From the NCBI GenBank assembly GCA_963814585.1, contig CAWFDF010000004.1:256001-320000 (forward strand): DNA of 64,000 nucleotides, read 5' to 3'. How positions within the stretch are numbered: position 1 is the first letter of the stretch; each line of letters opens with the position of its first letter. Source of the DNA: an uncultured delta proteobacterium. Lineage in GTDB: Bacteria; Myxococcota; Myxococcia; Myxococcales; Anaeromyxobacteraceae. Made by a program: the position numbers and the translations under genes. The notes beneath the pieces were generated by a model. The model did not search any database, had not been told where the DNA came from, and saw nothing but the letters and a program-made list of their open reading frames with translations. Shown in pieces: positions 1 to 64,000 of the stretch.

Positions 1-1
1 C

Positions 2-1630
<1,629 letters not shown>

Positions 1631-1656
1631 GGCCTGGTGCCCCGATCCAGGGCGCC

Positions 1657-1670
1657 ATGCAGCGCTGCAT
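1657..1670. promoter_or_regulatory. Perfect 14-bp palindrome ATGCAGCGCTGCAT; candidate enhancer (UAS) for the sigma-54 activator
   Basis: Perfect dyad about 190 bp upstream of a -24/-12 promoter. The same CCATGC-N6-GCAT pattern recurs at 7670 and 55873. Confidence 0.7.
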
Positions 1671-1847
1671 CCCGCCCTGGCCCGGGTCGGTGGCTTCGGC
1701 CCCGGCGAGGCGACGGTGCCGGCGCACCAGCCTGGCCCGTCGAGCGGGCGGTACCCGGCGAAAGCCGTGTGGCGTCGGCCGCGTCGCGCCGTCCCGCCGC
1801 GGGGCGGCGCGGGAGCGGCGCCGGTGACCCTCCGCCCGGTCTCCGGG

Positions 1848-1863
1848 TGGCACGCTTCTGGCT
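1848..1863 (+). promoter_or_regulatory. Sigma-54 (-24/-12) promoter of gabD-gdh-gabT
   Basis: TGGCACGCTTCTGGCT with exact GG-N10-GC spacing, directly downstream of a bEBP gene. Confidence 0.8.
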
Positions 1864-1875
1864 CTTCGGGCGGCC

Positions 1876-3342
1876 GTGGCCATCACGGTTCCCCTGAAGG
1901 ACGAGTTCCTGCTCCGGCAGCGCGGCTTCATCCGCGGCGCCTGGTCGGACGCGTCCGACGGCCGCACCATCACCGTCAGGAATCCCGCCAGCGGCGCCGT
2001 CATCGGTACCGTCCCGCGCATGGGAACCGAGGAGGCCCGGCGGGCCGTGCGGGCCGCCGCCGACGCCCTCCCCGCCTGGCGGGCCCGGACCGCCATGGAG
2101 CGCGCCGCCATCCTGCGCGCATGGTTCGAGCTGATCATGGCCAACCGGGAGGACCTGGCCACGCTGATGACGGCCGAGCAGGGCAAGCCCATGTCCGAGT
2201 CGCGCGGCGAGGTCGCCTACGCCGCCGGCTTCATCGAGTGGTTCGCCGAGGAGGCCAAGCGCGTCTGCGGCGACACCCTGCCCCAGCACCAGGCCGACAA
2301 GCGGCTGCTGGTGCTCAAGTCGCCCATCGGCGTGGTGGCCGCCATCACCCCCTGGAACTTCCCCGCCGCCATGATCACGCGGAAGGCCGGGCCGGCGCTG
2401 GCGGCCGGCTGCACGATGGTGCTCAAGCCGGCCAGCGCCACGCCCTTCTCGGCCCTGGCGCTGGCGGAGCTCGGCGAGCAGGCCGGCCTCCCACCCGGGG
2501 TCTTCAACGTCGTCACCGGGGACGCCTCGGCCATCGGCCAGGAGCTGACCACCAACCCCATCGTCCGCAAGGTCACCTTCACCGGCTCGACCGAGGTCGG
2601 CAAACAGCTGATGGCGCAGTGCGCCTCGACGGTGAAGAAGGTGTCGCTGGAGCTGGGCGGCAACGCCCCCTTCATCGTCTTCGACGACGCCGACCTCGAC
2701 GCCGCCGTGGTGGGCGTCATCCACAGCAAGTACCGCAACAGCGGGCAGACCTGCATCTGCACCAACCGGGTGCTGGTGCAGGACGGGATCTACGACCTCT
2801 TCGCCAGGAAGCTGTCCGCCGCCGTGGCCGAGCTCAAGGTGGGCGACGGCCTGAAGGCGGAGACTCAGCAGGGGCCGCTCATCGACGAGGGCGCGGTCCG
2901 GAAGGTGGAGGAGCACATCGCCGACGCCGTCGCCAGGGGCGCCTCGGTGGTCACCGGCGGACGCCGCCACGCGCTGGGCGGCACCTTCTTCCAGCCCACC
3001 GTCATCACCAACGTGACGCCGGCCATGATGGTGTCGCGGGAGGAGACCTTCGGCCCGCTGGCGCCCCTCTATCGCTTCAAGACCGAGGAGGAAGCCATCC
3101 AGATGGCCAACGACACCGAGTTCGGCCTGGCCTCGTACTTCTACACCCGCGACCTGGCCCGGTCCTGGCGGGTCTCGGAGCGGCTCGAGTGCGGGATGGT
3201 CGGCCTCAACACCGGCCTCATCTCCACCGAGATCGCCCCGTTCGGCGGGGTCAAGGAGTCGGGCACCGGGCGCGAGGGCTCGAAGTACGGCATCGAGGAG
3301 TACCTCGAGCTCAAGTACGTCTGCGTCGGAGGCATCCAGTGA
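1876..3342 (+). CDS. gabD: NAD(P)-dependent succinate-semialdehyde dehydrogenase
   Basis: ITPWNFPAAMITRKAGPALAAGC, FTGSTEVGK, ELGGNAP, catalytic Cys in SGQTCICTNR, EETFGP, GREGSKYGIEEYLE. Confidence 0.95.
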   Translation: MAITVPLKDEFLLRQRGFIRGAWSDASDGRTITVRNPASGAVIGTVPRMGTEEARRAVRAAADALPAWRARTAMERAAILRAWFELIMANREDLATLMTAEQGKPMSESRGEVAYAAGFIEWFAEEAKRVCGDTLPQHQADKRLLVLKSPIGVVAAITPWNFPAAMITRKAGPALAAGCTMVLKPASATPFSALALAELGEQAGLPPGVFNVVTGDASAIGQELTTNPIVRKVTFTGSTEVGKQLMAQCASTVKKVSLELGGNAPFIVFDDADLDAAVVGVIHSKYRNSGQTCICTNRVLVQDGIYDLFARKLSAAVAELKVGDGLKAETQQGPLIDEGAVRKVEEHIADAVARGASVVTGGRRHALGGTFFQPTVITNVTPAMMVSREETFGPLAPLYRFKTEEEAIQMANDTEFGLASYFYTRDLARSWRVSERLECGMVGLNTGLISTEIAPFGGVKESGTGREGSKYGIEEYLELKYVCVGGIQ

Positions 3343-6300
3343 GCCGGGAGCCCGTGGTGCCCGGGACGCCATCGCCCCCGCTCGACCAGAGCGTGGAGCT
3401 GGCCATCGGCGCGCTCGCCGGGGAGGCCAGCCGCGGCTACCGCTGGCTGCGCGACTTCGCCCCCAACGCCTTCGCCAGCACGCTGCGCGAGGACGCTGGC
3501 ATCCTGGCCTCGCTGGCGGCCGGCCTGCCGCGCCTGGCCTCCGACCGCGAGCTGATCCTGGTGGACCGGGATCGCGAGCTGACGCTGGCCCGGCTCGACC
3601 GGCCCGGCTCGGTCTTCGAGACGCTGAAGGGAATCGAGGACCGCGAGATCGCCTCGTCGGAGATCTTCCACTCCGACGCCGCCGTCCCCGGCGCCGACGC
3701 CGGCCTGGAGGTGCACCGGTACGAGTTCGCCGCGCCGGACGGCGCGCCGGGCGCCACGCCGTCGGAGGCGCTCCCCTCCCGGGTCCGCGCCGACATCCGC
3801 GCCGCCGCCGCCGAGCGCCACGCCGACCTCCGGGCCGGCGCGCTGGACGAGGCGCTGGACCTGCTCTGGATCGACAACCCGCGCTGGGTGCGGCTGGCCC
3901 CGCCCGCCGACGTGGCCCAGCTGGCCTGGCTGCTCCACGAGTGCCGGGCCCGAGGCGGGTTCTTCCTCGACCTGGTGGAGCGGGAGGGCGCCGGCGAGCG
4001 GCTCGAGTCGACGGTGCTCTTCGCCATGGCCAGCCCGCCCCCACGCGGCTTCCTCATGCAGGTCACCGAGGTGCTCAACGCCCTCAACCTGGGGTTGCGC
4101 CGCTCCCTGGCGCTCTCGGCCACCGCCGACGGCCAGCGCTACCTGCTGGCCAGCTTCCGCGTCGCCCACCGTGAGGGACTGCCGCTGACCCGCGGCGGAG
4201 AGCTCTTCCGCCGGCTGCGGCGCCAGCTCTTCGCCACCCAGATCCTGTCCATCGAGTCGCCGACCTATCGCGACTTCGTCCTGCCGCGGCTGATGACGGC
4301 CGAGGAGGCCGGGCTGGTCAACGCCTTCATCGGCTTCTGCCACACCCAGTGCGCCCACAACCAGACCGACAACTACACCTACGAGGACGTGGTCCGGGCC
4401 TTCCACTTCCACCCCGACATGTCGCTGCGGCTGGTGCGGCTCTTCAAGGTCCGCTTCGACCCCGACCGGCGCGACCGCGACACCGCCTGGCCGGCCGAGC
4501 TGGCCGAGGTGGAGCGCGAGGTGGCGGCCTACAACACCGGCCACCGGCGGCTCGACGAGTTCCGCCGCTCGCTCTTCCAGGTCGCGCTCACCTTCATCAA
4601 GCGCACCCTCAAGACCAACTTCTTCGTGGACGAGAAGCACGCCCTGGCCTTCCGCCTCGACCCGGCCTACCTCGAGGACCTCGGCCCGACCTTCACCGCC
4701 GACCTGCCCCCGGAGCGCCCCTTCCGCGTCACCTTCTTCGCGGCCCGCTACGGGCTCGGCTACCACGTCGGCTTCGCCGACATCGCCCGGGGCGGCTGGC
4801 GCACCATCTTCGCCGACACCCGCGACGACTACGTCACGGTGGCCAACAGCCTGTTCCGGGAGAACTACGTGCTGGCCCACACCCAGCACCTCAAGAACAA
4901 GGACATCTACGAGGGCGGGTCGAAGATGGTGGTGGTGGTGCACGTCCCGGGGCGGCGGCTGCCGGCGGCGCAGGCGCCGCTCCTCCACAAGGTGCAGCGC
5001 GCCTTCATCAACGCCTTCCTCGACGTCTTCGTCACCGACGGCGGGGTGGCGCGCGATCCGCGGGTGGTCGACCACTACCGCGAGGACGAGCCCATCGAGC
5101 TCGGCCCCGACGAGAACATGCACGACGTCATGATCGAGGAGATCGCCCGCATCTCGGTCAGGCGCGGCTACCTGCTCGGCGCCGGCGTGATGTCGTCCAA
5201 GAAGGTGGGCATCAACCACAAGGAGTTCGGGGTCACCTCGACCGGGGTGATGGCCTTCGCCGAGATCGCCATGGCCGAGCGCGGCGTCGACGTGCGCGCC
5301 GACCCCTTCTCGGTGAAGTTCACCGGCGGGCCCAACGGCGACGTGGCCGGCAACGCCATGCGGCTGATGCTGGAGCGCTGCCCCGGCGCCGCCATCCGGC
5401 TCATCGTCGACGGCACCGGGGCGCTGGTCGACCCGGCCGGCCTCGACCGCGAGGCGCTCTCCCGGATCGTGCTCCGGGAGGACGCCGCCGCCTTCGACGC
5501 CGGCCGGCTCCATCCCGGCGGCTTCGTCCTCTACCGCGACCAGCGGCGCGCCGACGGCCTTCGCCAGCTCCACCGGCGGCTGGAGATGACCGCCGCCGGG
5601 CTGCGCGAGGACTGGGTGACGCTCGACGAGTTCCACCAGGAGTTCAACACCCTGCTCTTCCGCGTCCCCGCCGACCTCTTCATCCCGGCCGGCGGCCGCC
5701 CCGAGACCATCGACGCGGGCACCTGGAGGCAGTTCCTCGGCCAGGACGGGAAGCCCAGCGCCGGCGTCATCGTCGAGGGGGCCAACTCCTTCATCACCCC
5801 GGAGGCGCGCCAGCGGCTCCAGGAGGCGGGGGCGGTCCTGCTGCGCGACGCCTCGGCCAACAAGTGCGGCGTCATCTCCTCGTCCTACGAGATCATCGGC
5901 AACCTGCTCCTCGACGAGCCCGAGTTCCTGGCCCACAAGGCGGCCTACGTCCGCGACGTGCTGGAGATCCTGGAGCGCCGCGCCACGGACGAGGCCCGCC
6001 TCATCTTCAAGCGCCACCGCGAAGCCGGCGGGGCGAGGAGCTTCACGGCCATCTCCGAGGCGCTCTCGGTCGAGATCAACGAGCACAAGGCCCGCCTCTT
6101 CCGGTTCTTCCAGGCCCACCCCGAGGTCCAGCTGGAGCCACCGTACCTGGCGGCGCTGCTGGCCCACCTGCCGCGCCTGGTCCGCGACACCCCGGCCTTC
6201 CGGGATCGGGTGCGGCGGCTGCCGCCCAAGTACCGCTCCGCCATCCTGGCCGCCGAGATCGCCACCACCCTGGTCTACCGGCGCCCGCTCGAGCCCGACT

Positions 6301-6389
6301 TCGGGGCGGCCCTCCACGCCTACGTCGAGCAGATGTTCTCCTCGCCGGTTCGAGGGCGCCCGGGGGCGCCGGAAGGAGCTGGATCATGA
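3339..6389 (+). CDS. Large (~1016 aa) NAD-specific glutamate dehydrogenase family protein
   Basis: C-terminal part of ORF 1716..6389; GTG start overlaps the gabD stop (GTGA). Motifs FADIARGGWR, KNKDIYEGGSK, ELGPDEN, GINHKEFGVTSTG, TGGPNGDVAGN, IVEGANSFIT, DASANKCGVISSSYE. Confidence 0.85.
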   Translation: MSREPVVPGTPSPPLDQSVELAIGALAGEASRGYRWLRDFAPNAFASTLREDAGILASLAAGLPRLASDRELILVDRDRELTLARLDRPGSVFETLKGIEDREIASSEIFHSDAAVPGADAGLEVHRYEFAAPDGAPGATPSEALPSRVRADIRAAAAERHADLRAGALDEALDLLWIDNPRWVRLAPPADVAQLAWLLHECRARGGFFLDLVEREGAGERLESTVLFAMASPPPRGFLMQVTEVLNALNLGLRRSLALSATADGQRYLLASFRVAHREGLPLTRGGELFRRLRRQLFATQILSIESPTYRDFVLPRLMTAEEAGLVNAFIGFCHTQCAHNQTDNYTYEDVVRAFHFHPDMSLRLVRLFKVRFDPDRRDRDTAWPAELAEVEREVAAYNTGHRRLDEFRRSLFQVALTFIKRTLKTNFFVDEKHALAFRLDPAYLEDLGPTFTADLPPERPFRVTFFAARYGLGYHVGFADIARGGWRTIFADTRDDYVTVANSLFRENYVLAHTQHLKNKDIYEGGSKMVVVVHVPGRRLPAAQAPLLHKVQRAFINAFLDVFVTDGGVARDPRVVDHYREDEPIELGPDENMHDVMIEEIARISVRRGYLLGAGVMSSKKVGINHKEFGVTSTGVMAFAEIAMAERGVDVRADPFSVKFTGGPNGDVAGNAMRLMLERCPGAAIRLIVDGTGALVDPAGLDREALSRIVLREDAAAFDAGRLHPGGFVLYRDQRRADGLRQLHRRLEMTAAGLREDWVTLDEFHQEFNTLLFRVPADLFIPAGGRPETIDAGTWRQFLGQDGKPSAGVIVEGANSFITPEARQRLQEAGAVLLRDASANKCGVISSSYEIIGNLLLDEPEFLAHKAAYVRDVLEILERRATDEARLIFKRHREAGGARSFTAISEALSVEINEHKARLFRFFQAHPEVQLEPPYLAALLAHLPRLVRDTPAFRDRVRRLPPKYRSAILAAEIATTLVYRRPLEPDFGAALHAYVEQMFSSPVRGRPGAPEGAGS

Positions 6390-7651
6390 GCGACAACGCG
6401 AGCCTCAAGGCGCGCCGGGAGGCGGCCACGCCGCGCGGCGTGGGCATCACCACCCCGTTCTTCGTGAAGCGCGCCGAGAACAGCGAGCTCTGGGACGTCG
6501 AGGGCCGGCGCTACGTCGACTTCGCCGGCGGCATCGCCGTCCTCAACACCGGGCACCGCCACCCGCGGGTGGTGGCCGCGCTGCGGGCCCAGCTCGACGC
6601 CTTCACCCACACCGCCTACCAGGTGGCGGCGTACGAGTCCTACGTGTCGCTGGCCGAGCGGCTCATCGGGCTCACGCCGGGGCGGCACGCCAAGAAGGCC
6701 ACCTTCTTCTCCACCGGCGCCGAGGCGGTGGAGAACGCCGTCAAGATCGCCCGGGCCGCCACCGGGCGGCCCGGCGTCATCGCCTTCTCCGGGTCCTTCC
6801 ACGGCCGGACCATGATGGGCATGGCGCTCACCGGCAAGGTGGCGCCCTACAAGATCGGCTTCGGCCCCTTCCCGGGGGACGTCTGGCACATCCCCTTCCC
6901 GATGGCGCTGCACGGCGTCACCGTGGCGGAGTCGATCGAGGCCCTCCACCGGCTCTTCAAGGCCGACGTCGACCCGAAGCGGGTGGCGGCCATCATCATC
7001 GAGCCGGTGCAGGGCGAGGGCGGCTTCTACCCGGCGCCGCCGGCGCTCATGAAGGCGCTGCGCTCCGAGTGCGACGAGCACGGCATCCTGCTCATCGCCG
7101 ACGAGATCCAGACCGGCTTCGCCCGGACCGGCCGCTGGTTCGCCATGGATCACCACGACGTGCTCCCCGACCTGATGACGGTGGCCAAGTCGCTGGGGGC
7201 CGGGCTGCCCATCTCCGGGGTGGTCGGCCGCGCCGAGCTGATGGACGCGCCGGCTCCGGGCGGGCTGGGCGGCACCTACGCAGGCAACCCCATGGCCATC
7301 GCCGCGGCCCACGCCGTGCTCGACGTCATCGAGGACGAGAAGCTGGTGGACCGGGCCAACCTGCTCGGCGGCCGGCTCACCGCCCGGCTCGAGAAGCTCA
7401 GGGGCCGGGTCCCGGGCATCGCCGAGATCCGCGGCCCGGGGGCCATGCTGGCGGTGGAGTTCATGAAGCCCGGCGCCGGGCCCGACGCCGATCTCGCCAG
7501 GCAGGTCCAGGCCCGGGCGCTGGAGCAGGGGCTGGTGCTCCTGACCTGCGGCATCCACGCCAACGTCATCCGCTTCCTCTTCCCGCTCACCATCCAGGAT
7601 GCGGTCTTCGACGAAGGCCTGGCCATCCTGGAGAAGGCCCTGACGGCGTGA
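6386..7651 (+). CDS. gabT: 4-aminobutyrate--2-oxoglutarate transaminase
   Basis: ATG overlaps the upstream stop, after GAAGGAG. DFAGGIAVLNTGHRHP, TGAEAVENAVKIAR, SFHGRT, EPVQGEGG, DEIQTGFARTG, AKSLGAGLP, GGTYAGNP. Confidence 0.95.
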   Translation: MSDNASLKARREAATPRGVGITTPFFVKRAENSELWDVEGRRYVDFAGGIAVLNTGHRHPRVVAALRAQLDAFTHTAYQVAAYESYVSLAERLIGLTPGRHAKKATFFSTGAEAVENAVKIARAATGRPGVIAFSGSFHGRTMMGMALTGKVAPYKIGFGPFPGDVWHIPFPMALHGVTVAESIEALHRLFKADVDPKRVAAIIIEPVQGEGGFYPAPPALMKALRSECDEHGILLIADEIQTGFARTGRWFAMDHHDVLPDLMTVAKSLGAGLPISGVVGRAELMDAPAPGGLGGTYAGNPMAIAAAHAVLDVIEDEKLVDRANLLGGRLTARLEKLRGRVPGIAEIRGPGAMLAVEFMKPGAGPDADLARQVQARALEQGLVLLTCGIHANVIRFLFPLTIQDAVFDEGLAILEKALTA

Positions 7652-7669
7652 CCACCACGTCCCCAGGCC

Positions 7670-7703
7670 ATGCGCGACCGCATGACGCAGGGCGTTCTTG
7701 CAT
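7670..7703. promoter_or_regulatory. Tandem candidate enhancer sites ATGC-N6-GCAT (7670-7683) and GGGC-N6-GCAT (7690-7703)
   Basis: ccATGCGCGACCGCAT followed 20 bp later by GGGCGTTCTTGCAT; same layout as 55873-55905; about 130 bp upstream of a sigma-54 promoter. Confidence 0.72.
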
Positions 7704-7798
7704 TGGGCGGCACCCTCTGACCAGATCCCCTCGAGTGCCAACCGCCCGTCATCAGGAGCACACGCACATTCCCCTGCACGTCGCACTTCTGCTGGTCA

Positions 7799-7814
7799 TG
7801 GCACATCAAATGCT
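7799..7814 (+). promoter_or_regulatory. Sigma-54 (-24/-12) promoter of the potFGHI-porin operon
   Basis: TGGCACATCAAATGCT with exact GG-N10-GC spacing; GGAGG RBS at 7842 and ATG at 7854 follow. Confidence 0.82.
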
Positions 7815-7853
7815 GTTCACTTGCTACCCCATCGTGAACCCGGAGGCTTGAGC

Positions 7854-8975
7854 ATGATCCCCTCGTCGCCCCGCCGTCTCGCCACACTCGGCTCCCTCGC
7901 GCTGGCCTGCGCGCTCCTCACCACCTCCTCGGCGCGCGCCGAGGAGGAGAAGGTCCTCAACGTCTACAACTGGTCGGACTACATCGCCGAAGACACCATC
8001 GCCAACTTCGAGAAGGAGACCGGCATCAAGGTCCGGTACGACAACTTCGACTCCAACGAGGTCCTCCACGCCAAGCTGGTGGCGGGTCGCACCGGCTACG
8101 ACATCGTGGTGCCCTCGTCCTACTTCGGGAAGATGCAGCTCGAGGGCGGCCTGCTCCGCAAGCTCGACAGGTCGCAGCTCCCGAACTGGAACAACCAGGA
8201 TCCGGTGATCCTGAAGGCGCTCGAGGAGATGGACCCGGGCAACCAGTACCTGGTCGACTGGATGTGGGGCTACACCACGGTCGGCATCAACGTGGACAAG
8301 GTGAAGAAGGCGCTCGGCGGAATGCCCATGCCGGACAACGCCTGGGACCTGGTCTTCAAGCCGGAGTACGTCTCGAAGCTCAAGTCCTGCGGGGTTTCCT
8401 TCCTCGACTCCGCCACCGAGATCGTCCCGGCCGCGGCGCACTACCTGGGGAAGAAGGCCTACTCGAAGGACGTGGCCAACTACGGCGGCACGGCCGAGCT
8501 GCTGGCCAAGATCCGCCCGTACGTCACGCTCTTCAGCTCCTCGGGCTACATCAACGACATGGCCAACGGCTCCATCTGCGTGGCCCTCGGCTGGTCGGGC
8601 GACATCAACATCGCCAAGCGCCGCGCCACCGACGGGAAGACCGGGCAGAAGATCGAGTGCCTGCTGCCCAAGACCGGCGGCGTCGTCTTCATGGACACCA
8701 TGGGGATCCCGGCCGACGCGCCGCACCCTGGCAACGCGCACAAGTGGATCAACTTCATCCTCCGCCCCGAGGTGGGCGCCTCGCTCACCAACAAGGTCTT
8801 CTACGCCAACCCGAACAAGGCGGGGATGAAGTTCGTGAAGCCGGAGGTGGCCAGTGACCGCACGGTCTTCCCGGGCGAGGAGGACATGAAGAGGATGGGC
8901 CTGCCGGGCGCGCTCAGCAACGACTCGCGCCGCGCCATGACCCGCATCTACACCACCTTCAAGACCGGCCTCTAG
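7854..8975 (+). CDS. potF: Putrescine/polyamine ABC transporter substrate-binding protein
   Basis: Signal peptide (..SSARA|EE), LNVYNWSDYIAEDT, GYDIVVPSS, WMWGYTTVGIN, GWSGD. Start reassigned to ATG 7854 from the RBS. Confidence 0.92.
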   Translation: MIPSSPRRLATLGSLALACALLTTSSARAEEEKVLNVYNWSDYIAEDTIANFEKETGIKVRYDNFDSNEVLHAKLVAGRTGYDIVVPSSYFGKMQLEGGLLRKLDRSQLPNWNNQDPVILKALEEMDPGNQYLVDWMWGYTTVGINVDKVKKALGGMPMPDNAWDLVFKPEYVSKLKSCGVSFLDSATEIVPAAAHYLGKKAYSKDVANYGGTAELLAKIRPYVTLFSSSGYINDMANGSICVALGWSGDINIAKRRATDGKTGQKIECLLPKTGGVVFMDTMGIPADAPHPGNAHKWINFILRPEVGASLTNKVFYANPNKAGMKFVKPEVASDRTVFPGEEDMKRMGLPGALSNDSRRAMTRIYTTFKTGL

Positions 8976-9019
8976 GCCAGCTCCGATCGCACCACCCGGA
9001 CCCCCGACCTGGAAGCCCG

Positions 9020-10123
9020 ATGACCCCGGCAACGGCCGTCCCGGCCTACCTGCAGATCCGTGACGTGGTGAAGGACTTCGGCGGCGGAACGGTCGCCGTC
9101 AACCACGTCAGCCTGGACATCCAGCAGGGCGAGATCTTCGCCCTGCTGGGTTCCTCGGGCTGCGGCAAGACCACGTTGCTGCGGATGCTGGCAGGGTTCG
9201 AGATCCCCACCGCCGGGACCATCCTGCTCGACGGCCAGGACCTGGCCGGGCTGCCTCCCTACCTCCGCCCCATCAACATGATGTTCCAGTCCTACGCGCT
9301 CTTCCCGCACCTCACGGTGTGGGACAACATCGCCTTCGGCCTGAGGCGGGACGGGATGTCGAGGCCCCTCATCGCCGAGCGCGTCGAGGCCATGCTCAAG
9401 CTGGTGCAGCTGCAGAAGTACGGCAAGCGCAAGCCGCACCAGCTCTCCGGCGGGCAGCAGCAGCGGGTGGCGCTGGCGCGGAGCCTGGCCAAGCGACCCC
9501 AGCTCATGCTGCTCGACGAGCCGCTCGGGGCCCTCGACAAGAAGCTGCGGGAGGAGACCCAGATCGAGCTGGTCAACATCATCCACGAGGTCGGGGTCAC
9601 CTGCGTCATGGTCACCCATGACCAGGAGGAGGCCATGACCATGGCCACCCGCATCGCGGTCATGAGCGAGGGGAAGATCCTCCAGGTGGGACCGCCGGCC
9701 GAGATCTACGAGACCCCCGCCACCCGGTTCGTGGCCGACTTCATCGGCAACGTGAACCTGATGGACGGCACGGTGGTGCTGGACGAGCCGGACCTGGTGG
9801 AGATCGACTGCGGCTTCTGCCGCCACCGCATCGGCCACGGCATCACCGGCAGCGTGGGCATGGCGGTCAGCGTGGCGGTCCGACCCGAGAAGATCCGGCT
9901 CAGCCGGGAGAAGCCGGAGGGCGAGGTCAACCAGGTCAAGGGGACGGTCCGCGACCGCTCCTACTTCGGCAGCTTCACGGTCTACAACCTGGAGCTGGAG
10001 GGCGGGCGGCGGCTCAAGGTGAGCGAGAGCAACGTCGAGCGCCACCGCGCCGACGCCCCCGACGAGGGGCAGGTGGCCTGGGCCACCTGGCCCGACACCG
10101 CCCAGGTCGTCCTCACGCTGTGA
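9020..10123 (+). CDS. potG: Polyamine ABC transporter ATP-binding protein
   Basis: GSSGCGKTT, MMFQSYALFPHL, LSGGQQQRVALARSL, LLDEPLGALDKKLRE, TOBE-like C-terminus. Confidence 0.93.
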   Translation: MTPATAVPAYLQIRDVVKDFGGGTVAVNHVSLDIQQGEIFALLGSSGCGKTTLLRMLAGFEIPTAGTILLDGQDLAGLPPYLRPINMMFQSYALFPHLTVWDNIAFGLRRDGMSRPLIAERVEAMLKLVQLQKYGKRKPHQLSGGQQQRVALARSLAKRPQLMLLDEPLGALDKKLREETQIELVNIIHEVGVTCVMVTHDQEEAMTMATRIAVMSEGKILQVGPPAEIYETPATRFVADFIGNVNLMDGTVVLDEPDLVEIDCGFCRHRIGHGITGSVGMAVSVAVRPEKIRLSREKPEGEVNQVKGTVRDRSYFGSFTVYNLELEGGRRLKVSESNVERHRADAPDEGQVAWATWPDTAQVVLTL

Positions 10124-10142
10124 CGACAGGCCCAGCCAGCCC

Positions 10143-11102
10143 ATGAGCCGCCCGCCCGCCACCTCGTTCCTCGACCGGATCCACGCGCATCCGGCCTTCC
10201 GCAAGCACGGGCGGAAGGCGGTCATCGTCGTGCCCTACGTCTGGCTGCTGGTCTTCTTCATGCTGCCCTTCTTCATCATCCTGAAGATCAGCGTCCAGGA
10301 CATGGAGGGGGTCACGTTCCAGCCGGTGGCGAAGCTCCAGGATGGCGTGGCCTCCCTGGTCATCAACTTCAACCACTACCTGTTCCTCCTCCAGGATCGC
10401 CTCTACGTCCAGACCTACTGGTCGAGCCTGAAGTACGCGGCGATGACCACCGTCTGGTGCCTCTTCATCGGCTACCCGTTCGCCTACTTCATGGCCCGCG
10501 CCAAGGCCACCGTCCAGCCGGCGCTGATGATGATGGTCATGCTGCCCTTCTGGACCTCCTTCCTGCTGCGCGTCTACGCCTGGAAGGGCCTGCTCATGGA
10601 GGGGGGCTGGATCTCCCGGCTCCTCATCGCCCTCCACGTCGACGACCTGCTGCTCTTCCTCGACCTCATCCCGGCGGCCGGCATGTTCATGAACTCGCCG
10701 TTCTCGCTGGTGGTCGGCATGACCTACACCTACCTGCCGTTCATGGTGCTGCCGCTCTACGCCACCCTCGCCAAGATGGACCTGCGGCTGCTCGAGGCGG
10801 CCGCCGACCTGGGCGCCACCCCCTGGGTCGGCTTCTGGAAGATCACCGTGCCGCTCTCCAAGGCCGGGATCATCGCCGGGTCGATGCTGGTCTTCATCCC
10901 CTGCATCGGCGAGTTCGTCATCCCCGAGCTGCTGGGCGGGCCGCGCACGCTGATGATCGGCCGCGTCCTCTGGGACGAGTTCTTCTCCAACAACGACTGG
11001 CCCATGGCCGCCAGCGTGGCGGTGGTGGTGATCCTGCTCATCATCGTGCCCCTGGCCCTCTTCAACAAGTACCAGGCCGAGGCCACCGAGGCCCGCGCAT
11101 GA
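10143..11102 (+). CDS. potH: Polyamine ABC transporter permease
   Basis: PYVWLLVFFMLPFFIILKIS, LPFWTSFLLRVYAW, EAA loop LLEAAADLGA, GEFVIPELLGG. Confidence 0.92.
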   Translation: MSRPPATSFLDRIHAHPAFRKHGRKAVIVVPYVWLLVFFMLPFFIILKISVQDMEGVTFQPVAKLQDGVASLVINFNHYLFLLQDRLYVQTYWSSLKYAAMTTVWCLFIGYPFAYFMARAKATVQPALMMMVMLPFWTSFLLRVYAWKGLLMEGGWISRLLIALHVDDLLLFLDLIPAAGMFMNSPFSLVVGMTYTYLPFMVLPLYATLAKMDLRLLEAAADLGATPWVGFWKITVPLSKAGIIAGSMLVFIPCIGEFVIPELLGGPRTLMIGRVLWDEFFSNNDWPMAASVAVVVILLIIVPLALFNKYQAEATEARA

Positions 11103-11956
11103 CCCTCGGGCGCTTCATCCACGGCGGGAGCTTCAACCGGCTCTTCTCGAGGGGCTGGCTGGCGGCCGGCTTCCTCTTCCTCTACCTGCCGATGCTGGCG
11201 CTCATCATCTACTCCTTCAACGAGTCCCCGATGCCGGTGGTCTGGGGCGGGGTCTCGCTGCGCTGGTACCGCGCCCTGGCCCAGGACCGGGAGCTGCTTG
11301 ACGGGCTCTGGCTGTCGCTGCGCATCGCCCTCTACTCCGGCCTGGCCTCGGTGGTGCTGGGGACCCTGGCGGCCTTCACGCTGGTGAAGTACCGCCGCTT
11401 CCTGGGCCGGACCATCTTCAGCGGCATGGTCAGCGCGCCGCTGGTGATGCCCGAGGTGATCATCGGGCTGTCGCTGCTGCTCATGCTGGTCACCATGCAG
11501 CGCTGGCTCGGCTTCCCGGAGCGCGGCCTCCTCACCATCTGGATGGGCCACCTGCTGCTGGGGCTGGCCTACGCCACGGTGGTGATCCAGGCCCGCCTCA
11601 AGGATCTCAACCCGGAGCTCGAGGAGGCGGCCACCGACCTGGGGGCCCGGCCCATCCAGGTCTTCTTCCTGGTGACGCTGCCGCTCATCTTCCAGTCCCT
11701 GGTCTCGGCCTTCCTGCTCACCTTCACCCTGTCGCTCGACGACGTGGTGCTCTCGGCCTTCCTGTCCGGGCCGGGGGCCACCACCATGCCCCTCGTCATC
11801 TTCTCCCGGGCCCGCCTGGGCATGCGGCCCGACGTCAACGCTGCAGCCACCATCATCATCGGCGTCGTGTCGGTGGGGGTGGTGGCCGGCAGCCTGTTCA
11901 TCGCGCGGGCGGAGCGTCGCCGTACCGCCGAGATGGCCGCCGCACAACGAGCCTGA
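11099..11956 (+). CDS. potI: Polyamine ABC transporter permease
   Basis: ATGA overlap with potH. FLYLPMLALIIYSFN, PLVMPEVIIGLSLLL, LEEAATDLGA, FTLSLDDVV. Confidence 0.92.
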   Translation: MTLGRFIHGGSFNRLFSRGWLAAGFLFLYLPMLALIIYSFNESPMPVVWGGVSLRWYRALAQDRELLDGLWLSLRIALYSGLASVVLGTLAAFTLVKYRRFLGRTIFSGMVSAPLVMPEVIIGLSLLLMLVTMQRWLGFPERGLLTIWMGHLLLGLAYATVVIQARLKDLNPELEEAATDLGARPIQVFFLVTLPLIFQSLVSAFLLTFTLSLDDVVLSAFLSGPGATTMPLVIFSRARLGMRPDVNAAATIIIGVVSVGVVAGSLFIARAERRRTAEMAAAQRA

Positions 11957-12004
11957 CCACCACGCCGGACCACACTTCCGATTCACCACCAGAGGAGCGC
12001 ACCC

Positions 12005-13339
12005 ATGAGAACCCTGAAGCTCACCATCCTGGCACTGGCCCTGGCCGGCGCCTTCCCGACCAAGGCCGCCGACCCGGCCAACGAGACGAAGAAGGTGCTG
12101 CTGGCCGCCCAGCCCGCCGCGGCGGGCATGACGCCCGAGCAGCTGGCCGAGTTCAACCGCATCGCCGTCAAGACCGAGGCGCTCGAGGACGGCCGGGACG
12201 ACTCCGGCTTCAAGGACCTCAAGATCTCCGGGTACGCCGACGTCAACTACATCTACAACTTCAACAAGGAGCGGGGCACCTTCCAGTTCCTGGTGCCGGT
12301 CGACAAGGAGGCGTACGGCTACGACAACTCCTACTTCGGCAGCGTGGCCCTGGACATCCAGAAGGAGATGGAGGGCGGCACCAAGTTCCGCCTCACCCTC
12401 ATCCCCAAGCGCTCCACCGGCGACGTCATGGGGGAGTACAGCATCGTCCACGAGGCCACCGTCTCCATCCCGCTGAGCGGCGACGTCCGGCTCTTCGCCG
12501 GCCAGATCCCCGACTGGCAGGGGTACGAGTACCTGCCGCCGACGCAGAACAAGCTGATCACCCACAACCTGCTCTTCGACTTCACGCTCCCGTCGGTCTA
12601 CACCGGCGCCGGCCTGGAGTTCCCGCTCGGCGACCTGGCCATGAAGGCCGCCATCGTCAACGTCAACACCTCGATCCGCAACATCGGCGAGAACGTCCCG
12701 GCCCTGGTCTTCCGCGGCGACTACGAGGTCAGCGAGTTCTTCGGCTGGGGCTTCGCCGGCGTGGCCGGCATGAAGGCCAACTACCGCTCCGACGACGTCA
12801 ACCCCATCACCACCGAGGCCTACGACACCAAGGACACCATGGCGGCCACCTTCGAGGTGGACGCCTGGTACACCCGCGGCGACCTGTCGCTCTTCGGGCA
12901 CGTCGCCTACGGCCAGCAGGCGGACGCCGCCATCACCGCCGACCCGAACACCGGTGAGATGCGCGACGCCCGCTGGTACGGCGCCTCGGCCCTGCTGGCC
13001 TACAAGCTCACCCCCCGCCTCGAGGGGCTGCTGCGCGCCGACTACGTCTCCAACCAGGAGAACGGCGGCGGCCTGCTCGACTGGGCCTTCGCCGACCCCA
13101 GCAACGGCATCGGCCCCGACCAGAACGGCGGCGATCCGGAGAAGGGGGCCGACAAGTACGCCATCACCGTCGGCCTGAACTACGCCATCAGCTCCAACGC
13201 CACCTTCAAGGCCGAGTACCGCTTCGACGGCGCCACCCAGAACGTTTTCGGCAACAAGGACGTGTTCGTGGGCGGGGCCGACCCGAAGTTCGGCAAGTCC
13301 AACTCGCTGGTGTCGACCGGCGTGGTGGTCTTCTTCTAG
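12005..13339 (+). CDS. Outer-membrane beta-barrel, DUF3138-like putative porin
   Basis: AGGAG RBS, signal peptide, FNRIAVKTEALED..GFKDLKISGY pattern recognised as DUF3138-like, amphipathic beta strands, C-terminal Phe (VVVFF). Confidence 0.78.
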   Translation: MRTLKLTILALALAGAFPTKAADPANETKKVLLAAQPAAAGMTPEQLAEFNRIAVKTEALEDGRDDSGFKDLKISGYADVNYIYNFNKERGTFQFLVPVDKEAYGYDNSYFGSVALDIQKEMEGGTKFRLTLIPKRSTGDVMGEYSIVHEATVSIPLSGDVRLFAGQIPDWQGYEYLPPTQNKLITHNLLFDFTLPSVYTGAGLEFPLGDLAMKAAIVNVNTSIRNIGENVPALVFRGDYEVSEFFGWGFAGVAGMKANYRSDDVNPITTEAYDTKDTMAATFEVDAWYTRGDLSLFGHVAYGQQADAAITADPNTGEMRDARWYGASALLAYKLTPRLEGLLRADYVSNQENGGGLLDWAFADPSNGIGPDQNGGDPEKGADKYAITVGLNYAISSNATFKAEYRFDGATQNVFGNKDVFVGGADPKFGKSNSLVSTGVVVFF

Positions 13340-13359
13340 CGCCGCTGCGTGTCGAGGCC

Positions 13360-13396
13360 GGGGCCGGCTCCTCGCGGGGCCGGCCCCTCTCTATTT
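13360..13396 (+). terminator. Probable intrinsic terminator of the pot-porin operon
   Basis: GGGGCCGGCTCC-TCGC-GGGGCCGGCCCC hairpin followed by TCTCTATTT. Confidence 0.7.
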
Positions 13397-13610
13397 GGTC
13401 GAAGCCGGGTCCGCGCCGCTGGCGCGCGTCGCGTCGTCCCTCGCCGGGACCGAGCCCCTCGCGAGGCGCCCGATGCCGTCGCGAGCCGGGTGACACGACG
13501 ACGGAGCCGTGAAAGCGGGCTGGTGCCCGCTGAGCCGCGGACGGAGGCGTCCGCCGGCGCAGCCCGGCAACGTGCGCCGCAGCAGGGATCGGGCGGCGGG
13601 AGCGGCCCGA

Positions 13611-14867
13611 TCAGGCGCCGGTCCTTCCGGGCCCCTCCGGGAGCAGCGCCCCGAGGTTGCCGCGGAAGTGGCGCTCCATCAGCGCGGTCACCTCGGCGCG
13701 CGCCGCGCCGGCGTCGTCGCCGCCGATGCGGCGGTGGAGGTCGCGTGCCAGGGGCGCGAAGAGATCGAGCAGGTTCGGGTCGAAGTGGCTGCCGCGCCCC
13801 TGCTCCAGGATGGCGAGCGCCTCCTCGACCGGGAGCGGCTCCTTGTAGGGCCGGCGCGAGGCCAGCGCGTCGAAGACGTCGGCCACCGCGAAGATGCGCG
13901 CCGGCAGCGGGATGGCCTCCCCACGCAGGCCGCCGCCGTATCCGGAGCCGTCCCACTTCTCGTGGTGGTGGCCAACCACCGGGGTCGCGTCGCGCAGCCA
14001 GCTGGAGCGGCCGATGATGTCGAGCCCGTGGGCGACGTGGCGCTTCATCTCCCCGAACTCGCCGGCGTCGAGCCGCCCGGGCTTGTGCAGCACCGCGTCC
14101 GGGGTGCCCAGCTTGCCCACGTCGTGCAGGAAGGCGCCCTTGAGGAGCCCGCGCATGGCGTCGCCGGAGAGCCCGGCGGCCTCGGCGAGGTGGGCGGCGT
14201 AGACCGTGACCCGGAAGTTGTGGGCGTCGGTGTCGCTGTCCCGCTTGGCGATGGCGCTGCCGACCACGCCCAGCGTCTCGAGGTTGGCGTCGAGCAGGCT
14301 GAGGGAGAGCCCCTCCAGCCGGCGCAGCAGGCGCGCCACGATGGGGTAGATGAGCGCGGCCGTGGCCAGCACGATCCCCACGGCCAGGGCGATGGTCACG
14401 GCCAGCCGTCGGCGCGCCTCCGACCGCTCCCCGGCGGAGACCTCGAACCGGGCCGTCACGTGCCCGGCCACTCGCCCGGACGAGTCGAGCAGGGGCAGGT
14501 CGACGGGGACGAGCCCGGACGCGTCGGGCTCGGTCCGGCCCGGCATGGCCGCGCGCGCCACCACGGCACGATCGGCGTCGAGGATGGCGACCTCGACGAA
14601 GCGGCCGCTGGCCGCCCCGGCCGGCGACTGCCGCAGGCGGTCGAGGAAGCGCTGGACCGCGACGTGATCGGCCAGGCCGGCGTCGAGCTGCGGCAGCAGC
14701 TCCAGGCGCACCAGCCCGGCGGCCTGGGCGGCGCGCTCGGTCACCAGCTGCCGGGTCCGCCCGTGCTCCCGGAAGCTGACGATCCCCGCGGCCGGGATGG
14801 AGACCACCACGGTCGCGAGCGCGACGCGGAGGAACAGCATCCGGTGGATCGAGCGGTCTCGCGCCAT
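13611..14867 (-). CDS. Membrane-anchored HD-GYP-type cyclic dinucleotide phosphodiesterase
   Basis: Two TM segments flanking a periplasmic region; KRDSDTDAHNFRV, LHDVGKLG, HHEKWDGSGYG, ARIFAVADVFDAL, RPYK, HFDP. Confidence 0.85.
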   Translation of the reverse strand: MARDRSIHRMLFLRVALATVVVSIPAAGIVSFREHGRTRQLVTERAAQAAGLVRLELLPQLDAGLADHVAVQRFLDRLRQSPAGAASGRFVEVAILDADRAVVARAAMPGRTEPDASGLVPVDLPLLDSSGRVAGHVTARFEVSAGERSEARRRLAVTIALAVGIVLATAALIYPIVARLLRRLEGLSLSLLDANLETLGVVGSAIAKRDSDTDAHNFRVTVYAAHLAEAAGLSGDAMRGLLKGAFLHDVGKLGTPDAVLHKPGRLDAGEFGEMKRHVAHGLDIIGRSSWLRDATPVVGHHHEKWDGSGYGGGLRGEAIPLPARIFAVADVFDALASRRPYKEPLPVEEALAILEQGRGSHFDPNLLDLFAPLARDLHRRIGGDDAGAARAEVTALMERHFRGNLGALLPEGPGRTGA

Positions 14868-14877
14868 GGAGGCGAGG

Positions 14878-15465
14878 TCAGGCCTCGATCCTGGAGCCGA
14901 GCACCTTGAGGAACTGGCGCATCCACTCCGGGTGAGCCGGCCAGGCCGGTGCCGTCACCAGGTTCCCGTCGGTGAGGGCGTTGGAGGCGGTGGCGTTGAC
15001 CTCGCCGAAGGTGCCGCCGGCGGCGGTGCACTCCGGCCCGCAGGCCGGGTAGGCGATCACCTTGCGGCCCTTGAGGACGCCGGCGGCGGCCAGGATCTGC
15101 GGCCCGTGGCAGATGGCGGCGATGGGCTTCCTGGCCTTGTCGAACTCCTGCACCAGCGCGATGACCCTGGGATCGAGCCGCAGGTACTCCGGGGCGCGGC
15201 CCCCGGGGATGCAGAGGGCGTCGTACGCACCTGCCCGGGCCTCGTCGAAGCCGGCGGTGATGGCGAAGCGGTGGCCGGTCAGCTCGACGTAGGTCTGGTC
15301 GCCCACGAAGTCGTGGACCGCGGTCTTGACGGTGTCCCCCTTCTTCTTGCCCGGGCAGACGGTGTCGACCGTGTGCCCGACCATGGTGAGGATCTGGTAG
15401 GGCACCATCGCCTCGTAGTCCTCGACGAAATCGCCGACCAGCATCAGGATCTTCTTCGCGCTCAT
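14878..15465 (-). CDS. DJ-1/PfpI family protein (glyoxalase III/deglycase-like)
   Basis: GDFVEDYE, IPGGRAPEYLR, nucleophile elbow AAICHGPQILA, LVTAPAWPAHP. Confidence 0.9.
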   Translation of the reverse strand: MSAKKILMLVGDFVEDYEAMVPYQILTMVGHTVDTVCPGKKKGDTVKTAVHDFVGDQTYVELTGHRFAITAGFDEARAGAYDALCIPGGRAPEYLRLDPRVIALVQEFDKARKPIAAICHGPQILAAAGVLKGRKVIAYPACGPECTAAGGTFGEVNATASNALTDGNLVTAPAWPAHPEWMRQFLKVLGSRIEA

Positions 15466-15740
15466 GGGTGGCCTCCTCGGCCCGGTTGGGCCCCGCCTGG
15501 CGGGGTGGCCCGATCATGGGCCGTCAACGATCGCTTTGCGGTGGCCGGATGGGGCGTTGCGGACCTGGCGCCCCGGCCCCGGGCGGAAGGCTGGGCCGAG
15601 GTGACGGGTCTCCCGGCCGGGGCGTTCCACCCCGGATCGGGCCGGCCTGGGCCGGCTTCCCTTGAAGCGCTGCGGCCCGGCGCTTACATGACCACCCGTT
15701 CCCGGCCGCCTTCCGGCCGGTTCCGCCCAGGGGCGACGCC

Positions 15741-16877
15741 ATGATGATCCGTACCAAGCAGTGGTTGGGCGCAGGGCTGGGGCTCCTCGTCGTGGTCGGC
15801 GCGCTGGTCGGAGTGAAGGCTGGGCAGATCGGCGTGATGATCGCCAGCGGCAAGACCTTCTCGCCACCACCCGAGTCGGTCACCTCGGCCCCGGTCCAGG
15901 CCACCGAGTGGCAGCCTTCCCTCCCGGCCAGCGGCAGCGTGGTGGCCATGCGCGGCGTGACCCTGGGCGCCGAGCTGCCCGGCACGGTGCGCGAGGTCGC
16001 CTTCGACTCCGGCGCCTGGGTCCAGCAGGGCGCGGTGCTGGTCCGGCTCGACACCTCCTCCGAGGAGGCGGCGCTCGCCGGCGCCAGGGCCGACGCCACG
16101 CTGGCCCGCCTGGCGCTGGAGCGGGCCCGCAGCCTGCGGCAGTCGGACGTCAACTCCCAGGCCGACCTCGACGGCGCCGAGGCCAGGGCCGCCCAGGCCG
16201 ACGCCGCGGTGGCCGGGCTGGAGGCCGCCATCGCCAAGAAGACCATCCGGGCTCCCTTCGCCGGCCGGATCGCCATCCGCCAGGTCGAGGTCGGGCAGGT
16301 GGTGACCCCCGGGACCCCGGTGGCCTCGCTCCAGTCGGTCGATCCGACCTTCGTCGACTTCTGGCTGCCCCAGCAGGCGCTGGCCTCCCTGCAGGTCGGC
16401 CAGCAGGTGCGCCTCACCACCGACACCTACGTGGGCTCGACCTGGGACGGCCGGCTCACCACCATCAACCCGGAGATCGACCCGGCCACGCGCAACGTGC
16501 GGCTGCGGGCCACCTTCCCCAACCCCGACGGCCGGCTCCGCCCCGGCATGTTCGCCAGCGTCGAGGTGCTCTCCGCCGACCGCCAGCCGGTGCTGCTGGT
16601 CCCGGCCACCTCGGCCATCTACGCCCCCTACGGCGACTCGGTCTTCGTGCTGGAGCCGGCCGCCGAGGCCGGCAAGCCACCCGGGATGACGGCGCGGCAG
16701 CGGTTCGTCCGGCTCGGCCAGCGCCGCGGCGACCTGGTGGCGGTGGTGTCGGGGCTGAAGGCCGGCGAGACGGTGGTGAGCAGCGGGGCCTTCAAGCTCC
16801 GCAACGGCGCCGCCGTGGTGGTCCACAACGACCAGGCCCCCGAGGCCGAGCTGGACCCCCGGCCGGTCGACCGGTGA
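15741..16877 (+). CDS. RND efflux membrane fusion (periplasmic adaptor) protein
   Basis: N-terminal TM anchor, lipoyl-hairpin pattern, KKTIRAPFAGRI, IDPATRNVRLRA, LRPGMFA, GETVVSSGAFKLRNG. Confidence 0.92.
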   Translation: MMIRTKQWLGAGLGLLVVVGALVGVKAGQIGVMIASGKTFSPPPESVTSAPVQATEWQPSLPASGSVVAMRGVTLGAELPGTVREVAFDSGAWVQQGAVLVRLDTSSEEAALAGARADATLARLALERARSLRQSDVNSQADLDGAEARAAQADAAVAGLEAAIAKKTIRAPFAGRIAIRQVEVGQVVTPGTPVASLQSVDPTFVDFWLPQQALASLQVGQQVRLTTDTYVGSTWDGRLTTINPEIDPATRNVRLRATFPNPDGRLRPGMFASVEVLSADRQPVLLVPATSAIYAPYGDSVFVLEPAAEAGKPPGMTARQRFVRLGQRRGDLVAVVSGLKAGETVVSSGAFKLRNGAAVVVHNDQAPEAELDPRPVDR

Positions 16878-16895
16878 GGCGGCGAGGGGCCTGAC

Positions 16896-19800
16896 ATGCG
16901 CTTCACCGATCTCTTCATCAAGCGTCCCGTCATCGCGGTGGTGGTGAGCCTGGCCATCGTCATCGCCGGCCTGCAGGCCATCCGCTCCCTCAACGTCCGG
17001 CAGTACCCGCGCAGCGAGAACGCGGCCATCACCGTGACCACGGTCTACGTCGGAGCCAACGCCGAGCTGGTGCGCGGCTTCATCTCCACGCCCCTGGAGC
17101 GGGTCATCGCCGCCGCCGACGGCATCGACTACATCGAGTCGGAGAGCCGGCAGAACGTCTCGGTGATCCGGGCCAGGCTCCGGCTCGACCAGGACGCCAC
17201 CCGCGCCCTCGCCGAGATCAGCTCCAAGGTCGACCAGGTGCGCGGCGACCTGCCGCCGGAGGCCCAGGTCCCCATCCTCAACATCGAGTCGGCCGACAGC
17301 CAGTTCGCCTCCGCCTACCTGAGCTTCTCCTCGCAGTTCCTCAAGCAGAACGAGATCACCGACTACCTGGTGCGGGTGGTGCAGCCGCGCCTCACCGCGG
17401 TCGAGGGCGTGCAGCGGGCCGACGTGCTCGGCGCCCGCACCTTCGCGATGCGCATCTGGCTCAAGCCCGACCGGCTGGCCGCGCTGGGCGTCAGCCCGGC
17501 GCAGGTGCGCCAGGCGCTGGCCGCCAACAACTACCTGGCCGCGGTGGGGCAGACCAAGGGGGCGCTGGTCCAGGTCAACCTCACCGCCAACACCGACCTG
17601 CGATCGGTGAAGGAGTTCCAGCAGCTGGTGATCCGGGAGCAGGCCGGGTCGCTGGTGCGGCTCGGCGACGTGGCCGACGTGGTGCTGGGGGCCGAGGACT
17701 ACGACACCTCGGTGGCCTTCTCCGGCCAGACCGCGGTCTTCATCGGCATCTGGGCGCTCCCCAACGCCAACTCGCTCGACGTCATCAAGCGCATCCGCGG
17801 CGAGATGGCCTCGATCCAGAAGGAGCTGCCCGAGCAGCTCCAGGCCCGCATCGCCTTCGACGGCACCACCTACATCCGCAGCGCCATCTCCGACGTGGTC
17901 AAGACCCTGGTGGAGACGCTGCTCATCGTGGTGCTGGTGATCTTCCTCTTCCTCGGCTCGGCCCGCTCGGTGCTGGTGCCGGTGGTGGCCATCCCGGTCT
18001 CGCTCATCGGTGCGGTCTTCCTCATGCAGGTCCTCGGCTTCACCGTGAACCTGCTCACGCTGCTGGCCATCGTGCTCTCGGTGGGCCTGGTGGTGGACGA
18101 CGCCATCGTGGTGGTGGAGAACGTGGAGCGGAACATCCGGCTCGGGCTGAAGCCGGTGGAGGCGGCGCTGGTCGGCGCCCGCGAGCTGGTCGGTCCCATC
18201 GTGGCCATGACCATCACGCTGGCGGCCGTCTACGCCCCCATCGCCTTCCAGGGTGGCTTGACCGGGTCGCTCTTCCGCGAGTTCGCGCTGACCCTGGCCG
18301 GCGCGGTGGCCATCTCCGGCGTGGTGGCGCTGACCCTCTCGCCCATGATGTCGGCCAGGCTGCTCCGGGAGGGCCACCAGCCGAGCGGCCTGGCCCTGCT
18401 CCCCACCCGGGCCTTCGAGTGGCTCAAGGCCACCTACTCACGCCACCTCGACGTGGCCCTGGGGATGCGGCCCGTCATCTATGCCGCCTGGGCGGTGGTG
18501 GCGCTGCTGGGGCTGGCCATGTTCAGCCAGTCGCCCAAGGAGCTGGCCCCGGTCGAGGACCAGGGGGTCATCTTCGGCATCGTCAACACGCCGTCCGACT
18601 CCACCCTGGAGCGGGTGGTGGCCTCCACCCGCGAGGTGAACCGCACGGTGATGGAGGTGCCGGAGGGGGCCTACACCTTCCAGGTCACGCTCCCGACCGG
18701 TGGCTTCTGGGGCCTGGCGATGAAGCCCTGGAGCGAGCGGACGCGGAAGACCTCCGCGATCCTGCCCGAGGTCAGCCAGCGGGTGAGCGCCATCCCCGGG
18801 GTCCAGACCTTCCCGGTGCTGCCGCCGGCGCTCCCGGGTGGCGGCACCTTCCCGGTCGAGGTGGTGCTGGCCTCCACCGCCGAGAGCACCGAGATCCTGG
18901 GCTTCGCCAGGCAGCTCCAGGAGAAGGCGGCCCGGAGCGGCCTCTTCGCCTTCCCGCCGCTCATCGACGTCAAGATCGACCAGCCCCAGTCCGAGATCGT
19001 GCTGGATCGCGAGAAGGTGGCGGCCATGGGGCTGAGCCTCCAGCAGGTCGGGCAGGACCTGGCCGCCGCGGTGGGCGGGAACTTCGTCAACCGGTTCTCG
19101 GTGGCGGGGCGCAGCTACAAGGTGATCCCCCAGCTGCTGCGCACCGACCGGCTCAACCCCGACCAGCTCAAGGACCTGCACGTGACCGGCCCGGGCGGGA
19201 AGCTCATCGCCCTCTCCTCGATCGCCACCATCCACGAGCACGTCACGCCGCGATCGCTCAACCGCTTCCAGCAGCTCAACTCGGTCAAGCTGAGCGGCGT
19301 GGCCATCCGCCCGCTCGACGACGCCCTCCGGTTCCTGGAGACCGAGGCGGCCGGGATCCTGCCGGCCGGCTACACGCTCGGGTACACCGGCGAGTCGAGG
19401 CAGCTGCGCACCGAGGGGAACAGGTTCCTCCCGGCCTTCCTGCTGGCGGTGGTCCTGATCTTCCTGGTGCTGGCGGCCCAGTTCAACAGCTTCCGCGACC
19501 CGCTGGTGATCCTGGCCGGGTCGGTGCCGCTCGCCATGTTCGGCGCGCTCGCCTTCACCTTCCTGAAGATGCCCAACCCCAACCTGCACTTCTTCACCGA
19601 CGGCTGGACCACCACCCTCAACATCTACTCGCAGGTGGGGCTGGTGACGCTGGTGGGGCTGGTGGCCAAGAACGGCATCCTCATCGTCGAGTTCGCCAAC
19701 CGGCTGCAGGAGCAGGGGGTGGGCAAGGTCGAGGCGGTGCGGGAGGCGGCGGTGACGCGCCTGCGCCCCATCCTCATGACCAGCGTGGCCACCGTCTGCG

Positions 19801-20000
19801 GCCACTTCCCGCTGACGATGGTGACCGGCCCCGGGGCGGCGGCCCGCAACAGCATCGGCCTGGTGCTGGTGGGCGGCATGGTCATCGGCACCGCCTTCAC
19901 GCTCTTCTTCGTGCCGGCCATCTACGTCCTGGTGGCCCGCGATCACCGCGCCGTGGCGGCCAGGACGCAGCCGGCCGCGCCCCAGCCGGAGGCCGGCTAG
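16896..20000 (+). CDS. RND efflux transporter permease (AcrB/MexW-like)
   Basis: 1034 aa; MRFTDLFIKRPV, GLVVDDAIVVVENVER, LFREFALTL, AKNGILIVEFA, RLRPILMTS. Confidence 0.95.
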   Translation: MRFTDLFIKRPVIAVVVSLAIVIAGLQAIRSLNVRQYPRSENAAITVTTVYVGANAELVRGFISTPLERVIAAADGIDYIESESRQNVSVIRARLRLDQDATRALAEISSKVDQVRGDLPPEAQVPILNIESADSQFASAYLSFSSQFLKQNEITDYLVRVVQPRLTAVEGVQRADVLGARTFAMRIWLKPDRLAALGVSPAQVRQALAANNYLAAVGQTKGALVQVNLTANTDLRSVKEFQQLVIREQAGSLVRLGDVADVVLGAEDYDTSVAFSGQTAVFIGIWALPNANSLDVIKRIRGEMASIQKELPEQLQARIAFDGTTYIRSAISDVVKTLVETLLIVVLVIFLFLGSARSVLVPVVAIPVSLIGAVFLMQVLGFTVNLLTLLAIVLSVGLVVDDAIVVVENVERNIRLGLKPVEAALVGARELVGPIVAMTITLAAVYAPIAFQGGLTGSLFREFALTLAGAVAISGVVALTLSPMMSARLLREGHQPSGLALLPTRAFEWLKATYSRHLDVALGMRPVIYAAWAVVALLGLAMFSQSPKELAPVEDQGVIFGIVNTPSDSTLERVVASTREVNRTVMEVPEGAYTFQVTLPTGGFWGLAMKPWSERTRKTSAILPEVSQRVSAIPGVQTFPVLPPALPGGGTFPVEVVLASTAESTEILGFARQLQEKAARSGLFAFPPLIDVKIDQPQSEIVLDREKVAAMGLSLQQVGQDLAAAVGGNFVNRFSVAGRSYKVIPQLLRTDRLNPDQLKDLHVTGPGGKLIALSSIATIHEHVTPRSLNRFQQLNSVKLSGVAIRPLDDALRFLETEAAGILPAGYTLGYTGESRQLRTEGNRFLPAFLLAVVLIFLVLAAQFNSFRDPLVILAGSVPLAMFGALAFTFLKMPNPNLHFFTDGWTTTLNIYSQVGLVTLVGLVAKNGILIVEFANRLQEQGVGKVEAVREAAVTRLRPILMTSVATVCGHFPLTMVTGPGAAARNSIGLVLVGGMVIGTAFTLFFVPAIYVLVARDHRAVAARTQPAAPQPEAG

Positions 20001-20009
20001 TTCCGAGAC

Positions 20010-20035
20010 CCTCGCCCGCCGCGAGGCGGGCGAGG
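20010..20035. terminator. GC-rich hairpin between convergent genes (possible terminator)
   Basis: CCTCGCCCGCC-GCGA-GGCGGGCGAGG, 11-bp stem with GNRA loop, 10 nt after the RND stop; no U-tract. Confidence 0.5.
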
Positions 20036-20102
20036 CCGGGCACCGGGCGGGGCCCCGACGACCGGGCCGCGGAGGCGGGCTGGTGGCCCTCCGGGCAGCG
20101 CC

Positions 20103-20528
20103 CTACCCCGCCACCACCCGGCGGAAGGCCTCCGGCAGGTGCGCCACCTTCCGCGCCGCGTAGTCGAAGAAGATGATCCCGGTCTTGGCCAGGGCGATCT
20201 CGCGGCCGGTGGCGGAGTCGGTGAAGCGATAGAGCAGGTCGAGGCCGCGAGAGCGGACGTCGGACCAGGCCAGCTCGGCCCGGAGCACCATCCCGTACCG
20301 CCCCTCGGCCCGGTAGACGACGGCGGCGTCGGCGACGACGATGCCGAGGCCGGCGATGTCGAGCTCGCCCCAGCCGTGGCTGGCGAGCCAGCGCACTCGC
20401 GCCTCCTGCGCCAGCGTGAGCACGGCGTCGTTGCCGAGGTGGTTGCCGTAGTTGATGTCCGAGATCCGGATGGGGATCTCGGTGACGAAGGGGAACCGCT
20501 CCGGCAGCTCGATCTCGACGCGGGCCAT
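20103..20528 (-). CDS. Acyl-CoA thioesterase (hotdog fold)
   Basis: IRISDINYGNHLGND motif; start reassigned to ATG 20528 (MARVEIELP). Confidence 0.88.
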   Translation of the reverse strand: MARVEIELPERFPFVTEIPIRISDINYGNHLGNDAVLTLAQEARVRWLASHGWGELDIAGLGIVVADAAVVYRAEGRYGMVLRAELAWSDVRSRGLDLLYRFTDSATGREIALAKTGIIFFDYAARKVAHLPEAFRRVVAG

Positions 20529-20539
20529 GGGCGTCCCGC

Positions 20540-20827
20540 TCAGGCCCTGTCGAGGTCCTCGAGCCCGATGTTGGGGAGCCACGGCAGCAGCTCGTACTGG
20601 GCCACCCCGTGCTTCACGAAGGGATCGCCGTCGCGCACCGAGAGCAGCGCGGCGTCGGCGTCGGCCACGCGGAGCAGCAGGGCGCCGCCGAAGCGCGGCT
20701 CGAGCGGCCCGGAGGCCACCAGGATCTTCCTGGCCTTGAGCTCGCGCAGGTAGGCGCGGTGCTCGTCGACCACCCGGAGCACCTCCTCCAGCGGCTTGCG
20801 GTAGCGGATGATGGCGATGGCGTACAT
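20540..20827 (-). CDS. YciI family protein
   Basis: EHRAYL, LVASGP..PRFGGALL, DPF; 95 aa. Confidence 0.85.
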   Translation of the reverse strand: MYAIAIIRYRKPLEEVLRVVDEHRAYLRELKARKILVASGPLEPRFGGALLLRVADADAALLSVRDGDPFVKHGVAQYELLPWLPNIGLEDLDRA

Positions 20828-20862
20828 GGGGGTTCCTCTCGGGTCGGGGGGAGCGGCGACGG

Positions 20863-22158
20863 TCAGGGGGTGGCGGTCGGAAGCGGGCGGGGCGAGGGCG
20901 GGGCGCGGACGGCCCGCAGCCGGGTCACCCGGCGCGGATCCGCATCGCTCACGGTGAGGATCCAGCCGTGCCAGAAGAAGCGGTCGCCCTGGGCGGGGAT
21001 GGCGCCGGCCAGGGCGTTGAGGAAGCCGGCCACGGTCTCGGCGTCGCCATCCTCGGGCACGCTGGCCCCGGTGGCGCGGTTGAACTCGGCGATCGAGGTG
21101 GTCCCGAGCACCGTGAAGCTGCCGTCGGCGTGGGGCTCGACCGCCCGCCCGCCGTCCTCCTCCTCGAACTCGTCGTGGATGTCGCCGACGATCTCCTCGA
21201 GCACGTCCTCGATGGTGCAGAGCCCCATCACGCCACCGAACTCGTCCACCACCAGGGCCATGTGGAGCCGCTTGCGCTGCATCTCCCGCAGCAGCTGCTC
21301 GATGGGCTTCGACCAGGGCACGAAGTGGGCGGGCCGGAGCAGGTCGCGCAGCACGATGAGGTCGGGGTGGGCCAGCATGGGCACCAGGTCCCTGGCGTGC
21401 AGCACGCCGACGATCTGGTCGAGGTGCCCGTGGTAGATGGGCACCCGCGAGTGGCCCTCCTCGGCGAGCCGCCGGATGATCTCGGCGACCGGGGTGTCGA
21501 GCTCCATGGCCTGCACGGCGGGGCGCGGCACCATCACGTCGCGCGCCACCTTCTCGCGGAACTTGAAGACGGCGTGGATCAGCTCGCTGGTCGAGGCCCC
21601 CTGCCCGTGGGCGCGGGCGTACTCGGCCAGCGCCCGCTCCATCTCGGCCAGCGGGGGGCGCGGCAGGGTGAAGCGGGCCTGCCCGCCCGAGATGGCCGCC
21701 ACCAGCCGCCCCAGGGGCCCCAGCCCGAGGCGCAGCCCTCGCGCCGGCACCGCCAGGGCCAGCGCCACGCCCTCCCCGTGGGCGGCGCCCAGGCCGCGCC
21801 CGACCGCCGAGAGCAGCAGCGAGAGCAGCCCGGTGATGAGGACCAGCAGGAGCGCGGCCACGAACGGCGAGCGCTCGGGGAAGACCAGCGCCCCGGCGGT
21901 GGCGGAGAGCAGGCCCGCCAGCACCACCGTGGCGGTCTCGACCACGCGCACCACCGCGCCGGTGCCCTCCGGATCCTCGGCCAGCGCCGCCACGCTGCGC
22001 GCCCGCCGGCCCGCCCTGGGCGCGGCCCCCAGCTCGATGGCCCGGGGCTGGCCGAGCGCCACCAGCGCCGCCTCCAGCGCCGCGGCCAGCGCGCGCAGCA
22101 GCAGCAGGGCGCCGACCGCCGCCAGCGCCTTCAGTGCCAGGCCGACCGAGTCGTCCAC
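20863..22158 (-). CDS. Hemolysin/TlyC-CNNM family protein (membrane domain, CBS pair, CorC/HlyC domain)
   Basis: C-terminal part of ORF 20863..23556. AALEAALVAL, ARDVMVPR, GHSRVPIY, MALVVDEFGGVMGLCTIEDVLEEIVGDIHDE. Start at GTG 22158 is approximate. Confidence 0.85.
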   Translation of the reverse strand: MDDSVGLALKALAAVGALLLLRALAAALEAALVALGQPRAIELGAAPRAGRRARSVAALAEDPEGTGAVVRVVETATVVLAGLLSATAGALVFPERSPFVAALLLVLITGLLSLLLSAVGRGLGAAHGEGVALALAVPARGLRLGLGPLGRLVAAISGGQARFTLPRPPLAEMERALAEYARAHGQGASTSELIHAVFKFREKVARDVMVPRPAVQAMELDTPVAEIIRRLAEEGHSRVPIYHGHLDQIVGVLHARDLVPMLAHPDLIVLRDLLRPAHFVPWSKPIEQLLREMQRKRLHMALVVDEFGGVMGLCTIEDVLEEIVGDIHDEFEEEDGGRAVEPHADGSFTVLGTTSIAEFNRATGASVPEDGDAETVAGFLNALAGAIPAQGDRFFWHGWILTVSDADPRRVTRLRAVRAPPSPRPLPTATP

Positions 22159-22181
22159 GTGAGTGCCCAGCCCCAGGACGT

Positions 22182-23321
22182 CTAGAAGCTGCCTCCCACG
22201 GCCAGCATAGCGCCTCCGGGGAGGAGCACGGGGACCGCGGTGGTCCGGGTCGCCGGCGGGGCCGCGGCGGCGGCGTCCTGCACCATGGCGGCCACCAGCA
22301 GCCCGCCGGCCGCCAGCGCGCTGGCGCCGGCCACCGCCCAGGAGACGTTGGCGATGGTGGCCTGCTGCTGCGCCTGGTCGTGCAGGTCGACGGCCCGGGT
22401 GCGCACCGTCTCCAGCTGGTACTCGTCGTAGCTCTGGCTGGCCTGGTGGCCGAAGTAGATCCCCGAGCCGGCCGCCGCCACGGCCACGCCCGCCGAGACC
22501 CAGCCCCAGGTCCAGAGGCGGGAGCGCGCCGCCTCGCCCATCAGCTGCACCGGCACCAGCTCGGCGGTGACCGGGACGGTCTGGCCGGCCGGCACCATGA
22601 CGGTGGTCGACCAGCGGACGAAGCCGTCCTTCTGCACCGTGACGGTGTGCGGCCCTTCCAGCACCCGGGGCGCCTCCTTCAGCGGGCTCGCTCCCAGCGA
22701 GCGGCCGTCGAGCGTCACCACCGCCCCGGCCTGGTCGACGGCGACCCGGATCACGCCGGTGGTGTCGAGCCGCTGCCCGGTGGCCGCCTCGTGGCCGAGC
22801 CGCCGCGCCGCGTCCACCAGCTCCCGCTCGGTGGCGTCGAGCAAGGTGGCGGTGACCCGGGCCAGCGTCCGGCTCCTCTTCACGTCGATCACCTTGACGG
22901 TGAGCAGCGAGGTCCGCTCCAGGATGGTGAGCGAGCCGGAGAGGAGCCGGTCCGAGTCGAGCGCGCCGGCCAGCTCGGCCATGCAGCCCTGGTCCTCGGT
23001 GCAGCCCAGCATCTGGCGCGTCCGCTCCAGGCCCAGCATGGCCGCGATGTCGCCCTGCGAGAGCACCTGCAGGTCGGTCGCGGCGGCGGCGCCGCCGGCG
23101 GCGGCGTCGGCGAGCACCCGGGCCAGGTCGGGGTGGGCCGAGCCGGCCAGGGTGAAGTCGAGGACCGCCATCCGGTGCGTGGCCTTGGCCTTGGCCTTCG
23201 GCACGGGTGACGGGGTGGCCGTCCTGGGAACGGGCGGTGGCGGGAGCGGGACGTCGCCGGGCCGCTCCTGCGCCAGGGTGGGGGACGAGACCAGGACCAG
23301 CGCGAGGGCGAGGTGCTTCAT
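22182..23321 (-). CDS. Exported PEGA-domain protein with C-terminal membrane segments (myxobacterial type)
   Basis: Signal peptide MKHLALALVLVSSPTLA, CTEDQGC, PEGA pattern (GAVVTLDGRSLGASP..GPHTVTVQKDGF), terminal GGSF. Confidence 0.72.
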   Translation of the reverse strand: MKHLALALVLVSSPTLAQERPGDVPLPPPPVPRTATPSPVPKAKAKATHRMAVLDFTLAGSAHPDLARVLADAAAGGAAAATDLQVLSQGDIAAMLGLERTRQMLGCTEDQGCMAELAGALDSDRLLSGSLTILERTSLLTVKVIDVKRSRTLARVTATLLDATERELVDAARRLGHEAATGQRLDTTGVIRVAVDQAGAVVTLDGRSLGASPLKEAPRVLEGPHTVTVQKDGFVRWSTTVMVPAGQTVPVTAELVPVQLMGEAARSRLWTWGWVSAGVAVAAAGSGIYFGHQASQSYDEYQLETVRTRAVDLHDQAQQQATIANVSWAVAGASALAAGGLLVAAMVQDAAAAAPPATRTTAVPVLLPGGAMLAVGGSF

Positions 23322-24697
23322 GGGCAGGCTCCTCCCGTGGGCGGCTTGCCGGTGACCGTGCTGGTCCCGTCGGGCGTGCAGGTGAAGCCGCAGGCGACCG
23401 GCTCGCAGTAGCTGGCGACGGGCGTGAGGGTCGGATCGCCGGCCCGCAGGGCGCAGTCGACCCCGGCCGCCGGGCCGGGGCAGTGGCAGGCGCCGGCCAC
23501 GCCCGGTCCGGCCAGGCAGGCGGGGGGGAGCCCGGTCTGCGACTCCAGGCCCGCATAGAGGCAGGCGGCGCAGAAGGGGGTGGTGGCCGACACCGGAGGT
23601 GGCACCGGCACCAGCCCCACGCAGGTGCCGTCGGTGCAGGCCAGGCCGCCGCAGTCGCCGCTGACCTGGCACGAGGTCATGGAGGCCAGCAGGGCGGCGT
23701 CGGAGGTGACGTAGGCCGAGCCGACCTCGGCCACCCGGCCCTGCAGCACCACGCCGTACACCGGGGGCGGGCCGACGGTGGGGACGGGCGCGGCGGCGGC
23801 CAGCGGGGCGCCCGGGCCGATCGACCCGGGCCTGGGCAGCGGCGGCGCCGTGGCCGGCGCGATCACGCCGATCGCGTACAGCCCCTCGGGGACCGTCACG
23901 TCCACCGAGCCGTCGGAGGCGGGCGTGATGGGGTTGAGCCCGAGCGGATCGGGCGAGAGGTTGACCGACAGCGAGCTGGCCGGGAGCGACAGCCCGATGG
24001 CCTGGACCCTGAAGCGGAGGCGGCCCGTCGAGGTGGCGGCCCGCGCCGCCACGTTGGCCAGCGTGATGGTCGTCCCTTGCTCGGCCAGCGTGACGTTCAC
24101 CACCACCTGGCCGCCGACCCAGATCCCGTTGAACAGGTCGGTGGCGTGCAGCTTGATGAGGTGCGTCCCCAGCGCCAGCATGGGGAAGCGGAAGGTGACC
24201 GGCGGGGCCGGATCGCCGGGCAAGGCGGTCCCCACCACCAGCGGCGCGGTCTGGCCGCTGGTCTCGTCCACGGCGACCCCGCCGGCGATGGTGTTCCCCG
24301 GCGGGAGCGAGATGCTCCCCTCCACCGCCGCCGAGTAGCGCAGCACCACGTCGCCGAGCTCGATCCCCTCCGGCTGGCCGTCGCTGCCGTAGGCGATGTC
24401 GACGTCGCGCTCCAGGGCCCAGGTGGTGCCGTTGCGGAAGAGGAGTCGGTGCCGGCCCACCGGCAGGTCGAGGACCACGAAGCGTCCATTGGGCCGCGTG
24501 GCCTGGTCGAAGGCCGCCCCCTTGATGGAGACCGCCACGTCGGCCTTGGCCACCGGCGTGCCGCTCCCGGCCACGTCGGCCAGGACGGTGCCGCCGATCT
24601 GGCCGGCGTCGAGCTGCTCGGCGGGGTTGTTGTAGTCGTAGAGGCAGCCGGCGAGCTGCGCGGCGGCCAGCACCACGAGGACACGGTGTGGGTTCAC
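23318..24697 (-). CDS. Lipoprotein with carboxypeptidase-regulatory-like beta-sandwich repeats and a Cys-rich C-terminus
   Basis: AAGGAG RBS before GTG 24697, lipobox LAGC, GRFVVLDLPVGRHRL, more than 10 Cys in the last ~110 aa. Confidence 0.7.
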   Translation of the reverse strand: MNPHRVLVVLAAAQLAGCLYDYNNPAEQLDAGQIGGTVLADVAGSGTPVAKADVAVSIKGAAFDQATRPNGRFVVLDLPVGRHRLLFRNGTTWALERDVDIAYGSDGQPEGIELGDVVLRYSAAVEGSISLPPGNTIAGGVAVDETSGQTAPLVVGTALPGDPAPPVTFRFPMLALGTHLIKLHATDLFNGIWVGGQVVVNVTLAEQGTTITLANVAARAATSTGRLRFRVQAIGLSLPASSLSVNLSPDPLGLNPITPASDGSVDVTVPEGLYAIGVIAPATAPPLPRPGSIGPGAPLAAAAPVPTVGPPPVYGVVLQGRVAEVGSAYVTSDAALLASMTSCQVSGDCGGLACTDGTCVGLVPVPPPVSATTPFCAACLYAGLESQTGLPPACLAGPGVAGACHCPGPAAGVDCALRAGDPTLTPVASYCEPVACGFTCTPDGTSTVTGKPPTGGACP

Positions 24698-24745
24698 GCG
24701 AGCACTCCTTGCGGGGGCCATCGTGCTGGGAGCATATCCATTGTC

Positions 24746-25411
24746 ATGGCGGCGATCGACCTGAGGGGACCTAGCGGGAGGCTGGAGGCGCTGCTCGAGG
24801 AAGTGGCCAGCCCCCGCTTCACGGCGGTGGTCTGCCACCCCCACCCCCTCCTGGGCGGCAGCATGCACACCCACGCCGTCCACCGGATGGCCAGGGCCGT
24901 CCGGCTGGCGGGCGGGGTCTCGCTGCGCTTCAACTACCGGGGGGTGGGGCTGAGCGCCGGCCGGTACGACCGCGGCGTGGGCGAGGCCGACGACGCCGGG
25001 GCCGCCCTCGCCTTCCTGGCCGCCCGCCACCCCGGGAGGCCGCGGCTCTGCTGCGGCTTCTCCTTCGGCGCCTTCGCGGCGCTGGCCGCCGGGCCGCGCG
25101 ATCCCGGGGTGCTCGGCCTGCTGCTGGCCGGGCTGCCGCTGGCGCCGGTCGCCGACCTGCCGCGCGACCTCGGGCCGCTGCGCGCCCTCCCGCTCCCGGT
25201 GGCGGTGGTCCAGGCCGAGCTCGACCAGTTCGGGGCGCCGGAGCAGGTCCGCACGGCGCTGGAGGGCTCGGAAGGGCCGCGGCGGCTGGCCGTGGTGAGG
25301 CGCGCCACCCACCTCTTCACCGAGGCGCTCGACGACCTGCAGCTGGAGGCCGAGGCGGCCGCGGGCTGGCTGCTCGACGCCGGCGCGGCGCGCGCGGAGC
25401 TCCGCCGGTAG
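24746..25411 (+). CDS. Alpha/beta-fold hydrolase
   Basis: GPSGRLEALL, VCHPHPLLGGSM, RFNYRGVGLSAG, GFSFGA nucleophile elbow, ATHLF. Confidence 0.88.
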   Translation: MAAIDLRGPSGRLEALLEEVASPRFTAVVCHPHPLLGGSMHTHAVHRMARAVRLAGGVSLRFNYRGVGLSAGRYDRGVGEADDAGAALAFLAARHPGRPRLCCGFSFGAFAALAAGPRDPGVLGLLLAGLPLAPVADLPRDLGPLRALPLPVAVVQAELDQFGAPEQVRTALEGSEGPRRLAVVRRATHLFTEALDDLQLEAEAAAGWLLDAGAARAELRR

Positions 25412-25443
25412 TCCCGGGCCAGCCGCGGCGGGCGCAGGCGCGA

Positions 25444-25830
25444 TCAGTGGTGGACGCCGGCCGGGGCGGTGATCTCGCCGGCGAAGCGGCGGACATGGGC
25501 CAGCAGGTCGTCGAGGCGGAAGGGCTTGGCCAGGACGGCGGAGACCTCGATGTCCGGGTCGTGGCCGAGCGCCGTCACCACCACCACCGGGATGTCGGCC
25601 AGGTCCGGGTCCTCCCGCTGCACCGCCCGGAACTCCCAGCCGCTCATGCCGGGCATCATCAGGTCGAGCAGGATGAGCGTGGGGCCGAAGCTCCGGCACA
25701 GGACCAGCCCCTCGAGCCCATCGCGCGCCCGGGCGACCTGGTATCCCGCGTACTCGAGCGCGTCGCCGACGACCTCGCGGATGTCGGAGTCGTCGTCGAT
25801 GAGGAGGATGCGGGCCACGCCCATCTCCAT
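25444..25830 (-). CDS. Single-domain response regulator (receiver)
   Basis: ILLIDDD, LILLDLMMPGMSG, VVVTA, LAKPF. Confidence 0.9.
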   Translation of the reverse strand: MEMGVARILLIDDDSDIREVVGDALEYAGYQVARARDGLEGLVLCRSFGPTLILLDLMMPGMSGWEFRAVQREDPDLADIPVVVVTALGHDPDIEVSAVLAKPFRLDDLLAHVRRFAGEITAPAGVHH

Positions 25831-25890
25831 ACGGGAAGTGCCGGCCGGCCGCCACGCCCCGGCCGGGCAGCGATGGGGAGCCAGGCCGCG

Positions 25891-27210
25891 TCAACCGCCC
25901 GAGAACTGGACGCCTTCGAAGACCAGCGTCGGGGAACGGAGGGACGAATATGGGTAGGGGTCGTCGCCGACGGCCACCAGCCGGTGCCAGAGCTCGCGGT
26001 GGTTGCCGGAGACGTTCATCTCGCCCACCGGCTCGGCCACCTGCCCGCCGCGGAGGCGGAAGCCGCGCACCCCGAGGGAGAAGTCGCCGGTGGTGCCGTT
26101 GGAGTTGCCGCCGAGGAAGCCGGTGACCAGCACCCCCTCGCCCACCCCGGCCAGCAGCGCCGCGCGCGGGCGATCGCCGCAGCGCCAGAGCAGGTTGGAC
26201 GGCCGGCCGCTGGTCGGCGGCAGCCCCAGCTTCCGGCCGTAGTAGGTGTCGAGGAACCAGCCGGCCAGCACGCCCCGCTCCACCACCGGGCGCGGCCGCG
26301 CCGCCAGCCCCTCGCCGTCGAAGTGACGCGAGCCGAACCCGCGGGGGACCAGCGGATCGTCGCGCAGGTCGAGGAGGGGGCTGCCGATGGCCTGGCCGAC
26401 CCGACCCTCGAGGAAGGAGCGCTGCTGCTGCAGCGGCGCCCCGTGCATGGGGCCGAGCAGCTGCCCCACCAGCTTGCCGGCGACGCGCGCCTCCACCACC
26501 ATCGGCAGCACCGCCGACTCGCCGCGGGTGGCGCCGAGGCGGGAGAGGGCCCGCTCGGCGGCGCGGCGCCCGACGACCCCGGCCGGCTCGAGGGCGACGA
26601 AGAAGCGGCTGCCGCTGGCGGCCGAGGCCTCGGGGCGGCGGCCGTCGGGATCCCGCACCGTCACGTCGGCGGAGAGCCAGAAGTCGGTGCCGCGCTTCAC
26701 CCCCTCGAAGCCGTTGGTGGCGAAGGAGGCCCCCTCGCTGGCCCCGTCCCAGGCGCCGGTGGAGACCGACAGGATCTTCTCGCCACCCGGCACCTCCCGA
26801 GCCCCCGCCTCCAGCGCCTCGGCCAGCCGCCGGCGCGTCGCCGCGTCCAGGTCCGGCTGCGAGGGGTCCTCCAGCTCGAGGTCGACGTCGGCGCGACCCA
26901 GGTAGAGCCCGGGGTCCGGGAGGCGCCGGTGCGGGTCGGGGGCCAGCGCGCGGGCCAGCGCCACCGCCTCGGCGGCGAAGGCGTCGAGGGCCTCGGGCCG
27001 CAGATCGCTGGTGGAGACGGCGGCGTAGCGACCGCCGGCGTAGACCTCCAGCCCCAGCCCGCGCGTGGTGGCCTCGGAGATCCGCTCCAGCCGCCCGTCG
27101 CGCCAGGCCACCTCGACCTGGCGGGACCGGAAGGCCCCGGTGGCCGCCTCGTCGGCGCCGTGGCGCCGCGCCCGCAGCGCCGCCTCCCGCGCGATCTCGA
27201 GCAGCGTCAC
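25891..27210 (-). CDS. pmbA: TldE/PmbA family protein
   Basis: DDPLVPRGFGSRHFDGEG, FLGGNSNGTTGDFSLG, EPVGEMNVSGN; GTG 27210 overlaps the tldD stop. Confidence 0.88.
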   Translation of the reverse strand: MTLLEIAREAALRARRHGADEAATGAFRSRQVEVAWRDGRLERISEATTRGLGLEVYAGGRYAAVSTSDLRPEALDAFAAEAVALARALAPDPHRRLPDPGLYLGRADVDLELEDPSQPDLDAATRRRLAEALEAGAREVPGGEKILSVSTGAWDGASEGASFATNGFEGVKRGTDFWLSADVTVRDPDGRRPEASAASGSRFFVALEPAGVVGRRAAERALSRLGATRGESAVLPMVVEARVAGKLVGQLLGPMHGAPLQQQRSFLEGRVGQAIGSPLLDLRDDPLVPRGFGSRHFDGEGLAARPRPVVERGVLAGWFLDTYYGRKLGLPPTSGRPSNLLWRCGDRPRAALLAGVGEGVLVTGFLGGNSNGTTGDFSLGVRGFRLRGGQVAEPVGEMNVSGNHRELWHRLVAVGDDPYPYSSLRSPTLVFEGVQFSGG

Positions 27211-28622
27211 GAGCCCCTCCCGCCCACCGTCAGGCTCGAGACCCGCACGGTGGGGAGCCCCTGGGACACCGGCACGCTCTGGCCGTCCTTGCCGCAGGTC
27301 CAGCCGCCCTCGTCGATCTCGAGGTCGTCCCCCACCATGTCCACCCGCTCCAGCGCCTTCGGGCCGTTGCCGATCACGTTCACGTCCTTCACCGGCCTGG
27401 TCAGCTTGCCGTCCTCGATCAGGCAGCCGTTCTTCACGTAGAAGGTGAAGTCGCCGCCGCCGATGTGGACCTGCCCGTTGGAGAAGTTCTCGCAGTAGAG
27501 GCCCCGCTTCACGCTGGCGATGATCTCGTCGGGGTGGTGCGGCCCGGGGAGCATGTAGGTGGCGCGCATGCGCGGCAGCGGCGGGAAGCGGTAGCTCTGC
27601 CGCCGTCCGTTGCCGGTGGGGGCGACGCCGTAGTGGCGCGCCGAGATGGCGTCGTGGAGGTAGGAGGTGAGCACGCCGTCCTGCACCAGCACCGTGCGGC
27701 CGGCGTCGTTCCCCTCGTCGTCGACGTTGATGGCGCCTCGGGCGCCGGGGAGGGTGGCGTCGTCGACGATGCTGACGAAGGGCGGCGCGATCACCTGGCC
27801 CATCCTGTCGGCGTAGATGCTGGTCCCCTTGCGGTTGAAGTCGGCCTCCATGCCGTGGCCGATGGCCTCGTGGAGCAGGATGCCGGAGGAGCCGGCCGCC
27901 AGCACCACCGGCATGTCGCCGGCCGGCGGGGGACCGGCCTCGAAGAGGATGGTGGTCCGGTCGATGGCCTGGCGCACCAGGCGATCGAGCCGGTCCGCCG
28001 TGTAGAACTCCAGCCCGGCGCGGCCGGCCAGGTTGTAGCCGTTCTGCTCGCGCCGGCCGTCCTGCTCCGCCACCACCGAGATGGAGAGGACGGTCATGGG
28101 CTGCCGGTCCTCGGCCAGCCGGCCCTGCGAGTCGGCGATGAGGATGGTGCTGCTCTCGCTGCGCAGGTGGAGGTTGACCTTCTTGACGCGAGGATCGGCC
28201 GCGAAGGCCCGCTCGTTGAGCCTCGACAGCAGGGGCCGCCGCTCCCCGGGCGTCACCTGCTCCCAGGCGCGGCGGAGCGGGTAGCGGTCGGGGCGCGCCG
28301 TGCCGACGTGGAGCGCGGTGGGGGCGGCCCGGGCCGGGCCGTCGGCGATGGCCGCGGCGGTGCGGGCGCACTCGAGCATGGCCGGCGCGGTGAGGTCCTC
28401 GGTGTAGCCGTAGCCGGTCTGGTCGCCGCGGACCACCCGCACGCCGACCCCGAGCGAGACGCCGGCGTGGGCGCGGTTCACCTCGCCGTCCTCGAGCCCC
28501 ATGTCGGAGGCGACGGCGTGCTGGAAGTAGAGGTCGGCGAGGTCGCCCCCGCGCGACAGGGCGGCGGCCAGCGTCTCGCGGATCATCCGCTCGGTGACCC
28601 CGAAGCGGTCGAAGGAGTTCAT
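27207..28622 (-). CDS. tldD: TldD metalloprotease
   Basis: ILLHEAIGHGMEADFNRKG (HExxxH), DDEG, TGNGRRQSY..PLPRMRATY, CGKDGQSVPV; start reassigned to ATG 28622. Confidence 0.92.
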   Translation of the reverse strand: MNSFDRFGVTERMIRETLAAALSRGGDLADLYFQHAVASDMGLEDGEVNRAHAGVSLGVGVRVVRGDQTGYGYTEDLTAPAMLECARTAAAIADGPARAAPTALHVGTARPDRYPLRRAWEQVTPGERRPLLSRLNERAFAADPRVKKVNLHLRSESSTILIADSQGRLAEDRQPMTVLSISVVAEQDGRREQNGYNLAGRAGLEFYTADRLDRLVRQAIDRTTILFEAGPPPAGDMPVVLAAGSSGILLHEAIGHGMEADFNRKGTSIYADRMGQVIAPPFVSIVDDATLPGARGAINVDDEGNDAGRTVLVQDGVLTSYLHDAISARHYGVAPTGNGRRQSYRFPPLPRMRATYMLPGPHHPDEIIASVKRGLYCENFSNGQVHIGGGDFTFYVKNGCLIEDGKLTRPVKDVNVIGNGPKALERVDMVGDDLEIDEGGWTCGKDGQSVPVSQGLPTVRVSSLTVGGRGS

Positions 28623-28677
28623 CCCCCTGTCATAAGGGGTGTCGGCTCCGGACGCGAGAAGTGCTAACCATCGATCC

Positions 28678-29469
28678 ATGCCCACCGCCTCCTTGAACGG
28701 GACCGAGCTCCACTGGCGCGACTCCGGACGTGGCCCGCGCGCCGTCCTCCTGCTCCACGCCTTCCCCCTCCACTCCGGCATGTGGAGCCGGCAGATCGAG
28801 GCGCTGGGCGCCACCCACCGGGTCATCGCGCCGGACTACCGGGGCCTCGGCGGCACCGGCGGCTCGCCCGAGCCCTCGACCATGGCGCTGCTGGCCGGCG
28901 ACGTGCGGGCGCTGCTCGGCCACCTGCGGATCGAGCGGGCCGCGGTGGTCGGCCTCTCCATGGGCGGTTACCTCGCCCTCGAGCTCTGGCGGCAGGCGCC
29001 CGGCCTCTTCACCGGGCTGGCCCTCTGCGACACCAAGGCGGGCGCCGACACCGCCGAGGGGGCGGCGGGTCGCGAGGCCTTCGCGAGGAGCGCGCTGACC
29101 CAGGGGCTCCACTGGGTGGCCGAGCAGATGGTGCCCAGGCTGCTCAAGCCCTCGCCCGACGCCGCCGCGGTGGCCGAGGTGCGCACCCTCATCGGCGGTG
29201 GGACGCCGGTGGGCGTGGCGGCGGCCCAGCGCGGGATGGCCCTCCGCCCCGACTCCGGCCCGACCCTCGGCACCATCACCTGCCCGGCGCTGGTGGTGGT
29301 TGGCGAGGAGGACGGCCTGACGCCTCCGCCCGAGGCCGAGAGGCTGGCCGCCGGGATCCGCGGAGCCCGGCTGGCGCGCGTCCAGGGGGCCGGCCACCTC
29401 CCCAACATCGAGCAGCCGGCCGCCTTCAACGAGGTGCTGACCCGCTTCGTGGCGGGGCTGCCCTCTTGA
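28678..29469 (+). CDS. Alpha/beta-fold hydrolase (enol-lactonase-like)
   Basis: LLLHAFP, APDYRGLG, GLSMGG, GEED, AGHLPNIEQP. Confidence 0.9.
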   Translation: MPTASLNGTELHWRDSGRGPRAVLLLHAFPLHSGMWSRQIEALGATHRVIAPDYRGLGGTGGSPEPSTMALLAGDVRALLGHLRIERAAVVGLSMGGYLALELWRQAPGLFTGLALCDTKAGADTAEGAAGREAFARSALTQGLHWVAEQMVPRLLKPSPDAAAVAEVRTLIGGGTPVGVAAAQRGMALRPDSGPTLGTITCPALVVVGEEDGLTPPPEAERLAAGIRGARLARVQGAGHLPNIEQPAAFNEVLTRFVAGLPS

Positions 29470-30260
29470 GCCGTCGCCGGCCCAGGGCGCGGAGCGGCGC
29501 CGCCGCGGGGTTGCCGCCGATCTACGAGGGGCCGGAGGCGCTCACCGCGCTGCTGGCGCGCGCCGGGGCCGCCCTCACCGCCGAGGAGGTGGCGGCCCGC
29601 TTCACGGCGGCGCAGTCGGCCGGCGAGCCGCGCGCCGTGGTCATCCCCACGCTCTTCGAGGACGAGCCGCGCTTCGGCTCCCCCGACGAGGCGCGCCGGC
29701 TCTACGGGAACCTCTTCGGCCTCTGGGAGCGGCTGGCCGCCGGGCGCGGCCCGCACGACGACGCGCCCGAGGTGGTGCCCGAGCCGCCGCCGCTGGCGCC
29801 GCTGCCGCCGCGCGGCGAGGTCGCCGGTGGGGAGCTGCCGCCGGCGCTGGTGGAGGCCGCCTGGCGCTGGCTGGCGGCGGCGCCACCGCGCCAGGTCAAC
29901 CGGCTCCGGGATCGGTTCGCCAACGTCCAGCCCGACCTGGCGGCCTGGCTCGACACCGTGGCGCTCCCGGCAAGCGGCCTGCTGGCCGCCACCGATCTCT
30001 GCTTCGAGGGCTGGGTGATGTTCGACCTCGCCTTCGGCGACCGGCTCGACGTGGTGGCGTGGGCCTCCATCCGCGAGCTCGCCACCGAGCCACCCGCGCT
30101 GGAGACGACGCAGCCGGCCCTCGCCAGCTACGCCGCGGAGCAGCTCGACCTGCTGGAGGGCGAGGACCCGGCCTTCACGGCGGAGGCGCGCGCCCAGGTG
30201 GAGCGGGTGGTCTCGGCCGTGGTGGCCGCCCTCTCCGGCGCGCTGCGGCTGCCGTCGTAG
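29466..30260 (+). CDS. Hypothetical protein
   Basis: C-terminal part of ORF 28782..30260. TTG overlaps the upstream TGA; host-like codon bias; no motif recognised. Confidence 0.65.
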   Translation: MSRRRPRARSGAAAGLPPIYEGPEALTALLARAGAALTAEEVAARFTAAQSAGEPRAVVIPTLFEDEPRFGSPDEARRLYGNLFGLWERLAAGRGPHDDAPEVVPEPPPLAPLPPRGEVAGGELPPALVEAAWRWLAAAPPRQVNRLRDRFANVQPDLAAWLDTVALPASGLLAATDLCFEGWVMFDLAFGDRLDVVAWASIRELATEPPALETTQPALASYAAEQLDLLEGEDPAFTAEARAQVERVVSAVVAALSGALRLPS

Positions 30261-30275
30261 CTTCCCGGCGCGGCC

Positions 30276-30881
30276 CTAGAAGGACGGCGGCGTGCAGGCG
30301 CTGACGATGGTGCAGACCTCGCCGCCCAGGTTGCGGAAGCGGTGGGGGATCCGGCTCGAGAAGGCGTAGGCGTCGCCGGCCCGCAGCAGGCGGGTCTCCA
30401 TCCCCACCGTCAGCTCGATCTCGCCGCCGACCACCACCCCGCCCTCCTCGCCGTCGTGCCGCAGCATGGCCGCGCCGGTGTCGGCGCCGGGCTGGAGCCG
30501 CTCGTGGAGGAGCTGCAGCGCCTTCCCCTCCAGGTTGGCGCCGACCTGCCGGTAGGAGATCAGTCCTCCGCCAATCTCCACGAGGTCGCTGGCGCGGAAG
30601 AAGGTCCGGGGCGGCCCGGGCCGCCCCGCCGCGAAGAACTCCGCCAGCGACATGGGGATGCCGTCCAGGATCTTCTTGAGCGTCGCCACCGATGGGCTGC
30701 TCCGGTTCTTCTCGATGAGGGAGATCATGCCGTTGGTGACGTCGGCGCGAGCCGCCAGGGCCCGCTGCGAGAGGCCGAGGCGCTCCCGGATCTCCCGCAG
30801 CCGCTCCCCGATGTCGAACCGGTCGGGGGCGGCCGGCACGGCGTCGGCCGGGACGGCGGGACGGGGCTTCCTCGGGTTCAT
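30276..30881 (-). CDS. puuR: XRE-HTH/cupin transcriptional repressor, PuuR/PauR-like
   Basis: GLSQRALAARADVTNGMISLIEKNRSSPSVATLKKILDGIPMSLAEFF, PGADTG..MLRHDGEEGG, HRFRN, ends ACTPPSF. Confidence 0.85.
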   Translation of the reverse strand: MNPRKPRPAVPADAVPAAPDRFDIGERLREIRERLGLSQRALAARADVTNGMISLIEKNRSSPSVATLKKILDGIPMSLAEFFAAGRPGPPRTFFRASDLVEIGGGLISYRQVGANLEGKALQLLHERLQPGADTGAAMLRHDGEEGGVVVGGEIELTVGMETRLLRAGDAYAFSSRIPHRFRNLGGEVCTIVSACTPPSF

Positions 30882-30939
30882 GGGGCTCCTCTTCGGGTCT
30901 GGGTCATCCGTCCCTCATATTCACCACTCTGACGCCTCT

Positions 30940-30957
30940 TGCTTAATATACTAAACA
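30940..30957. promoter_or_regulatory. AT-rich imperfect palindrome TGCTTAATATACTAAACA; candidate PuuR-type operator
   Basis: Conspicuously AT-rich dyad in the divergent puuR/mmsA intergenic region of a very GC-rich genome. Confidence 0.65.
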
Positions 30958-31014
30958 TTGGTAGGGAAGGCGAGCCAGGACACACCCCCACCTCCGGAAA
31001 GCGCAGGGACGATC

Positions 31015-32508
<1,494 letters not shown>

Positions 32509-32521
32509 CCGAGACCCCGCC

Positions 32522-33853
32522 ATGACCACCAGGCCCAGCACGATGACCGGCGACGAGATCGTCGCCCTCACCAGGAAGCACACCCTCTACGAGTGGTCCG
32601 CCCAGTCCAAGGTGGATCCCATCCCGGTGGCGCGCGCCGAGGGCGTCTACTTCTACACGCCCGAGGGGAAGCGCTTCATCGACTTCAACAGCCAGCTCAT
32701 GTCGGTGAACGCCGGCCACGGCGAGCAGCGCATCATCCGGGCCATCACCGACCAGCTCAACAGGCTGGACTTCGCCAACCCCTTCATGGCCACCGAGCCG
32801 CGGGCCCGGCTGGGCGCCAAGCTTGCCGAGCTCTGCCCCGGCGACATCGACGTCTTCTTCTTCACCAACGGCGGCGCCGAGGCCAACGAGAACGCCGTCA
32901 AGCTGGCGCGCCAGTACACCGGGCGCCACAAGATCATGGCGCGCTACCGCAGCTACCACGGCGCCACCGCCGGGGCCATCGCGCTGACCGGCGACCCGCG
33001 CCGCTGGATCACCGAGCCCGGCATGCCGGGCGTGGTCCGCGTCACCGACCCGTACCACGGCATCCAGCGCGGCTGGGAGGACGCCGCCTCCGCCCTCGCC
33101 AACCTCGAGGAGATCATCCAGCTGGAGGGGCCGCACACCATCGCCGCCTTCATCCTGGAGACGGTGACCGGGACCAACGGCATCCTGATCCCGCCCGACG
33201 GCTACCTGGAGGGGGTGCGGGCGCTCTGCACCAAGTACGGCATCCTCATGATCGCCGACGAGGTCATGGCCGGGTTCGGCCGGACCGGCGAGTGGTTCGC
33301 GGTCAACCACTGGAAGGTGGTCCCGGACCTCATCACCATGGCCAAGGGACTCACCTCCTCCTACGTCCCGCTCGGCGCGGTCGGCATGCGCCGCGCCATC
33401 GCCGACCACTTCAAGGACAAGGTCTTCTACGGCGGCCTGACCTACAACAGCCACCCGGTGGGCTGCGCCGCGGCCCTGGCCGCCATCCAGGTCTACGAGG
33501 ACGACCAGCTCGTCGAGCGGTCCAGGGCCACCGGCCTGGTCATGAAGCAGCTCATGGCCGAGGTGGCGGCCAGGCACCCGTCGGTCGGCGCGGTGAGGTC
33601 GATCGGCCTGTTCGGCATCGTCGAGCTGGTCCGCGACCGGAAGACCATGGAGCCCATGGCGCCCTACAACGGCACCTCCGAGGAGATGGCCGCGCTGGGC
33701 CGCTTCTTCCGCCAGGAGGGGCTCTACACCATGGTGCGCTGGAACACCTTCTACACCAACCCCCCGCTCACCATCACCGAGGCCCAGCTCCGCGAGGCCG
33801 TCGCCATCATCGATCGCGGCCTGGAGATCACCGACCGGGCCGTCCGGGGCTGA
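32522..33853 (+). CDS. Class III PLP aminotransferase (omega-amino acid/taurine-pyruvate-like)
   Basis: DFNSQLM, FTNGGAEANENA, RSYHGAT, ETVTGTNG, DEVMAGFGRTG, AKGLTSSYVPLG, GLTYNSHP. Confidence 0.9.
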   Translation: MTTRPSTMTGDEIVALTRKHTLYEWSAQSKVDPIPVARAEGVYFYTPEGKRFIDFNSQLMSVNAGHGEQRIIRAITDQLNRLDFANPFMATEPRARLGAKLAELCPGDIDVFFFTNGGAEANENAVKLARQYTGRHKIMARYRSYHGATAGAIALTGDPRRWITEPGMPGVVRVTDPYHGIQRGWEDAASALANLEEIIQLEGPHTIAAFILETVTGTNGILIPPDGYLEGVRALCTKYGILMIADEVMAGFGRTGEWFAVNHWKVVPDLITMAKGLTSSYVPLGAVGMRRAIADHFKDKVFYGGLTYNSHPVGCAAALAAIQVYEDDQLVERSRATGLVMKQLMAEVAARHPSVGAVRSIGLFGIVELVRDRKTMEPMAPYNGTSEEMAALGRFFRQEGLYTMVRWNTFYTNPPLTITEAQLREAVAIIDRGLEITDRAVRG

Positions 33854-33866
33854 GGCGAGCGACGCC

Positions 33867-35243
33867 ATGCGCCCCATCGAAGAGACCTGCTACTGGCTCG
33901 CCCAGCTGCCCAGGCGCGAGGTCACCTCGCTCCGGTCCCCGGCCGAGACCGACATCGTCGTGATCGGCGGGGGGCTGACCGGCCTCTGGACCGCGCTCTT
34001 CCTGAAGGAGCTCGACCCGTCGCGGGAGGTGGCGGTGGTGGAGCAGGGGATCGCCGCCTGGGGCGCCAGCGGCCGCAACGCCGGCATGCTGGCCGAGACC
34101 ATCGACCACACGCACGGGCTCGCCATCCAGCACTTCGGCGAGGCGGAGGCGGCGCGCCTGGCCGTCCTGGGCGAGGAGAACGTGCGGGAGCTGGCGGCGT
34201 TCATCCGCGATCGCGACATCCGCTGCGACTACGAGCCGACCGGCCGCTTCATGGCCTCCTTCACCGAGGCCCACCTCGCCGAGGCGCAGCGCAACCTCGA
34301 CGTCGCCAGGAGCCTGGGCATCGACTCGCACCGGGTGCTCACCCGCGAGGAGATGCAGGCCGAGGTCCACTCGCCGCTCTACATCGGCGGCCTGGAGGTG
34401 CGCGGCGGAGGCATCATCGATCCGGCCAGGCTCACCGACGGCCTGCGGCGCGAGGCCGAGAAGCTCGGGGTGCGCGTCTTCGAGCGGACCCGGGTCGAGG
34501 CCATCGAGGAGGACGGGGCCGGCGTCCGGCTCACCGCCAACGGCACCACGCTCCGGGCGCGGCGTGCCGTGCTCGGCACCAGCGCCTACACCCATCACCT
34601 GCTGCCGCAGGTGCGTCACCGCTTCATCCCGCTCTACGACTACATCATGGTGAGCGAGCCGCTCACGCCCTCCCAGTGGGACTCGATCGGCTGGAAGGGG
34701 CGCCAGGGGATCACCGACGGGCGCACCTTCTTCAACTACTACCGGCCCACCGCCGACGGCCGGGTGCTGTGGGGGACCAGCGAGGCCACCTACTACCGTG
34801 GCAACCGGGTCGACGAGTCCTGCGACCACTCGCAGCGCCACTACGACGCCCTGCGGGCCAGCTGGCGGCGCACCTTCCCACAGCTCGCCGGGATCGAGTG
34901 GCCCTACGCCTGGGGCGGCGCCATCTGCTCCACCACGCGGCTCACGCCCTTCTTCGGCAAGGCGCTGGGCGGCCGCGCCTGGTACGGGCTCGGCTTCACC
35001 GGCCACGGGCTGGGCAGCACCCGCGTGGCCGGGCGGATCCTGGCCCACCTGGTGCTGGAGCGCCCCGACGAGCTGCTCTCGCTCTCGCTGGTGACGAAGC
35101 CCCCCTTCCCGTACCCCCCGGAGCCGCTGCGAGGCTGGGCGGTGGACGCCGTGACTCGCGCGCTCCGCAAGGTGGACCGGGGCGAGGAGCCCGGCGTGAT
35201 GCTCCGCCTGCTGGAGCGGATGGGGATCGGCTTCTCGAGCTAG
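33867..35243 (+). CDS. FAD-dependent oxidoreductase, PuuB/DadA family
   Basis: IVVIGGGLTGLWTA, GASGRNAG, YYRPTADGRVLWG, AWGG, GFTGHGLG. Confidence 0.88.
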   Translation: MRPIEETCYWLAQLPRREVTSLRSPAETDIVVIGGGLTGLWTALFLKELDPSREVAVVEQGIAAWGASGRNAGMLAETIDHTHGLAIQHFGEAEAARLAVLGEENVRELAAFIRDRDIRCDYEPTGRFMASFTEAHLAEAQRNLDVARSLGIDSHRVLTREEMQAEVHSPLYIGGLEVRGGGIIDPARLTDGLRREAEKLGVRVFERTRVEAIEEDGAGVRLTANGTTLRARRAVLGTSAYTHHLLPQVRHRFIPLYDYIMVSEPLTPSQWDSIGWKGRQGITDGRTFFNYYRPTADGRVLWGTSEATYYRGNRVDESCDHSQRHYDALRASWRRTFPQLAGIEWPYAWGGAICSTTRLTPFFGKALGGRAWYGLGFTGHGLGSTRVAGRILAHLVLERPDELLSLSLVTKPPFPYPPEPLRGWAVDAVTRALRKVDRGEEPGVMLRLLERMGIGFSS

Positions 35244-36058
35244 CTGGCGATCTCGACGACCTCCATGCTCCAGAGATCGACGTGGAGGTGGCGGCCGCGC
35301 AGCGGCAGCCCCGTCCCCAGCAGCACCTTGCAGGCCTCGGCGACCTGCAGGCTGGCGATCACCCCCGGCGTGAAGGACGGGTTGCCCAGCTCCTGCTCCA
35401 CGCCCTTCCCCTCGGTGCAGTCGCCGTAGATCTTCTCGATGGTCCGCTCTCCGGGGAACTGGGTGGCGACGTGACCGTACCACCCGCCGATGGCCCCGTG
35501 GACGAGGGGGAGGCCCAGGGTGTCGCAGGTCGCCGCCAGCTCCAGCCGCGCCGGGATGCTGTCGAGGGCGTCGATCACCAGGCCCACGCCGGCGAGGAGC
35601 TCGGCGCCGTTCGCGGCGCCGATGGCTCGCGGCACGGGGACCACCGACACGGCCGGGTTGATCGAGGCCACCCGGTCCACGGCCGCCTCGACCTTGGCCC
35701 TCCCCAGGTCCGCCAGCGAGGCGAGGAGCTGCCGGTTCAGGTTGTGCTCCTCGAAGCGATCCGGATCGATGACCACCAGCCGGCCCACGCCGAGGCGGGC
35801 CAGCTGCTCGATGACGTACCCTCCGAGGCCACCGCAGCCGACCACCGCCACCGCGCTGCGCAGGAGGGTCAGCTGGCCGGCCGTCGAGATGGTCCGGCGG
35901 TTGCGCTGGTACCGGGCCGGGAGCAGGTCGACGGAGAGGGCCGCGGCCTCGACCTGCGCGCAGCCGAGCCCGTACCGCGCCATGGCCGACACCTGCACCG
36001 ACCAGGGCAGGAGGTCGCCGGTCGCCCCGCTGGCCAGGTAGGCCTCCAGGGTCTCCAT
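35240..36058 (-). CDS. ThiF/MoeB/HesA family adenylyltransferase
   Basis: RYQRN, VVGCGGLGG, IDPDRFEEHNLNRQ, DALDS, LGNPSFTP; ATG 36058 directly after the upstream AOR stop. Confidence 0.9.
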   Translation of the reverse strand: METLEAYLASGATGDLLPWSVQVSAMARYGLGCAQVEAAALSVDLLPARYQRNRRTISTAGQLTLLRSAVAVVGCGGLGGYVIEQLARLGVGRLVVIDPDRFEEHNLNRQLLASLADLGRAKVEAAVDRVASINPAVSVVPVPRAIGAANGAELLAGVGLVIDALDSIPARLELAATCDTLGLPLVHGAIGGWYGHVATQFPGERTIEKIYGDCTEGKGVEQELGNPSFTPGVIASLQVAEACKVLLGTGLPLRGRHLHVDLWSMEVVEIAS

Positions 36059-36063
36059 CCGCG

Positions 36064-37916
36064 CTACCCCGGCCCGGGGAGCAGTCCTTCCAGCTCCGGC
36101 TCGAAGACCGCCCAGACCCGCTTCGAGAGCTCGGCGAAGAACTCCGGGGAGGCGACCACCGGGGGGAGCTTGATGTTCCCGTTCGGCTTCTCGAAGACCT
36201 CGGCCGGCAGCGTGTACTCCTCCTTCGAGTACCCCTGCCGGAGCTCCAGCGCCAGCCCACGCAGGAACGCCCGCCGCACCGCGCCGGCGATCTCGGCGGT
36301 GGTGACCTCCAGGCCGCACTCGCTCCGCAGGCTGTCGACCACCATCTGCGTGCCGATCCCCTTGCCGATGTCGAAGAACTTGCACAGCCCGATCATGTCG
36401 AAGCCGACGATGTTGAGCTTGTCCTGGGTGATCCCCTTGACCCAGGAGTCCAGGTCGGACTTCCCCTCCCGGGTCAGCAGCCCGTAGGTCGCCATCGACA
36501 TGTGCCCTCCGGCGATGGCCCAGGCGTAGCCGGGGTTGGTCTCGGGCTGGTAGGCGGGGAGCTCCAGCCCCTTCACGTGGTAGGCGTAGGAGGTCTCGCC
36601 GGTGGCCTGGGAGAGCCGCATCGACCCGCGACCCGACCTCCGGGAGGCGCCCCTCGCCGGCGCCGACGACGAGCTCGCGGATCTTCTCGAAGTCGCCGAA
36701 GGTCGCGCCGTTGAGGATGGGCTTCTCGGGGTGGCGCTCGTTGTAGGAGAGGACGTAGGAGACGGTCACGCCCAGCGTGATCGAGTCCATCCCGTAGTTG
36801 TCCCCGAGCTTGATGAGCTGGGCGGCCTGGCCGGGGTCGTGGAGCCCGAGGTTGGTGCCGAGCAGGTTGAGCGGCTCGTAGTCGAACTTGGCCAGGAACT
36901 CGCCGCGGCTGCCGTCCGCCTTCCTCTCGTGGACGTTGTTGTGGCAGGTGATGCCGCAGCGCCAGCAGGCCTCCGACTTGATCTCGTAGGCCTTCTCCAC
37001 GTTCTCCCGGAAGAGCCGCTCCGGCAGGTCGTTCCCCTGGGGGCGGAAGTTGTTCACGGGCACGGCGTGGAACGCCTGCAGCACGTCGTAGTTGGCCCAG
37101 GTGCCGCCGCCGCCGCCGCGCTTGATCGGCTGCAGCCGGGCCGAGCCGCCGCCCTTGATCACGTTGATGTTGACCTTCTTCACCGCCTCGGAGACGGGCT
37201 TGAGCTTGTCGCCGGCCTGGGCCACCAGCGCGATGAGGTTCTTGTAGCCCATCAGGCTGCCCATGCCGCCCCGGCCGGCGAAGCGGCACTTGTCCTCACC
37301 GGAGCGGAGCTGGTTGTCGGTGGAGAGCGCCACCGCCCCCATGTAGTTGGCTGCCCAGTGCTCCCCGGCCTGGCCGATGGCGGCGAAGTGGGCGCCGTCG
37401 TACTGCTGCTTCAGCGACATGATCTTGTCGTGGGTGGTGAGGCCGAGCAGGTGGCCGGCCGGCTTCAGCTCCACCACCGGGCCGTCGGCGCCCTCCCGGA
37501 TGAGGGCGTAGACCGGCTCGGCCGAGCGCCCCTCGAAGATCAGCTCGTCGAGCCCGGTGAACTTGAACTTGGCCCCGAAGTTCCCGCTCCCCGCCGACCA
37601 GATCGCCGCCGGCAGCCCCTTCCTCGACCCCTTGAGCGGGCTGTAGCCGGAGAAGTAGGCGCGCATCCCGGTCATGGCGTTGGTGCCGGTGAGCAGCCCG
37701 GTGTTGACGATCAGCGGGTTCTCGTCGCAGTAGGCGGTCGGTGATCCGGCGCTCGGCCAGCAGCTGGAAGGAGCGGCCGAAGCCGCCCAGCACGTCCTCC
37801 AGGTTCCGGCAGGGGACCTCCTCCATCCTGGTGGCGCCGCTGCGAAGATCGACGGTGCAGCGCCGGTAGAGGACGGCGGCGGGATCGGCGGCGGGCTGGC
37901 TGGTCAGGAATCTCAT
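36064..37916 (-). pseudogene. Second aldehyde:ferredoxin oxidoreductase family gene, broken by two +1 frameshifts (probably sequencing errors; ~616 aa when repaired)
   Basis: Three in-register pieces: MRFLTSQ..ITD | AYCDENPLIVNTGLLTGT..AGRGGMGSLMGYKNL..CWRCGITC..DNYGMDSI..RLPEVG | RGSMRL..HVKGLELPAY..GLCKF. Extra base at ~37736 and ~36633. Confidence 0.82.
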
Positions 37917-37977
37917 GGGGTGCTCGAGTCGTGGCAGGAGGGGGATGACCGGCCAGGTCGGGGCGGCGAAGCGCGCG

Positions 37978-38202
37978 TCAACCTCCGCCCAGGATGGGGA
38001 GGAGCGTCAGGACGTCGCCGTCCGTCAGCTGGTCGTCGAGGCTGGCATGCACGCCCTTGATCAAGACGGTCCCCAGCAACCGGGTGGGGAGCTGGAGCTG
38101 CTCCACCACCACCCGGGCGCTGGTCCCGGGGGGATAGTCGCGGACCTCCTCCTTGAAGCGGTCGATCCGGAACACCCCGAACAACCTTACCGTGATCTTC
38201 AC
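37978..38202 (-). CDS. MoaD/ThiS family sulfur carrier
   Basis: 74 aa ubiquitin-like fold, KITVRLFG..DGDVLTLLPILGGG, C-terminal GG; GTG 38202 after GAGGGAG. Confidence 0.88.
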   Translation of the reverse strand: MKITVRLFGVFRIDRFKEEVRDYPPGTSARVVVEQLQLPTRLLGTVLIKGVHASLDDQLTDGDVLTLLPILGGG

Positions 38203-38265
38203 GTTCCCGCTCCCTCGGCCGTCCCGACGGCGGCCGGGCTCCATGACGTCCCTTCCAGGCGACCC

Positions 38266-38499
38266 CTACCCGCCCGCTCCGGCCCTGAGGAACCGCAGCG
38301 AGTCACCGTCCTTGAGCACGACCTCCCGGTCCCGCTCCAGTCGCTCGTTGAGGGCGAAGATGGCGTGCTCGGGCAGCTTGAGCCGGGCCACCACGTCCTT
38401 GACCCTCGCCCCCTCGGGCAGCTCCAGGGTGACCATCCCCCGGGCCTCGGGAGGCAGCAGCTCGCGAAGGTAGGAATGCAGGACGACGGAGACTCTCAT
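38266..38499 (-). CDS. MoaD/ThiS family sulfur carrier
   Basis: 77 aa; LELPEGARVKDVV..LKDGDSLRFLRAGAGG, C-terminal GG; AGGAGG RBS. Confidence 0.88.
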   Translation of the reverse strand: MRVSVVLHSYLRELLPPEARGMVTLELPEGARVKDVVARLKLPEHAIFALNERLERDREVVLKDGDSLRFLRAGAGG

Positions 38500-38637
38500 G
38501 CGGGTCCTCCTGCCCCTCGGCGGGTGGCCGCCCGCCGGCGCGGTGCCCGGCCCGTTCCACCGTGCCGCTCCCTCCGGTCCAGGGAGCGCGGAATCAGGTC
38601 GAGGCGGGCCCGGCCGGGGGTCGAGCCCGCCGCCGAC

Positions 38638-40530
38638 TCACTGGTTGATCCAGCCCAGCTTCAGCTCCTCGAGCTTCTGGGGCGTGGGGTTGCCGGTGGC
38701 CACGTCCCAGCCGGCCAGCCGGTAGTAGACGTCCTTGACCCGCTCGAGCTCCTCCTGCTTCCAGGCCACGCCGGCGGTCGGCCCGGTCCCCTGCAGGGGC
38801 TTGAAGAACTTCCTGGGCAGGGTGTCGTCCTTGCGCGTGAAACCCTCGCGGGCGTTGAAGGCGCGCTGCATGTTGAGGCGGCGCTCGCCCACCTTCAGGA
38901 TCTCGTCCACGGTCACGTCCCAGCCGGTGCCGGCGGAGAGGATCTCGGCCGTCTCGACCGGGCCGTACAGCTCCCAGCTCGGCCCGAACACGAACTGGCA
39001 GAGGCTGTAGGTGTCCATGGCCGAGTAGAAGCACTGGGTCCGGAAGGCGTAGCGGATCTTCTCGTCGGTCATGCTGCCGGGCGCCTGGGGGCTGGTCAGG
39101 CCGAGGGCCGCCAGGCGCTTCAGGTAGAGCTCGCCCACGCCCTCCTCGTAGAGCGGGTCGTGCTCGGAGGACTGGTGGTCGGCGCCGAAGGGGTTGACCG
39201 CGTAGATCAGCCCCAGCGACTTCTTGGCCTGCGGCATGTGGGCGGGCGCCTCGGTGCCCTTGGTGGTGATCAGGCACTCCTCCGCGCCCCGGCCGATCTT
39301 CCTGGCCGCGCGGGCCGAGCCCTCCGCCAGGACGTCGCCGAGCCCCCGGCGCTCGCCGATCTGGCGCACCATCTCGACCATGGCGTCGGCGTTGCCGAAG
39401 CGCAGCTCCAGCCCGCCGGTGTCCGCCGTGGTGATGACGCCCTTCTCGAAGCACTCCATCGCGAAGGCGACGGTCGCGCCGGTGCCGATGGTGTCCAGGC
39501 CGTAGACGTTGCACAGCTGGCTGGCCAGGCTGACGGCGTGCAGGTCGGCGATGCCGCAGTAGCTGCCGAAGGTCGCCAGGGTCTCGTACTCGGGCCCGCC
39601 GTAGGTGGGGTCGACCTTCTGGCCCTGGTACTCGGTCTCCACCACCCGCTTGCAGCGCACCGTGCAGGCGTAGCAGGTGTCGCGCTCCTTGAGGATGGTC
39701 TCCCGCATGCGCTCGCCGCTGATGTCCATGTAGCGGTCGAAGCTGCCCTCGTTGTAGTTGAAGGCGGGCAGCGACCCGATGGAGTGCTGGAAGGGGACCA
39801 CGTCGGCCGTGCCGTTGAGCGCGATCCCCTTCATGTCGGGGATCTCCTCGATGTTCCTGGTGCCCTCCTTGTGCTGGCGCGAGACGGCCTTCGGGTCGGC
39901 GGCCTGCAGCTTCTGGTTGCCCTGCACCACGATGGCCTTGAGCAGCTTGGAGCCCATCACCGCGCCCACCCCGGTGCGGCCGTTGGCGCGGTTGTGCATG
40001 TTCATGATGGCGGCCAGCCGGACCTTCTTCTCGCCGGCCTGGCCGATCTGCATGACCTCGACCTTGCCGTGCTGCTCCGCCAGCAGCCGGTCCACCTCCG
40101 CGGTGTCCTTGCCCCACAGCCCGGCCGCGTCGCGCAGCTCGGCCTTGCCCTCGGCGACGTGAAGGTAGACCGGCTTCGCCGCCACCCCCTTCACGACGAT
40201 CCCGTCGAACCCGGCGAACTTGAGGGCGGCCGGGGCGAAGCCGCCCGCCTGGCTGTCGCCGATCCCGCCGCTCAGCGGGGAGAGGGTGTTGACGCAGATG
40301 CGGGACTGCCCGGAGACCGGCAGGCCGGTGATGGGGCCGGTGAAGAAGGTCAGGATGTTCTGCGGGCCGAGCGGGTCGGCCCCCCGGGGGAGGTCTCGGA
40401 GCAGGTAGTAGGTGCCCATGGCGCTGCCGCCGCCGTAGGTCCGGTAGAACTCCTCGGCGGGCTCCTCGACCGAGATGGCGCCGCGCGCCAGGTCGACGTG
40501 CAGGATCTTGCGGTTGAAGCTGCGGGTCAT
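38638..40530 (-). CDS. aor: Aldehyde:ferredoxin oxidoreductase (tungstopterin AOR family)
   Basis: KILHVDL, GRTGVGAVMGSKLLKAI, CYACTVRC, GPEYET, NVYGLDTI, SLCQF, FNAREG..DDTLP, YYRLAGWD..GNPT. Confidence 0.93.
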   Translation of the reverse strand: MTRSFNRKILHVDLARGAISVEEPAEEFYRTYGGGSAMGTYYLLRDLPRGADPLGPQNILTFFTGPITGLPVSGQSRICVNTLSPLSGGIGDSQAGGFAPAALKFAGFDGIVVKGVAAKPVYLHVAEGKAELRDAAGLWGKDTAEVDRLLAEQHGKVEVMQIGQAGEKKVRLAAIMNMHNRANGRTGVGAVMGSKLLKAIVVQGNQKLQAADPKAVSRQHKEGTRNIEEIPDMKGIALNGTADVVPFQHSIGSLPAFNYNEGSFDRYMDISGERMRETILKERDTCYACTVRCKRVVETEYQGQKVDPTYGGPEYETLATFGSYCGIADLHAVSLASQLCNVYGLDTIGTGATVAFAMECFEKGVITTADTGGLELRFGNADAMVEMVRQIGERRGLGDVLAEGSARAARKIGRGAEECLITTKGTEAPAHMPQAKKSLGLIYAVNPFGADHQSSEHDPLYEEGVGELYLKRLAALGLTSPQAPGSMTDEKIRYAFRTQCFYSAMDTYSLCQFVFGPSWELYGPVETAEILSAGTGWDVTVDEILKVGERRLNMQRAFNAREGFTRKDDTLPRKFFKPLQGTGPTAGVAWKQEELERVKDVYYRLAGWDVATGNPTPQKLEELKLGWINQ

Positions 40531-40671
40531 GGGGTGCCTCCCTCTTCATGGACCGTGCGCATGCCGGACCGCCGGATCGCGCCGATCGACACCTGCTCGG
40601 ATCGGGGCCAGCGTACCCCATCGACCACCCCGGTTGAAGGCTCGGATCGGGGGTCCGGGCGCGGCCTGCCG

Positions 40672-41049
40672 TCAGTCCACCACCGCCCGGTGTCGCAGCG
40701 ACCAGGCCCTGAGCCCCTTCGGGAGGTGGCTGCCCACGGCGCCGACCACCAGGGCGCCCATGAGCGCGGCGGGGCCCCAGGCGATCACCAGGCCGGCCAC
40801 GCCCAGGTGGGCCAGCACCAGGAGCCCGCGACCCTGGTAGATCCAGTGGCGGCTGTGGCTGGCCTCGCTGACGAGCAGCGCCAGGCCGCTCAGGGCCGTG
40901 GCCACCGCGGCGCCGCGGAGCTCGCCGTCCGGGACCCCCCACCAGGAGCCGCCCACCAGGACCGCCATCGTCCCCAGGTGAGCGGTGCGCAGCGCGATCC
41001 CGACGGCGCGCGGGAGGCTCAGCGAGGTCCGGGCCTGGCGCTCCGCCAC
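40672..41049 (-). CDS. Small hypothetical membrane protein
   Basis: C-terminal part of ORF 40672..42147; GTG 2 nt after the moeA stop; about four hydrophobic segments, LRTAHL and SHLPKGLR motifs. Confidence 0.65.
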   Translation of the reverse strand: MAERQARTSLSLPRAVGIALRTAHLGTMAVLVGGSWWGVPDGELRGAAVATALSGLALLVSEASHSRHWIYQGRGLLVLAHLGVAGLVIAWGPAALMGALVVGAVGSHLPKGLRAWSLRHRAVVD

Positions 41050-41051
41050 CG

Positions 41052-42266
41052 CTAGGGCTCCTCGACCAGGTCGGGCCGGAGCAGCTGGACCGAGACCTCC
41101 TGGCCCGCCTCCAGCCTCCCCTGCTCGGCGGGGATGATGGCGATGGCGTCGGCCCGGAGCAGGGTCTTCAGGATGCCGGTCTCCTGGTTGCCGGCGGTCG
41201 AGGCGAGCAGCGCGCCGTCGTCGCGGCGCGAGAGGCGCACCCGCACCAGGTTGACGCGCCCCGGTGCCTTGCCGAGAGGCTCCTGCAGGAGGGCGCGCCG
41301 AAGCGGCGGGAAGGTCCGGCGGTGGCCCATCATCCTGAGCAGCGCCGGCCGGACGAACTGCTCGAAGGTCAGGAGGGAGGAGACCGGGTTGCCCGGCAAG
41401 GAGAAGACCGGCGTCTGCCCCCGCACGCCGAAGGCGGTGGGGCGGCCGGGCTTGATGTCCACCTTCCAGAAGATCTGGCGCACCTGGAGCTCGTCGAGGA
41501 TCTCCCGCACCAGGTCGCGATCCCCGGCGGAGACGCCGGCGGAGGTGAGCAGCACGTCGGCGGCGAGCCCCCGCTCCAGCAGGGCCCGCAGCGCCGGCCG
41601 GTCGTCGCGGGCGATGCCCAGGTCGATGGGCTCGCCGCCGCAGAGGCGCACCGCCGCCGCCAGGGCCACCCCGTTGCTGTCGCAGACCTGGCCCGGGCCG
41701 ATGGGCTGGCCGGGCGCGACCAGCTCGTCGCCCGTGGACAGGATGGCGACGCGCGCCCGACGGACCACCGGCACCTGGATCCGGGCGGCCGAGGCCAGCA
41801 CGCTCACCTCGCCCGGTCCCACCACCGTGCCCGCGGTGAGCGCCACCTCGCCGGCGCGGAGGTCCTCGCCCCGGCGGCGGACGTGGGCGCCCGGCCGGAC
41901 CGCGCCGCGGAGCCGGATGGCGTCGGCGGCCTCCTCGACGTCCTCCACCGGCGCGATGGCGTCGGCGCCGGGCGGCAGCGGCGCCCCGGTCATGATCCTG
42001 GTGGCCTCGCCGGGCCCGACCGGCCCCGCGGGCAGGCCGCCGGCGGGGATGTAGCCGGTCACCCGCAGCGTGACCGGCCCGGTGCAATCGGCGGAGCGGA
42101 CCGCGAAGCCGTCCATGGCCGAGTTGTCCCAGCCCGGCAGGTCCCACGGCATGACCACGTCGGCGGCCAGCACCCGCCCCGCCGCGTCGCCCAGCGAGAC
42201 CTCCTCCGCCGGGAGGGTGGCGACGTGCTCGAGGATGATCCTTCGCGCGTCGTGGTAGCTGGGCAT
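41052..42266 (-). CDS. moeA: Molybdopterin molybdo/tungsto-transferase
   Basis: NSAMDGFAV, RIMTGAPLPPGAD, STGDEL, SAGVSAGDRD, KPGRP, SLPGNPVSS. Confidence 0.95.
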   Translation of the reverse strand: MPSYHDARRIILEHVATLPAEEVSLGDAAGRVLAADVVMPWDLPGWDNSAMDGFAVRSADCTGPVTLRVTGYIPAGGLPAGPVGPGEATRIMTGAPLPPGADAIAPVEDVEEAADAIRLRGAVRPGAHVRRRGEDLRAGEVALTAGTVVGPGEVSVLASAARIQVPVVRRARVAILSTGDELVAPGQPIGPGQVCDSNGVALAAAVRLCGGEPIDLGIARDDRPALRALLERGLAADVLLTSAGVSAGDRDLVREILDELQVRQIFWKVDIKPGRPTAFGVRGQTPVFSLPGNPVSSLLTFEQFVRPALLRMMGHRRTFPPLRRALLQEPLGKAPGRVNLVRVRLSRRDDGALLASTAGNQETGILKTLLRADAIAIIPAEQGRLEAGQEVSVQLLRPDLVEEP

Positions 42267-42277
42267 GAGGCGGGAGC

Positions 42278-43372
42278 CTAGCAGGTACGCCGGATGACGT
42301 GGACCGCGGTGGCCTTGAAGGACGCGAACACCGCCCGGCCCCGGTGGAGCCCGAGCGTCGCCAGCGACTCGGCGGTCACCGTCGCCACCAGCGGGAAGCC
42401 GCAGTCGAGCTTCACCTTGAGGTAAGCCCCCGCGGAGGTGACGCTGGCGATGCTGGCCGCGAAGACGTTGCGGGCGCTGCTGCTCCCGGACTGATTGGTG
42501 AGCTCGATGGTCACGTGCTCGGGCCGGATGCAGCAGTAGACGTGGTCACCCGGGGCCCCCGCCCCGATGGCGGAGATCTCCCGCCCGGCCACGGCCATGA
42601 CGATCTCCCCCTCGACGCGGCGCACCACCACGCCCTCGACGATGGTCTCCATCCCCATGCAGCTGGCGACGAACTCGTTGACGGGCTCGTTCATGACCAC
42701 GGCGGGCGGGCCCGACTGGACGATGGCGCCCCGCTGCATCACCACGATCCGCGCCGAGAGCCGGAGCGCCTCGGACTGATCGTGGGTCACCAGGACGGCC
42801 GCCGCGCCGGTCTCGCGGATGGTCCGCTCCAGGTCGTCGGTGATGGCCTGCCGCGTCGGCGGATCGAGGTTGGCGAAGGGCTCGTCGAGGAAGACCACCT
42901 CCGGCTCGACGGCCAGGGCCCGAGCCAGGCTGACCCGCCGCGACTCCCCCCCGGAGAGCCTGCGCGCCGAGCGCTCCTCCAGGGCGGTCAGGCCGAAGCG
43001 CTCCAGCCAGGCCATCACCCGGCGGCGCTCCTCCCGCCGGGGCAGCCCACGGATCCGCAGCCCGGCGGCGACGTTCTGGTAGACGGTCGCCTGGAAGAGG
43101 AGCGGCTCCTGCAGGACCATGGCCATGCGGCGACGCAGCGCGATGGCGTCGCGCTCGGTCGAGACCTCCACGCCCCGCCAGCGCACCTGGCCGGCGGCGC
43201 GGGGGAGGAGGCACATCAGGGAGAGCAGCAGCGAGGACTTCCCGCAGCCGTTCGGGCCGATGAGCGAGATGAACTCCCCCTCCTCGAGCCGGAAGGACGG
43301 GACCTCGAGCACCGTGACCCCTCCCCGGTCCACCCGGAGGTCGTGGGCCTCCAGGAGGGCCGCGGTGGTCAC
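42278..43372 (-). CDS. tupC: Tungstate/molybdate ABC transporter ATP-binding protein with TOBE domains
   Basis: GPNGCGKSS, LSGGESRRVSLARA, LDEPFANLD, SSARNVF..ASFKATAVHV. Confidence 0.82.
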   Translation of the reverse strand: MTTAALLEAHDLRVDRGGVTVLEVPSFRLEEGEFISLIGPNGCGKSSLLLSLMCLLPRAAGQVRWRGVEVSTERDAIALRRRMAMVLQEPLLFQATVYQNVAAGLRIRGLPRREERRRVMAWLERFGLTALEERSARRLSGGESRRVSLARALAVEPEVVFLDEPFANLDPPTRQAITDDLERTIRETGAAAVLVTHDQSEALRLSARIVVMQRGAIVQSGPPAVVMNEPVNEFVASCMGMETIVEGVVVRRVEGEIVMAVAGREISAIGAGAPGDHVYCCIRPEHVTIELTNQSGSSSARNVFAASIASVTSAGAYLKVKLDCGFPLVATVTAESLATLGLHRGRAVFASFKATAVHVIRRTC

Positions 43373-44067
43373 CGGGGCCGCTCCCGCTGCTGGATCAGCG
43401 TGAGGAGGTAGTTGACCGCCAGCGTGACGAGCAGGAGGATCGCCGAGAGCGCGATGGCGACGTCGAAGTTGCCCCGGCCCGTCTCCATGACGGTCGCGGT
43501 GGTGAGGACCCGGGTGGAGCCCCGGATGTTGCCGCCCACCATGATCGAGGCCCCCACCTCGGAGATGACGCCCCCGAACCCGGCCATGACGCCGGCCAGG
43601 AGCGGCAGCCGCGCCTCCCGGAGCAGCAGCCAGACCAGCTGCGTCCTGGTCGCGCCCAGCGCCAGGATCTGGAGCCGCAGCGCCGCGGGCAGCCCCTGCA
43701 CGGCGCCGATGGTGATCCCCATGACGATGGGCGTGGCGATGACCACCTGGGCCAGGACGATGGCCGCCGGGGTGTAGAGGAGCCCCAGCGATCCCAGCGG
43801 CCCGCTGCGCCAGAGGAACAGCGTCACCAGGAGGCCGACCACCACCGGCGGCAGCCCCATGCCGGCATTGACCAGGCTCACCACCAGCTGCTTGCCGGGG
43901 AAGCGGCCCAGGGCGATGACCGTCCCCGCCGAGACCCCGACCACGACGCTGATGGCGGTGGCCGCCACCGACACCTGCAGCGAGAGGAGGGTGATGCCCA
44001 GCACCTCGGGGTCGAGGGAGAGGAGGAGCTGGAAGGCCTTGCGGAGCCCCTCGAGGACGAGATCCAT
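43369..44067 (-). CDS. tupB: Tungstate ABC transporter permease
   Basis: MGLPPVVVGL, RSGPLG, GFGGVISEVGASIMVGGNIRGSTRVLTTA (TupB-type pattern). Confidence 0.88.
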   Translation of the reverse strand: MDLVLEGLRKAFQLLLSLDPEVLGITLLSLQVSVAATAISVVVGVSAGTVIALGRFPGKQLVVSLVNAGMGLPPVVVGLLVTLFLWRSGPLGSLGLLYTPAAIVLAQVVIATPIVMGITIGAVQGLPAALRLQILALGATRTQLVWLLLREARLPLLAGVMAGFGGVISEVGASIMVGGNIRGSTRVLTTATVMETGRGNFDVAIALSAILLLVTLAVNYLLTLIQQRERPR

Positions 44068-44184
44068 CAGGGGCCGTGCGTCGCCGCGGGCAATCGAGGG
44101 AGGACGGCTGGGTGCTGGCTCATGCTGGTGCGAGCCTAGCAGGCGGGGCGTTCCCCGGAAATCGGGCTGGGGGGGCCGGTGGTC

Positions 44185-44218
44185 CCGGCTCCACCTGGAG
44201 CGTGGCAGGTGGAGCCGG
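44185..44218. terminator. 13-bp-stem hairpin just downstream of the Spy-like gene
   Basis: CCGGCTCCACCTG-N8-CAGGTGGAGCCGG; no clear U-tract. Confidence 0.5.
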
Positions 44219-44235
44219 CTCGACCCCGGGCCCGG

Positions 44236-44928
44236 CTACTCGAAGGCGGGGCCGTCGTCCCAGTCGCCGCCGGCGTCGTTCATGCCCAGCTGACCCCAGC
44301 CAGGGCCGCCGCCGGGACCATGCGGACCGGGGCCGTGCGGGCCGGGGCCCATGCCCGGGCAATCGGGGCCGCCAGGGCAACCGGGGCCGCCGGGACCGGG
44401 CCCCCGACCGCGCCCGCCCGGCCGCAGCTCCTGCATGGCCCGCTGGTGGAACTTGGCGAGGAAGAGCACCGCCCGGGCCCGCTTCTCGGGAGGGAGGTCC
44501 CTGGTGACGGTGGTCACCACCTCGCGGTCGATCACCTGCACCTGGGCGCGGGCGTCGAGAAGCCTGGTGATGGCGGCGTCGACGTCGGCGGCGGCCACCT
44601 TCTCACCCTGGGCGGAGCGGCGCAGCAGCTGGACCGAGTCGCGCATCTGGACCATGGCGGCCTGCCGGCGAGGCGTGAACTTGTCGATCTGGCCGCCGAG
44701 CTTGAGCGCCGCGGCGTCGTCGAGCTGGAGGGTCTCGGCCAGCCCGAGCGTCAGGGCGAGCTTCATCCGGCGCTGCAGCTTCTCCATCCGGGCCGGGTCC
44801 AGCGGGTCCATCGGGCCCGGCTGGCCGGGGCCGGCGGCCGGGGCGCCAGGCTTGGCGGCCGGCGGCGGCGCGGCCTGGGCGAAGGCCAGCACGGGGGCCA
44901 GGGCGAGCAGCAGGGCGAGCTTCCTCAT
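44236..44928 (-). CDS. Exported Spy/CpxP-like helical periplasmic protein with Gly/Pro-rich tail
   Basis: Signal peptide MRKLALLLALAPVLAFA, LQLDD and LPPEKRAR (LTxxQ-like), helical core, AAGGA RBS. Confidence 0.68.
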   Translation of the reverse strand: MRKLALLLALAPVLAFAQAAPPPAAKPGAPAAGPGQPGPMDPLDPARMEKLQRRMKLALTLGLAETLQLDDAAALKLGGQIDKFTPRRQAAMVQMRDSVQLLRRSAQGEKVAAADVDAAITRLLDARAQVQVIDREVVTTVTRDLPPEKRARAVLFLAKFHQRAMQELRPGGRGRGPGPGGPGCPGGPDCPGMGPGPHGPGPHGPGGGPGWGQLGMNDAGGDWDDGPAFE

Positions 44929-44971
44929 GGGTCGTTCCTTTCGGTGAAACGGGTCGCTTCACTGCGCGTCA

Positions 44972-45472
44972 TCAGTCGTCGGCCAGCAGCACGGCCAGCG
45001 CCACCTCGTCGGCCCCCGACATGGCGGCGGTCGAGCCGTCGTCGGAGGCGAGGTCGCTGGCGGTCCAGAGCTCGTCGGCGTCGGGCGGCTCCCACCCGGC
45101 CGGCGCCGCGGCGAGCCGGGCCGCCGGTGCGTCCACGGTGGTCCGGTGGGAGAAGGCCGGCGCCACCAGGAAGGCCACCGCCGCGGCCACGGCCAGCAGC
45201 GCCGCGGCCACCCGGAGCGGGGGCCGCCCGCGGAGCTCGGTCCGCCGCTGCTCCAGCCGGACCGCCTCGGCGAGGCCGGTCAGGGCGTCCCGCTCGGCCT
45301 GGGCCGGCGGCGGCAGCGCCGCCATCGAGAGCACCTCGGCGAGCGCCTCGCCCTCGGCCCGGCAGCCGGCGCACCCGGCCAGGTGAGCCTCGAGCCGCGC
45401 GGCGTCGCCGGCGGCGACCTCGCCCGCGGCGCGGTCGGTGAGGAGCGGCAGCCAGCCGGCGCAGGCGGTCAT
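44972..45472 (-). CDS. zf-HC2 anti-sigma factor
   Basis: HLAGCAGC (HxxxCxxC) and a single TM helix; ATGA overlap with the ECF sigma gene. Confidence 0.85.
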   Translation of the reverse strand: MTACAGWLPLLTDRAAGEVAAGDAARLEAHLAGCAGCRAEGEALAEVLSMAALPPPAQAERDALTGLAEAVRLEQRRTELRGRPPLRVAAALLAVAAAVAFLVAPAFSHRTTVDAPAARLAAAPAGWEPPDADELWTASDLASDDGSTAAMSGADEVALAVLLADD

Positions 45473-46101
45473 GCACCCTCCTGGCCCAGCTCGGCGCGGA
45501 GCCGGCGGGCGGCGAGGTGGAAGGAGACCTTGGCGGCGTTCTCGGTGATCCCGAGCGTCGCGCCGATCTCGGCGAAGGGCAGCTCGGCGTCGAGCCGGAG
45601 GGTCAGCACCTCGCGCTGCCGGCGCGGCAGCCGCAGGACGGCGCGGCGCACCCGGGCGGTGGCCTGGGCCCGCTCCAGCCGCTCCGGCGCCGACGGGGCG
45701 CCGGACGCCAGCGCCTCCGCCTCCACCGGCGACCTCGTCCAGCGGCCGGCGTCGCGCCGGTGGTTCTTGGCCAGGTTGACGGCGACGCGCACCAGCCAGC
45801 GCCGGAAGGGGACGGCGTTGCGCCCGCGCTTCGCCAGCAGGCGGCGCGCCGACTCGAAGGCCTTCAGGAAGGTCCGCTGGGCGAGGTCCCGGGCGTCCTC
45901 CGGCGTGGCGGCGTAGCGCCGGACGATGGCCAGCACCAGCGGCTGGTGGCGCCGGACCAGCTCGCCGAAGGCCTCGTCGTCGCCGACCAGCCAGGCGCCG
46001 AGCAGGGCGTCCTCGTCGCGCGGCTCGGCGGCGCGGCCGCCCCCGACCAGCGTCAGCCTCGGTCGTCCGGTGTCGTCGTCTCGCATGCGCGTGGCCGCCA
46101 T
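45469..46101 (-). CDS. ECF RNA polymerase sigma factor
   Basis: GDDEAFGELVRRHQ, DARDLAQRTFLKAF, FRRWLVRVAVN, LPRRQREVLTLR..EIGATLG; exact start uncertain (46104, 46101 or 46086). Confidence 0.9.
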   Translation of the reverse strand: MAATRMRDDDTGRPRLTLVGGGRAAEPRDEDALLGAWLVGDDEAFGELVRRHQPLVLAIVRRYAATPEDARDLAQRTFLKAFESARRLLAKRGRNAVPFRRWLVRVAVNLAKNHRRDAGRWTRSPVEAEALASGAPSAPERLERAQATARVRRAVLRLPRRQREVLTLRLDAELPFAEIGATLGITENAAKVSFHLAARRLRAELGQEGA

Positions 46102-46138
46102 CACCCCGTGGAAGACCCCTTGCCCTCCCCGAGGTTAA

Positions 46139-47497
<1,359 letters not shown>

Positions 47498-47552
47498 CGG
47501 GGCGGGGGCTGTCCGGGCGTCGCGGGTCGCCCGGGCTGGGGGCGTTCCGGAC

Positions 47553-47581
47553 TTGATCCCGGCACGCCCATCCTCTATACA
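47553..47581 (+). promoter_or_regulatory. Sigma-70-type promoter of the tRNA cluster
   Basis: TTGATC-N17-TATACA, 70 nt upstream of the first tRNA. Confidence 0.6.
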
Positions 47582-47651
47582 GGGCGGCTCGAATGCCCTT
47601 CCGGTCGGTTTTCCCCGGGACGGCGGCAGGTTGACGGACGAGGCAGGGTTC

Positions 47652-47741
47652 GGAGGAGTGGCCGAGCGGTCGAAGGCGGCGGTCTTGAAAACCGTTGAGG
47701 GTTCACGCCCTCCGAAGGTTCGAATCCTTCCTCCTCCGCCA
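47652..47741 (+). tRNA. tRNA-Ser (anticodon TGA)
   Basis: Acceptor stem GGAGGAG/CTCCTCC, anticodon loop CT-TGA-AA, long variable arm, GGTTCGAATCC T-arm, G discriminator, CCA. Confidence 0.96.
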
Positions 47742-47762
47742 CAACGAGGAACGAGCGTTTCT

Positions 47763-47854
47763 GGAAAGGTGGCCGAGAGGCCGAAGGCGCTGGTTTGCTA
47801 AACCAGTGTACGGGGTAACCTGTACCGAGGGTTCGAATCCCTCCCTTTCCGCCA
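47763..47854 (+). tRNA. tRNA-Ser (anticodon GCT)
   Basis: GGAAAGG/CCTTTCC stem, CTGGT-TT-GCT-AA-ACCAG, long variable arm, TTCGAAT, GCCA. Confidence 0.96.
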
Positions 47855-47880
47855 GTCGTGGCGGTCGAACAAGAGGTGTT

Positions 47881-47957
47881 GCGCCCTTAGCTCAGATGGA
47901 TAGAGCGTCGGACTACGAATCCGAAGGCCAGAGGTTCGAATCCTCTAGGGCGCGCCA
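47881..47957 (+). tRNA. tRNA-Arg (anticodon ACG)
   Basis: GCGCCCT/AGGGCGC stem, TCGGA-CT-ACG-AA-TCCGA, GGTTCGAATCC, GCCA. Confidence 0.96.
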
Positions 47958-47964
47958 GTCGAGA

Positions 47965-48002
47965 GAAGCCCCCGTGACGCCAGTCGCGGGGGCTTCGTGT
48001 TT
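47965..48002 (+). terminator. Intrinsic terminator of the tRNA operon
   Basis: GAAGCCCCCGTGAC-GCCA-GTCGCGGGGGCTTC followed by GTGTTT. Confidence 0.8.
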
Positions 48003-48130
48003 CCGCAGGGCCACTTCACGATGCCAGCCGCACCTCGGAGACCCGGGCTCGCGAACCGATGGTGGTATCGTGCGTGTCCCTGGCCGTGCTGCAGCGCCCC
48101 GATGAGCGACCTGGTGCCCAGGAGTGAGCG

Positions 48131-48709
48131 ATGGCTGCGAAGAAGAAGGCCAGCCCCAGTGGCCGACCCAGGATTGAGGCGAAGGCCAGTCGAGGGCTGC
48201 TCGCCACCCTGCAGCGTCGCTTCGAGGCGCATCCGAACCGCCATCCTGGGCTCGACTGGGAGACGGTGGAGCCGCGCCTCGATGCCAGCGTCCTCGCCAG
48301 GCTGGCCAGGATGGAGGTGAGCGGAGGCGAGCCCGACGTGGCGCTGATCGAGGGACCCGGCATCGTGGTCTTCGTCGACTGTGCCGCCCAGAGCCCGAGC
48401 GGACGCCGTAGCCTCTGCTTCGATCGCGAGGCGTGGCAGGCCCGCAAGGAGGCACGACCCGCGGACAACGTGCTCGACGTGGCGTCGTCGATGGGCGTCG
48501 AGCTCCTCACCGAGCAGGAGTATCGGGCGCTGCAGGCCCTGGAGGCCCTCGACACCACGACGTCGAGCTGGATCGCGACGCCTCCGGCGATCCGTGCCGC
48601 TGGCGGCGCGCTGTTCTGCGACCGCCGCTACGACCACGTCTTCGTCTACCACAACGGCGCCCAGTCCTATTACGCGGCGAGGGGCTTCCGGGCGAAGCTC
48701 CGGGTCTGA
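48131..48709 (+). CDS. DUF4256 family protein
   Basis: MEVSGGEPDV, SPSGRRSLCFDREA, MGVELLTEQEYR, TSSW, HVFVYHNGAQSYYAARGFR; AGGAG RBS. Confidence 0.85.
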   Translation: MAAKKKASPSGRPRIEAKASRGLLATLQRRFEAHPNRHPGLDWETVEPRLDASVLARLARMEVSGGEPDVALIEGPGIVVFVDCAAQSPSGRRSLCFDREAWQARKEARPADNVLDVASSMGVELLTEQEYRALQALEALDTTTSSWIATPPAIRAAGGALFCDRRYDHVFVYHNGAQSYYAARGFRAKLRV

Positions 48710-48770
48710 GCGACGGAACCCCGCGTCTGGGCGCTGCGGCGACCCATCGTGTCGCAGCGGGAGGCGGGGC

Positions 48771-49385
48771 TCAGGGGTCCTCGGCGGGATCCGCGGAGGG
48801 CCCCCGCTCCGTGCGCGAGCGGGGCGCCCGCTCCTGCTTCGGCACCTCGTACGTCAGCGTCGCGAACCCGGTCCCGCTCGCCACCGCCGAGACCAGCCTC
48901 ATCGGCGGCGAGTCGATCCGCCGCGGCAGGAGCGGCTTCCCCTTGCCGAGCGTCACCGAGGCCACGCCCACGATCAGCTCGTCGAGCAGCCCGGCGTCGT
49001 GGAACTGGCCGGCCAGCTCCCCGCCGCCGACGATCCAGACGTTCCTCCCCATCGCGGCCGTCGCCATCAGCGCGTGCACCGGCCGCACGTCGCCGCGCAC
49101 GAAGCGGACGTCGGCGCCCGGCGGCGTCATCCACTCGCGCGACGTGAAGACCCAGGTCGGCACCGCATACGGCCAGGGCTGCTCCTTGTCCGCGCCGGGC
49201 GCGATGAGGTGCGTGAGCATCCAGCCGTAGGTCGACGCACCCATGGCGAGGGCGCCGACGCCGGCGATGAAGCGGTGGTACTCGCCGGGAGGCCCGTCTC
49301 CACACCTGAAGAGCCAGTCGAGGGAGTGGTGCTCGTCGGCGATGAAGCCGTCGAGCGTCGCGGCGGTGAAGTACTGGGTCTTCAT
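48771..49385 (-). CDS. Dihydrofolate reductase/RibD C-terminal domain family protein
   Basis: TQYFTAATLDGFIAD, MGASTY, VWIVGGGELAGQF..GLLDEL..LGKGKPL; GGAGGAG RBS before ATG 49385. Confidence 0.88.
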   Translation of the reverse strand: MKTQYFTAATLDGFIADEHHSLDWLFRCGDGPPGEYHRFIAGVGALAMGASTYGWMLTHLIAPGADKEQPWPYAVPTWVFTSREWMTPPGADVRFVRGDVRPVHALMATAAMGRNVWIVGGGELAGQFHDAGLLDELIVGVASVTLGKGKPLLPRRIDSPPMRLVSAVASGTGFATLTYEVPKQERAPRSRTERGPSADPAEDP

Positions 49386-49476
49386 GGTCTCCTCCCGGGT
49401 CTTGAACCAATGGAGGGGAGTCACCGCCATCCATGCTATCGGACTCCAATGGCGGGTTGAATACCTGCCCCCGCCC

Positions 49477-52188
49477 TCAGGCGCTGAGGCCCCCGAACCA
49501 GCCCCGCCGCTCCATCCACTTCGCGAGCTCGAGGACCGGGGACACCGTGCAGGCCGCGGCCACCACGATGATCCAGTCCAGGAGGGGCAGCGGGTAGGTC
49601 CCGAACGGCCCGTTGAGGACGGGCACGTAGATGATCAGCGCGAGCGCGGCCAGCTCCCAGGCGACGGCGAGGTTCAGCCACCGGTTGGCGAACGGTCGCA
49701 CCAGGACGGAGTGCCGGTCCGACCGGAAGTTGTAGGCCTTGACGAACTGGATCAGCACCAGGGACACGAACGTCATGGTCACCGCCTCCGCCGCGCTCCG
49801 GCCGGAGCCGAGGGCCCAGGCGAAGAGGCCGATGTTGACCAGCATCGACCACGCCCCGCCCAGCAGCGTCAGCGTCAGGACGGGCCGCGTGAAGACCCCC
49901 ACCCTGGGATCGCGGGGAGGGCGCCGCATGAGGTCGGCCTCCGGAGGATCCACGGCCAGCGCCAGGGCCGGGAGGCCGTCGGTGGCCAGGTTCACGTACA
50001 GGATCTGGACCGCCGTCAGGGGGAGCGGCAACCCGAGCAGGGAGGCGCCCGCCATGAGCCCGATCTCGCCGACGTTCGACGAGAGCAGGTACATCAGGTA
50101 CTTCTTGATGTTGCTGAAGACGGCCCGGCCCTCCTCGACCGCGGCCACGATCGACGCGAAGTTGTCGTCGATCAGCGTCATGGCGGCGGCGTCCTTGGTC
50201 ACGTCGGTCCCGGTGACGCCCATGGCGACGCCGATGTCGGCCTTCTTGAGCGCCGGGGCGTCGTTGACGCCGTCCCCGGTCATGGCCACGTAGCGTCCCT
50301 TTCCCTGCCAGGCCGCGACGACCCGGAGCTTGTGGGCCGGCGAGACGCGCGCGTAGACCTCGATGGCCCCGACCTGGCGCTCGAGCTCCTCGTCGCTCAT
50401 CGCGTCCAGCTCTGGCCCGGTCACGATCCGACCTTGCTTGAGCAGCCCCAGCTCGCGGGCGATCGCCTGGGCGGTGAGCGCGTGGTCACCGGTGATCAGG
50501 ATCGGCTTGATGCCGGCCCGCTCGCACGCCTCGATGGCCCGGCCGGCCTCGGGACGCGGCGGATCGATCATCCCGACGAGCCCGAGGAAGGTCATCCCGC
50601 GCTCGGCGTCCTCGAGGCTGGCGTGAGGCTTGACCGCCACGGCGAGGACGCGGAGCGCCTCGCTCGCCATGCGCCGGGCCGCGCCGAGGATCCGCTCCCG
50701 GTCCGCCGGCCCCAGGTCGTGATCGCCGTCGTCACCGCTCAGGCGGCTGCACCCCTCGAGGACGACCTCGGGCGCACCCTTCGAGCACGCCACCACGCCA
50801 TCCGCGGTGCGATGCAGCGTGGTCATCCGCTTGGTCTCGGAGGAGAACGGGATCTCCGCCACCCGCGGGCTGTCGATCTCGAGCTCGTGCCGGTGCAGGC
50901 CGGCCTTCGCCGCCGCCACCACCAGCGCCAGCTCGGTGGAGTCGCCCCGGCCGGGCCCGCCCGCCGCCGTCTCGCCGTGTCGCCCGAGCCGGGCGTCCGA
51001 CGCCAGGGCGGCCGCCCGCAGCAGGGCCAGCACCGCCGGCGGCGGCGGGGCGGACTGCCCCGCCTCGGAGAACTCCCCGCGCGGCTCGTAGCCCGCGCCG
51101 GAGACGTCGAAGGTCCGCCCCGCGGCCTCGATCCGCCGGACGGTCATCTCGCCCCGGGTCAGCGTCCCGGTCTTGTCCGAGGCGATGACGGAGACGCTCC
51201 CCAGCGTCTCCACGGCCGAGAGCCTGCGCACCAGCGCGTTGCGCCTCACCATGCGCTGCGCGCCGAGGGCCAGGGAGATGGTCACGACGGCCGGGAGGGC
51301 CTCGGGGACGACCGCCACGGCCAGGGCGATCCCGAAGATCAGCATCTCCCAGAACGACTGGCCCCTGAGGATCCCGAGCAGGACGATCAGCGCCACGACC
51401 GCCACGGCGGCGCGGGCCAGGATCTGGCCCACCCGGTCGAGGTTCTGCTGCAGGGGCGTGCGCCGGCTCTCCACGCCTTCCAGCAGGCGGGCGATCGATC
51501 CGAACTCCGTGCGCATCCCGGTCGCGACGACGACCGCCGACCCCCGGCCGTAGGTCACGGCGGTGCCGGCGTAGACCATGTTCCTCCGATCGCCGATCGC
51601 CAGGTCGGCCCCGGCCAGGGGATCGGTGGCCTTCCGGACGGGCATGGACTCCCCGGTCAGGGCGGCCTCGTCGATCTTGAGGTTGACGTCCTCGGTGACC
51701 CGCGCGTCGGCCGGGACCTTGGCGCCGGCCTCGAGGAGGACGACGTCGCCCGGCACCAGGTCGCGGGCGGCGATCTCCCGCTCCTCGCCGTCGCGCAGGG
51801 CCGTGGCCAGGGGGGCGGCCATGCGCCGCAGCCCCTCCATGGCGCGCTCGGCCCGGTACTCCTGGACGAAGCCCAGCACCACCGCGAACAGCATGATCAC
51901 GGCGATGACCACGGCCTCCAGGGTGTGCCCCAGCAAGGCCGAGAGCCCGACCGCGACCAGGAGGATCAGGATGAGGACGTTCTTGAACTGCGCGAGGACG
52001 AGGCTCCAGGGCGAGGCGGAAGCGGAGGCGGCGAGCTCGTTCGGCCCATGCTCGGCCAGGCGTCGGGCGGCCTCCTCGCCGGTCAGTCCGCTCCCGGTGG
52101 AGGCGAGCCGGTCGTGGACGGCCGCCACGGAGAGCGTGTGCCATACGGACACGGGATCCGGGGGCGCTGGAGCGGGGCTTGCCGGCAT
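49477..52188 (-). CDS. Cation-transporting P-type ATPase (type IIA, Ca2+-ATPase-like)
   Basis: [57 protein letters not shown]. Confidence 0.93.
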
Positions 52189-52371
52189 CAGGTTGCCCTC
52201 CTCATGTCGGGACGGCCTCCGCGGCGCCCGCCTCCTCGCCTGGCCCTCGGAGCCCGCGGGCTGGAGGCTCCAGGAGGCTGGGGACAGCCGGCTCCAGGAT
52301 GGTCGCGAGCCCGTCCCTGCCCCTGCCCGGGCAGCGTAGGCGCGGGACCGTGATCATGCCAATTCATTGTG

Positions 52372-52384
52372 TTGACGTGATCAA
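52372..52384. promoter_or_regulatory. Candidate LysR box TTGA-N5-TCAA (T-N11-A)
   Basis: TTGACGTGATCAA dyad in an AT-rich patch between the divergent ATPase and LysR genes. Confidence 0.55.
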
Positions 52385-52401
52385 TAGAAACTTGTCAATG
52401 T

Positions 52402-53313
52402 ATGGACGGGATCGTGGACCACCTCAACTACCACCACCTCCGGGTCTTCTGGACGGCCGCACGCGAGGGTGGCGTGACGCGCGCGAGCGAGAAGCTGCAC
52501 GTCTCGCAGCCGACGGTCACCAGCCAGATCCGGGCGCTCGAGCGGGTGCTCGGCCAGAGGCTCTTCGTCCGCTCGGGCCGCAGCCTGGTGCTCACCGCCT
52601 CGGGGCGATCCGCCTACCGGTACGCCGACGAGATCGTCGGACTGGGCCAGGAGCTGCTGGACGGGATGAAGGGGGGATCCCCGGGACGCGAGGTCCGGCT
52701 GACCGTCGGCATCGCGGACGTGCTCGCCAAGCAGATCGCCTACCGGATCCTGGAGCCGGCGCTGCGGCTCCCCGAGCCCGTGCGGGTGGAGGGGATCGAG
52801 GACGCTCCCGAGCGCCTGCTGGCCGAGCTCGCGGTCTTCGGGCTGGACGTGGTGCTCTCGGACGCCCCGGTCGGGCCAGCAGCCAGGGTCCGCGCGCACG
52901 ACCACCTGCTGGGCGAGTGCGCGGTCTCGGTGTTCGGCGCAGCCCGCCTGGCCCGGGCCTACCAGCGCGGGTTTCCACGCTCCCTCGACGGCGCCCCCTT
53001 CCTGCTTCCCAGGCCGCACTCGGCCCTGCGGCTCGCGCTGGACGACTGGTTCGATCGCGAGGGCGTGCGGCCTCGAGTGGTCGGGGAGTTCGACGACAGC
53101 GCCCTCATGAATGCGCTCGGACAGGCCGGGCTCGGCCTGTTCCCCGCGCCGTCTCCCATCGCGGAGGAGGTGTGCCGCCAGTACCAGGTCCGCTCGATGG
53201 GGACGATCGAGTCCGTCCGCCAGAGGTTCTACGCCATCACCGTCGAGCGCACCGTCAAGCACCCGGCGGTCCTCGCCATCTGCGAGGCCGCCCGCCGCAG
53301 GCTCTTCCAGTGA
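52402..53313 (+). CDS. nhaR: LysR family regulator, NhaR-like
   Basis: LNYHHLRVFW..REGGVTRASEKLHVSQPTVTSQIRALE, YADEI, GEFDDSALM, FYAITVERTVKHPAV; start may be GTG 52414. Confidence 0.82.
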   Translation: MDGIVDHLNYHHLRVFWTAAREGGVTRASEKLHVSQPTVTSQIRALERVLGQRLFVRSGRSLVLTASGRSAYRYADEIVGLGQELLDGMKGGSPGREVRLTVGIADVLAKQIAYRILEPALRLPEPVRVEGIEDAPERLLAELAVFGLDVVLSDAPVGPAARVRAHDHLLGECAVSVFGAARLARAYQRGFPRSLDGAPFLLPRPHSALRLALDDWFDREGVRPRVVGEFDDSALMNALGQAGLGLFPAPSPIAEEVCRQYQVRSMGTIESVRQRFYAITVERTVKHPAVLAICEAARRRLFQ

Positions 53314-53523
53314 GCCCACCGAGGTCCGAGGAGGATGCGCCCCGGGACCATCGGCGAGGACGTCTCGCTCCACCGGAGGTCCGCCGGGCTGAACGCGGCG
53401 CGCCACCTCCTCGGCGAGGCCGGCCTCGACCTCGTCGAGGAGCGGCCCGGGGACACCTGGGGGACTCGCGCCAGCCGGCGACGTTTCGAGCCTCGCTTCG
53501 GGGAGGGGCACTAAGATGGCCGG

Positions 53524-54348
53524 GTGAGCCCACGGGTCGTCGTCACCCTGACCGCCGCCGACCTCGAGCGCGAGCGGCCCAACCTCGAGCGTGGCTCGGT
53601 CGTCGGCGCGGGCGTGGCCGGCCTCGAGCGGGGCGCCTTCTGCGACGTCGAGCTGGTCTTCCCGACCGGCGCGCGGATGACGGTGCCGGCCCGCGCCGTC
53701 CTCACCTCCGAGGCCAGCACCGTCTTCGCCTTCGACGCCTTCGATCGCGAGGCGCTCGGGCGTCACCTCGCCGCCTCGGCACCGGCCGCCGCGCCCACGC
53801 CCACGTCCACGCCCACGTCCACGCCCACGTCCACGCCCACGTCCACGTCCACGCCCACGCCGCCCACGTCCACGCCCACGTCCACGCCCACGTCCACGCC
53901 CACGGCCGCCCCGATCGACGAGGATGTGGCGCCGGAGGACGCCCCCCCGGCGAGCGTCCAGGAACGGCTCCGCGGCCTCCCGGTCACGGAGCAGCTGCGC
54001 GTCGCCCGCGACGGCAGCATCACCGAGCGCATCGTCCTCGAGCGGCTCTACGGCAAGGTGGTCTGGGAGGCCCTGCTCCGGAACACGCGCATCACCGTCC
54101 CCGAGGTCTCGCGCCTCGCCAAGATGGGCACCCTGCCCCGCCCGCTCCTCGAGCTCATCCTCGGGAACCCCGCCTGGCTGCAGGTCCCCCAGATCCGCCG
54201 CGCCCTCCTCGCCAACCCCCGCCTCTCCCAGGACATGGTCCACAAGGTGCTCCAGCTCCTCTCCCGCGACGAGCTGCAGCTGGTGCCCCAGGTCACCGCC
54301 TATCCCGGGGCGGTGCGGATGGCGGCGAAGGGGATGCTGCGGAGGTAG
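53524..54348 (+). CDS. Hypothetical protein: N-terminal beta domain, Pro/Thr/Ser linker, helical-repeat C-terminal domain
   Basis: Host-like codon bias; C-terminus has LLRNTRIT and RRALLANPR repeats of the leucine-rich-variant type. Confidence 0.7.
   Translation: MSPRVVVTLTAADLERERPNLERGSVVGAGVAGLERGAFCDVELVFPTGARMTVPARAVLTSEASTVFAFDAFDREALGRHLAASAPAAAPTPTSTPTSTPTSTPTSTSTPTPPTSTPTSTPTSTPTAAPIDEDVAPEDAPPASVQERLRGLPVTEQLRVARDGSITERIVLERLYGKVVWEALLRNTRITVPEVSRLAKMGTLPRPLLELILGNPAWLQVPQIRRALLANPRLSQDMVHKVLQLLSRDELQLVPQVTAYPGAVRMAAKGMLRR
53794..53904 (+). repeat. 12-bp coding tandem repeat (CCCACGTCCACG)n encoding PTST
   Basis: About 9 imperfect units, with internal 6-bp and 9-bp variants. Confidence 0.9.
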
Positions 54349-54456
54349 CGCTGGGCGCCTCCCGGTCGCCGCCCCTCCGCCCGGGCAGGTCCTGCGCCAC
54401 CACCCCCTCATCGAATCCGAGGCGCCCCGGCCGCCGTCCGCATAGACTCCCCCCCC

Positions 54457-55755
54457 ATGAAGAACTGGGAGAAGAACCAGGAAGTCCAGAAGCGGGCGCA
54501 GCGCGTGCTGCCGCTCGGCGTGAACTCCAACTTCCGCCACTGGGGCGAGGGGCTCACGCCCTACGTGAAGCGGGCCAAGGGCGCCCACCTCTGGGACGTC
54601 GGCGGCAACGAGTTCATCGACTACCGGCTGGCGTTCGGGCCCATCATCCTGGGCCACGCCTTCGACGCCGTGGACCAGAAGGTCATCGAGGAGGTCCGCC
54701 ACGGCGTCCTCTTCGCCATGACCGGCGAGCTGGAGATCGACGTCGCCGAGATGATCGTGGAGATGTGCCCGGGCGTGGAAATGGTGCGCATGGCCTGCTC
54801 CGGCACCGAGGCCACCATGCACGCCATTCGCGTGGCGAGGGCCTACACCGGGCGCGAGCTGCTCCTCAAGTTCGAGGGCAACTACCACGGCTTCCACGAC
54901 CACGCCCTCTGGAGCACCTACGCGCCCGCCGACGCCTACGGCAGCCGCCGCAGCCCCATCCCCATCGCCGCCTCCTCGGGCATCCCGCGCGTCCTCGGCG
55001 AGAAGATCATCACCCTGCCCTTCAACGACTTCGAGGGCTTCGAGCGGGTGATGCGCTCCTTCGGCGACCAGATCGCGGCGGTCATCAGCGAGCCCTGCCA
55101 GGGCAACTGCGGGGCCATCATGCCCCAGCCCGGCTTCCTGGAGCTGATCCGGAAGCGGACCACCGAGCACGGCGCGCTCTTCATCCTCGACGAGGTGAAG
55201 ACCGGCTTCCGCATCGCCAACGGCGGCGCGCAGGAACTCTACGGCCTACGGCCCGATCTCGCCACCTACGCCAAGGCGCTCGGCAACGGTTACCCGGTGG
55301 CAGCGCTCGGCGGCACCCGCGAGGTCATGAGCATCATCGGCCAGGGCGTCTCGCAGGGCGGGACCTACACCAACAACAAGGCGGGCATCGCCGGAGCCTG
55401 GGCCACCCTGAAGATCCTCCGGGCCGAGCCGGTCATCGAGACCATCACCCGGCGCGGCACCCGGCTCATGCAGGGGCTCCAGCGGATCTTCGCCGAGAAC
55501 GGCGAGCAGGTCGTGATGAGCGGCTACCCGGGGATGTTCTCCTTCGCCCTCGGCGTCGACGCGGTCACCTGCCAGCGCGACTGGGCGAGGAGCGACCGGG
55601 AGCGGCTGCTCCGGCTCGCCGAGGCCGCCATGGAGCGCGGGGTCATGCCCGACTACGACCCCCGCGAGCCCTGGTTCCTCAGCTACTCGCACAGCGAGGC
55701 CGACATCGACCGGACGCTCGAGGTCTACGCCGAGATCGTGAAGCGGGTGAAGTAG
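54457..55755 (+). CDS. Class III aminotransferase, glutamate-1-semialdehyde aminomutase (HemL)-like paralogue
   Basis: PLGVNSNFR, IDYRLAFGPIILGH, CSGTEATMHAIRVARAYTGR, KFEGNYHG, DEVKTGFR, YAKALGNGYP, GGTY; differs from authentic HemL at several signature positions. Confidence 0.85.
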   Translation: MKNWEKNQEVQKRAQRVLPLGVNSNFRHWGEGLTPYVKRAKGAHLWDVGGNEFIDYRLAFGPIILGHAFDAVDQKVIEEVRHGVLFAMTGELEIDVAEMIVEMCPGVEMVRMACSGTEATMHAIRVARAYTGRELLLKFEGNYHGFHDHALWSTYAPADAYGSRRSPIPIAASSGIPRVLGEKIITLPFNDFEGFERVMRSFGDQIAAVISEPCQGNCGAIMPQPGFLELIRKRTTEHGALFILDEVKTGFRIANGGAQELYGLRPDLATYAKALGNGYPVAALGGTREVMSIIGQGVSQGGTYTNNKAGIAGAWATLKILRAEPVIETITRRGTRLMQGLQRIFAENGEQVVMSGYPGMFSFALGVDAVTCQRDWARSDRERLLRLAEAAMERGVMPDYDPREPWFLSYSHSEADIDRTLEVYAEIVKRVK

Positions 55756-55872
55756 CGGCGCGAGCGCGAGCGGCCCGTACCCCGTCGAACGGCCCGCTGC
55801 GGCCGCTCCGGGGGCCGCGCAGTCATCCCTCTGACGGGGGGCTACGCGGGGCTCCAGCGCATCGCCGGAGCC

Positions 55873-55905
55873 ATGCGATCGTGCATGGCCAGGGCAGCCC
55901 CGCAT
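55873..55905. promoter_or_regulatory. Tandem candidate enhancer sites ATGC-N6-GCAT (55873-55886) and GGGC-N6-GCAT (55892-55905)
   Basis: ccATGCGATCGTGCAT followed 19 bp later by GGGCAGCCCCGCAT; same architecture as 7670-7703. Confidence 0.72.
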
Positions 55906-56004
55906 GACTCGAAAGAGTCAGCGGTCGGGCCAGAACGACGCAACACGTTGAAGTTCCACATACCCGATTGGGGTCAGGCCTGCCTCTTCCGGTCGAATGA
56001 CTCG

Positions 56005-56020
56005 TGGCACGTCTGGTGCT
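56005..56020 (+). promoter_or_regulatory. Sigma-54 (-24/-12) promoter of the aminotransferase-GNAT/ALDH/saccharopine dehydrogenase operon
   Basis: TGGCACGTCTGGTGCT with exact GG-N10-GC spacing, 132 bp downstream of the dyad. Confidence 0.82.
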
Positions 56021-56087
56021 CTTATATGGCCACATCGTTCGGGTTTTTGGAAACCCGGGCCCCACCCGAATCAAACCCAGGCACCAC

Positions 56088-58403
56088 ATGGAACTCTCAA
56101 TCCAGCTCCCCGAGCGGACCGAGCCCGCCCGGCGGGACGCGAACCCGGCTACCGCCGTGACCAAGCTCGACCCCCTCGTCGCCGCCCAGGCCGAGGCAAC
56201 CCGGTACCTCAAGCGGATCGTCGCCCTCCAGGCCCGCTACCGGGCCGGCGACATCCACGTCAACGTGCCACCCCGCTTCGCCGATCCCGAGACCCTGCTC
56301 GAGAAGGCCGTGGCCCGCGACCTGCCGGCCAGCCAGGCGGCCCTCGACGCCGCCGGCAACGGCCTCTTCAGCTCCCTCCCGGTCGCCTTCGACCCGGCCG
56401 AGAGCGTGGGGCCCTACCTGGCCACCGTCGACCGCGACGCCTCTGGCGAGCCCTACCGCTTCATGGACCTCGGGGCGCTCATCGCCACCCAGCCGTTCGG
56501 CGAGAACGACACCGAGGTGGTGGCCAGCGTGCTGCGCGGCCTCCCCTTCGTGGCGTCGCGCTACGCCCACTCCGAGTACCAGACCACCCTGTCGCTCAAG
56601 GTCAAGGCGGCGCTGGGCAAGATCGCCCCGGCCGGGACGCCACGCTTCTTCATGGTCAACACCGGCGCCGAGGCGGTCGAGAACGCCATCAAGGCCGTCC
56701 TCCTCAACCGGGTCAAGATGAGCCCGGCCGACCCCGGCCAGCCCGAGGCGGCGGCCGACAAGCAGGGCTTCTTCATCGTCCCCTTCGAGGGGGCCTTCCA
56801 CGGCCGCACCCTCGGGAGCCTCGCCGCCACGCACAAGCGCAAGGCGCGCCTCGGCTTCCCCACCTTCGACTGGCCGCACGCCCTCTTTCCGGTGGAGGAC
56901 CCGCGCTCCAAGTGGCGGACGCAGCGGCGCGACGAGAAGAGCCTCGAGCAGGTCTGGACGCTGCTGGTGACCGGCCGGGTCACCGGCGCGCCGCGGCCGC
57001 TCGAGCAGTTCCGCCGCCAGCTCAAGGCCTGCGACGAGCTCCTGGCCCGCCTCCCCGCCGACCGCTCGGCCTGGCCGGCCATGGTCCAGCAGTTCGTGGA
57101 GCTGCAGCGGGCGCTCATCGATCCCGCCGTGATCAAGCGCGCCCAGCGCGTCGCCGGCGTCCTCGTCGAGCCCATCCAGTGCGAGGGCGGCCTCAAGTTC
57201 GCCTCCTCCAGCTTCTTCCAGCGCCTCCGGCTGCTGACCCGCATCTACGACGTGCCGCTCATGTTCGACGAGGTCCAGACCGGGTGGGGCGCCACCGGGA
57301 AGCTCTGGGCCCACGATCTCTTCGACCTGCCCTGCCCGCCCGACGTGGTGATCTGGGCCAAGAAGGCGCAGAACGGCGTCCTCTTCGTCAGCGAGGACCT
57401 GGCCACGTTCTTCCAGGAGGAGAAGAAGTTCAACACCACCTGGGAGGGCGACTCGGTCGGCATGCTCCGGCTCCTCGGCTACCTCGAACGGCTCGACCTC
57501 GAGCAGGTGCGCCGCACCGGCGCGCTGGCCCGCGAGGGGCTGGATCAGCTGGCCAAGGACTACAAGGACCTGCTCCAGAACGTCCGCGGCCAGGGCTGCA
57601 TGCTCGCCATCGACGTGGTCCGCGCCGACTGGCGCGAGTGGCTGCGGGAGCGCGCCTTCCGCAACGGCCTGATCCTGCTGCCGGCCGGCGATCGATCGCT
57701 GCGCTTCTACCCGCGGTACGACATGGAGCCGTCGGCCATCCTGGAGGCGCTGGCCATCCTGCGGCACTCGGTGACCGACCTGGTCGGCGCGCCGGCCCCG
57801 GCCAGCGTGGCGGACGGCCCCGAGGTGCGCCCCGGCGCCATCGACGTCCCGCCCGGGACGCTCGAGATCGTCGACCTGAACGGCCCGGCCACCAAGCAGC
57901 TCATGCCGCAGGTGCACGAGCTCGAGGACGAGCAGTATGGCTCCACCGACGGCCGCCGGCCGCTCCTCCAGTACCCGGCGGAGACCCTGGAGGCGACGCT
58001 CGGCCACCTGCGCGCCGTCGGCGTCGGGCTGCGCGACCGGGTCTCCGGCCGGCTCGTCGCCTACGCCATCGGCAGCCCGCTCGAGAACCACGACGAGCTC
58101 GGCGTCCGCGACGACCCCAACTACGGCGACAACAACGCCATCTACCTCCAGGCCGTGGCCATCTCGCCGCAGCTCAAGAACCAGGCCGAGGTGGAGGGGC
58201 TGATCCTCGACGCCTTCCGGGCCCGGGCCGAGTGGCTGGGCTTCGTCTCGCTCTCCTCGCTCATCGAGTCCCGCGTGGTCCAGGCCGGCCCGGCCTGGCT
58301 GAAGGCGGCCACGGTGGTCGAGACCATCGAGAACTACATGCAGAGCGGAGTCCAGTTCGTCTACCTGCGGTCGTCCCTCGAGACGCCGCCCACGGAGGGA
58401 TGA
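56088..58403 (+). CDS. Lat/GABA-T-like class III aminotransferase fused to a C-terminal GNAT-like domain (~771 aa)
   Basis: VNTGAEAVENAIK, FEGAFHGRTLGSL, FPTFDWP, VEPIQCEGG, FDEVQTG, WAKKAQ, NTTWEGD, SLRFYP; then GRLVAYAIGSPLE..IYLQAVAISP. Start moved to ATG 56088 because GTG 56004 overlaps the promoter. Confidence 0.82.
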   Translation: MELSIQLPERTEPARRDANPATAVTKLDPLVAAQAEATRYLKRIVALQARYRAGDIHVNVPPRFADPETLLEKAVARDLPASQAALDAAGNGLFSSLPVAFDPAESVGPYLATVDRDASGEPYRFMDLGALIATQPFGENDTEVVASVLRGLPFVASRYAHSEYQTTLSLKVKAALGKIAPAGTPRFFMVNTGAEAVENAIKAVLLNRVKMSPADPGQPEAAADKQGFFIVPFEGAFHGRTLGSLAATHKRKARLGFPTFDWPHALFPVEDPRSKWRTQRRDEKSLEQVWTLLVTGRVTGAPRPLEQFRRQLKACDELLARLPADRSAWPAMVQQFVELQRALIDPAVIKRAQRVAGVLVEPIQCEGGLKFASSSFFQRLRLLTRIYDVPLMFDEVQTGWGATGKLWAHDLFDLPCPPDVVIWAKKAQNGVLFVSEDLATFFQEEKKFNTTWEGDSVGMLRLLGYLERLDLEQVRRTGALAREGLDQLAKDYKDLLQNVRGQGCMLAIDVVRADWREWLRERAFRNGLILLPAGDRSLRFYPRYDMEPSAILEALAILRHSVTDLVGAPAPASVADGPEVRPGAIDVPPGTLEIVDLNGPATKQLMPQVHELEDEQYGSTDGRRPLLQYPAETLEATLGHLRAVGVGLRDRVSGRLVAYAIGSPLENHDELGVRDDPNYGDNNAIYLQAVAISPQLKNQAEVEGLILDAFRARAEWLGFVSLSSLIESRVVQAGPAWLKAATVVETIENYMQSGVQFVYLRSSLETPPTEG

Positions 58404-58406
58404 GGC

Positions 58407-59891
58407 ATGCCCCGCAACGACGAGCCGGCCCCGATCCTCATCGGCGGCCAGTGGGAGGCCGCGCGCGCCAGGGCGACGCGGGAGATCCGGAACCCGGCCA
58501 CCGGCGACCTGGTCGGGGTGGCGGCGGACTGCGGCGCGGAGGACGTCGACCGCGCGGTCCGCGCCGCCCGCCAGGCCCAGGCGGCCTGGGGGAAGGTCCC
58601 GGGGGTGGAGAAGGCCATCACGCTCCGCAAGGTCGGCGAGGCCATCCGCCACATGGGGAAGGACCTCGCCACGCTCATGACCCGCGAGACCGGCAAGCCG
58701 CTCATCGAGTCGATGGACTGCGTCGAGTGGGTGGCGGCCTGCTTCGAGTACTACGCCGAGGTGGGCCGGGCCAGCCGGGGCAACTCGATCCCGCCGGTGG
58801 CGCCGCACCAGCTCAACTTCACCATCAAGGAGCCCTACGGCGTGGTGGCGGCCATCGTGCCGTTCAACTTCCCGCTGCTGCTCATGGCGTGGAAGGTGGC
58901 GCCGGCGCTGGCCGCCGGCAACACGGTGGTGTGCAAGCCGCCGCACCAGAACCCGCTCTCCAGCCTGATGATGGCCAGGGCCTTCGAGCTGCTGCCGCCG
59001 GGCGTGGTCAACGTGGTCACCGGCGACGGCCGGGGCGCCGGCGAGGCGCTGCTCCAGCACCCCGGCGTGGACCTCGTCGCCTTCACCGGCTCCACCGAGG
59101 TGGGCCGGCACATCGCCGCCGAGGCGGGCCGGCAGCTGAAGAAGGTCAACCTCGAGCTGGGCGGCATCGACCCGTTCATCGTCTTCGCCGACGCCGACCT
59201 CGACGTCGCGGTGAAGGCGGTGGCCTGGGCGCGGCTCCTCAACGCCGGCCAGGTCTGCACCTCCTCCAAGCGGATCTACCTGGTAAAGGAGATCGCCCGG
59301 GAGTTCACGGCCCGGCTCGTCGAGTACGTGAAGACGCTCCGGGTGGGCGATCCCATGCAGGGGGACACCGACGTCGGCCCGCTCATCAGCGCCGACGCGG
59401 TGCGGAAGGTCGCCGGCCAGGTGCAGCGGTCGATGAGCGAGGGGGCGAGGCTCCTCCTCGGCGGGAGGCCCATGCCGGGCCCTGGCCACTTCTTCGCCCC
59501 CACCATCCTCGCCGACGTCCTCCACGGCAGCCTGCCGACCACCGAGGAGATCTTCGGCCCGGTGATCTCGCTCATCGTGGCCGATGACGCCGAGGCGGCC
59601 ATCCGCATGGCCAACGACTCCAGCTACGGCCTCGGCGCCATCGTCTACACCAGGAGCCTCGAGCTGGCCCTGCACGCCATGGACAGCATCAAGGCCGGGA
59701 CCTTCTGGGTGAACGACCCGCTCACCGACAACGACGCCGGCCCCTTCGGCGGCATGCGCTGGAGCGGGATGGGGCGCGAGCTCGGCGAGGAGGGGCTCGA
59801 CGCCTTCCGCGAGGCCAAGCACGTGCACATCGACTACGTCCAGGAGGTGAAGCCCTTCTGGTTCCCCAACAAGAACCGGGAGGTCACGTGA
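58407..59891 (+). CDS. NAD-dependent aldehyde dehydrogenase (aminoaldehyde/betaine aldehyde-like)
   Basis: IVPFNFPLLLMAWKVAPALAAGN, FTGSTEVG, LELGG, NAGQVCTS, EEIFGPV, PFGG. Confidence 0.92.
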   Translation: MPRNDEPAPILIGGQWEAARARATREIRNPATGDLVGVAADCGAEDVDRAVRAARQAQAAWGKVPGVEKAITLRKVGEAIRHMGKDLATLMTRETGKPLIESMDCVEWVAACFEYYAEVGRASRGNSIPPVAPHQLNFTIKEPYGVVAAIVPFNFPLLLMAWKVAPALAAGNTVVCKPPHQNPLSSLMMARAFELLPPGVVNVVTGDGRGAGEALLQHPGVDLVAFTGSTEVGRHIAAEAGRQLKKVNLELGGIDPFIVFADADLDVAVKAVAWARLLNAGQVCTSSKRIYLVKEIAREFTARLVEYVKTLRVGDPMQGDTDVGPLISADAVRKVAGQVQRSMSEGARLLLGGRPMPGPGHFFAPTILADVLHGSLPTTEEIFGPVISLIVADDAEAAIRMANDSSYGLGAIVYTRSLELALHAMDSIKAGTFWVNDPLTDNDAGPFGGMRWSGMGRELGEEGLDAFREAKHVHIDYVQEVKPFWFPNKNREVT

Positions 59892-61120
59892 GCCAGCGAG
59901 AGCCCGCCGGGAGCACCCCTCGCACCTTCGCCGTCGTCGGCGGCGCCGGCGCCATGGGCCGGATCACCGTCCGCGACCTGGTGGAGACCTGCGCCCTCAC
60001 CGACGAGGTCCTGATCGCCGACTACGATCTCGAGAAGGCCGCCGCGCTGGCGGCCTCCTTCCAGGGTGGCCCGTACCCCCGGGTGCGTGCGGTCCGGATC
60101 GACGTCACCGACCACGCCGCGGCGGCCCGGGCGCTGGCCGGCGCCTTCGTGGTCGTGAACGCGGTCCAGTACCAGCTCAACCTCGACGTGATGGAGGGGG
60201 CGCTCGCGGCCGGGGCCCACTACGTGGACATGGGCGGCCTCTTCCACGTGACCCGCCGGCAGCTGGAGCTCGACGGCCGGTTCCAGGCCGCTGGCCTGAC
60301 CGCCGTCCTGGGCATGGGCGCGGCGCCGGGGATCGCCAACCTGCTGGCGCGCCACGGCGCCGAGCGGCTCGACGAGGTCCGCGAGATCCACCTCCGCGTG
60401 GGCGGGATGGACGAGACCCGCTACGACGGGGTCCCGGCCCTGGCCGTCTCCTACTCGCTCAAGACCATCCTCGAGGAGTTCTCGATGGAGCCGGCCGTCT
60501 TCACGAAGGGCCAGTTCACCTTCGTGGAGCCCATGTCGGGAGCGACGCCGCATCGCTTCCCGCCACCGGTCGGCCTGCGGCGCCCGATGTTCACCATCCA
60601 CTCCGAGGTGGCGACGCTCCCGCTCACCTACAAGGAGCGTGGGGTGCAGGAGGTGAGCTTCAAGATCGCCTTCGACCCAGAGTTCGTCGACCGGGTCCGG
60701 TTCCTGCGCGACCTCGGCATGGCCTCCCACGACCCCATCGACGTGGCCGGCGTGAAGGTGAGGCCCATCGACGTGGTGAACAAGGTGGCGATGAGCCAGC
60801 GGCCGGCGAGGCAGGTCGGCAAGCTCAAGCAGTACGAGGTGGTCCGCGCCATCGTGAAGGGCAGCAGCCGGGGCAAGAAGGTCACCTGGGTCGTCGATCT
60901 CCACACCCGCGGCATGCCCGAGTGGGGAATCGGCCTGGACATCGACACCGGCTCGCCTCCGGCCGTCGCCGCGCAGATGCTGGCGGCCGGGGAGATCACC
61001 GTGACCGGCGCGGTGCCGCCCGAGGTGGCGGTGCCCTGCGAGCCGTTCTTCGGGCGGCTGAAGCGCCGGAAGATGCGGGTCGTGGCCACGCGAAAGGCCG
61101 GCTGGAGCTTCGCGACCTGA
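59888..61120 (+). CDS. Saccharopine dehydrogenase / carboxyspermidine dehydrogenase-like oxidoreductase
   Basis: VVGGAGAMG, HYVDMGGL, LGMGAAPGIANL, SYSLKTILEEF, IHSEVATLP, TGSPPAVAAQML..GAVPPE; GTGA overlap with the ALDH gene. Confidence 0.85.
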   Translation: MSQREPAGSTPRTFAVVGGAGAMGRITVRDLVETCALTDEVLIADYDLEKAAALAASFQGGPYPRVRAVRIDVTDHAAAARALAGAFVVVNAVQYQLNLDVMEGALAAGAHYVDMGGLFHVTRRQLELDGRFQAAGLTAVLGMGAAPGIANLLARHGAERLDEVREIHLRVGGMDETRYDGVPALAVSYSLKTILEEFSMEPAVFTKGQFTFVEPMSGATPHRFPPPVGLRRPMFTIHSEVATLPLTYKERGVQEVSFKIAFDPEFVDRVRFLRDLGMASHDPIDVAGVKVRPIDVVNKVAMSQRPARQVGKLKQYEVVRAIVKGSSRGKKVTWVVDLHTRGMPEWGIGLDIDTGSPPAVAAQMLAAGEITVTGAVPPEVAVPCEPFFGRLKRRKMRVVATRKAGWSFAT

Positions 61121-61222
61121 TCCGCCGGCGGCCGGTGGGCGTCGCGGGCCTCCCTTGCCGATCGCGGGCCGCCGGCCCCGGGCCGGGCGCCCCCCGAACG
61201 CCACCCGGCCGCGCGGGCGTGC

Positions 61223-61594
61223 TCAGCGGGACGCCAGCTGCTGCTCGCACTCCGCCTTCAGCTGGAGCCGGCGGAGCTTCCGCCTCGCGTCGCGGGGGGC
61301 CAGGGCGTCGTACTCCTTGCCGTGGAGGCGCTGCTCGATGCACGCAGCGACGTCCGGATCGGTCTTCTCCACGACTCGCGGGGGCTTGGGGGGAAGGAAG
61401 TCGTTGACGACGGGAGCGGGGCTGGCCCTGGTCGTGGCCGGACCCGGCCCGCCCGGGCCCTGGGCCGGCGGCGGCGTGGCGCCGGGCTTCGTGCTGGACG
61501 GCTCGCCGCAGGCTGCCAGGAGCGCGGCGAGGAGCAGGGCGCCGCGCCGGCGCAGGATGGTGCCGCGATTCGGGGAGGTGGAAGCCTGGCTCAT
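61223..61594 (-). CDS. Small hypothetical lipoprotein
   Basis: MSQAST..RRRGALLLAALLAAC lipobox, Pro-rich linker, two further Cys; ATGA overlap with the upstream gene. Confidence 0.62.
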   Translation of the reverse strand: MSQASTSPNRGTILRRRGALLLAALLAACGEPSSTKPGATPPPAQGPGGPGPATTRASPAPVVNDFLPPKPPRVVEKTDPDVAACIEQRLHGKEYDALAPRDARRKLRRLQLKAECEQQLASR

Positions 61595-62394
61595 GGCAGC
61601 TCCTTGGCGGGCACGACGCAGGCGTCGCAGTTCGTTCCATGCTGGTTGCTCTCGTCGAGCCGGATGGGCGTCGGCCCTCCCTCCCGCACCTCGGTCCAGA
61701 GGAGCCACCCGGGCGTGGCCACGCTGTCGGCCGGGACCCGTTCGGTGAGCGCGACCAGCGCGTATCGCCCCGGGGCCAGCGGTGCCACGAAGCTCCCGGA
61801 CGCATCGGTCCGGATCGGCGGGACCACCGAGCTGAGCCCCTGGGCGAAGTAGCCGGCTTCCCGGAAGTGGCGGACCTCCCGCTGCAGCTCGTCGAAGGCC
61901 CGCTCCAGGTCGTCGGAGCGCCGGGCGGCCCGGGTGGCGCGGGCGTAGGCGGCCTTCTTGCGGGCGAACAGCTCCTGGTGGAGGGCGTTGACCTCCCCGG
62001 GGTCGCGCGGCCGCCGCAGCAGGACCTCGACCCGCCGGTACAGGTCGTTGTCGTTGGCCGCCTTCCAGGCCTGGCTGGTGGAGTCCGCCTCGGCCAGCGC
62101 GACCCGGGCCTCCTGGCGCGCCCGCTCGCGCGCCCGGGCGCTCCGGGCCAGCGCCGCGCGAGCCTCGCCGAGGCGGGCCGTGACGTGGTCGATCATGGTG
62201 GCCTCCGGGACGATCAGGACCTCGACGGCCGGCCGGGCGTCGCCGGCGCCGGGCGCCTCGATCGCCACCCGCCCCGTGAGGCCAGGGCCCCGAGGCGCCT
62301 CCACCGCGGCCCGCCCGGGCTCCGGAGGGGACGAGCAGGCGCACGAGGACGCGCCCAGCGCCACGAGGAGGCGAAGTGCCCCGCGGAGCCTCAC
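61591..62394 (-). CDS. Hypothetical exported (lipo)protein with coiled-coil insert
   Basis: C-terminal part of ORF 61591..63945; signal-like N-terminus with Cys, central coiled coil, TDASGSF..LAPGRYAL, terminal CDAC. Confidence 0.6.
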   Translation of the reverse strand: MRLRGALRLLVALGASSCACSSPPEPGRAAVEAPRGPGLTGRVAIEAPGAGDARPAVEVLIVPEATMIDHVTARLGEARAALARSARARERARQEARVALAEADSTSQAWKAANDNDLYRRVEVLLRRPRDPGEVNALHQELFARKKAAYARATRAARRSDDLERAFDELQREVRHFREAGYFAQGLSSVVPPIRTDASGSFVAPLAPGRYALVALTERVPADSVATPGWLLWTEVREGGPTPIRLDESNQHGTNCDACVVPAKELP

Positions 62395-64000
62395 TACTTC
62401 ACCTGAACCGTCACGGTCGCGGCGTTGGAGCGCGCGCCGGCGTCGTCCTTCACCGTGTAGGCGAAGGAGTCGGTCCCCACGAACCTCCGCTTCGGCGTGT
62501 AGGTCACCGTCCCGTTGCTCTTCCTGGTCACCGAGCCGTTCCGGGGCGAGGTGACGATGGTGAGGGTGCTGGGCACGATGGCCCCATCCACGTCGCCGTC
62601 GTTGGCCAGCACCGCCACGTTCACGGCCACGTTGCGGGGCGTCGTGGCGGCGTCGGCGACGGCGACGGGCGGGTCGTTGACCGCGGTGACCGAGATGGAG
62701 ACCGTGGCGGCCGCGCTCTGCTGCGTGCCGTCGCTGGCCAGGTAGGAGAAGGAATCGGGCCCGCTGAAGTTCGGCGCCGGCGTGTAGATGAAGCCGCCGC
62801 TGGCCTGGAGGGTGAGCGTGCCGTGGGTGGGTCCGGCGACCAGGACCGCGGACAGCGGCTGGCCCGAGGGCGCGGCGTCGTTCACCAGGACGCCGGGCGA
62901 ACCGACCGCCAGCGTGACGTCCTCGGAGACGGCGTACGCGTCGTCCCCCGCCGTGGGCGGCGCCGGGGGCGGTGGAGGAGGCGGCGGCGGTGGAGGCGGC
63001 GGTGGTGGTGGAGGCGGTGGCGGCCCTGCGAGCAGCGCGTCGTACGCCGCCCCGGCGTGCACCCAGCCGGAGCCGAAGACGTCGTCCGGCCCGGCCGCGC
63101 CCAGGTCGGTGGCCGACTGCTTCAGGGCCACTCCGATGGCCTCCGCGGGGGACGCCGGGAACGCCCCGGCCAGCAGCGCAGCGACGCCCGTGACGTGGGG
63201 CGCCGCCACCGAGGTCCCGCTCACGCCGGCGTAGAAGGCGTAGAGGTCCGAGGTGAGGACGTTGACCCCGGGCGCCACCAGGTCGGGGTAGGTGGCGCCG
63301 CCGCAGGCCGATGGGCCCCGGCTGCTGTCGAACGCGATGCTCCCCAGGTCGTTGGTGGCCCCCACCGAGAGCGCCTCGGGGTAGTTGGCCGGGCTCACGC
63401 TGGTGGCGGCGCCCGGGCCGAAGTTGCCGGCGGCGAAGACCGGGAGGATCCCGGCGGCCCGCAGCGCCTGGAGGTCGGCCTGGAACTCGAGGTTGCACCC
63501 GGGCGAACCGAAGCTCCAGGAGCCGTTGACGATGTCGGGGGCGTCGTCGGTGGCGGGGTCGCCATCGGGATCGAGCGACCACTGGAAGGCGGCGTGGATG
63601 GCGCTGGCGGTGGCCGACCCGGCGTCGCTGAAGATCTTGGCGGCGATCCAGGTGGCGCCGGGGCGACGCCGATGGTGGTCCCGCCGGCGTCCCCGCCGAC
63701 GATGACGCCCAGGGTCCAGGTGCCGTGGCCGCTGGGATCGTACGGGGCCGCGTGCTGGCCATACGGATCGAACCAGCTGTTGGCGCCGCCGCGCCACCTG
63801 GACGCGAGGTCCGGGTGGCTCGCGTCCGCGCCGCTGTCGAGGGTGGCCACCACCACGCCGTCTCCCGTGAAGCCCAGGCTCCAGAGCTCCGGCGCGTGGG
63901 TGGCCGTGACGTTGGCCTCCGGCGGCCCCGCCGGCGGGGTGCCATTCGGCACGACGGCGACGGCGTCGAGCGTCACCGCCTCCACCGCCGGCAGGGCGGC
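62394..64000 (-). CDS. S8 subtilisin-like serine protease with poly-Pro linker and two cadherin-like/Ig (Big_9-type) domains; 5' end truncated by the window, one frameshift at ~63660
   Basis: Catalytic triad VATLDSG (D), GHGTWTLG (H), SGTSVAAPHV (S), oxyanion AAGN; YTPAPNFSGPDSFSY..VNDPPVAVAD. IGVAPGATW is split by a missing base in the G run 63660-63663. Confidence 0.88.
   Translation of the reverse strand, partial: RPAGGGGGDARRRRRRAEWHPAGGAAGGQRHGHPRAGALEPGLHGRRRGGGHPRQRRGREPPGPRVQVARRRQQLVRSVWPARGPVRSQRPRHLDPGRHRRRGRRRDHHRRRPGATWIAAKIFSDAGSATASAIHAAFQWSLDPDGDPATDDAPDIVNGSWSFGSPGCNLEFQADLQALRAAGILPVFAAGNFGPGAATSVSPANYPEALSVGATNDLGSIAFDSSRGPSACGGATYPDLVAPGVNVLTSDLYAFYAGVSGTSVAAPHVTGVAALLAGAFPASPAEAIGVALKQSATDLGAAGPDDVFGSGWVHAGAAYDALLAGPPPPPPPPPPPPPPPPPPPPAPPTAGDDAYAVSEDVTLAVGSPGVLVNDAAPSGQPLSAVLVAGPTHGTLTLQASGGFIYTPAPNFSGPDSFSYLASDGTQQSAAATVSISVTAVNDPPVAVADAATTPRNVAVNVAVLANDGDVDGAIVPSTLTIVTSPRNGSVTRKSNGTVTYTPKRRFVGTDSFAYTVKDDAGARSNAATVTVQVK

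Follow-up and report, generated by a model that had tools for sequence, protein, structure and literature searches.

The dyad ATGC-N6-GCAT is likely, with a probability of about 0.7 as judged from sequence comparison, the enhancer site through which an adjacent PAS-containing enhancer-binding protein (bEBP) co-activates five sigma-54 promoters for the conversion of polyamines via GABA to succinate. This gives an unstudied bEBP family a predicted site and a five-promoter regulon, which would be a probable switch for polyamine and GABA use in these bacteria, and it ties two uncharacterized proteins, an aminotransferase-GNAT fusion and a dehydrogenase resembling carboxyspermidine dehydrogenase (CASDH), to amine breakdown. 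The regulatory logic is textbook, and the motif type is already known from predicted clostridial sites. The window, i.e., the whole stretch of DNA analyzed, comprises 64,000 nt of an uncultured delta proteobacterium (Anaeromyxobacteraceae; GCA_963814585.1, contig CAWFDF010000004.1, positions 256,001-320,000, forward strand), whose genome is 91.7% complete.

Three dyads lie in the window, each upstream of a -24/-12 box of the form TGGCAC-N7-GC on the forward strand: 1657..1670 (single-site type, 27 bp past the bEBP stop) before the gab operon box at 1848..1862, 7670..7683 before the pot operon box at 7799..7813, and 55873..55886 before the box of a third operon at 56005..56019. All are sequence matches, the three dyads being also present in relatives, and an rpoN gene was found in the source genome. 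The positions given in the initial annotation were all re-found, together with the dyad-to-box distances of 191, 129, and 132 bp and a weak second site, GGGC-N6-GCAT, after the pot dyad (7690..7703, +20) and the third-operon dyad (55892..55905, +19); a further GGGC-N6-GCAT at 55849..55862 (-24 from the third-operon dyad) had gone unmentioned. The CC proposed as part of the motif precedes all three window dyads but is not invariant over 64 promoters, in which position -2 is C in 40, T in 20, and G in 4, and position -1 is C in 30, T in 21, G in 9, and A in 4. Likewise, a regulon of three promoters had been proposed; those three hold, but the genome contains five -24/-12 boxes with ATGC-N6-GCAT 129-191 bp upstream. 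The fourth dyad promoter, located just before the window, precedes genes for a ydcSTUV-like transporter, an aminotransferase, and patA, and the fifth, on contig C18, precedes a second gabD and patD, with both gabD promoters of the genome carrying an identical box. The remaining 41 of the 46 genomic dyads lie away from these promoters, which counts against the proposed code.

The dyad count in the window (three) compares with a shuffle mean of 0.47 and is reached in 1 of 100 shuffles. The promoter pattern by itself is not enriched (six matches on both strands of the window vs 5.24 expected) and was dropped as stand-alone evidence because its frequency is at chance level; the textbook TTGC at -12 occurs in none of the three window boxes. 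What exceeds chance is the pairing of dyad with box and the conservation of that pairing. GG-N10-GC boxes precede the regulon targets in the 64 promoters read, at 78-251 bp from the dyad (mode 131), and two layouts can be distinguished. In the tandem layout, a strong site is followed 19-20 bp later by a weak site, and the box lies 121-144 bp away; in the other, a single site directly past the bEBP stop is combined with a variable box distance. Among 40 tandem-type promoters, the weak site is found at +19/+20 in 33, each of the remaining downstream offsets (+14 to +44) in at most two, and a site at -23/-24 in 12.

The predicted binder, a PAS-AAA+-HTH_50 protein annotated at 2..1630 (+), is indeed encoded there, but only by the 3' part of its gene, which in full occupies C4:255855-257630 (591 aa) and starts 145 bp ahead of the window. 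It combines an N-terminal PAS sensor, an AAA+ sigma-54 interaction domain (PF00158), and a C-terminal HTH (PF18024) ending in GVNQSTIARK, an NQST-type helix that is unique among 25 bEBP-like matches in the genome. Its loop reads GSFTGA; of 121 proteins compared at this loop, 111 have GAFTGA and 9 were not parsed. Kazakov et al. place GSFTGA among the loop variants that retain activity. An assignment as TyrR was rejected (NCBIfam model 271.3 bits vs a cut-off of 576, with the HTH_50 domain alone in common), as were XanR, PrdR, and further named bEBP families, which gave sub-cut-off scores or form a separate clade. The family is distributed over Anaeromyxobacteraceae, Geobacter-side Desulfobacterota, and Holophagaceae. 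A search of the openly accessible literature turned up no paper describing the regulator, precisely this motif, or a CASDH-like enzyme with a catabolic role.

The proposal that this protein probably recognizes the dyad is supported by conservation in relatives. With a scoring matrix built from 57 dyads and 51 boxes of the relatives alone, the five promoters of the source genome scored 34.4-39.7, the next match 24.5, and the best match in a reversed-genome control 27.6; this ranking far above background, together with retention of the motif in orthologous promoters, supports the suggested co-control of the gab, pot, and third operons. The orthologous bEBP gene is preceded by a dyad in 26 of 27 family genomes and followed by one, like that at 1657 in the window, in 23 of 26, and none occurs inside the bEBP genes themselves (45.5 kb); a more distant family homolog (G088, 42%) has no upstream dyad. 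On the Desulfobacterota side, where 10 bEBP matches were obtained in 8 genomes, all 8 matches with the NQST helix are flanked by a dyad, and neither of the 2 with an altered helix is. The orthologues include one from the cultured Geobacter argillaceus (G371:C3), and a paralogue has an SQPT helix in place of NQST. A fixed composite pattern gave 37 matches in 92 family genomes, 34 of them in bEBP genomes, and 12 in the reversed control. This narrow pattern found no match in 15 of 28 bEBP genomes, many promoters of which have TGGTA boxes or different distances.

The third operon shows the same association: every one of the 12 bEBP-bearing genomes has a dyad within 700 bp upstream (in one of them, G004, the bEBP is present as its first 55 codons alone, at a contig end), as against 0 of 11 genomes without the bEBP. 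Related genomes are not independent, and the third-operon tree gives only three independent contrasts, each of which has the expected sign (p = 0.25 in a sign test). In a promoter comparison from which the row of G005 was left out, the 100% complete genome G009, which lacks a bEBP orthologue, has kept the orthologous promoter and lost both the dyad and the -12 GC. Two genomes (G084, G085) have neither dyad nor box ahead of potF, and in two rearranged genomes (G011, G083) the code moves along with the operons. A reach of 54 kb had been considered remarkable; however, the third operon lies directly behind the porin gene in five relatives and behind the bEBP gene in one. Long-range enhancer action was rejected because a separate dyad precedes each operon and the operons stand side by side in relatives, and the 54-kb separation is, to judge from these gene orders, a rearrangement.

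All window genes of the regulon lie on the forward strand. The gab operon encodes succinate-semialdehyde dehydrogenase (gabD, 1876..3342; NF008415, 833.8 bits, cut-off 828), an NAD-glutamate dehydrogenase-like protein (gdh, 3339..6389; PF05088, PF00208), and GABA transaminase (gabT, 6386..7651; TIGR00700, 609.8, cut-off 506.65). The pot operon encodes, according to model searches, a potFGHI-like polyamine ABC transporter (7854-8975, 9020-10123, 10143-11102, 11099-11956), for which the PotF model scores best yet below its cut-off and TIGR01187 exceeds its own, followed by a DUF3138/BBP2 porin identified by domain search (12005..13339). The regulon as a whole contains YdcSTUV-like and PotFGHI-like uptake systems, PatA, PatD, GabT, GabD, glutamate dehydrogenase, and the third operon. 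In one of the model searches behind these assignments, a translation that runs across a frame break counts for its first 156 residues alone.

The third operon, in whose region (55700-62500) no sigma-70 promoter or terminator matches were detected, was assigned to amine catabolism in the initial annotation, and its shared dyad code and the co-occurrence of that code with the bEBP make this probable. Its first product (56088..58403) is, by models and alignment, a class III aminotransferase of the LAT/eukaryotic GABA-AT type, with a C-terminal part that is GNAT-like by Atlas features (0.97), the sole basis for this assignment; Pfam and NCBIfam searches gave no match there. The label lat could not be established: the L-lysine 6-transaminase model TIGR03251 reaches 193.6 bits at a cut-off of 520.8, and the protein has insertions plus the fused domain. 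The second product (58407..59891) is an aldehyde dehydrogenase (ALDH) that falls under every subfamily cut-off, has no specific relative among solved structures, and was rejected as PatD, the true PatD being encoded on C18. The third (59888..61120) has a saccharopine-dehydrogenase fold, but the name saccharopine dehydrogenase did not stand, nor did lysine 6-dehydrogenase, since CASDHs match far better (E 1e-19 to 4e-21) than saccharopine reductases or lysine 6-dehydrogenase PH1688 (2e-6). It was not accepted as a CASDH either: the His-Glu-Glu triad reads His-Ser-Glu in this protein and all close homologs in which the motif was read, NF043000 gives 39.2 bits (cut-off 800), and the carboxyspermidine decarboxylase partner (TIGR01047) was not found in the 91.7% complete genome. 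By similarity, it is a putative, uncharacterized CASDH-like enzyme.

In general, bEBP dimers bind enhancer sites, oligomerize, loop to the sigma-54 holoenzyme, and open the promoter. The PAS-bEBP would accordingly bind the dyads and co-activate the five promoters, leading to polyamine import and breakdown via GABA to succinate, while the upstream dyad, 10 bp ahead of its start codon, may also serve to repress its own gene. Glutamate dehydrogenase would recycle 2-oxoglutarate for the transaminases, and the third operon may channel another amine, either a higher polyamine or a lysine-derived one, into the same route. GABA or succinic semialdehyde, presumably sensed by the PAS region, is the likeliest signal, given that the set of targets common to all phyla consists of gabT, gabD, and a Liv-type transporter, and that polyamine genes are additions in one subgroup. 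Two dyad-bearing orthologues adjoin P5C dehydrogenase and proline dehydrogenase genes, so the signal cannot be read from the motif alone.

Such orthologues, some of which appear to control different amino-acid genes, lend some weight to a rather unlikely alternative with the same regulator and sites, in which lysine or a compound derived from it (cadaverine, 5-aminovalerate), or else a polyamine itself, provides both the signal and the main substrate, and the third operon serves lysine catabolism. E. coli PatA, PatD, GabT, and GabD also handle cadaverine, which fits this alternative, as does the gap-free alignment of the aminotransferase to the lysine epsilon-aminotransferase of M. tuberculosis at the N-S/T-T-W loop, where Asn occupies the substrate-loop position of Phe in pig GABA-AT. 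The sub-cut-off TIGR03251 score, the absence of the piperideine-6-carboxylate model from the best 25 models of the partner ALDH, the far closer relationship of the dehydrogenase to CASDH, and the many bEBP-bearing genomes without the third operon argue against it.

It is much less probable that the dyad belongs to a different regulator, for instance the PuuR-like XRE protein encoded at 30276-30881, and that the bEBP uses an unseen site. This gene lies in the window and also close to the cluster in relatives; however, XRE-mmsA promoters lack the dyad, which instead tracks the bEBP and its helix over three phyla and is gone where the helix is altered. In addition, within a control set of 80 bEBP loci from a general contig scan with bEBP alignment, in which locus lengths vary and kin are included, WTGC-N6-GCAW occurs near a box, among the matches listed, in 6 of 10 loci with a [ND][QA]ST..RK helix vs 5 of 70 others, providing further cases for an HTH-helix-to-site code. 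Functionless chance similarity, or a remnant of duplicated promoter DNA, is hardly credible: the chance frequency of the promoter pattern alone and the identical box at the two gabD promoters would suit it, whereas the eight dyad bases are fixed over 64 promoters in which spacer (N6) and flanking sequence are free to vary, and both the conservation across phyla and the score gap to background stand against it.

The predicted enhancer recognition by the PAS-bEBP also has described counterparts, and the view that the motif resembles none of them had to be abandoned, as the TGC-N6-GCA layout was already predicted for XanR and CdsR1 (Nie et al. 2019, Table S3, PMC6615313). Predicted XanR sites in Clostridiales, with GATGCAGAAGTGCAAC and GTTGCAATTATGCATA as examples, follow the layout WTGC-N6-GCAW, lie 100-250 bp before the sigma-54 box, in some cases as tandems spaced by 18 bp, and are assigned to C4 metabolism and abfD operons (PMC6615313). 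XanR is likewise a PAS-bEBP with the same HTH type, and the sites here fit WTGC-N6-GCAW. In comparison with XanR-type proteins from loci with a published site before an HpaB-family gene, however, the present bEBP shows 40% identity over 428 aa and falls into a separate clade (support 100), so that it is not an orthologue; the helix reads GI[DN]AST[FL]VRK in XanR vs GVNQSTIARK here, the outer dyad base is A or T in XanR sites vs a fixed A/T pair, and the targets are abfD operons vs gab, pot, ydc-patA, patD, and the third operon. For GamR and CdsR1 of Clostridiales, TTGC-N6-GCAA-like sites are predicted, with puuD/puuT as GamR targets (PMC6615313); GamR sites are degenerate in the published table, and the comparison with these two regulators covers predicted sites and targets.

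The enzymes PatA, PatD, GabT, and GabD and the YdcS-like transporter recall the E. coli putrescine transaminase pathway (PatA, PatD/YdcSTUV, GabT, GabD), whose genes respond to NtrC/Nac and sigma-S, whereas a dedicated PAS-bEBP is proposed here. A functional parallel is GabR of Bacillus thuringiensis, a sigma-54 activator with PAS-AAA+-HTH architecture that turns on gabT in response to GABA or succinic semialdehyde; it is described as binding near the box, at a 21-bp inverted repeat whose halves are separated by 5 bp, but not at its own promoter (PMC4279683). As a precedent for a GABA/succinic semialdehyde-sensing PAS-bEBP, GabR counts for the proposed signal, and the present activator likewise adjoins gabT/gabD; the described geometry of the 21-bp repeat differs from that of the 14-bp dyad, and one operon is controlled vs five predicted here.

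The best solved relatives of the 59888-61120 protein are CASDHs (PDB 8deb, 4ina; PMC10413350), of which the His228, Glu230, and Glu188 positions are kept, whereas Glu229 is Ser, Asp replaces the NADP-binding Ser-Arg-Thr, and the gene neighborhood is catabolic. With His-x-Glu retained, an NAD-type Asp, and no decarboxylase partner, this CASDH/homospermidine-synthase-fold protein might, quite tentatively, run oxidatively in an undescribed oxygen-free polyamine-cleaving route. Using NAD+, it would cleave spermidine or a related polyamine at the secondary amine, the neighboring ALDH would oxidize the amino-aldehyde, and the products could enter the PatA-PatD-GabT-GabD and beta-alanine/MmsA routes with no need for O2. 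On two unrelated low-GC contigs, the ALDH-dehydrogenase pair adjoins genes for amine oxidase, gabT, and gabD.

bEBPs occupy dyads upstream of sigma-54 promoters and open these promoters. The coordinates that the initial annotation assigned to three ATGC-N6-GCAT dyads (1657, 7670 and 55873), three -24/-12 boxes (1848, 7799 and 56005) and two weak sites in the window all agree with the sequence. The exact dyad occurs three times, versus 0.47 expected, a count attained in 1 of 100 shuffles; TGGCAC-N7-GC has six matches on both strands, versus 5.24 expected. Being near its chance count, the box is therefore no proof by itself, and the case for a regulatory code rests on dyad/box pairing and on conservation. 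Sites, boxes, genes and their co-occurrence are directly visible in the sequence, and a PAS-AAA+-HTH_50 regulator is the putative binder of the dyad.

The gene of this regulator (contig C4:255855-257630) begins 145 bp before the window, which spans C4:256001-320000. Its 591-aa product combines PAS, sigma-54 AAA+ and HTH_50 domains; rpoN is also present in the genome. The loop reads GSFTGA, one of the variants listed as active in the available portion of Kazakov et al. (2015, PMC4641369), with GAFTGA found in 111 of the 121 proteins read (nine not parsed). Among 25 bEBP-like matches in the genome, it alone carries the NQST helix. Its closest named homologues belong to Anaeromyxobacteraceae, and an orthologue was identified in 27 of 91 other family genomes and in none of the 256 genomes searched from the phylum's other families. 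An exact dyad lies upstream of the regulator gene in 26 of the 27 orthologue-bearing genomes, the sole miss being a distant protein (42%) in G088, and downstream in 23 of the 26 with enough sequence; none occurs inside the regulator genes themselves (45.5 kb). A search of 301 genomes from the phylum of G371, a Geobacter argillaceus record, yielded 10 matches in 8 genomes. Each of the eight matches with the NQST helix is flanked by a dyad on one side or both; the two with a GLSQPT or GVTQAT helix have none. Next to these orthologues lie mostly gabT (its TIGR00700 score exceeds the cut-off in the single case tested), a Liv-type ABC transporter and gabD, with gdh once. Two of them, at L290 5900-10587 and L296 9909-14207, share the helix and the dyad but adjoin genes for P5C dehydrogenase, proline dehydrogenase and a Liv-type transporter. 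Two Holophagaceae loci present the same picture as the orthologues.

Across the source genome, 46 dyads were detected, 11 of which have a loose box downstream. With a scoring matrix drawn from relatives only (57 dyads and 51 boxes), five sites scored 34.4-39.7, compared with 24.5 for the next site and a maximum of 27.6 in the reversed genome. The three promoters proposed to be co-controlled, those of gabD-gdh-gabT, potFGHI-porin and the third operon (56088-61120), are thus retained, while their total rises to five. The fourth dyad (C4:255832) lies 10 bp ahead of the bEBP start codon and faces the opposite direction, in front of genes for a YdcSTUV-like transporter, a PRK07046 transaminase and the putrescine aminotransferase PatA (over cut-off). 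The fifth, on contig C18 (C18:10219), precedes a second gabD and the aminobutyraldehyde dehydrogenase PatD (over cut-off). This gabD (locus L002 7068-10232) is about 82% identical and frameshifted near codon 228; its dyad is kept, its box is identical, and it sits ahead of the genome's only intact patD. Together with gabD, gdh, gabT and potFGHI-porin, the genes behind these two dyads cover the whole path by which putrescine would be imported and converted through GABA to succinate. A fixed composite pattern matched 37 times across 92 family genomes: 34 of the matches fall in 13 of the 28 bEBP genomes and three in the other 64 (one in G004), and the reversed control had 12. Among the 15 bEBP genomes that lack a match are ones with TGGTA boxes or other dyad-box distances. 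The predicted regulon is well supported and very probably real (probability about 0.9).

The third-operon aminotransferase is present in 24 of 92 family genomes, and upstream sequence was analysed for 23; excluded were a G100 match truncated by a contig end and a second, partial match in G074. All 12 genomes that have the bEBP carry a dyad at most 700 bp upstream, against none of the 11 that lack it; if G004, counted as bEBP-bearing on 55 codons at a contig end, is moved to the other group, the figures become 11 of 11 and 1 of 12. The operon's tree provides only three independent contrasts, all in the predicted direction (p = 0.25). In G009, which is 100% complete and has no regulator orthologue, the orthologous promoter DNA is kept and the dyad and the -12 GC are lost. 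The third operon lies directly behind the porin in five relatives (G002, G001, G084, G083 and G007) and behind the bEBP in G011; the 42-kb gap in the source genome is therefore a rearrangement. Accordingly, the proposed link of this distant operon to the regulator holds, but its long-range significance does not. Neither dyad nor box precedes potF in G084 and G085, and the ydc operon of G083 and G011 has moved yet kept its own dyad-box pair.

The consensus across 64 promoters is YNATGCRNNNNYGCATNR, with dyad-to-box distances of 78-251 bp (mode 131). The distance is 115-145 bp in 40 promoters; a weak site follows the dyad at +19 or +20 in 33 of them and precedes it at -23 or -24 in 12. Such tandem sites may load two bEBP dimers. 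Promoters of the gabD type have one site, immediately after the bEBP stop. Among 16 gabD promoters (window 1848-1878 and orthologues), 13 have the start codon just 14-17 nt past the -12 C, so that the sigma-54 transcript may be nearly leaderless. The upstream dyad might also limit transcription of the bEBP's own gene. GABA or succinic semialdehyde would be the signal, since gabT and gabD form the common core, with polyamine genes in one subgroup, and since Bacillus thuringiensis GabR responds to both compounds according to the portion of PMC4279683 available. The entire account, signal included, is considered likely.

The binding motif had been regarded as unlike those of described regulators, a view that is contradicted by the accessible part of Nie et al. 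(2019, PMC6615313), where the same layout is predicted for the clostridial XanR (WTGC-N6-GCAW) and TTGC-N6-GCAA-like sites for CdsR1 and GamR. The published XanR-type site was found in 12 of 251 clostridial genomes; the bEBPs at these loci share about 40% identity and a related helix with this regulator but form a separate clade. Among the 80 general bEBP loci listed, the site type was found close to a box at 6 of the 10 whose helix reads [ND][QA]ST..RK and at 5 of the other 70. The motif therefore represents a known HTH_50 bEBP layout. In Bacillus seohaeanensis, an exact dyad lies behind a bEBP carrying this regulator's helix. The available portions of PMC4641369, PMC3162934, PMC4941409 and PMC10117139 contain no matching regulator; no description of this one was found in the literature searched, and figures, supplements or subscription literature might contain one. 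In an Oscillospiraceae locus (L090 2125-7105), a pair of exact dyads separates divergent sigma-54 boxes ahead of a TRAP transporter and an AbfD-type gene, with an NQST-helix bEBP 3 kb away.

The third operon's enzymology holds the more surprising possibility. The aminotransferase, which has a C-terminal GNAT-like domain, is closest to pig GABA-AT and Mycobacterium tuberculosis lysine aminotransferase, falls below both family cut-offs, and shares a substrate-loop Asn with the M. tuberculosis enzyme. A lysine-related role, one of two concrete options for the operon, is rather unlikely. No subfamily fits the ALDH. The last gene product, whose nearest relatives are carboxyspermidine dehydrogenases (CASDH), retains His228, Glu230 and Glu188, with Ser replacing Glu229, and has Asp where BfCASDH binds the NADP phosphate (active-site and binding positions from the available part of PMC10413350). 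No decarboxylase partner was found in the source genome. NAD-dependent cleavage of a higher polyamine, the other option, is a tentative reading, somewhat less doubtful than the lysine one. Of 49 metagenome loci of the CASDH-like gene, two on low-GC contigs have a flavin amine oxidase gene, gabT and gabD next to the ALDH-dehydrogenase pair, and others have gabT-like, patD-like or flavin oxidase genes as its neighbours; many loci are short or lack such neighbours. These amine-catabolic neighbours support the operon's initial placement in amine catabolism. The aminotransferase-GNAT fusion also occurs alone, with no ALDH or dehydrogenase nearby, in bEBP-less family genomes (L029-L039), and has 60% identical relatives outside the family. 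A 65% identical CASDH-like copy (L248 7983-9182) is solitary near ATP synthase genes on a contig of different composition.

Two further units of the window lack the dyad. A GSA-aminomutase-like transaminase (54457-55755) exceeds the NCBIfam GntE (guanitoxin biosynthesis) cut-off (619.8 versus 525); in relatives it stays with the polyamine cluster, and a catabolic function is probable. A PuuR-like XRE regulator divergent from mmsA, a class III aminotransferase and a flavin oxidase (30276-35243) adjoins the third operon in several relatives and is probably a second amine or beta-alanine unit under separate control. At 35240-42266 lie two aldehyde:ferredoxin oxidoreductase-like genes (one fused to a MoeB/ThiF domain), moeA and an ABC transporter; similar oxidoreductase genes follow gabT in several regulator-orthologue loci outside the family. 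The stretch between the operons (15741-20000, 46148-47497 and 49477-53313) encodes an RND efflux pair, a serS-like gene, a P-type cation ATPase and an NhaR-type regulator, and a minus-strand subtilase gene with Ig/cadherin-like repeats (62394-63998) occupies the window's end.
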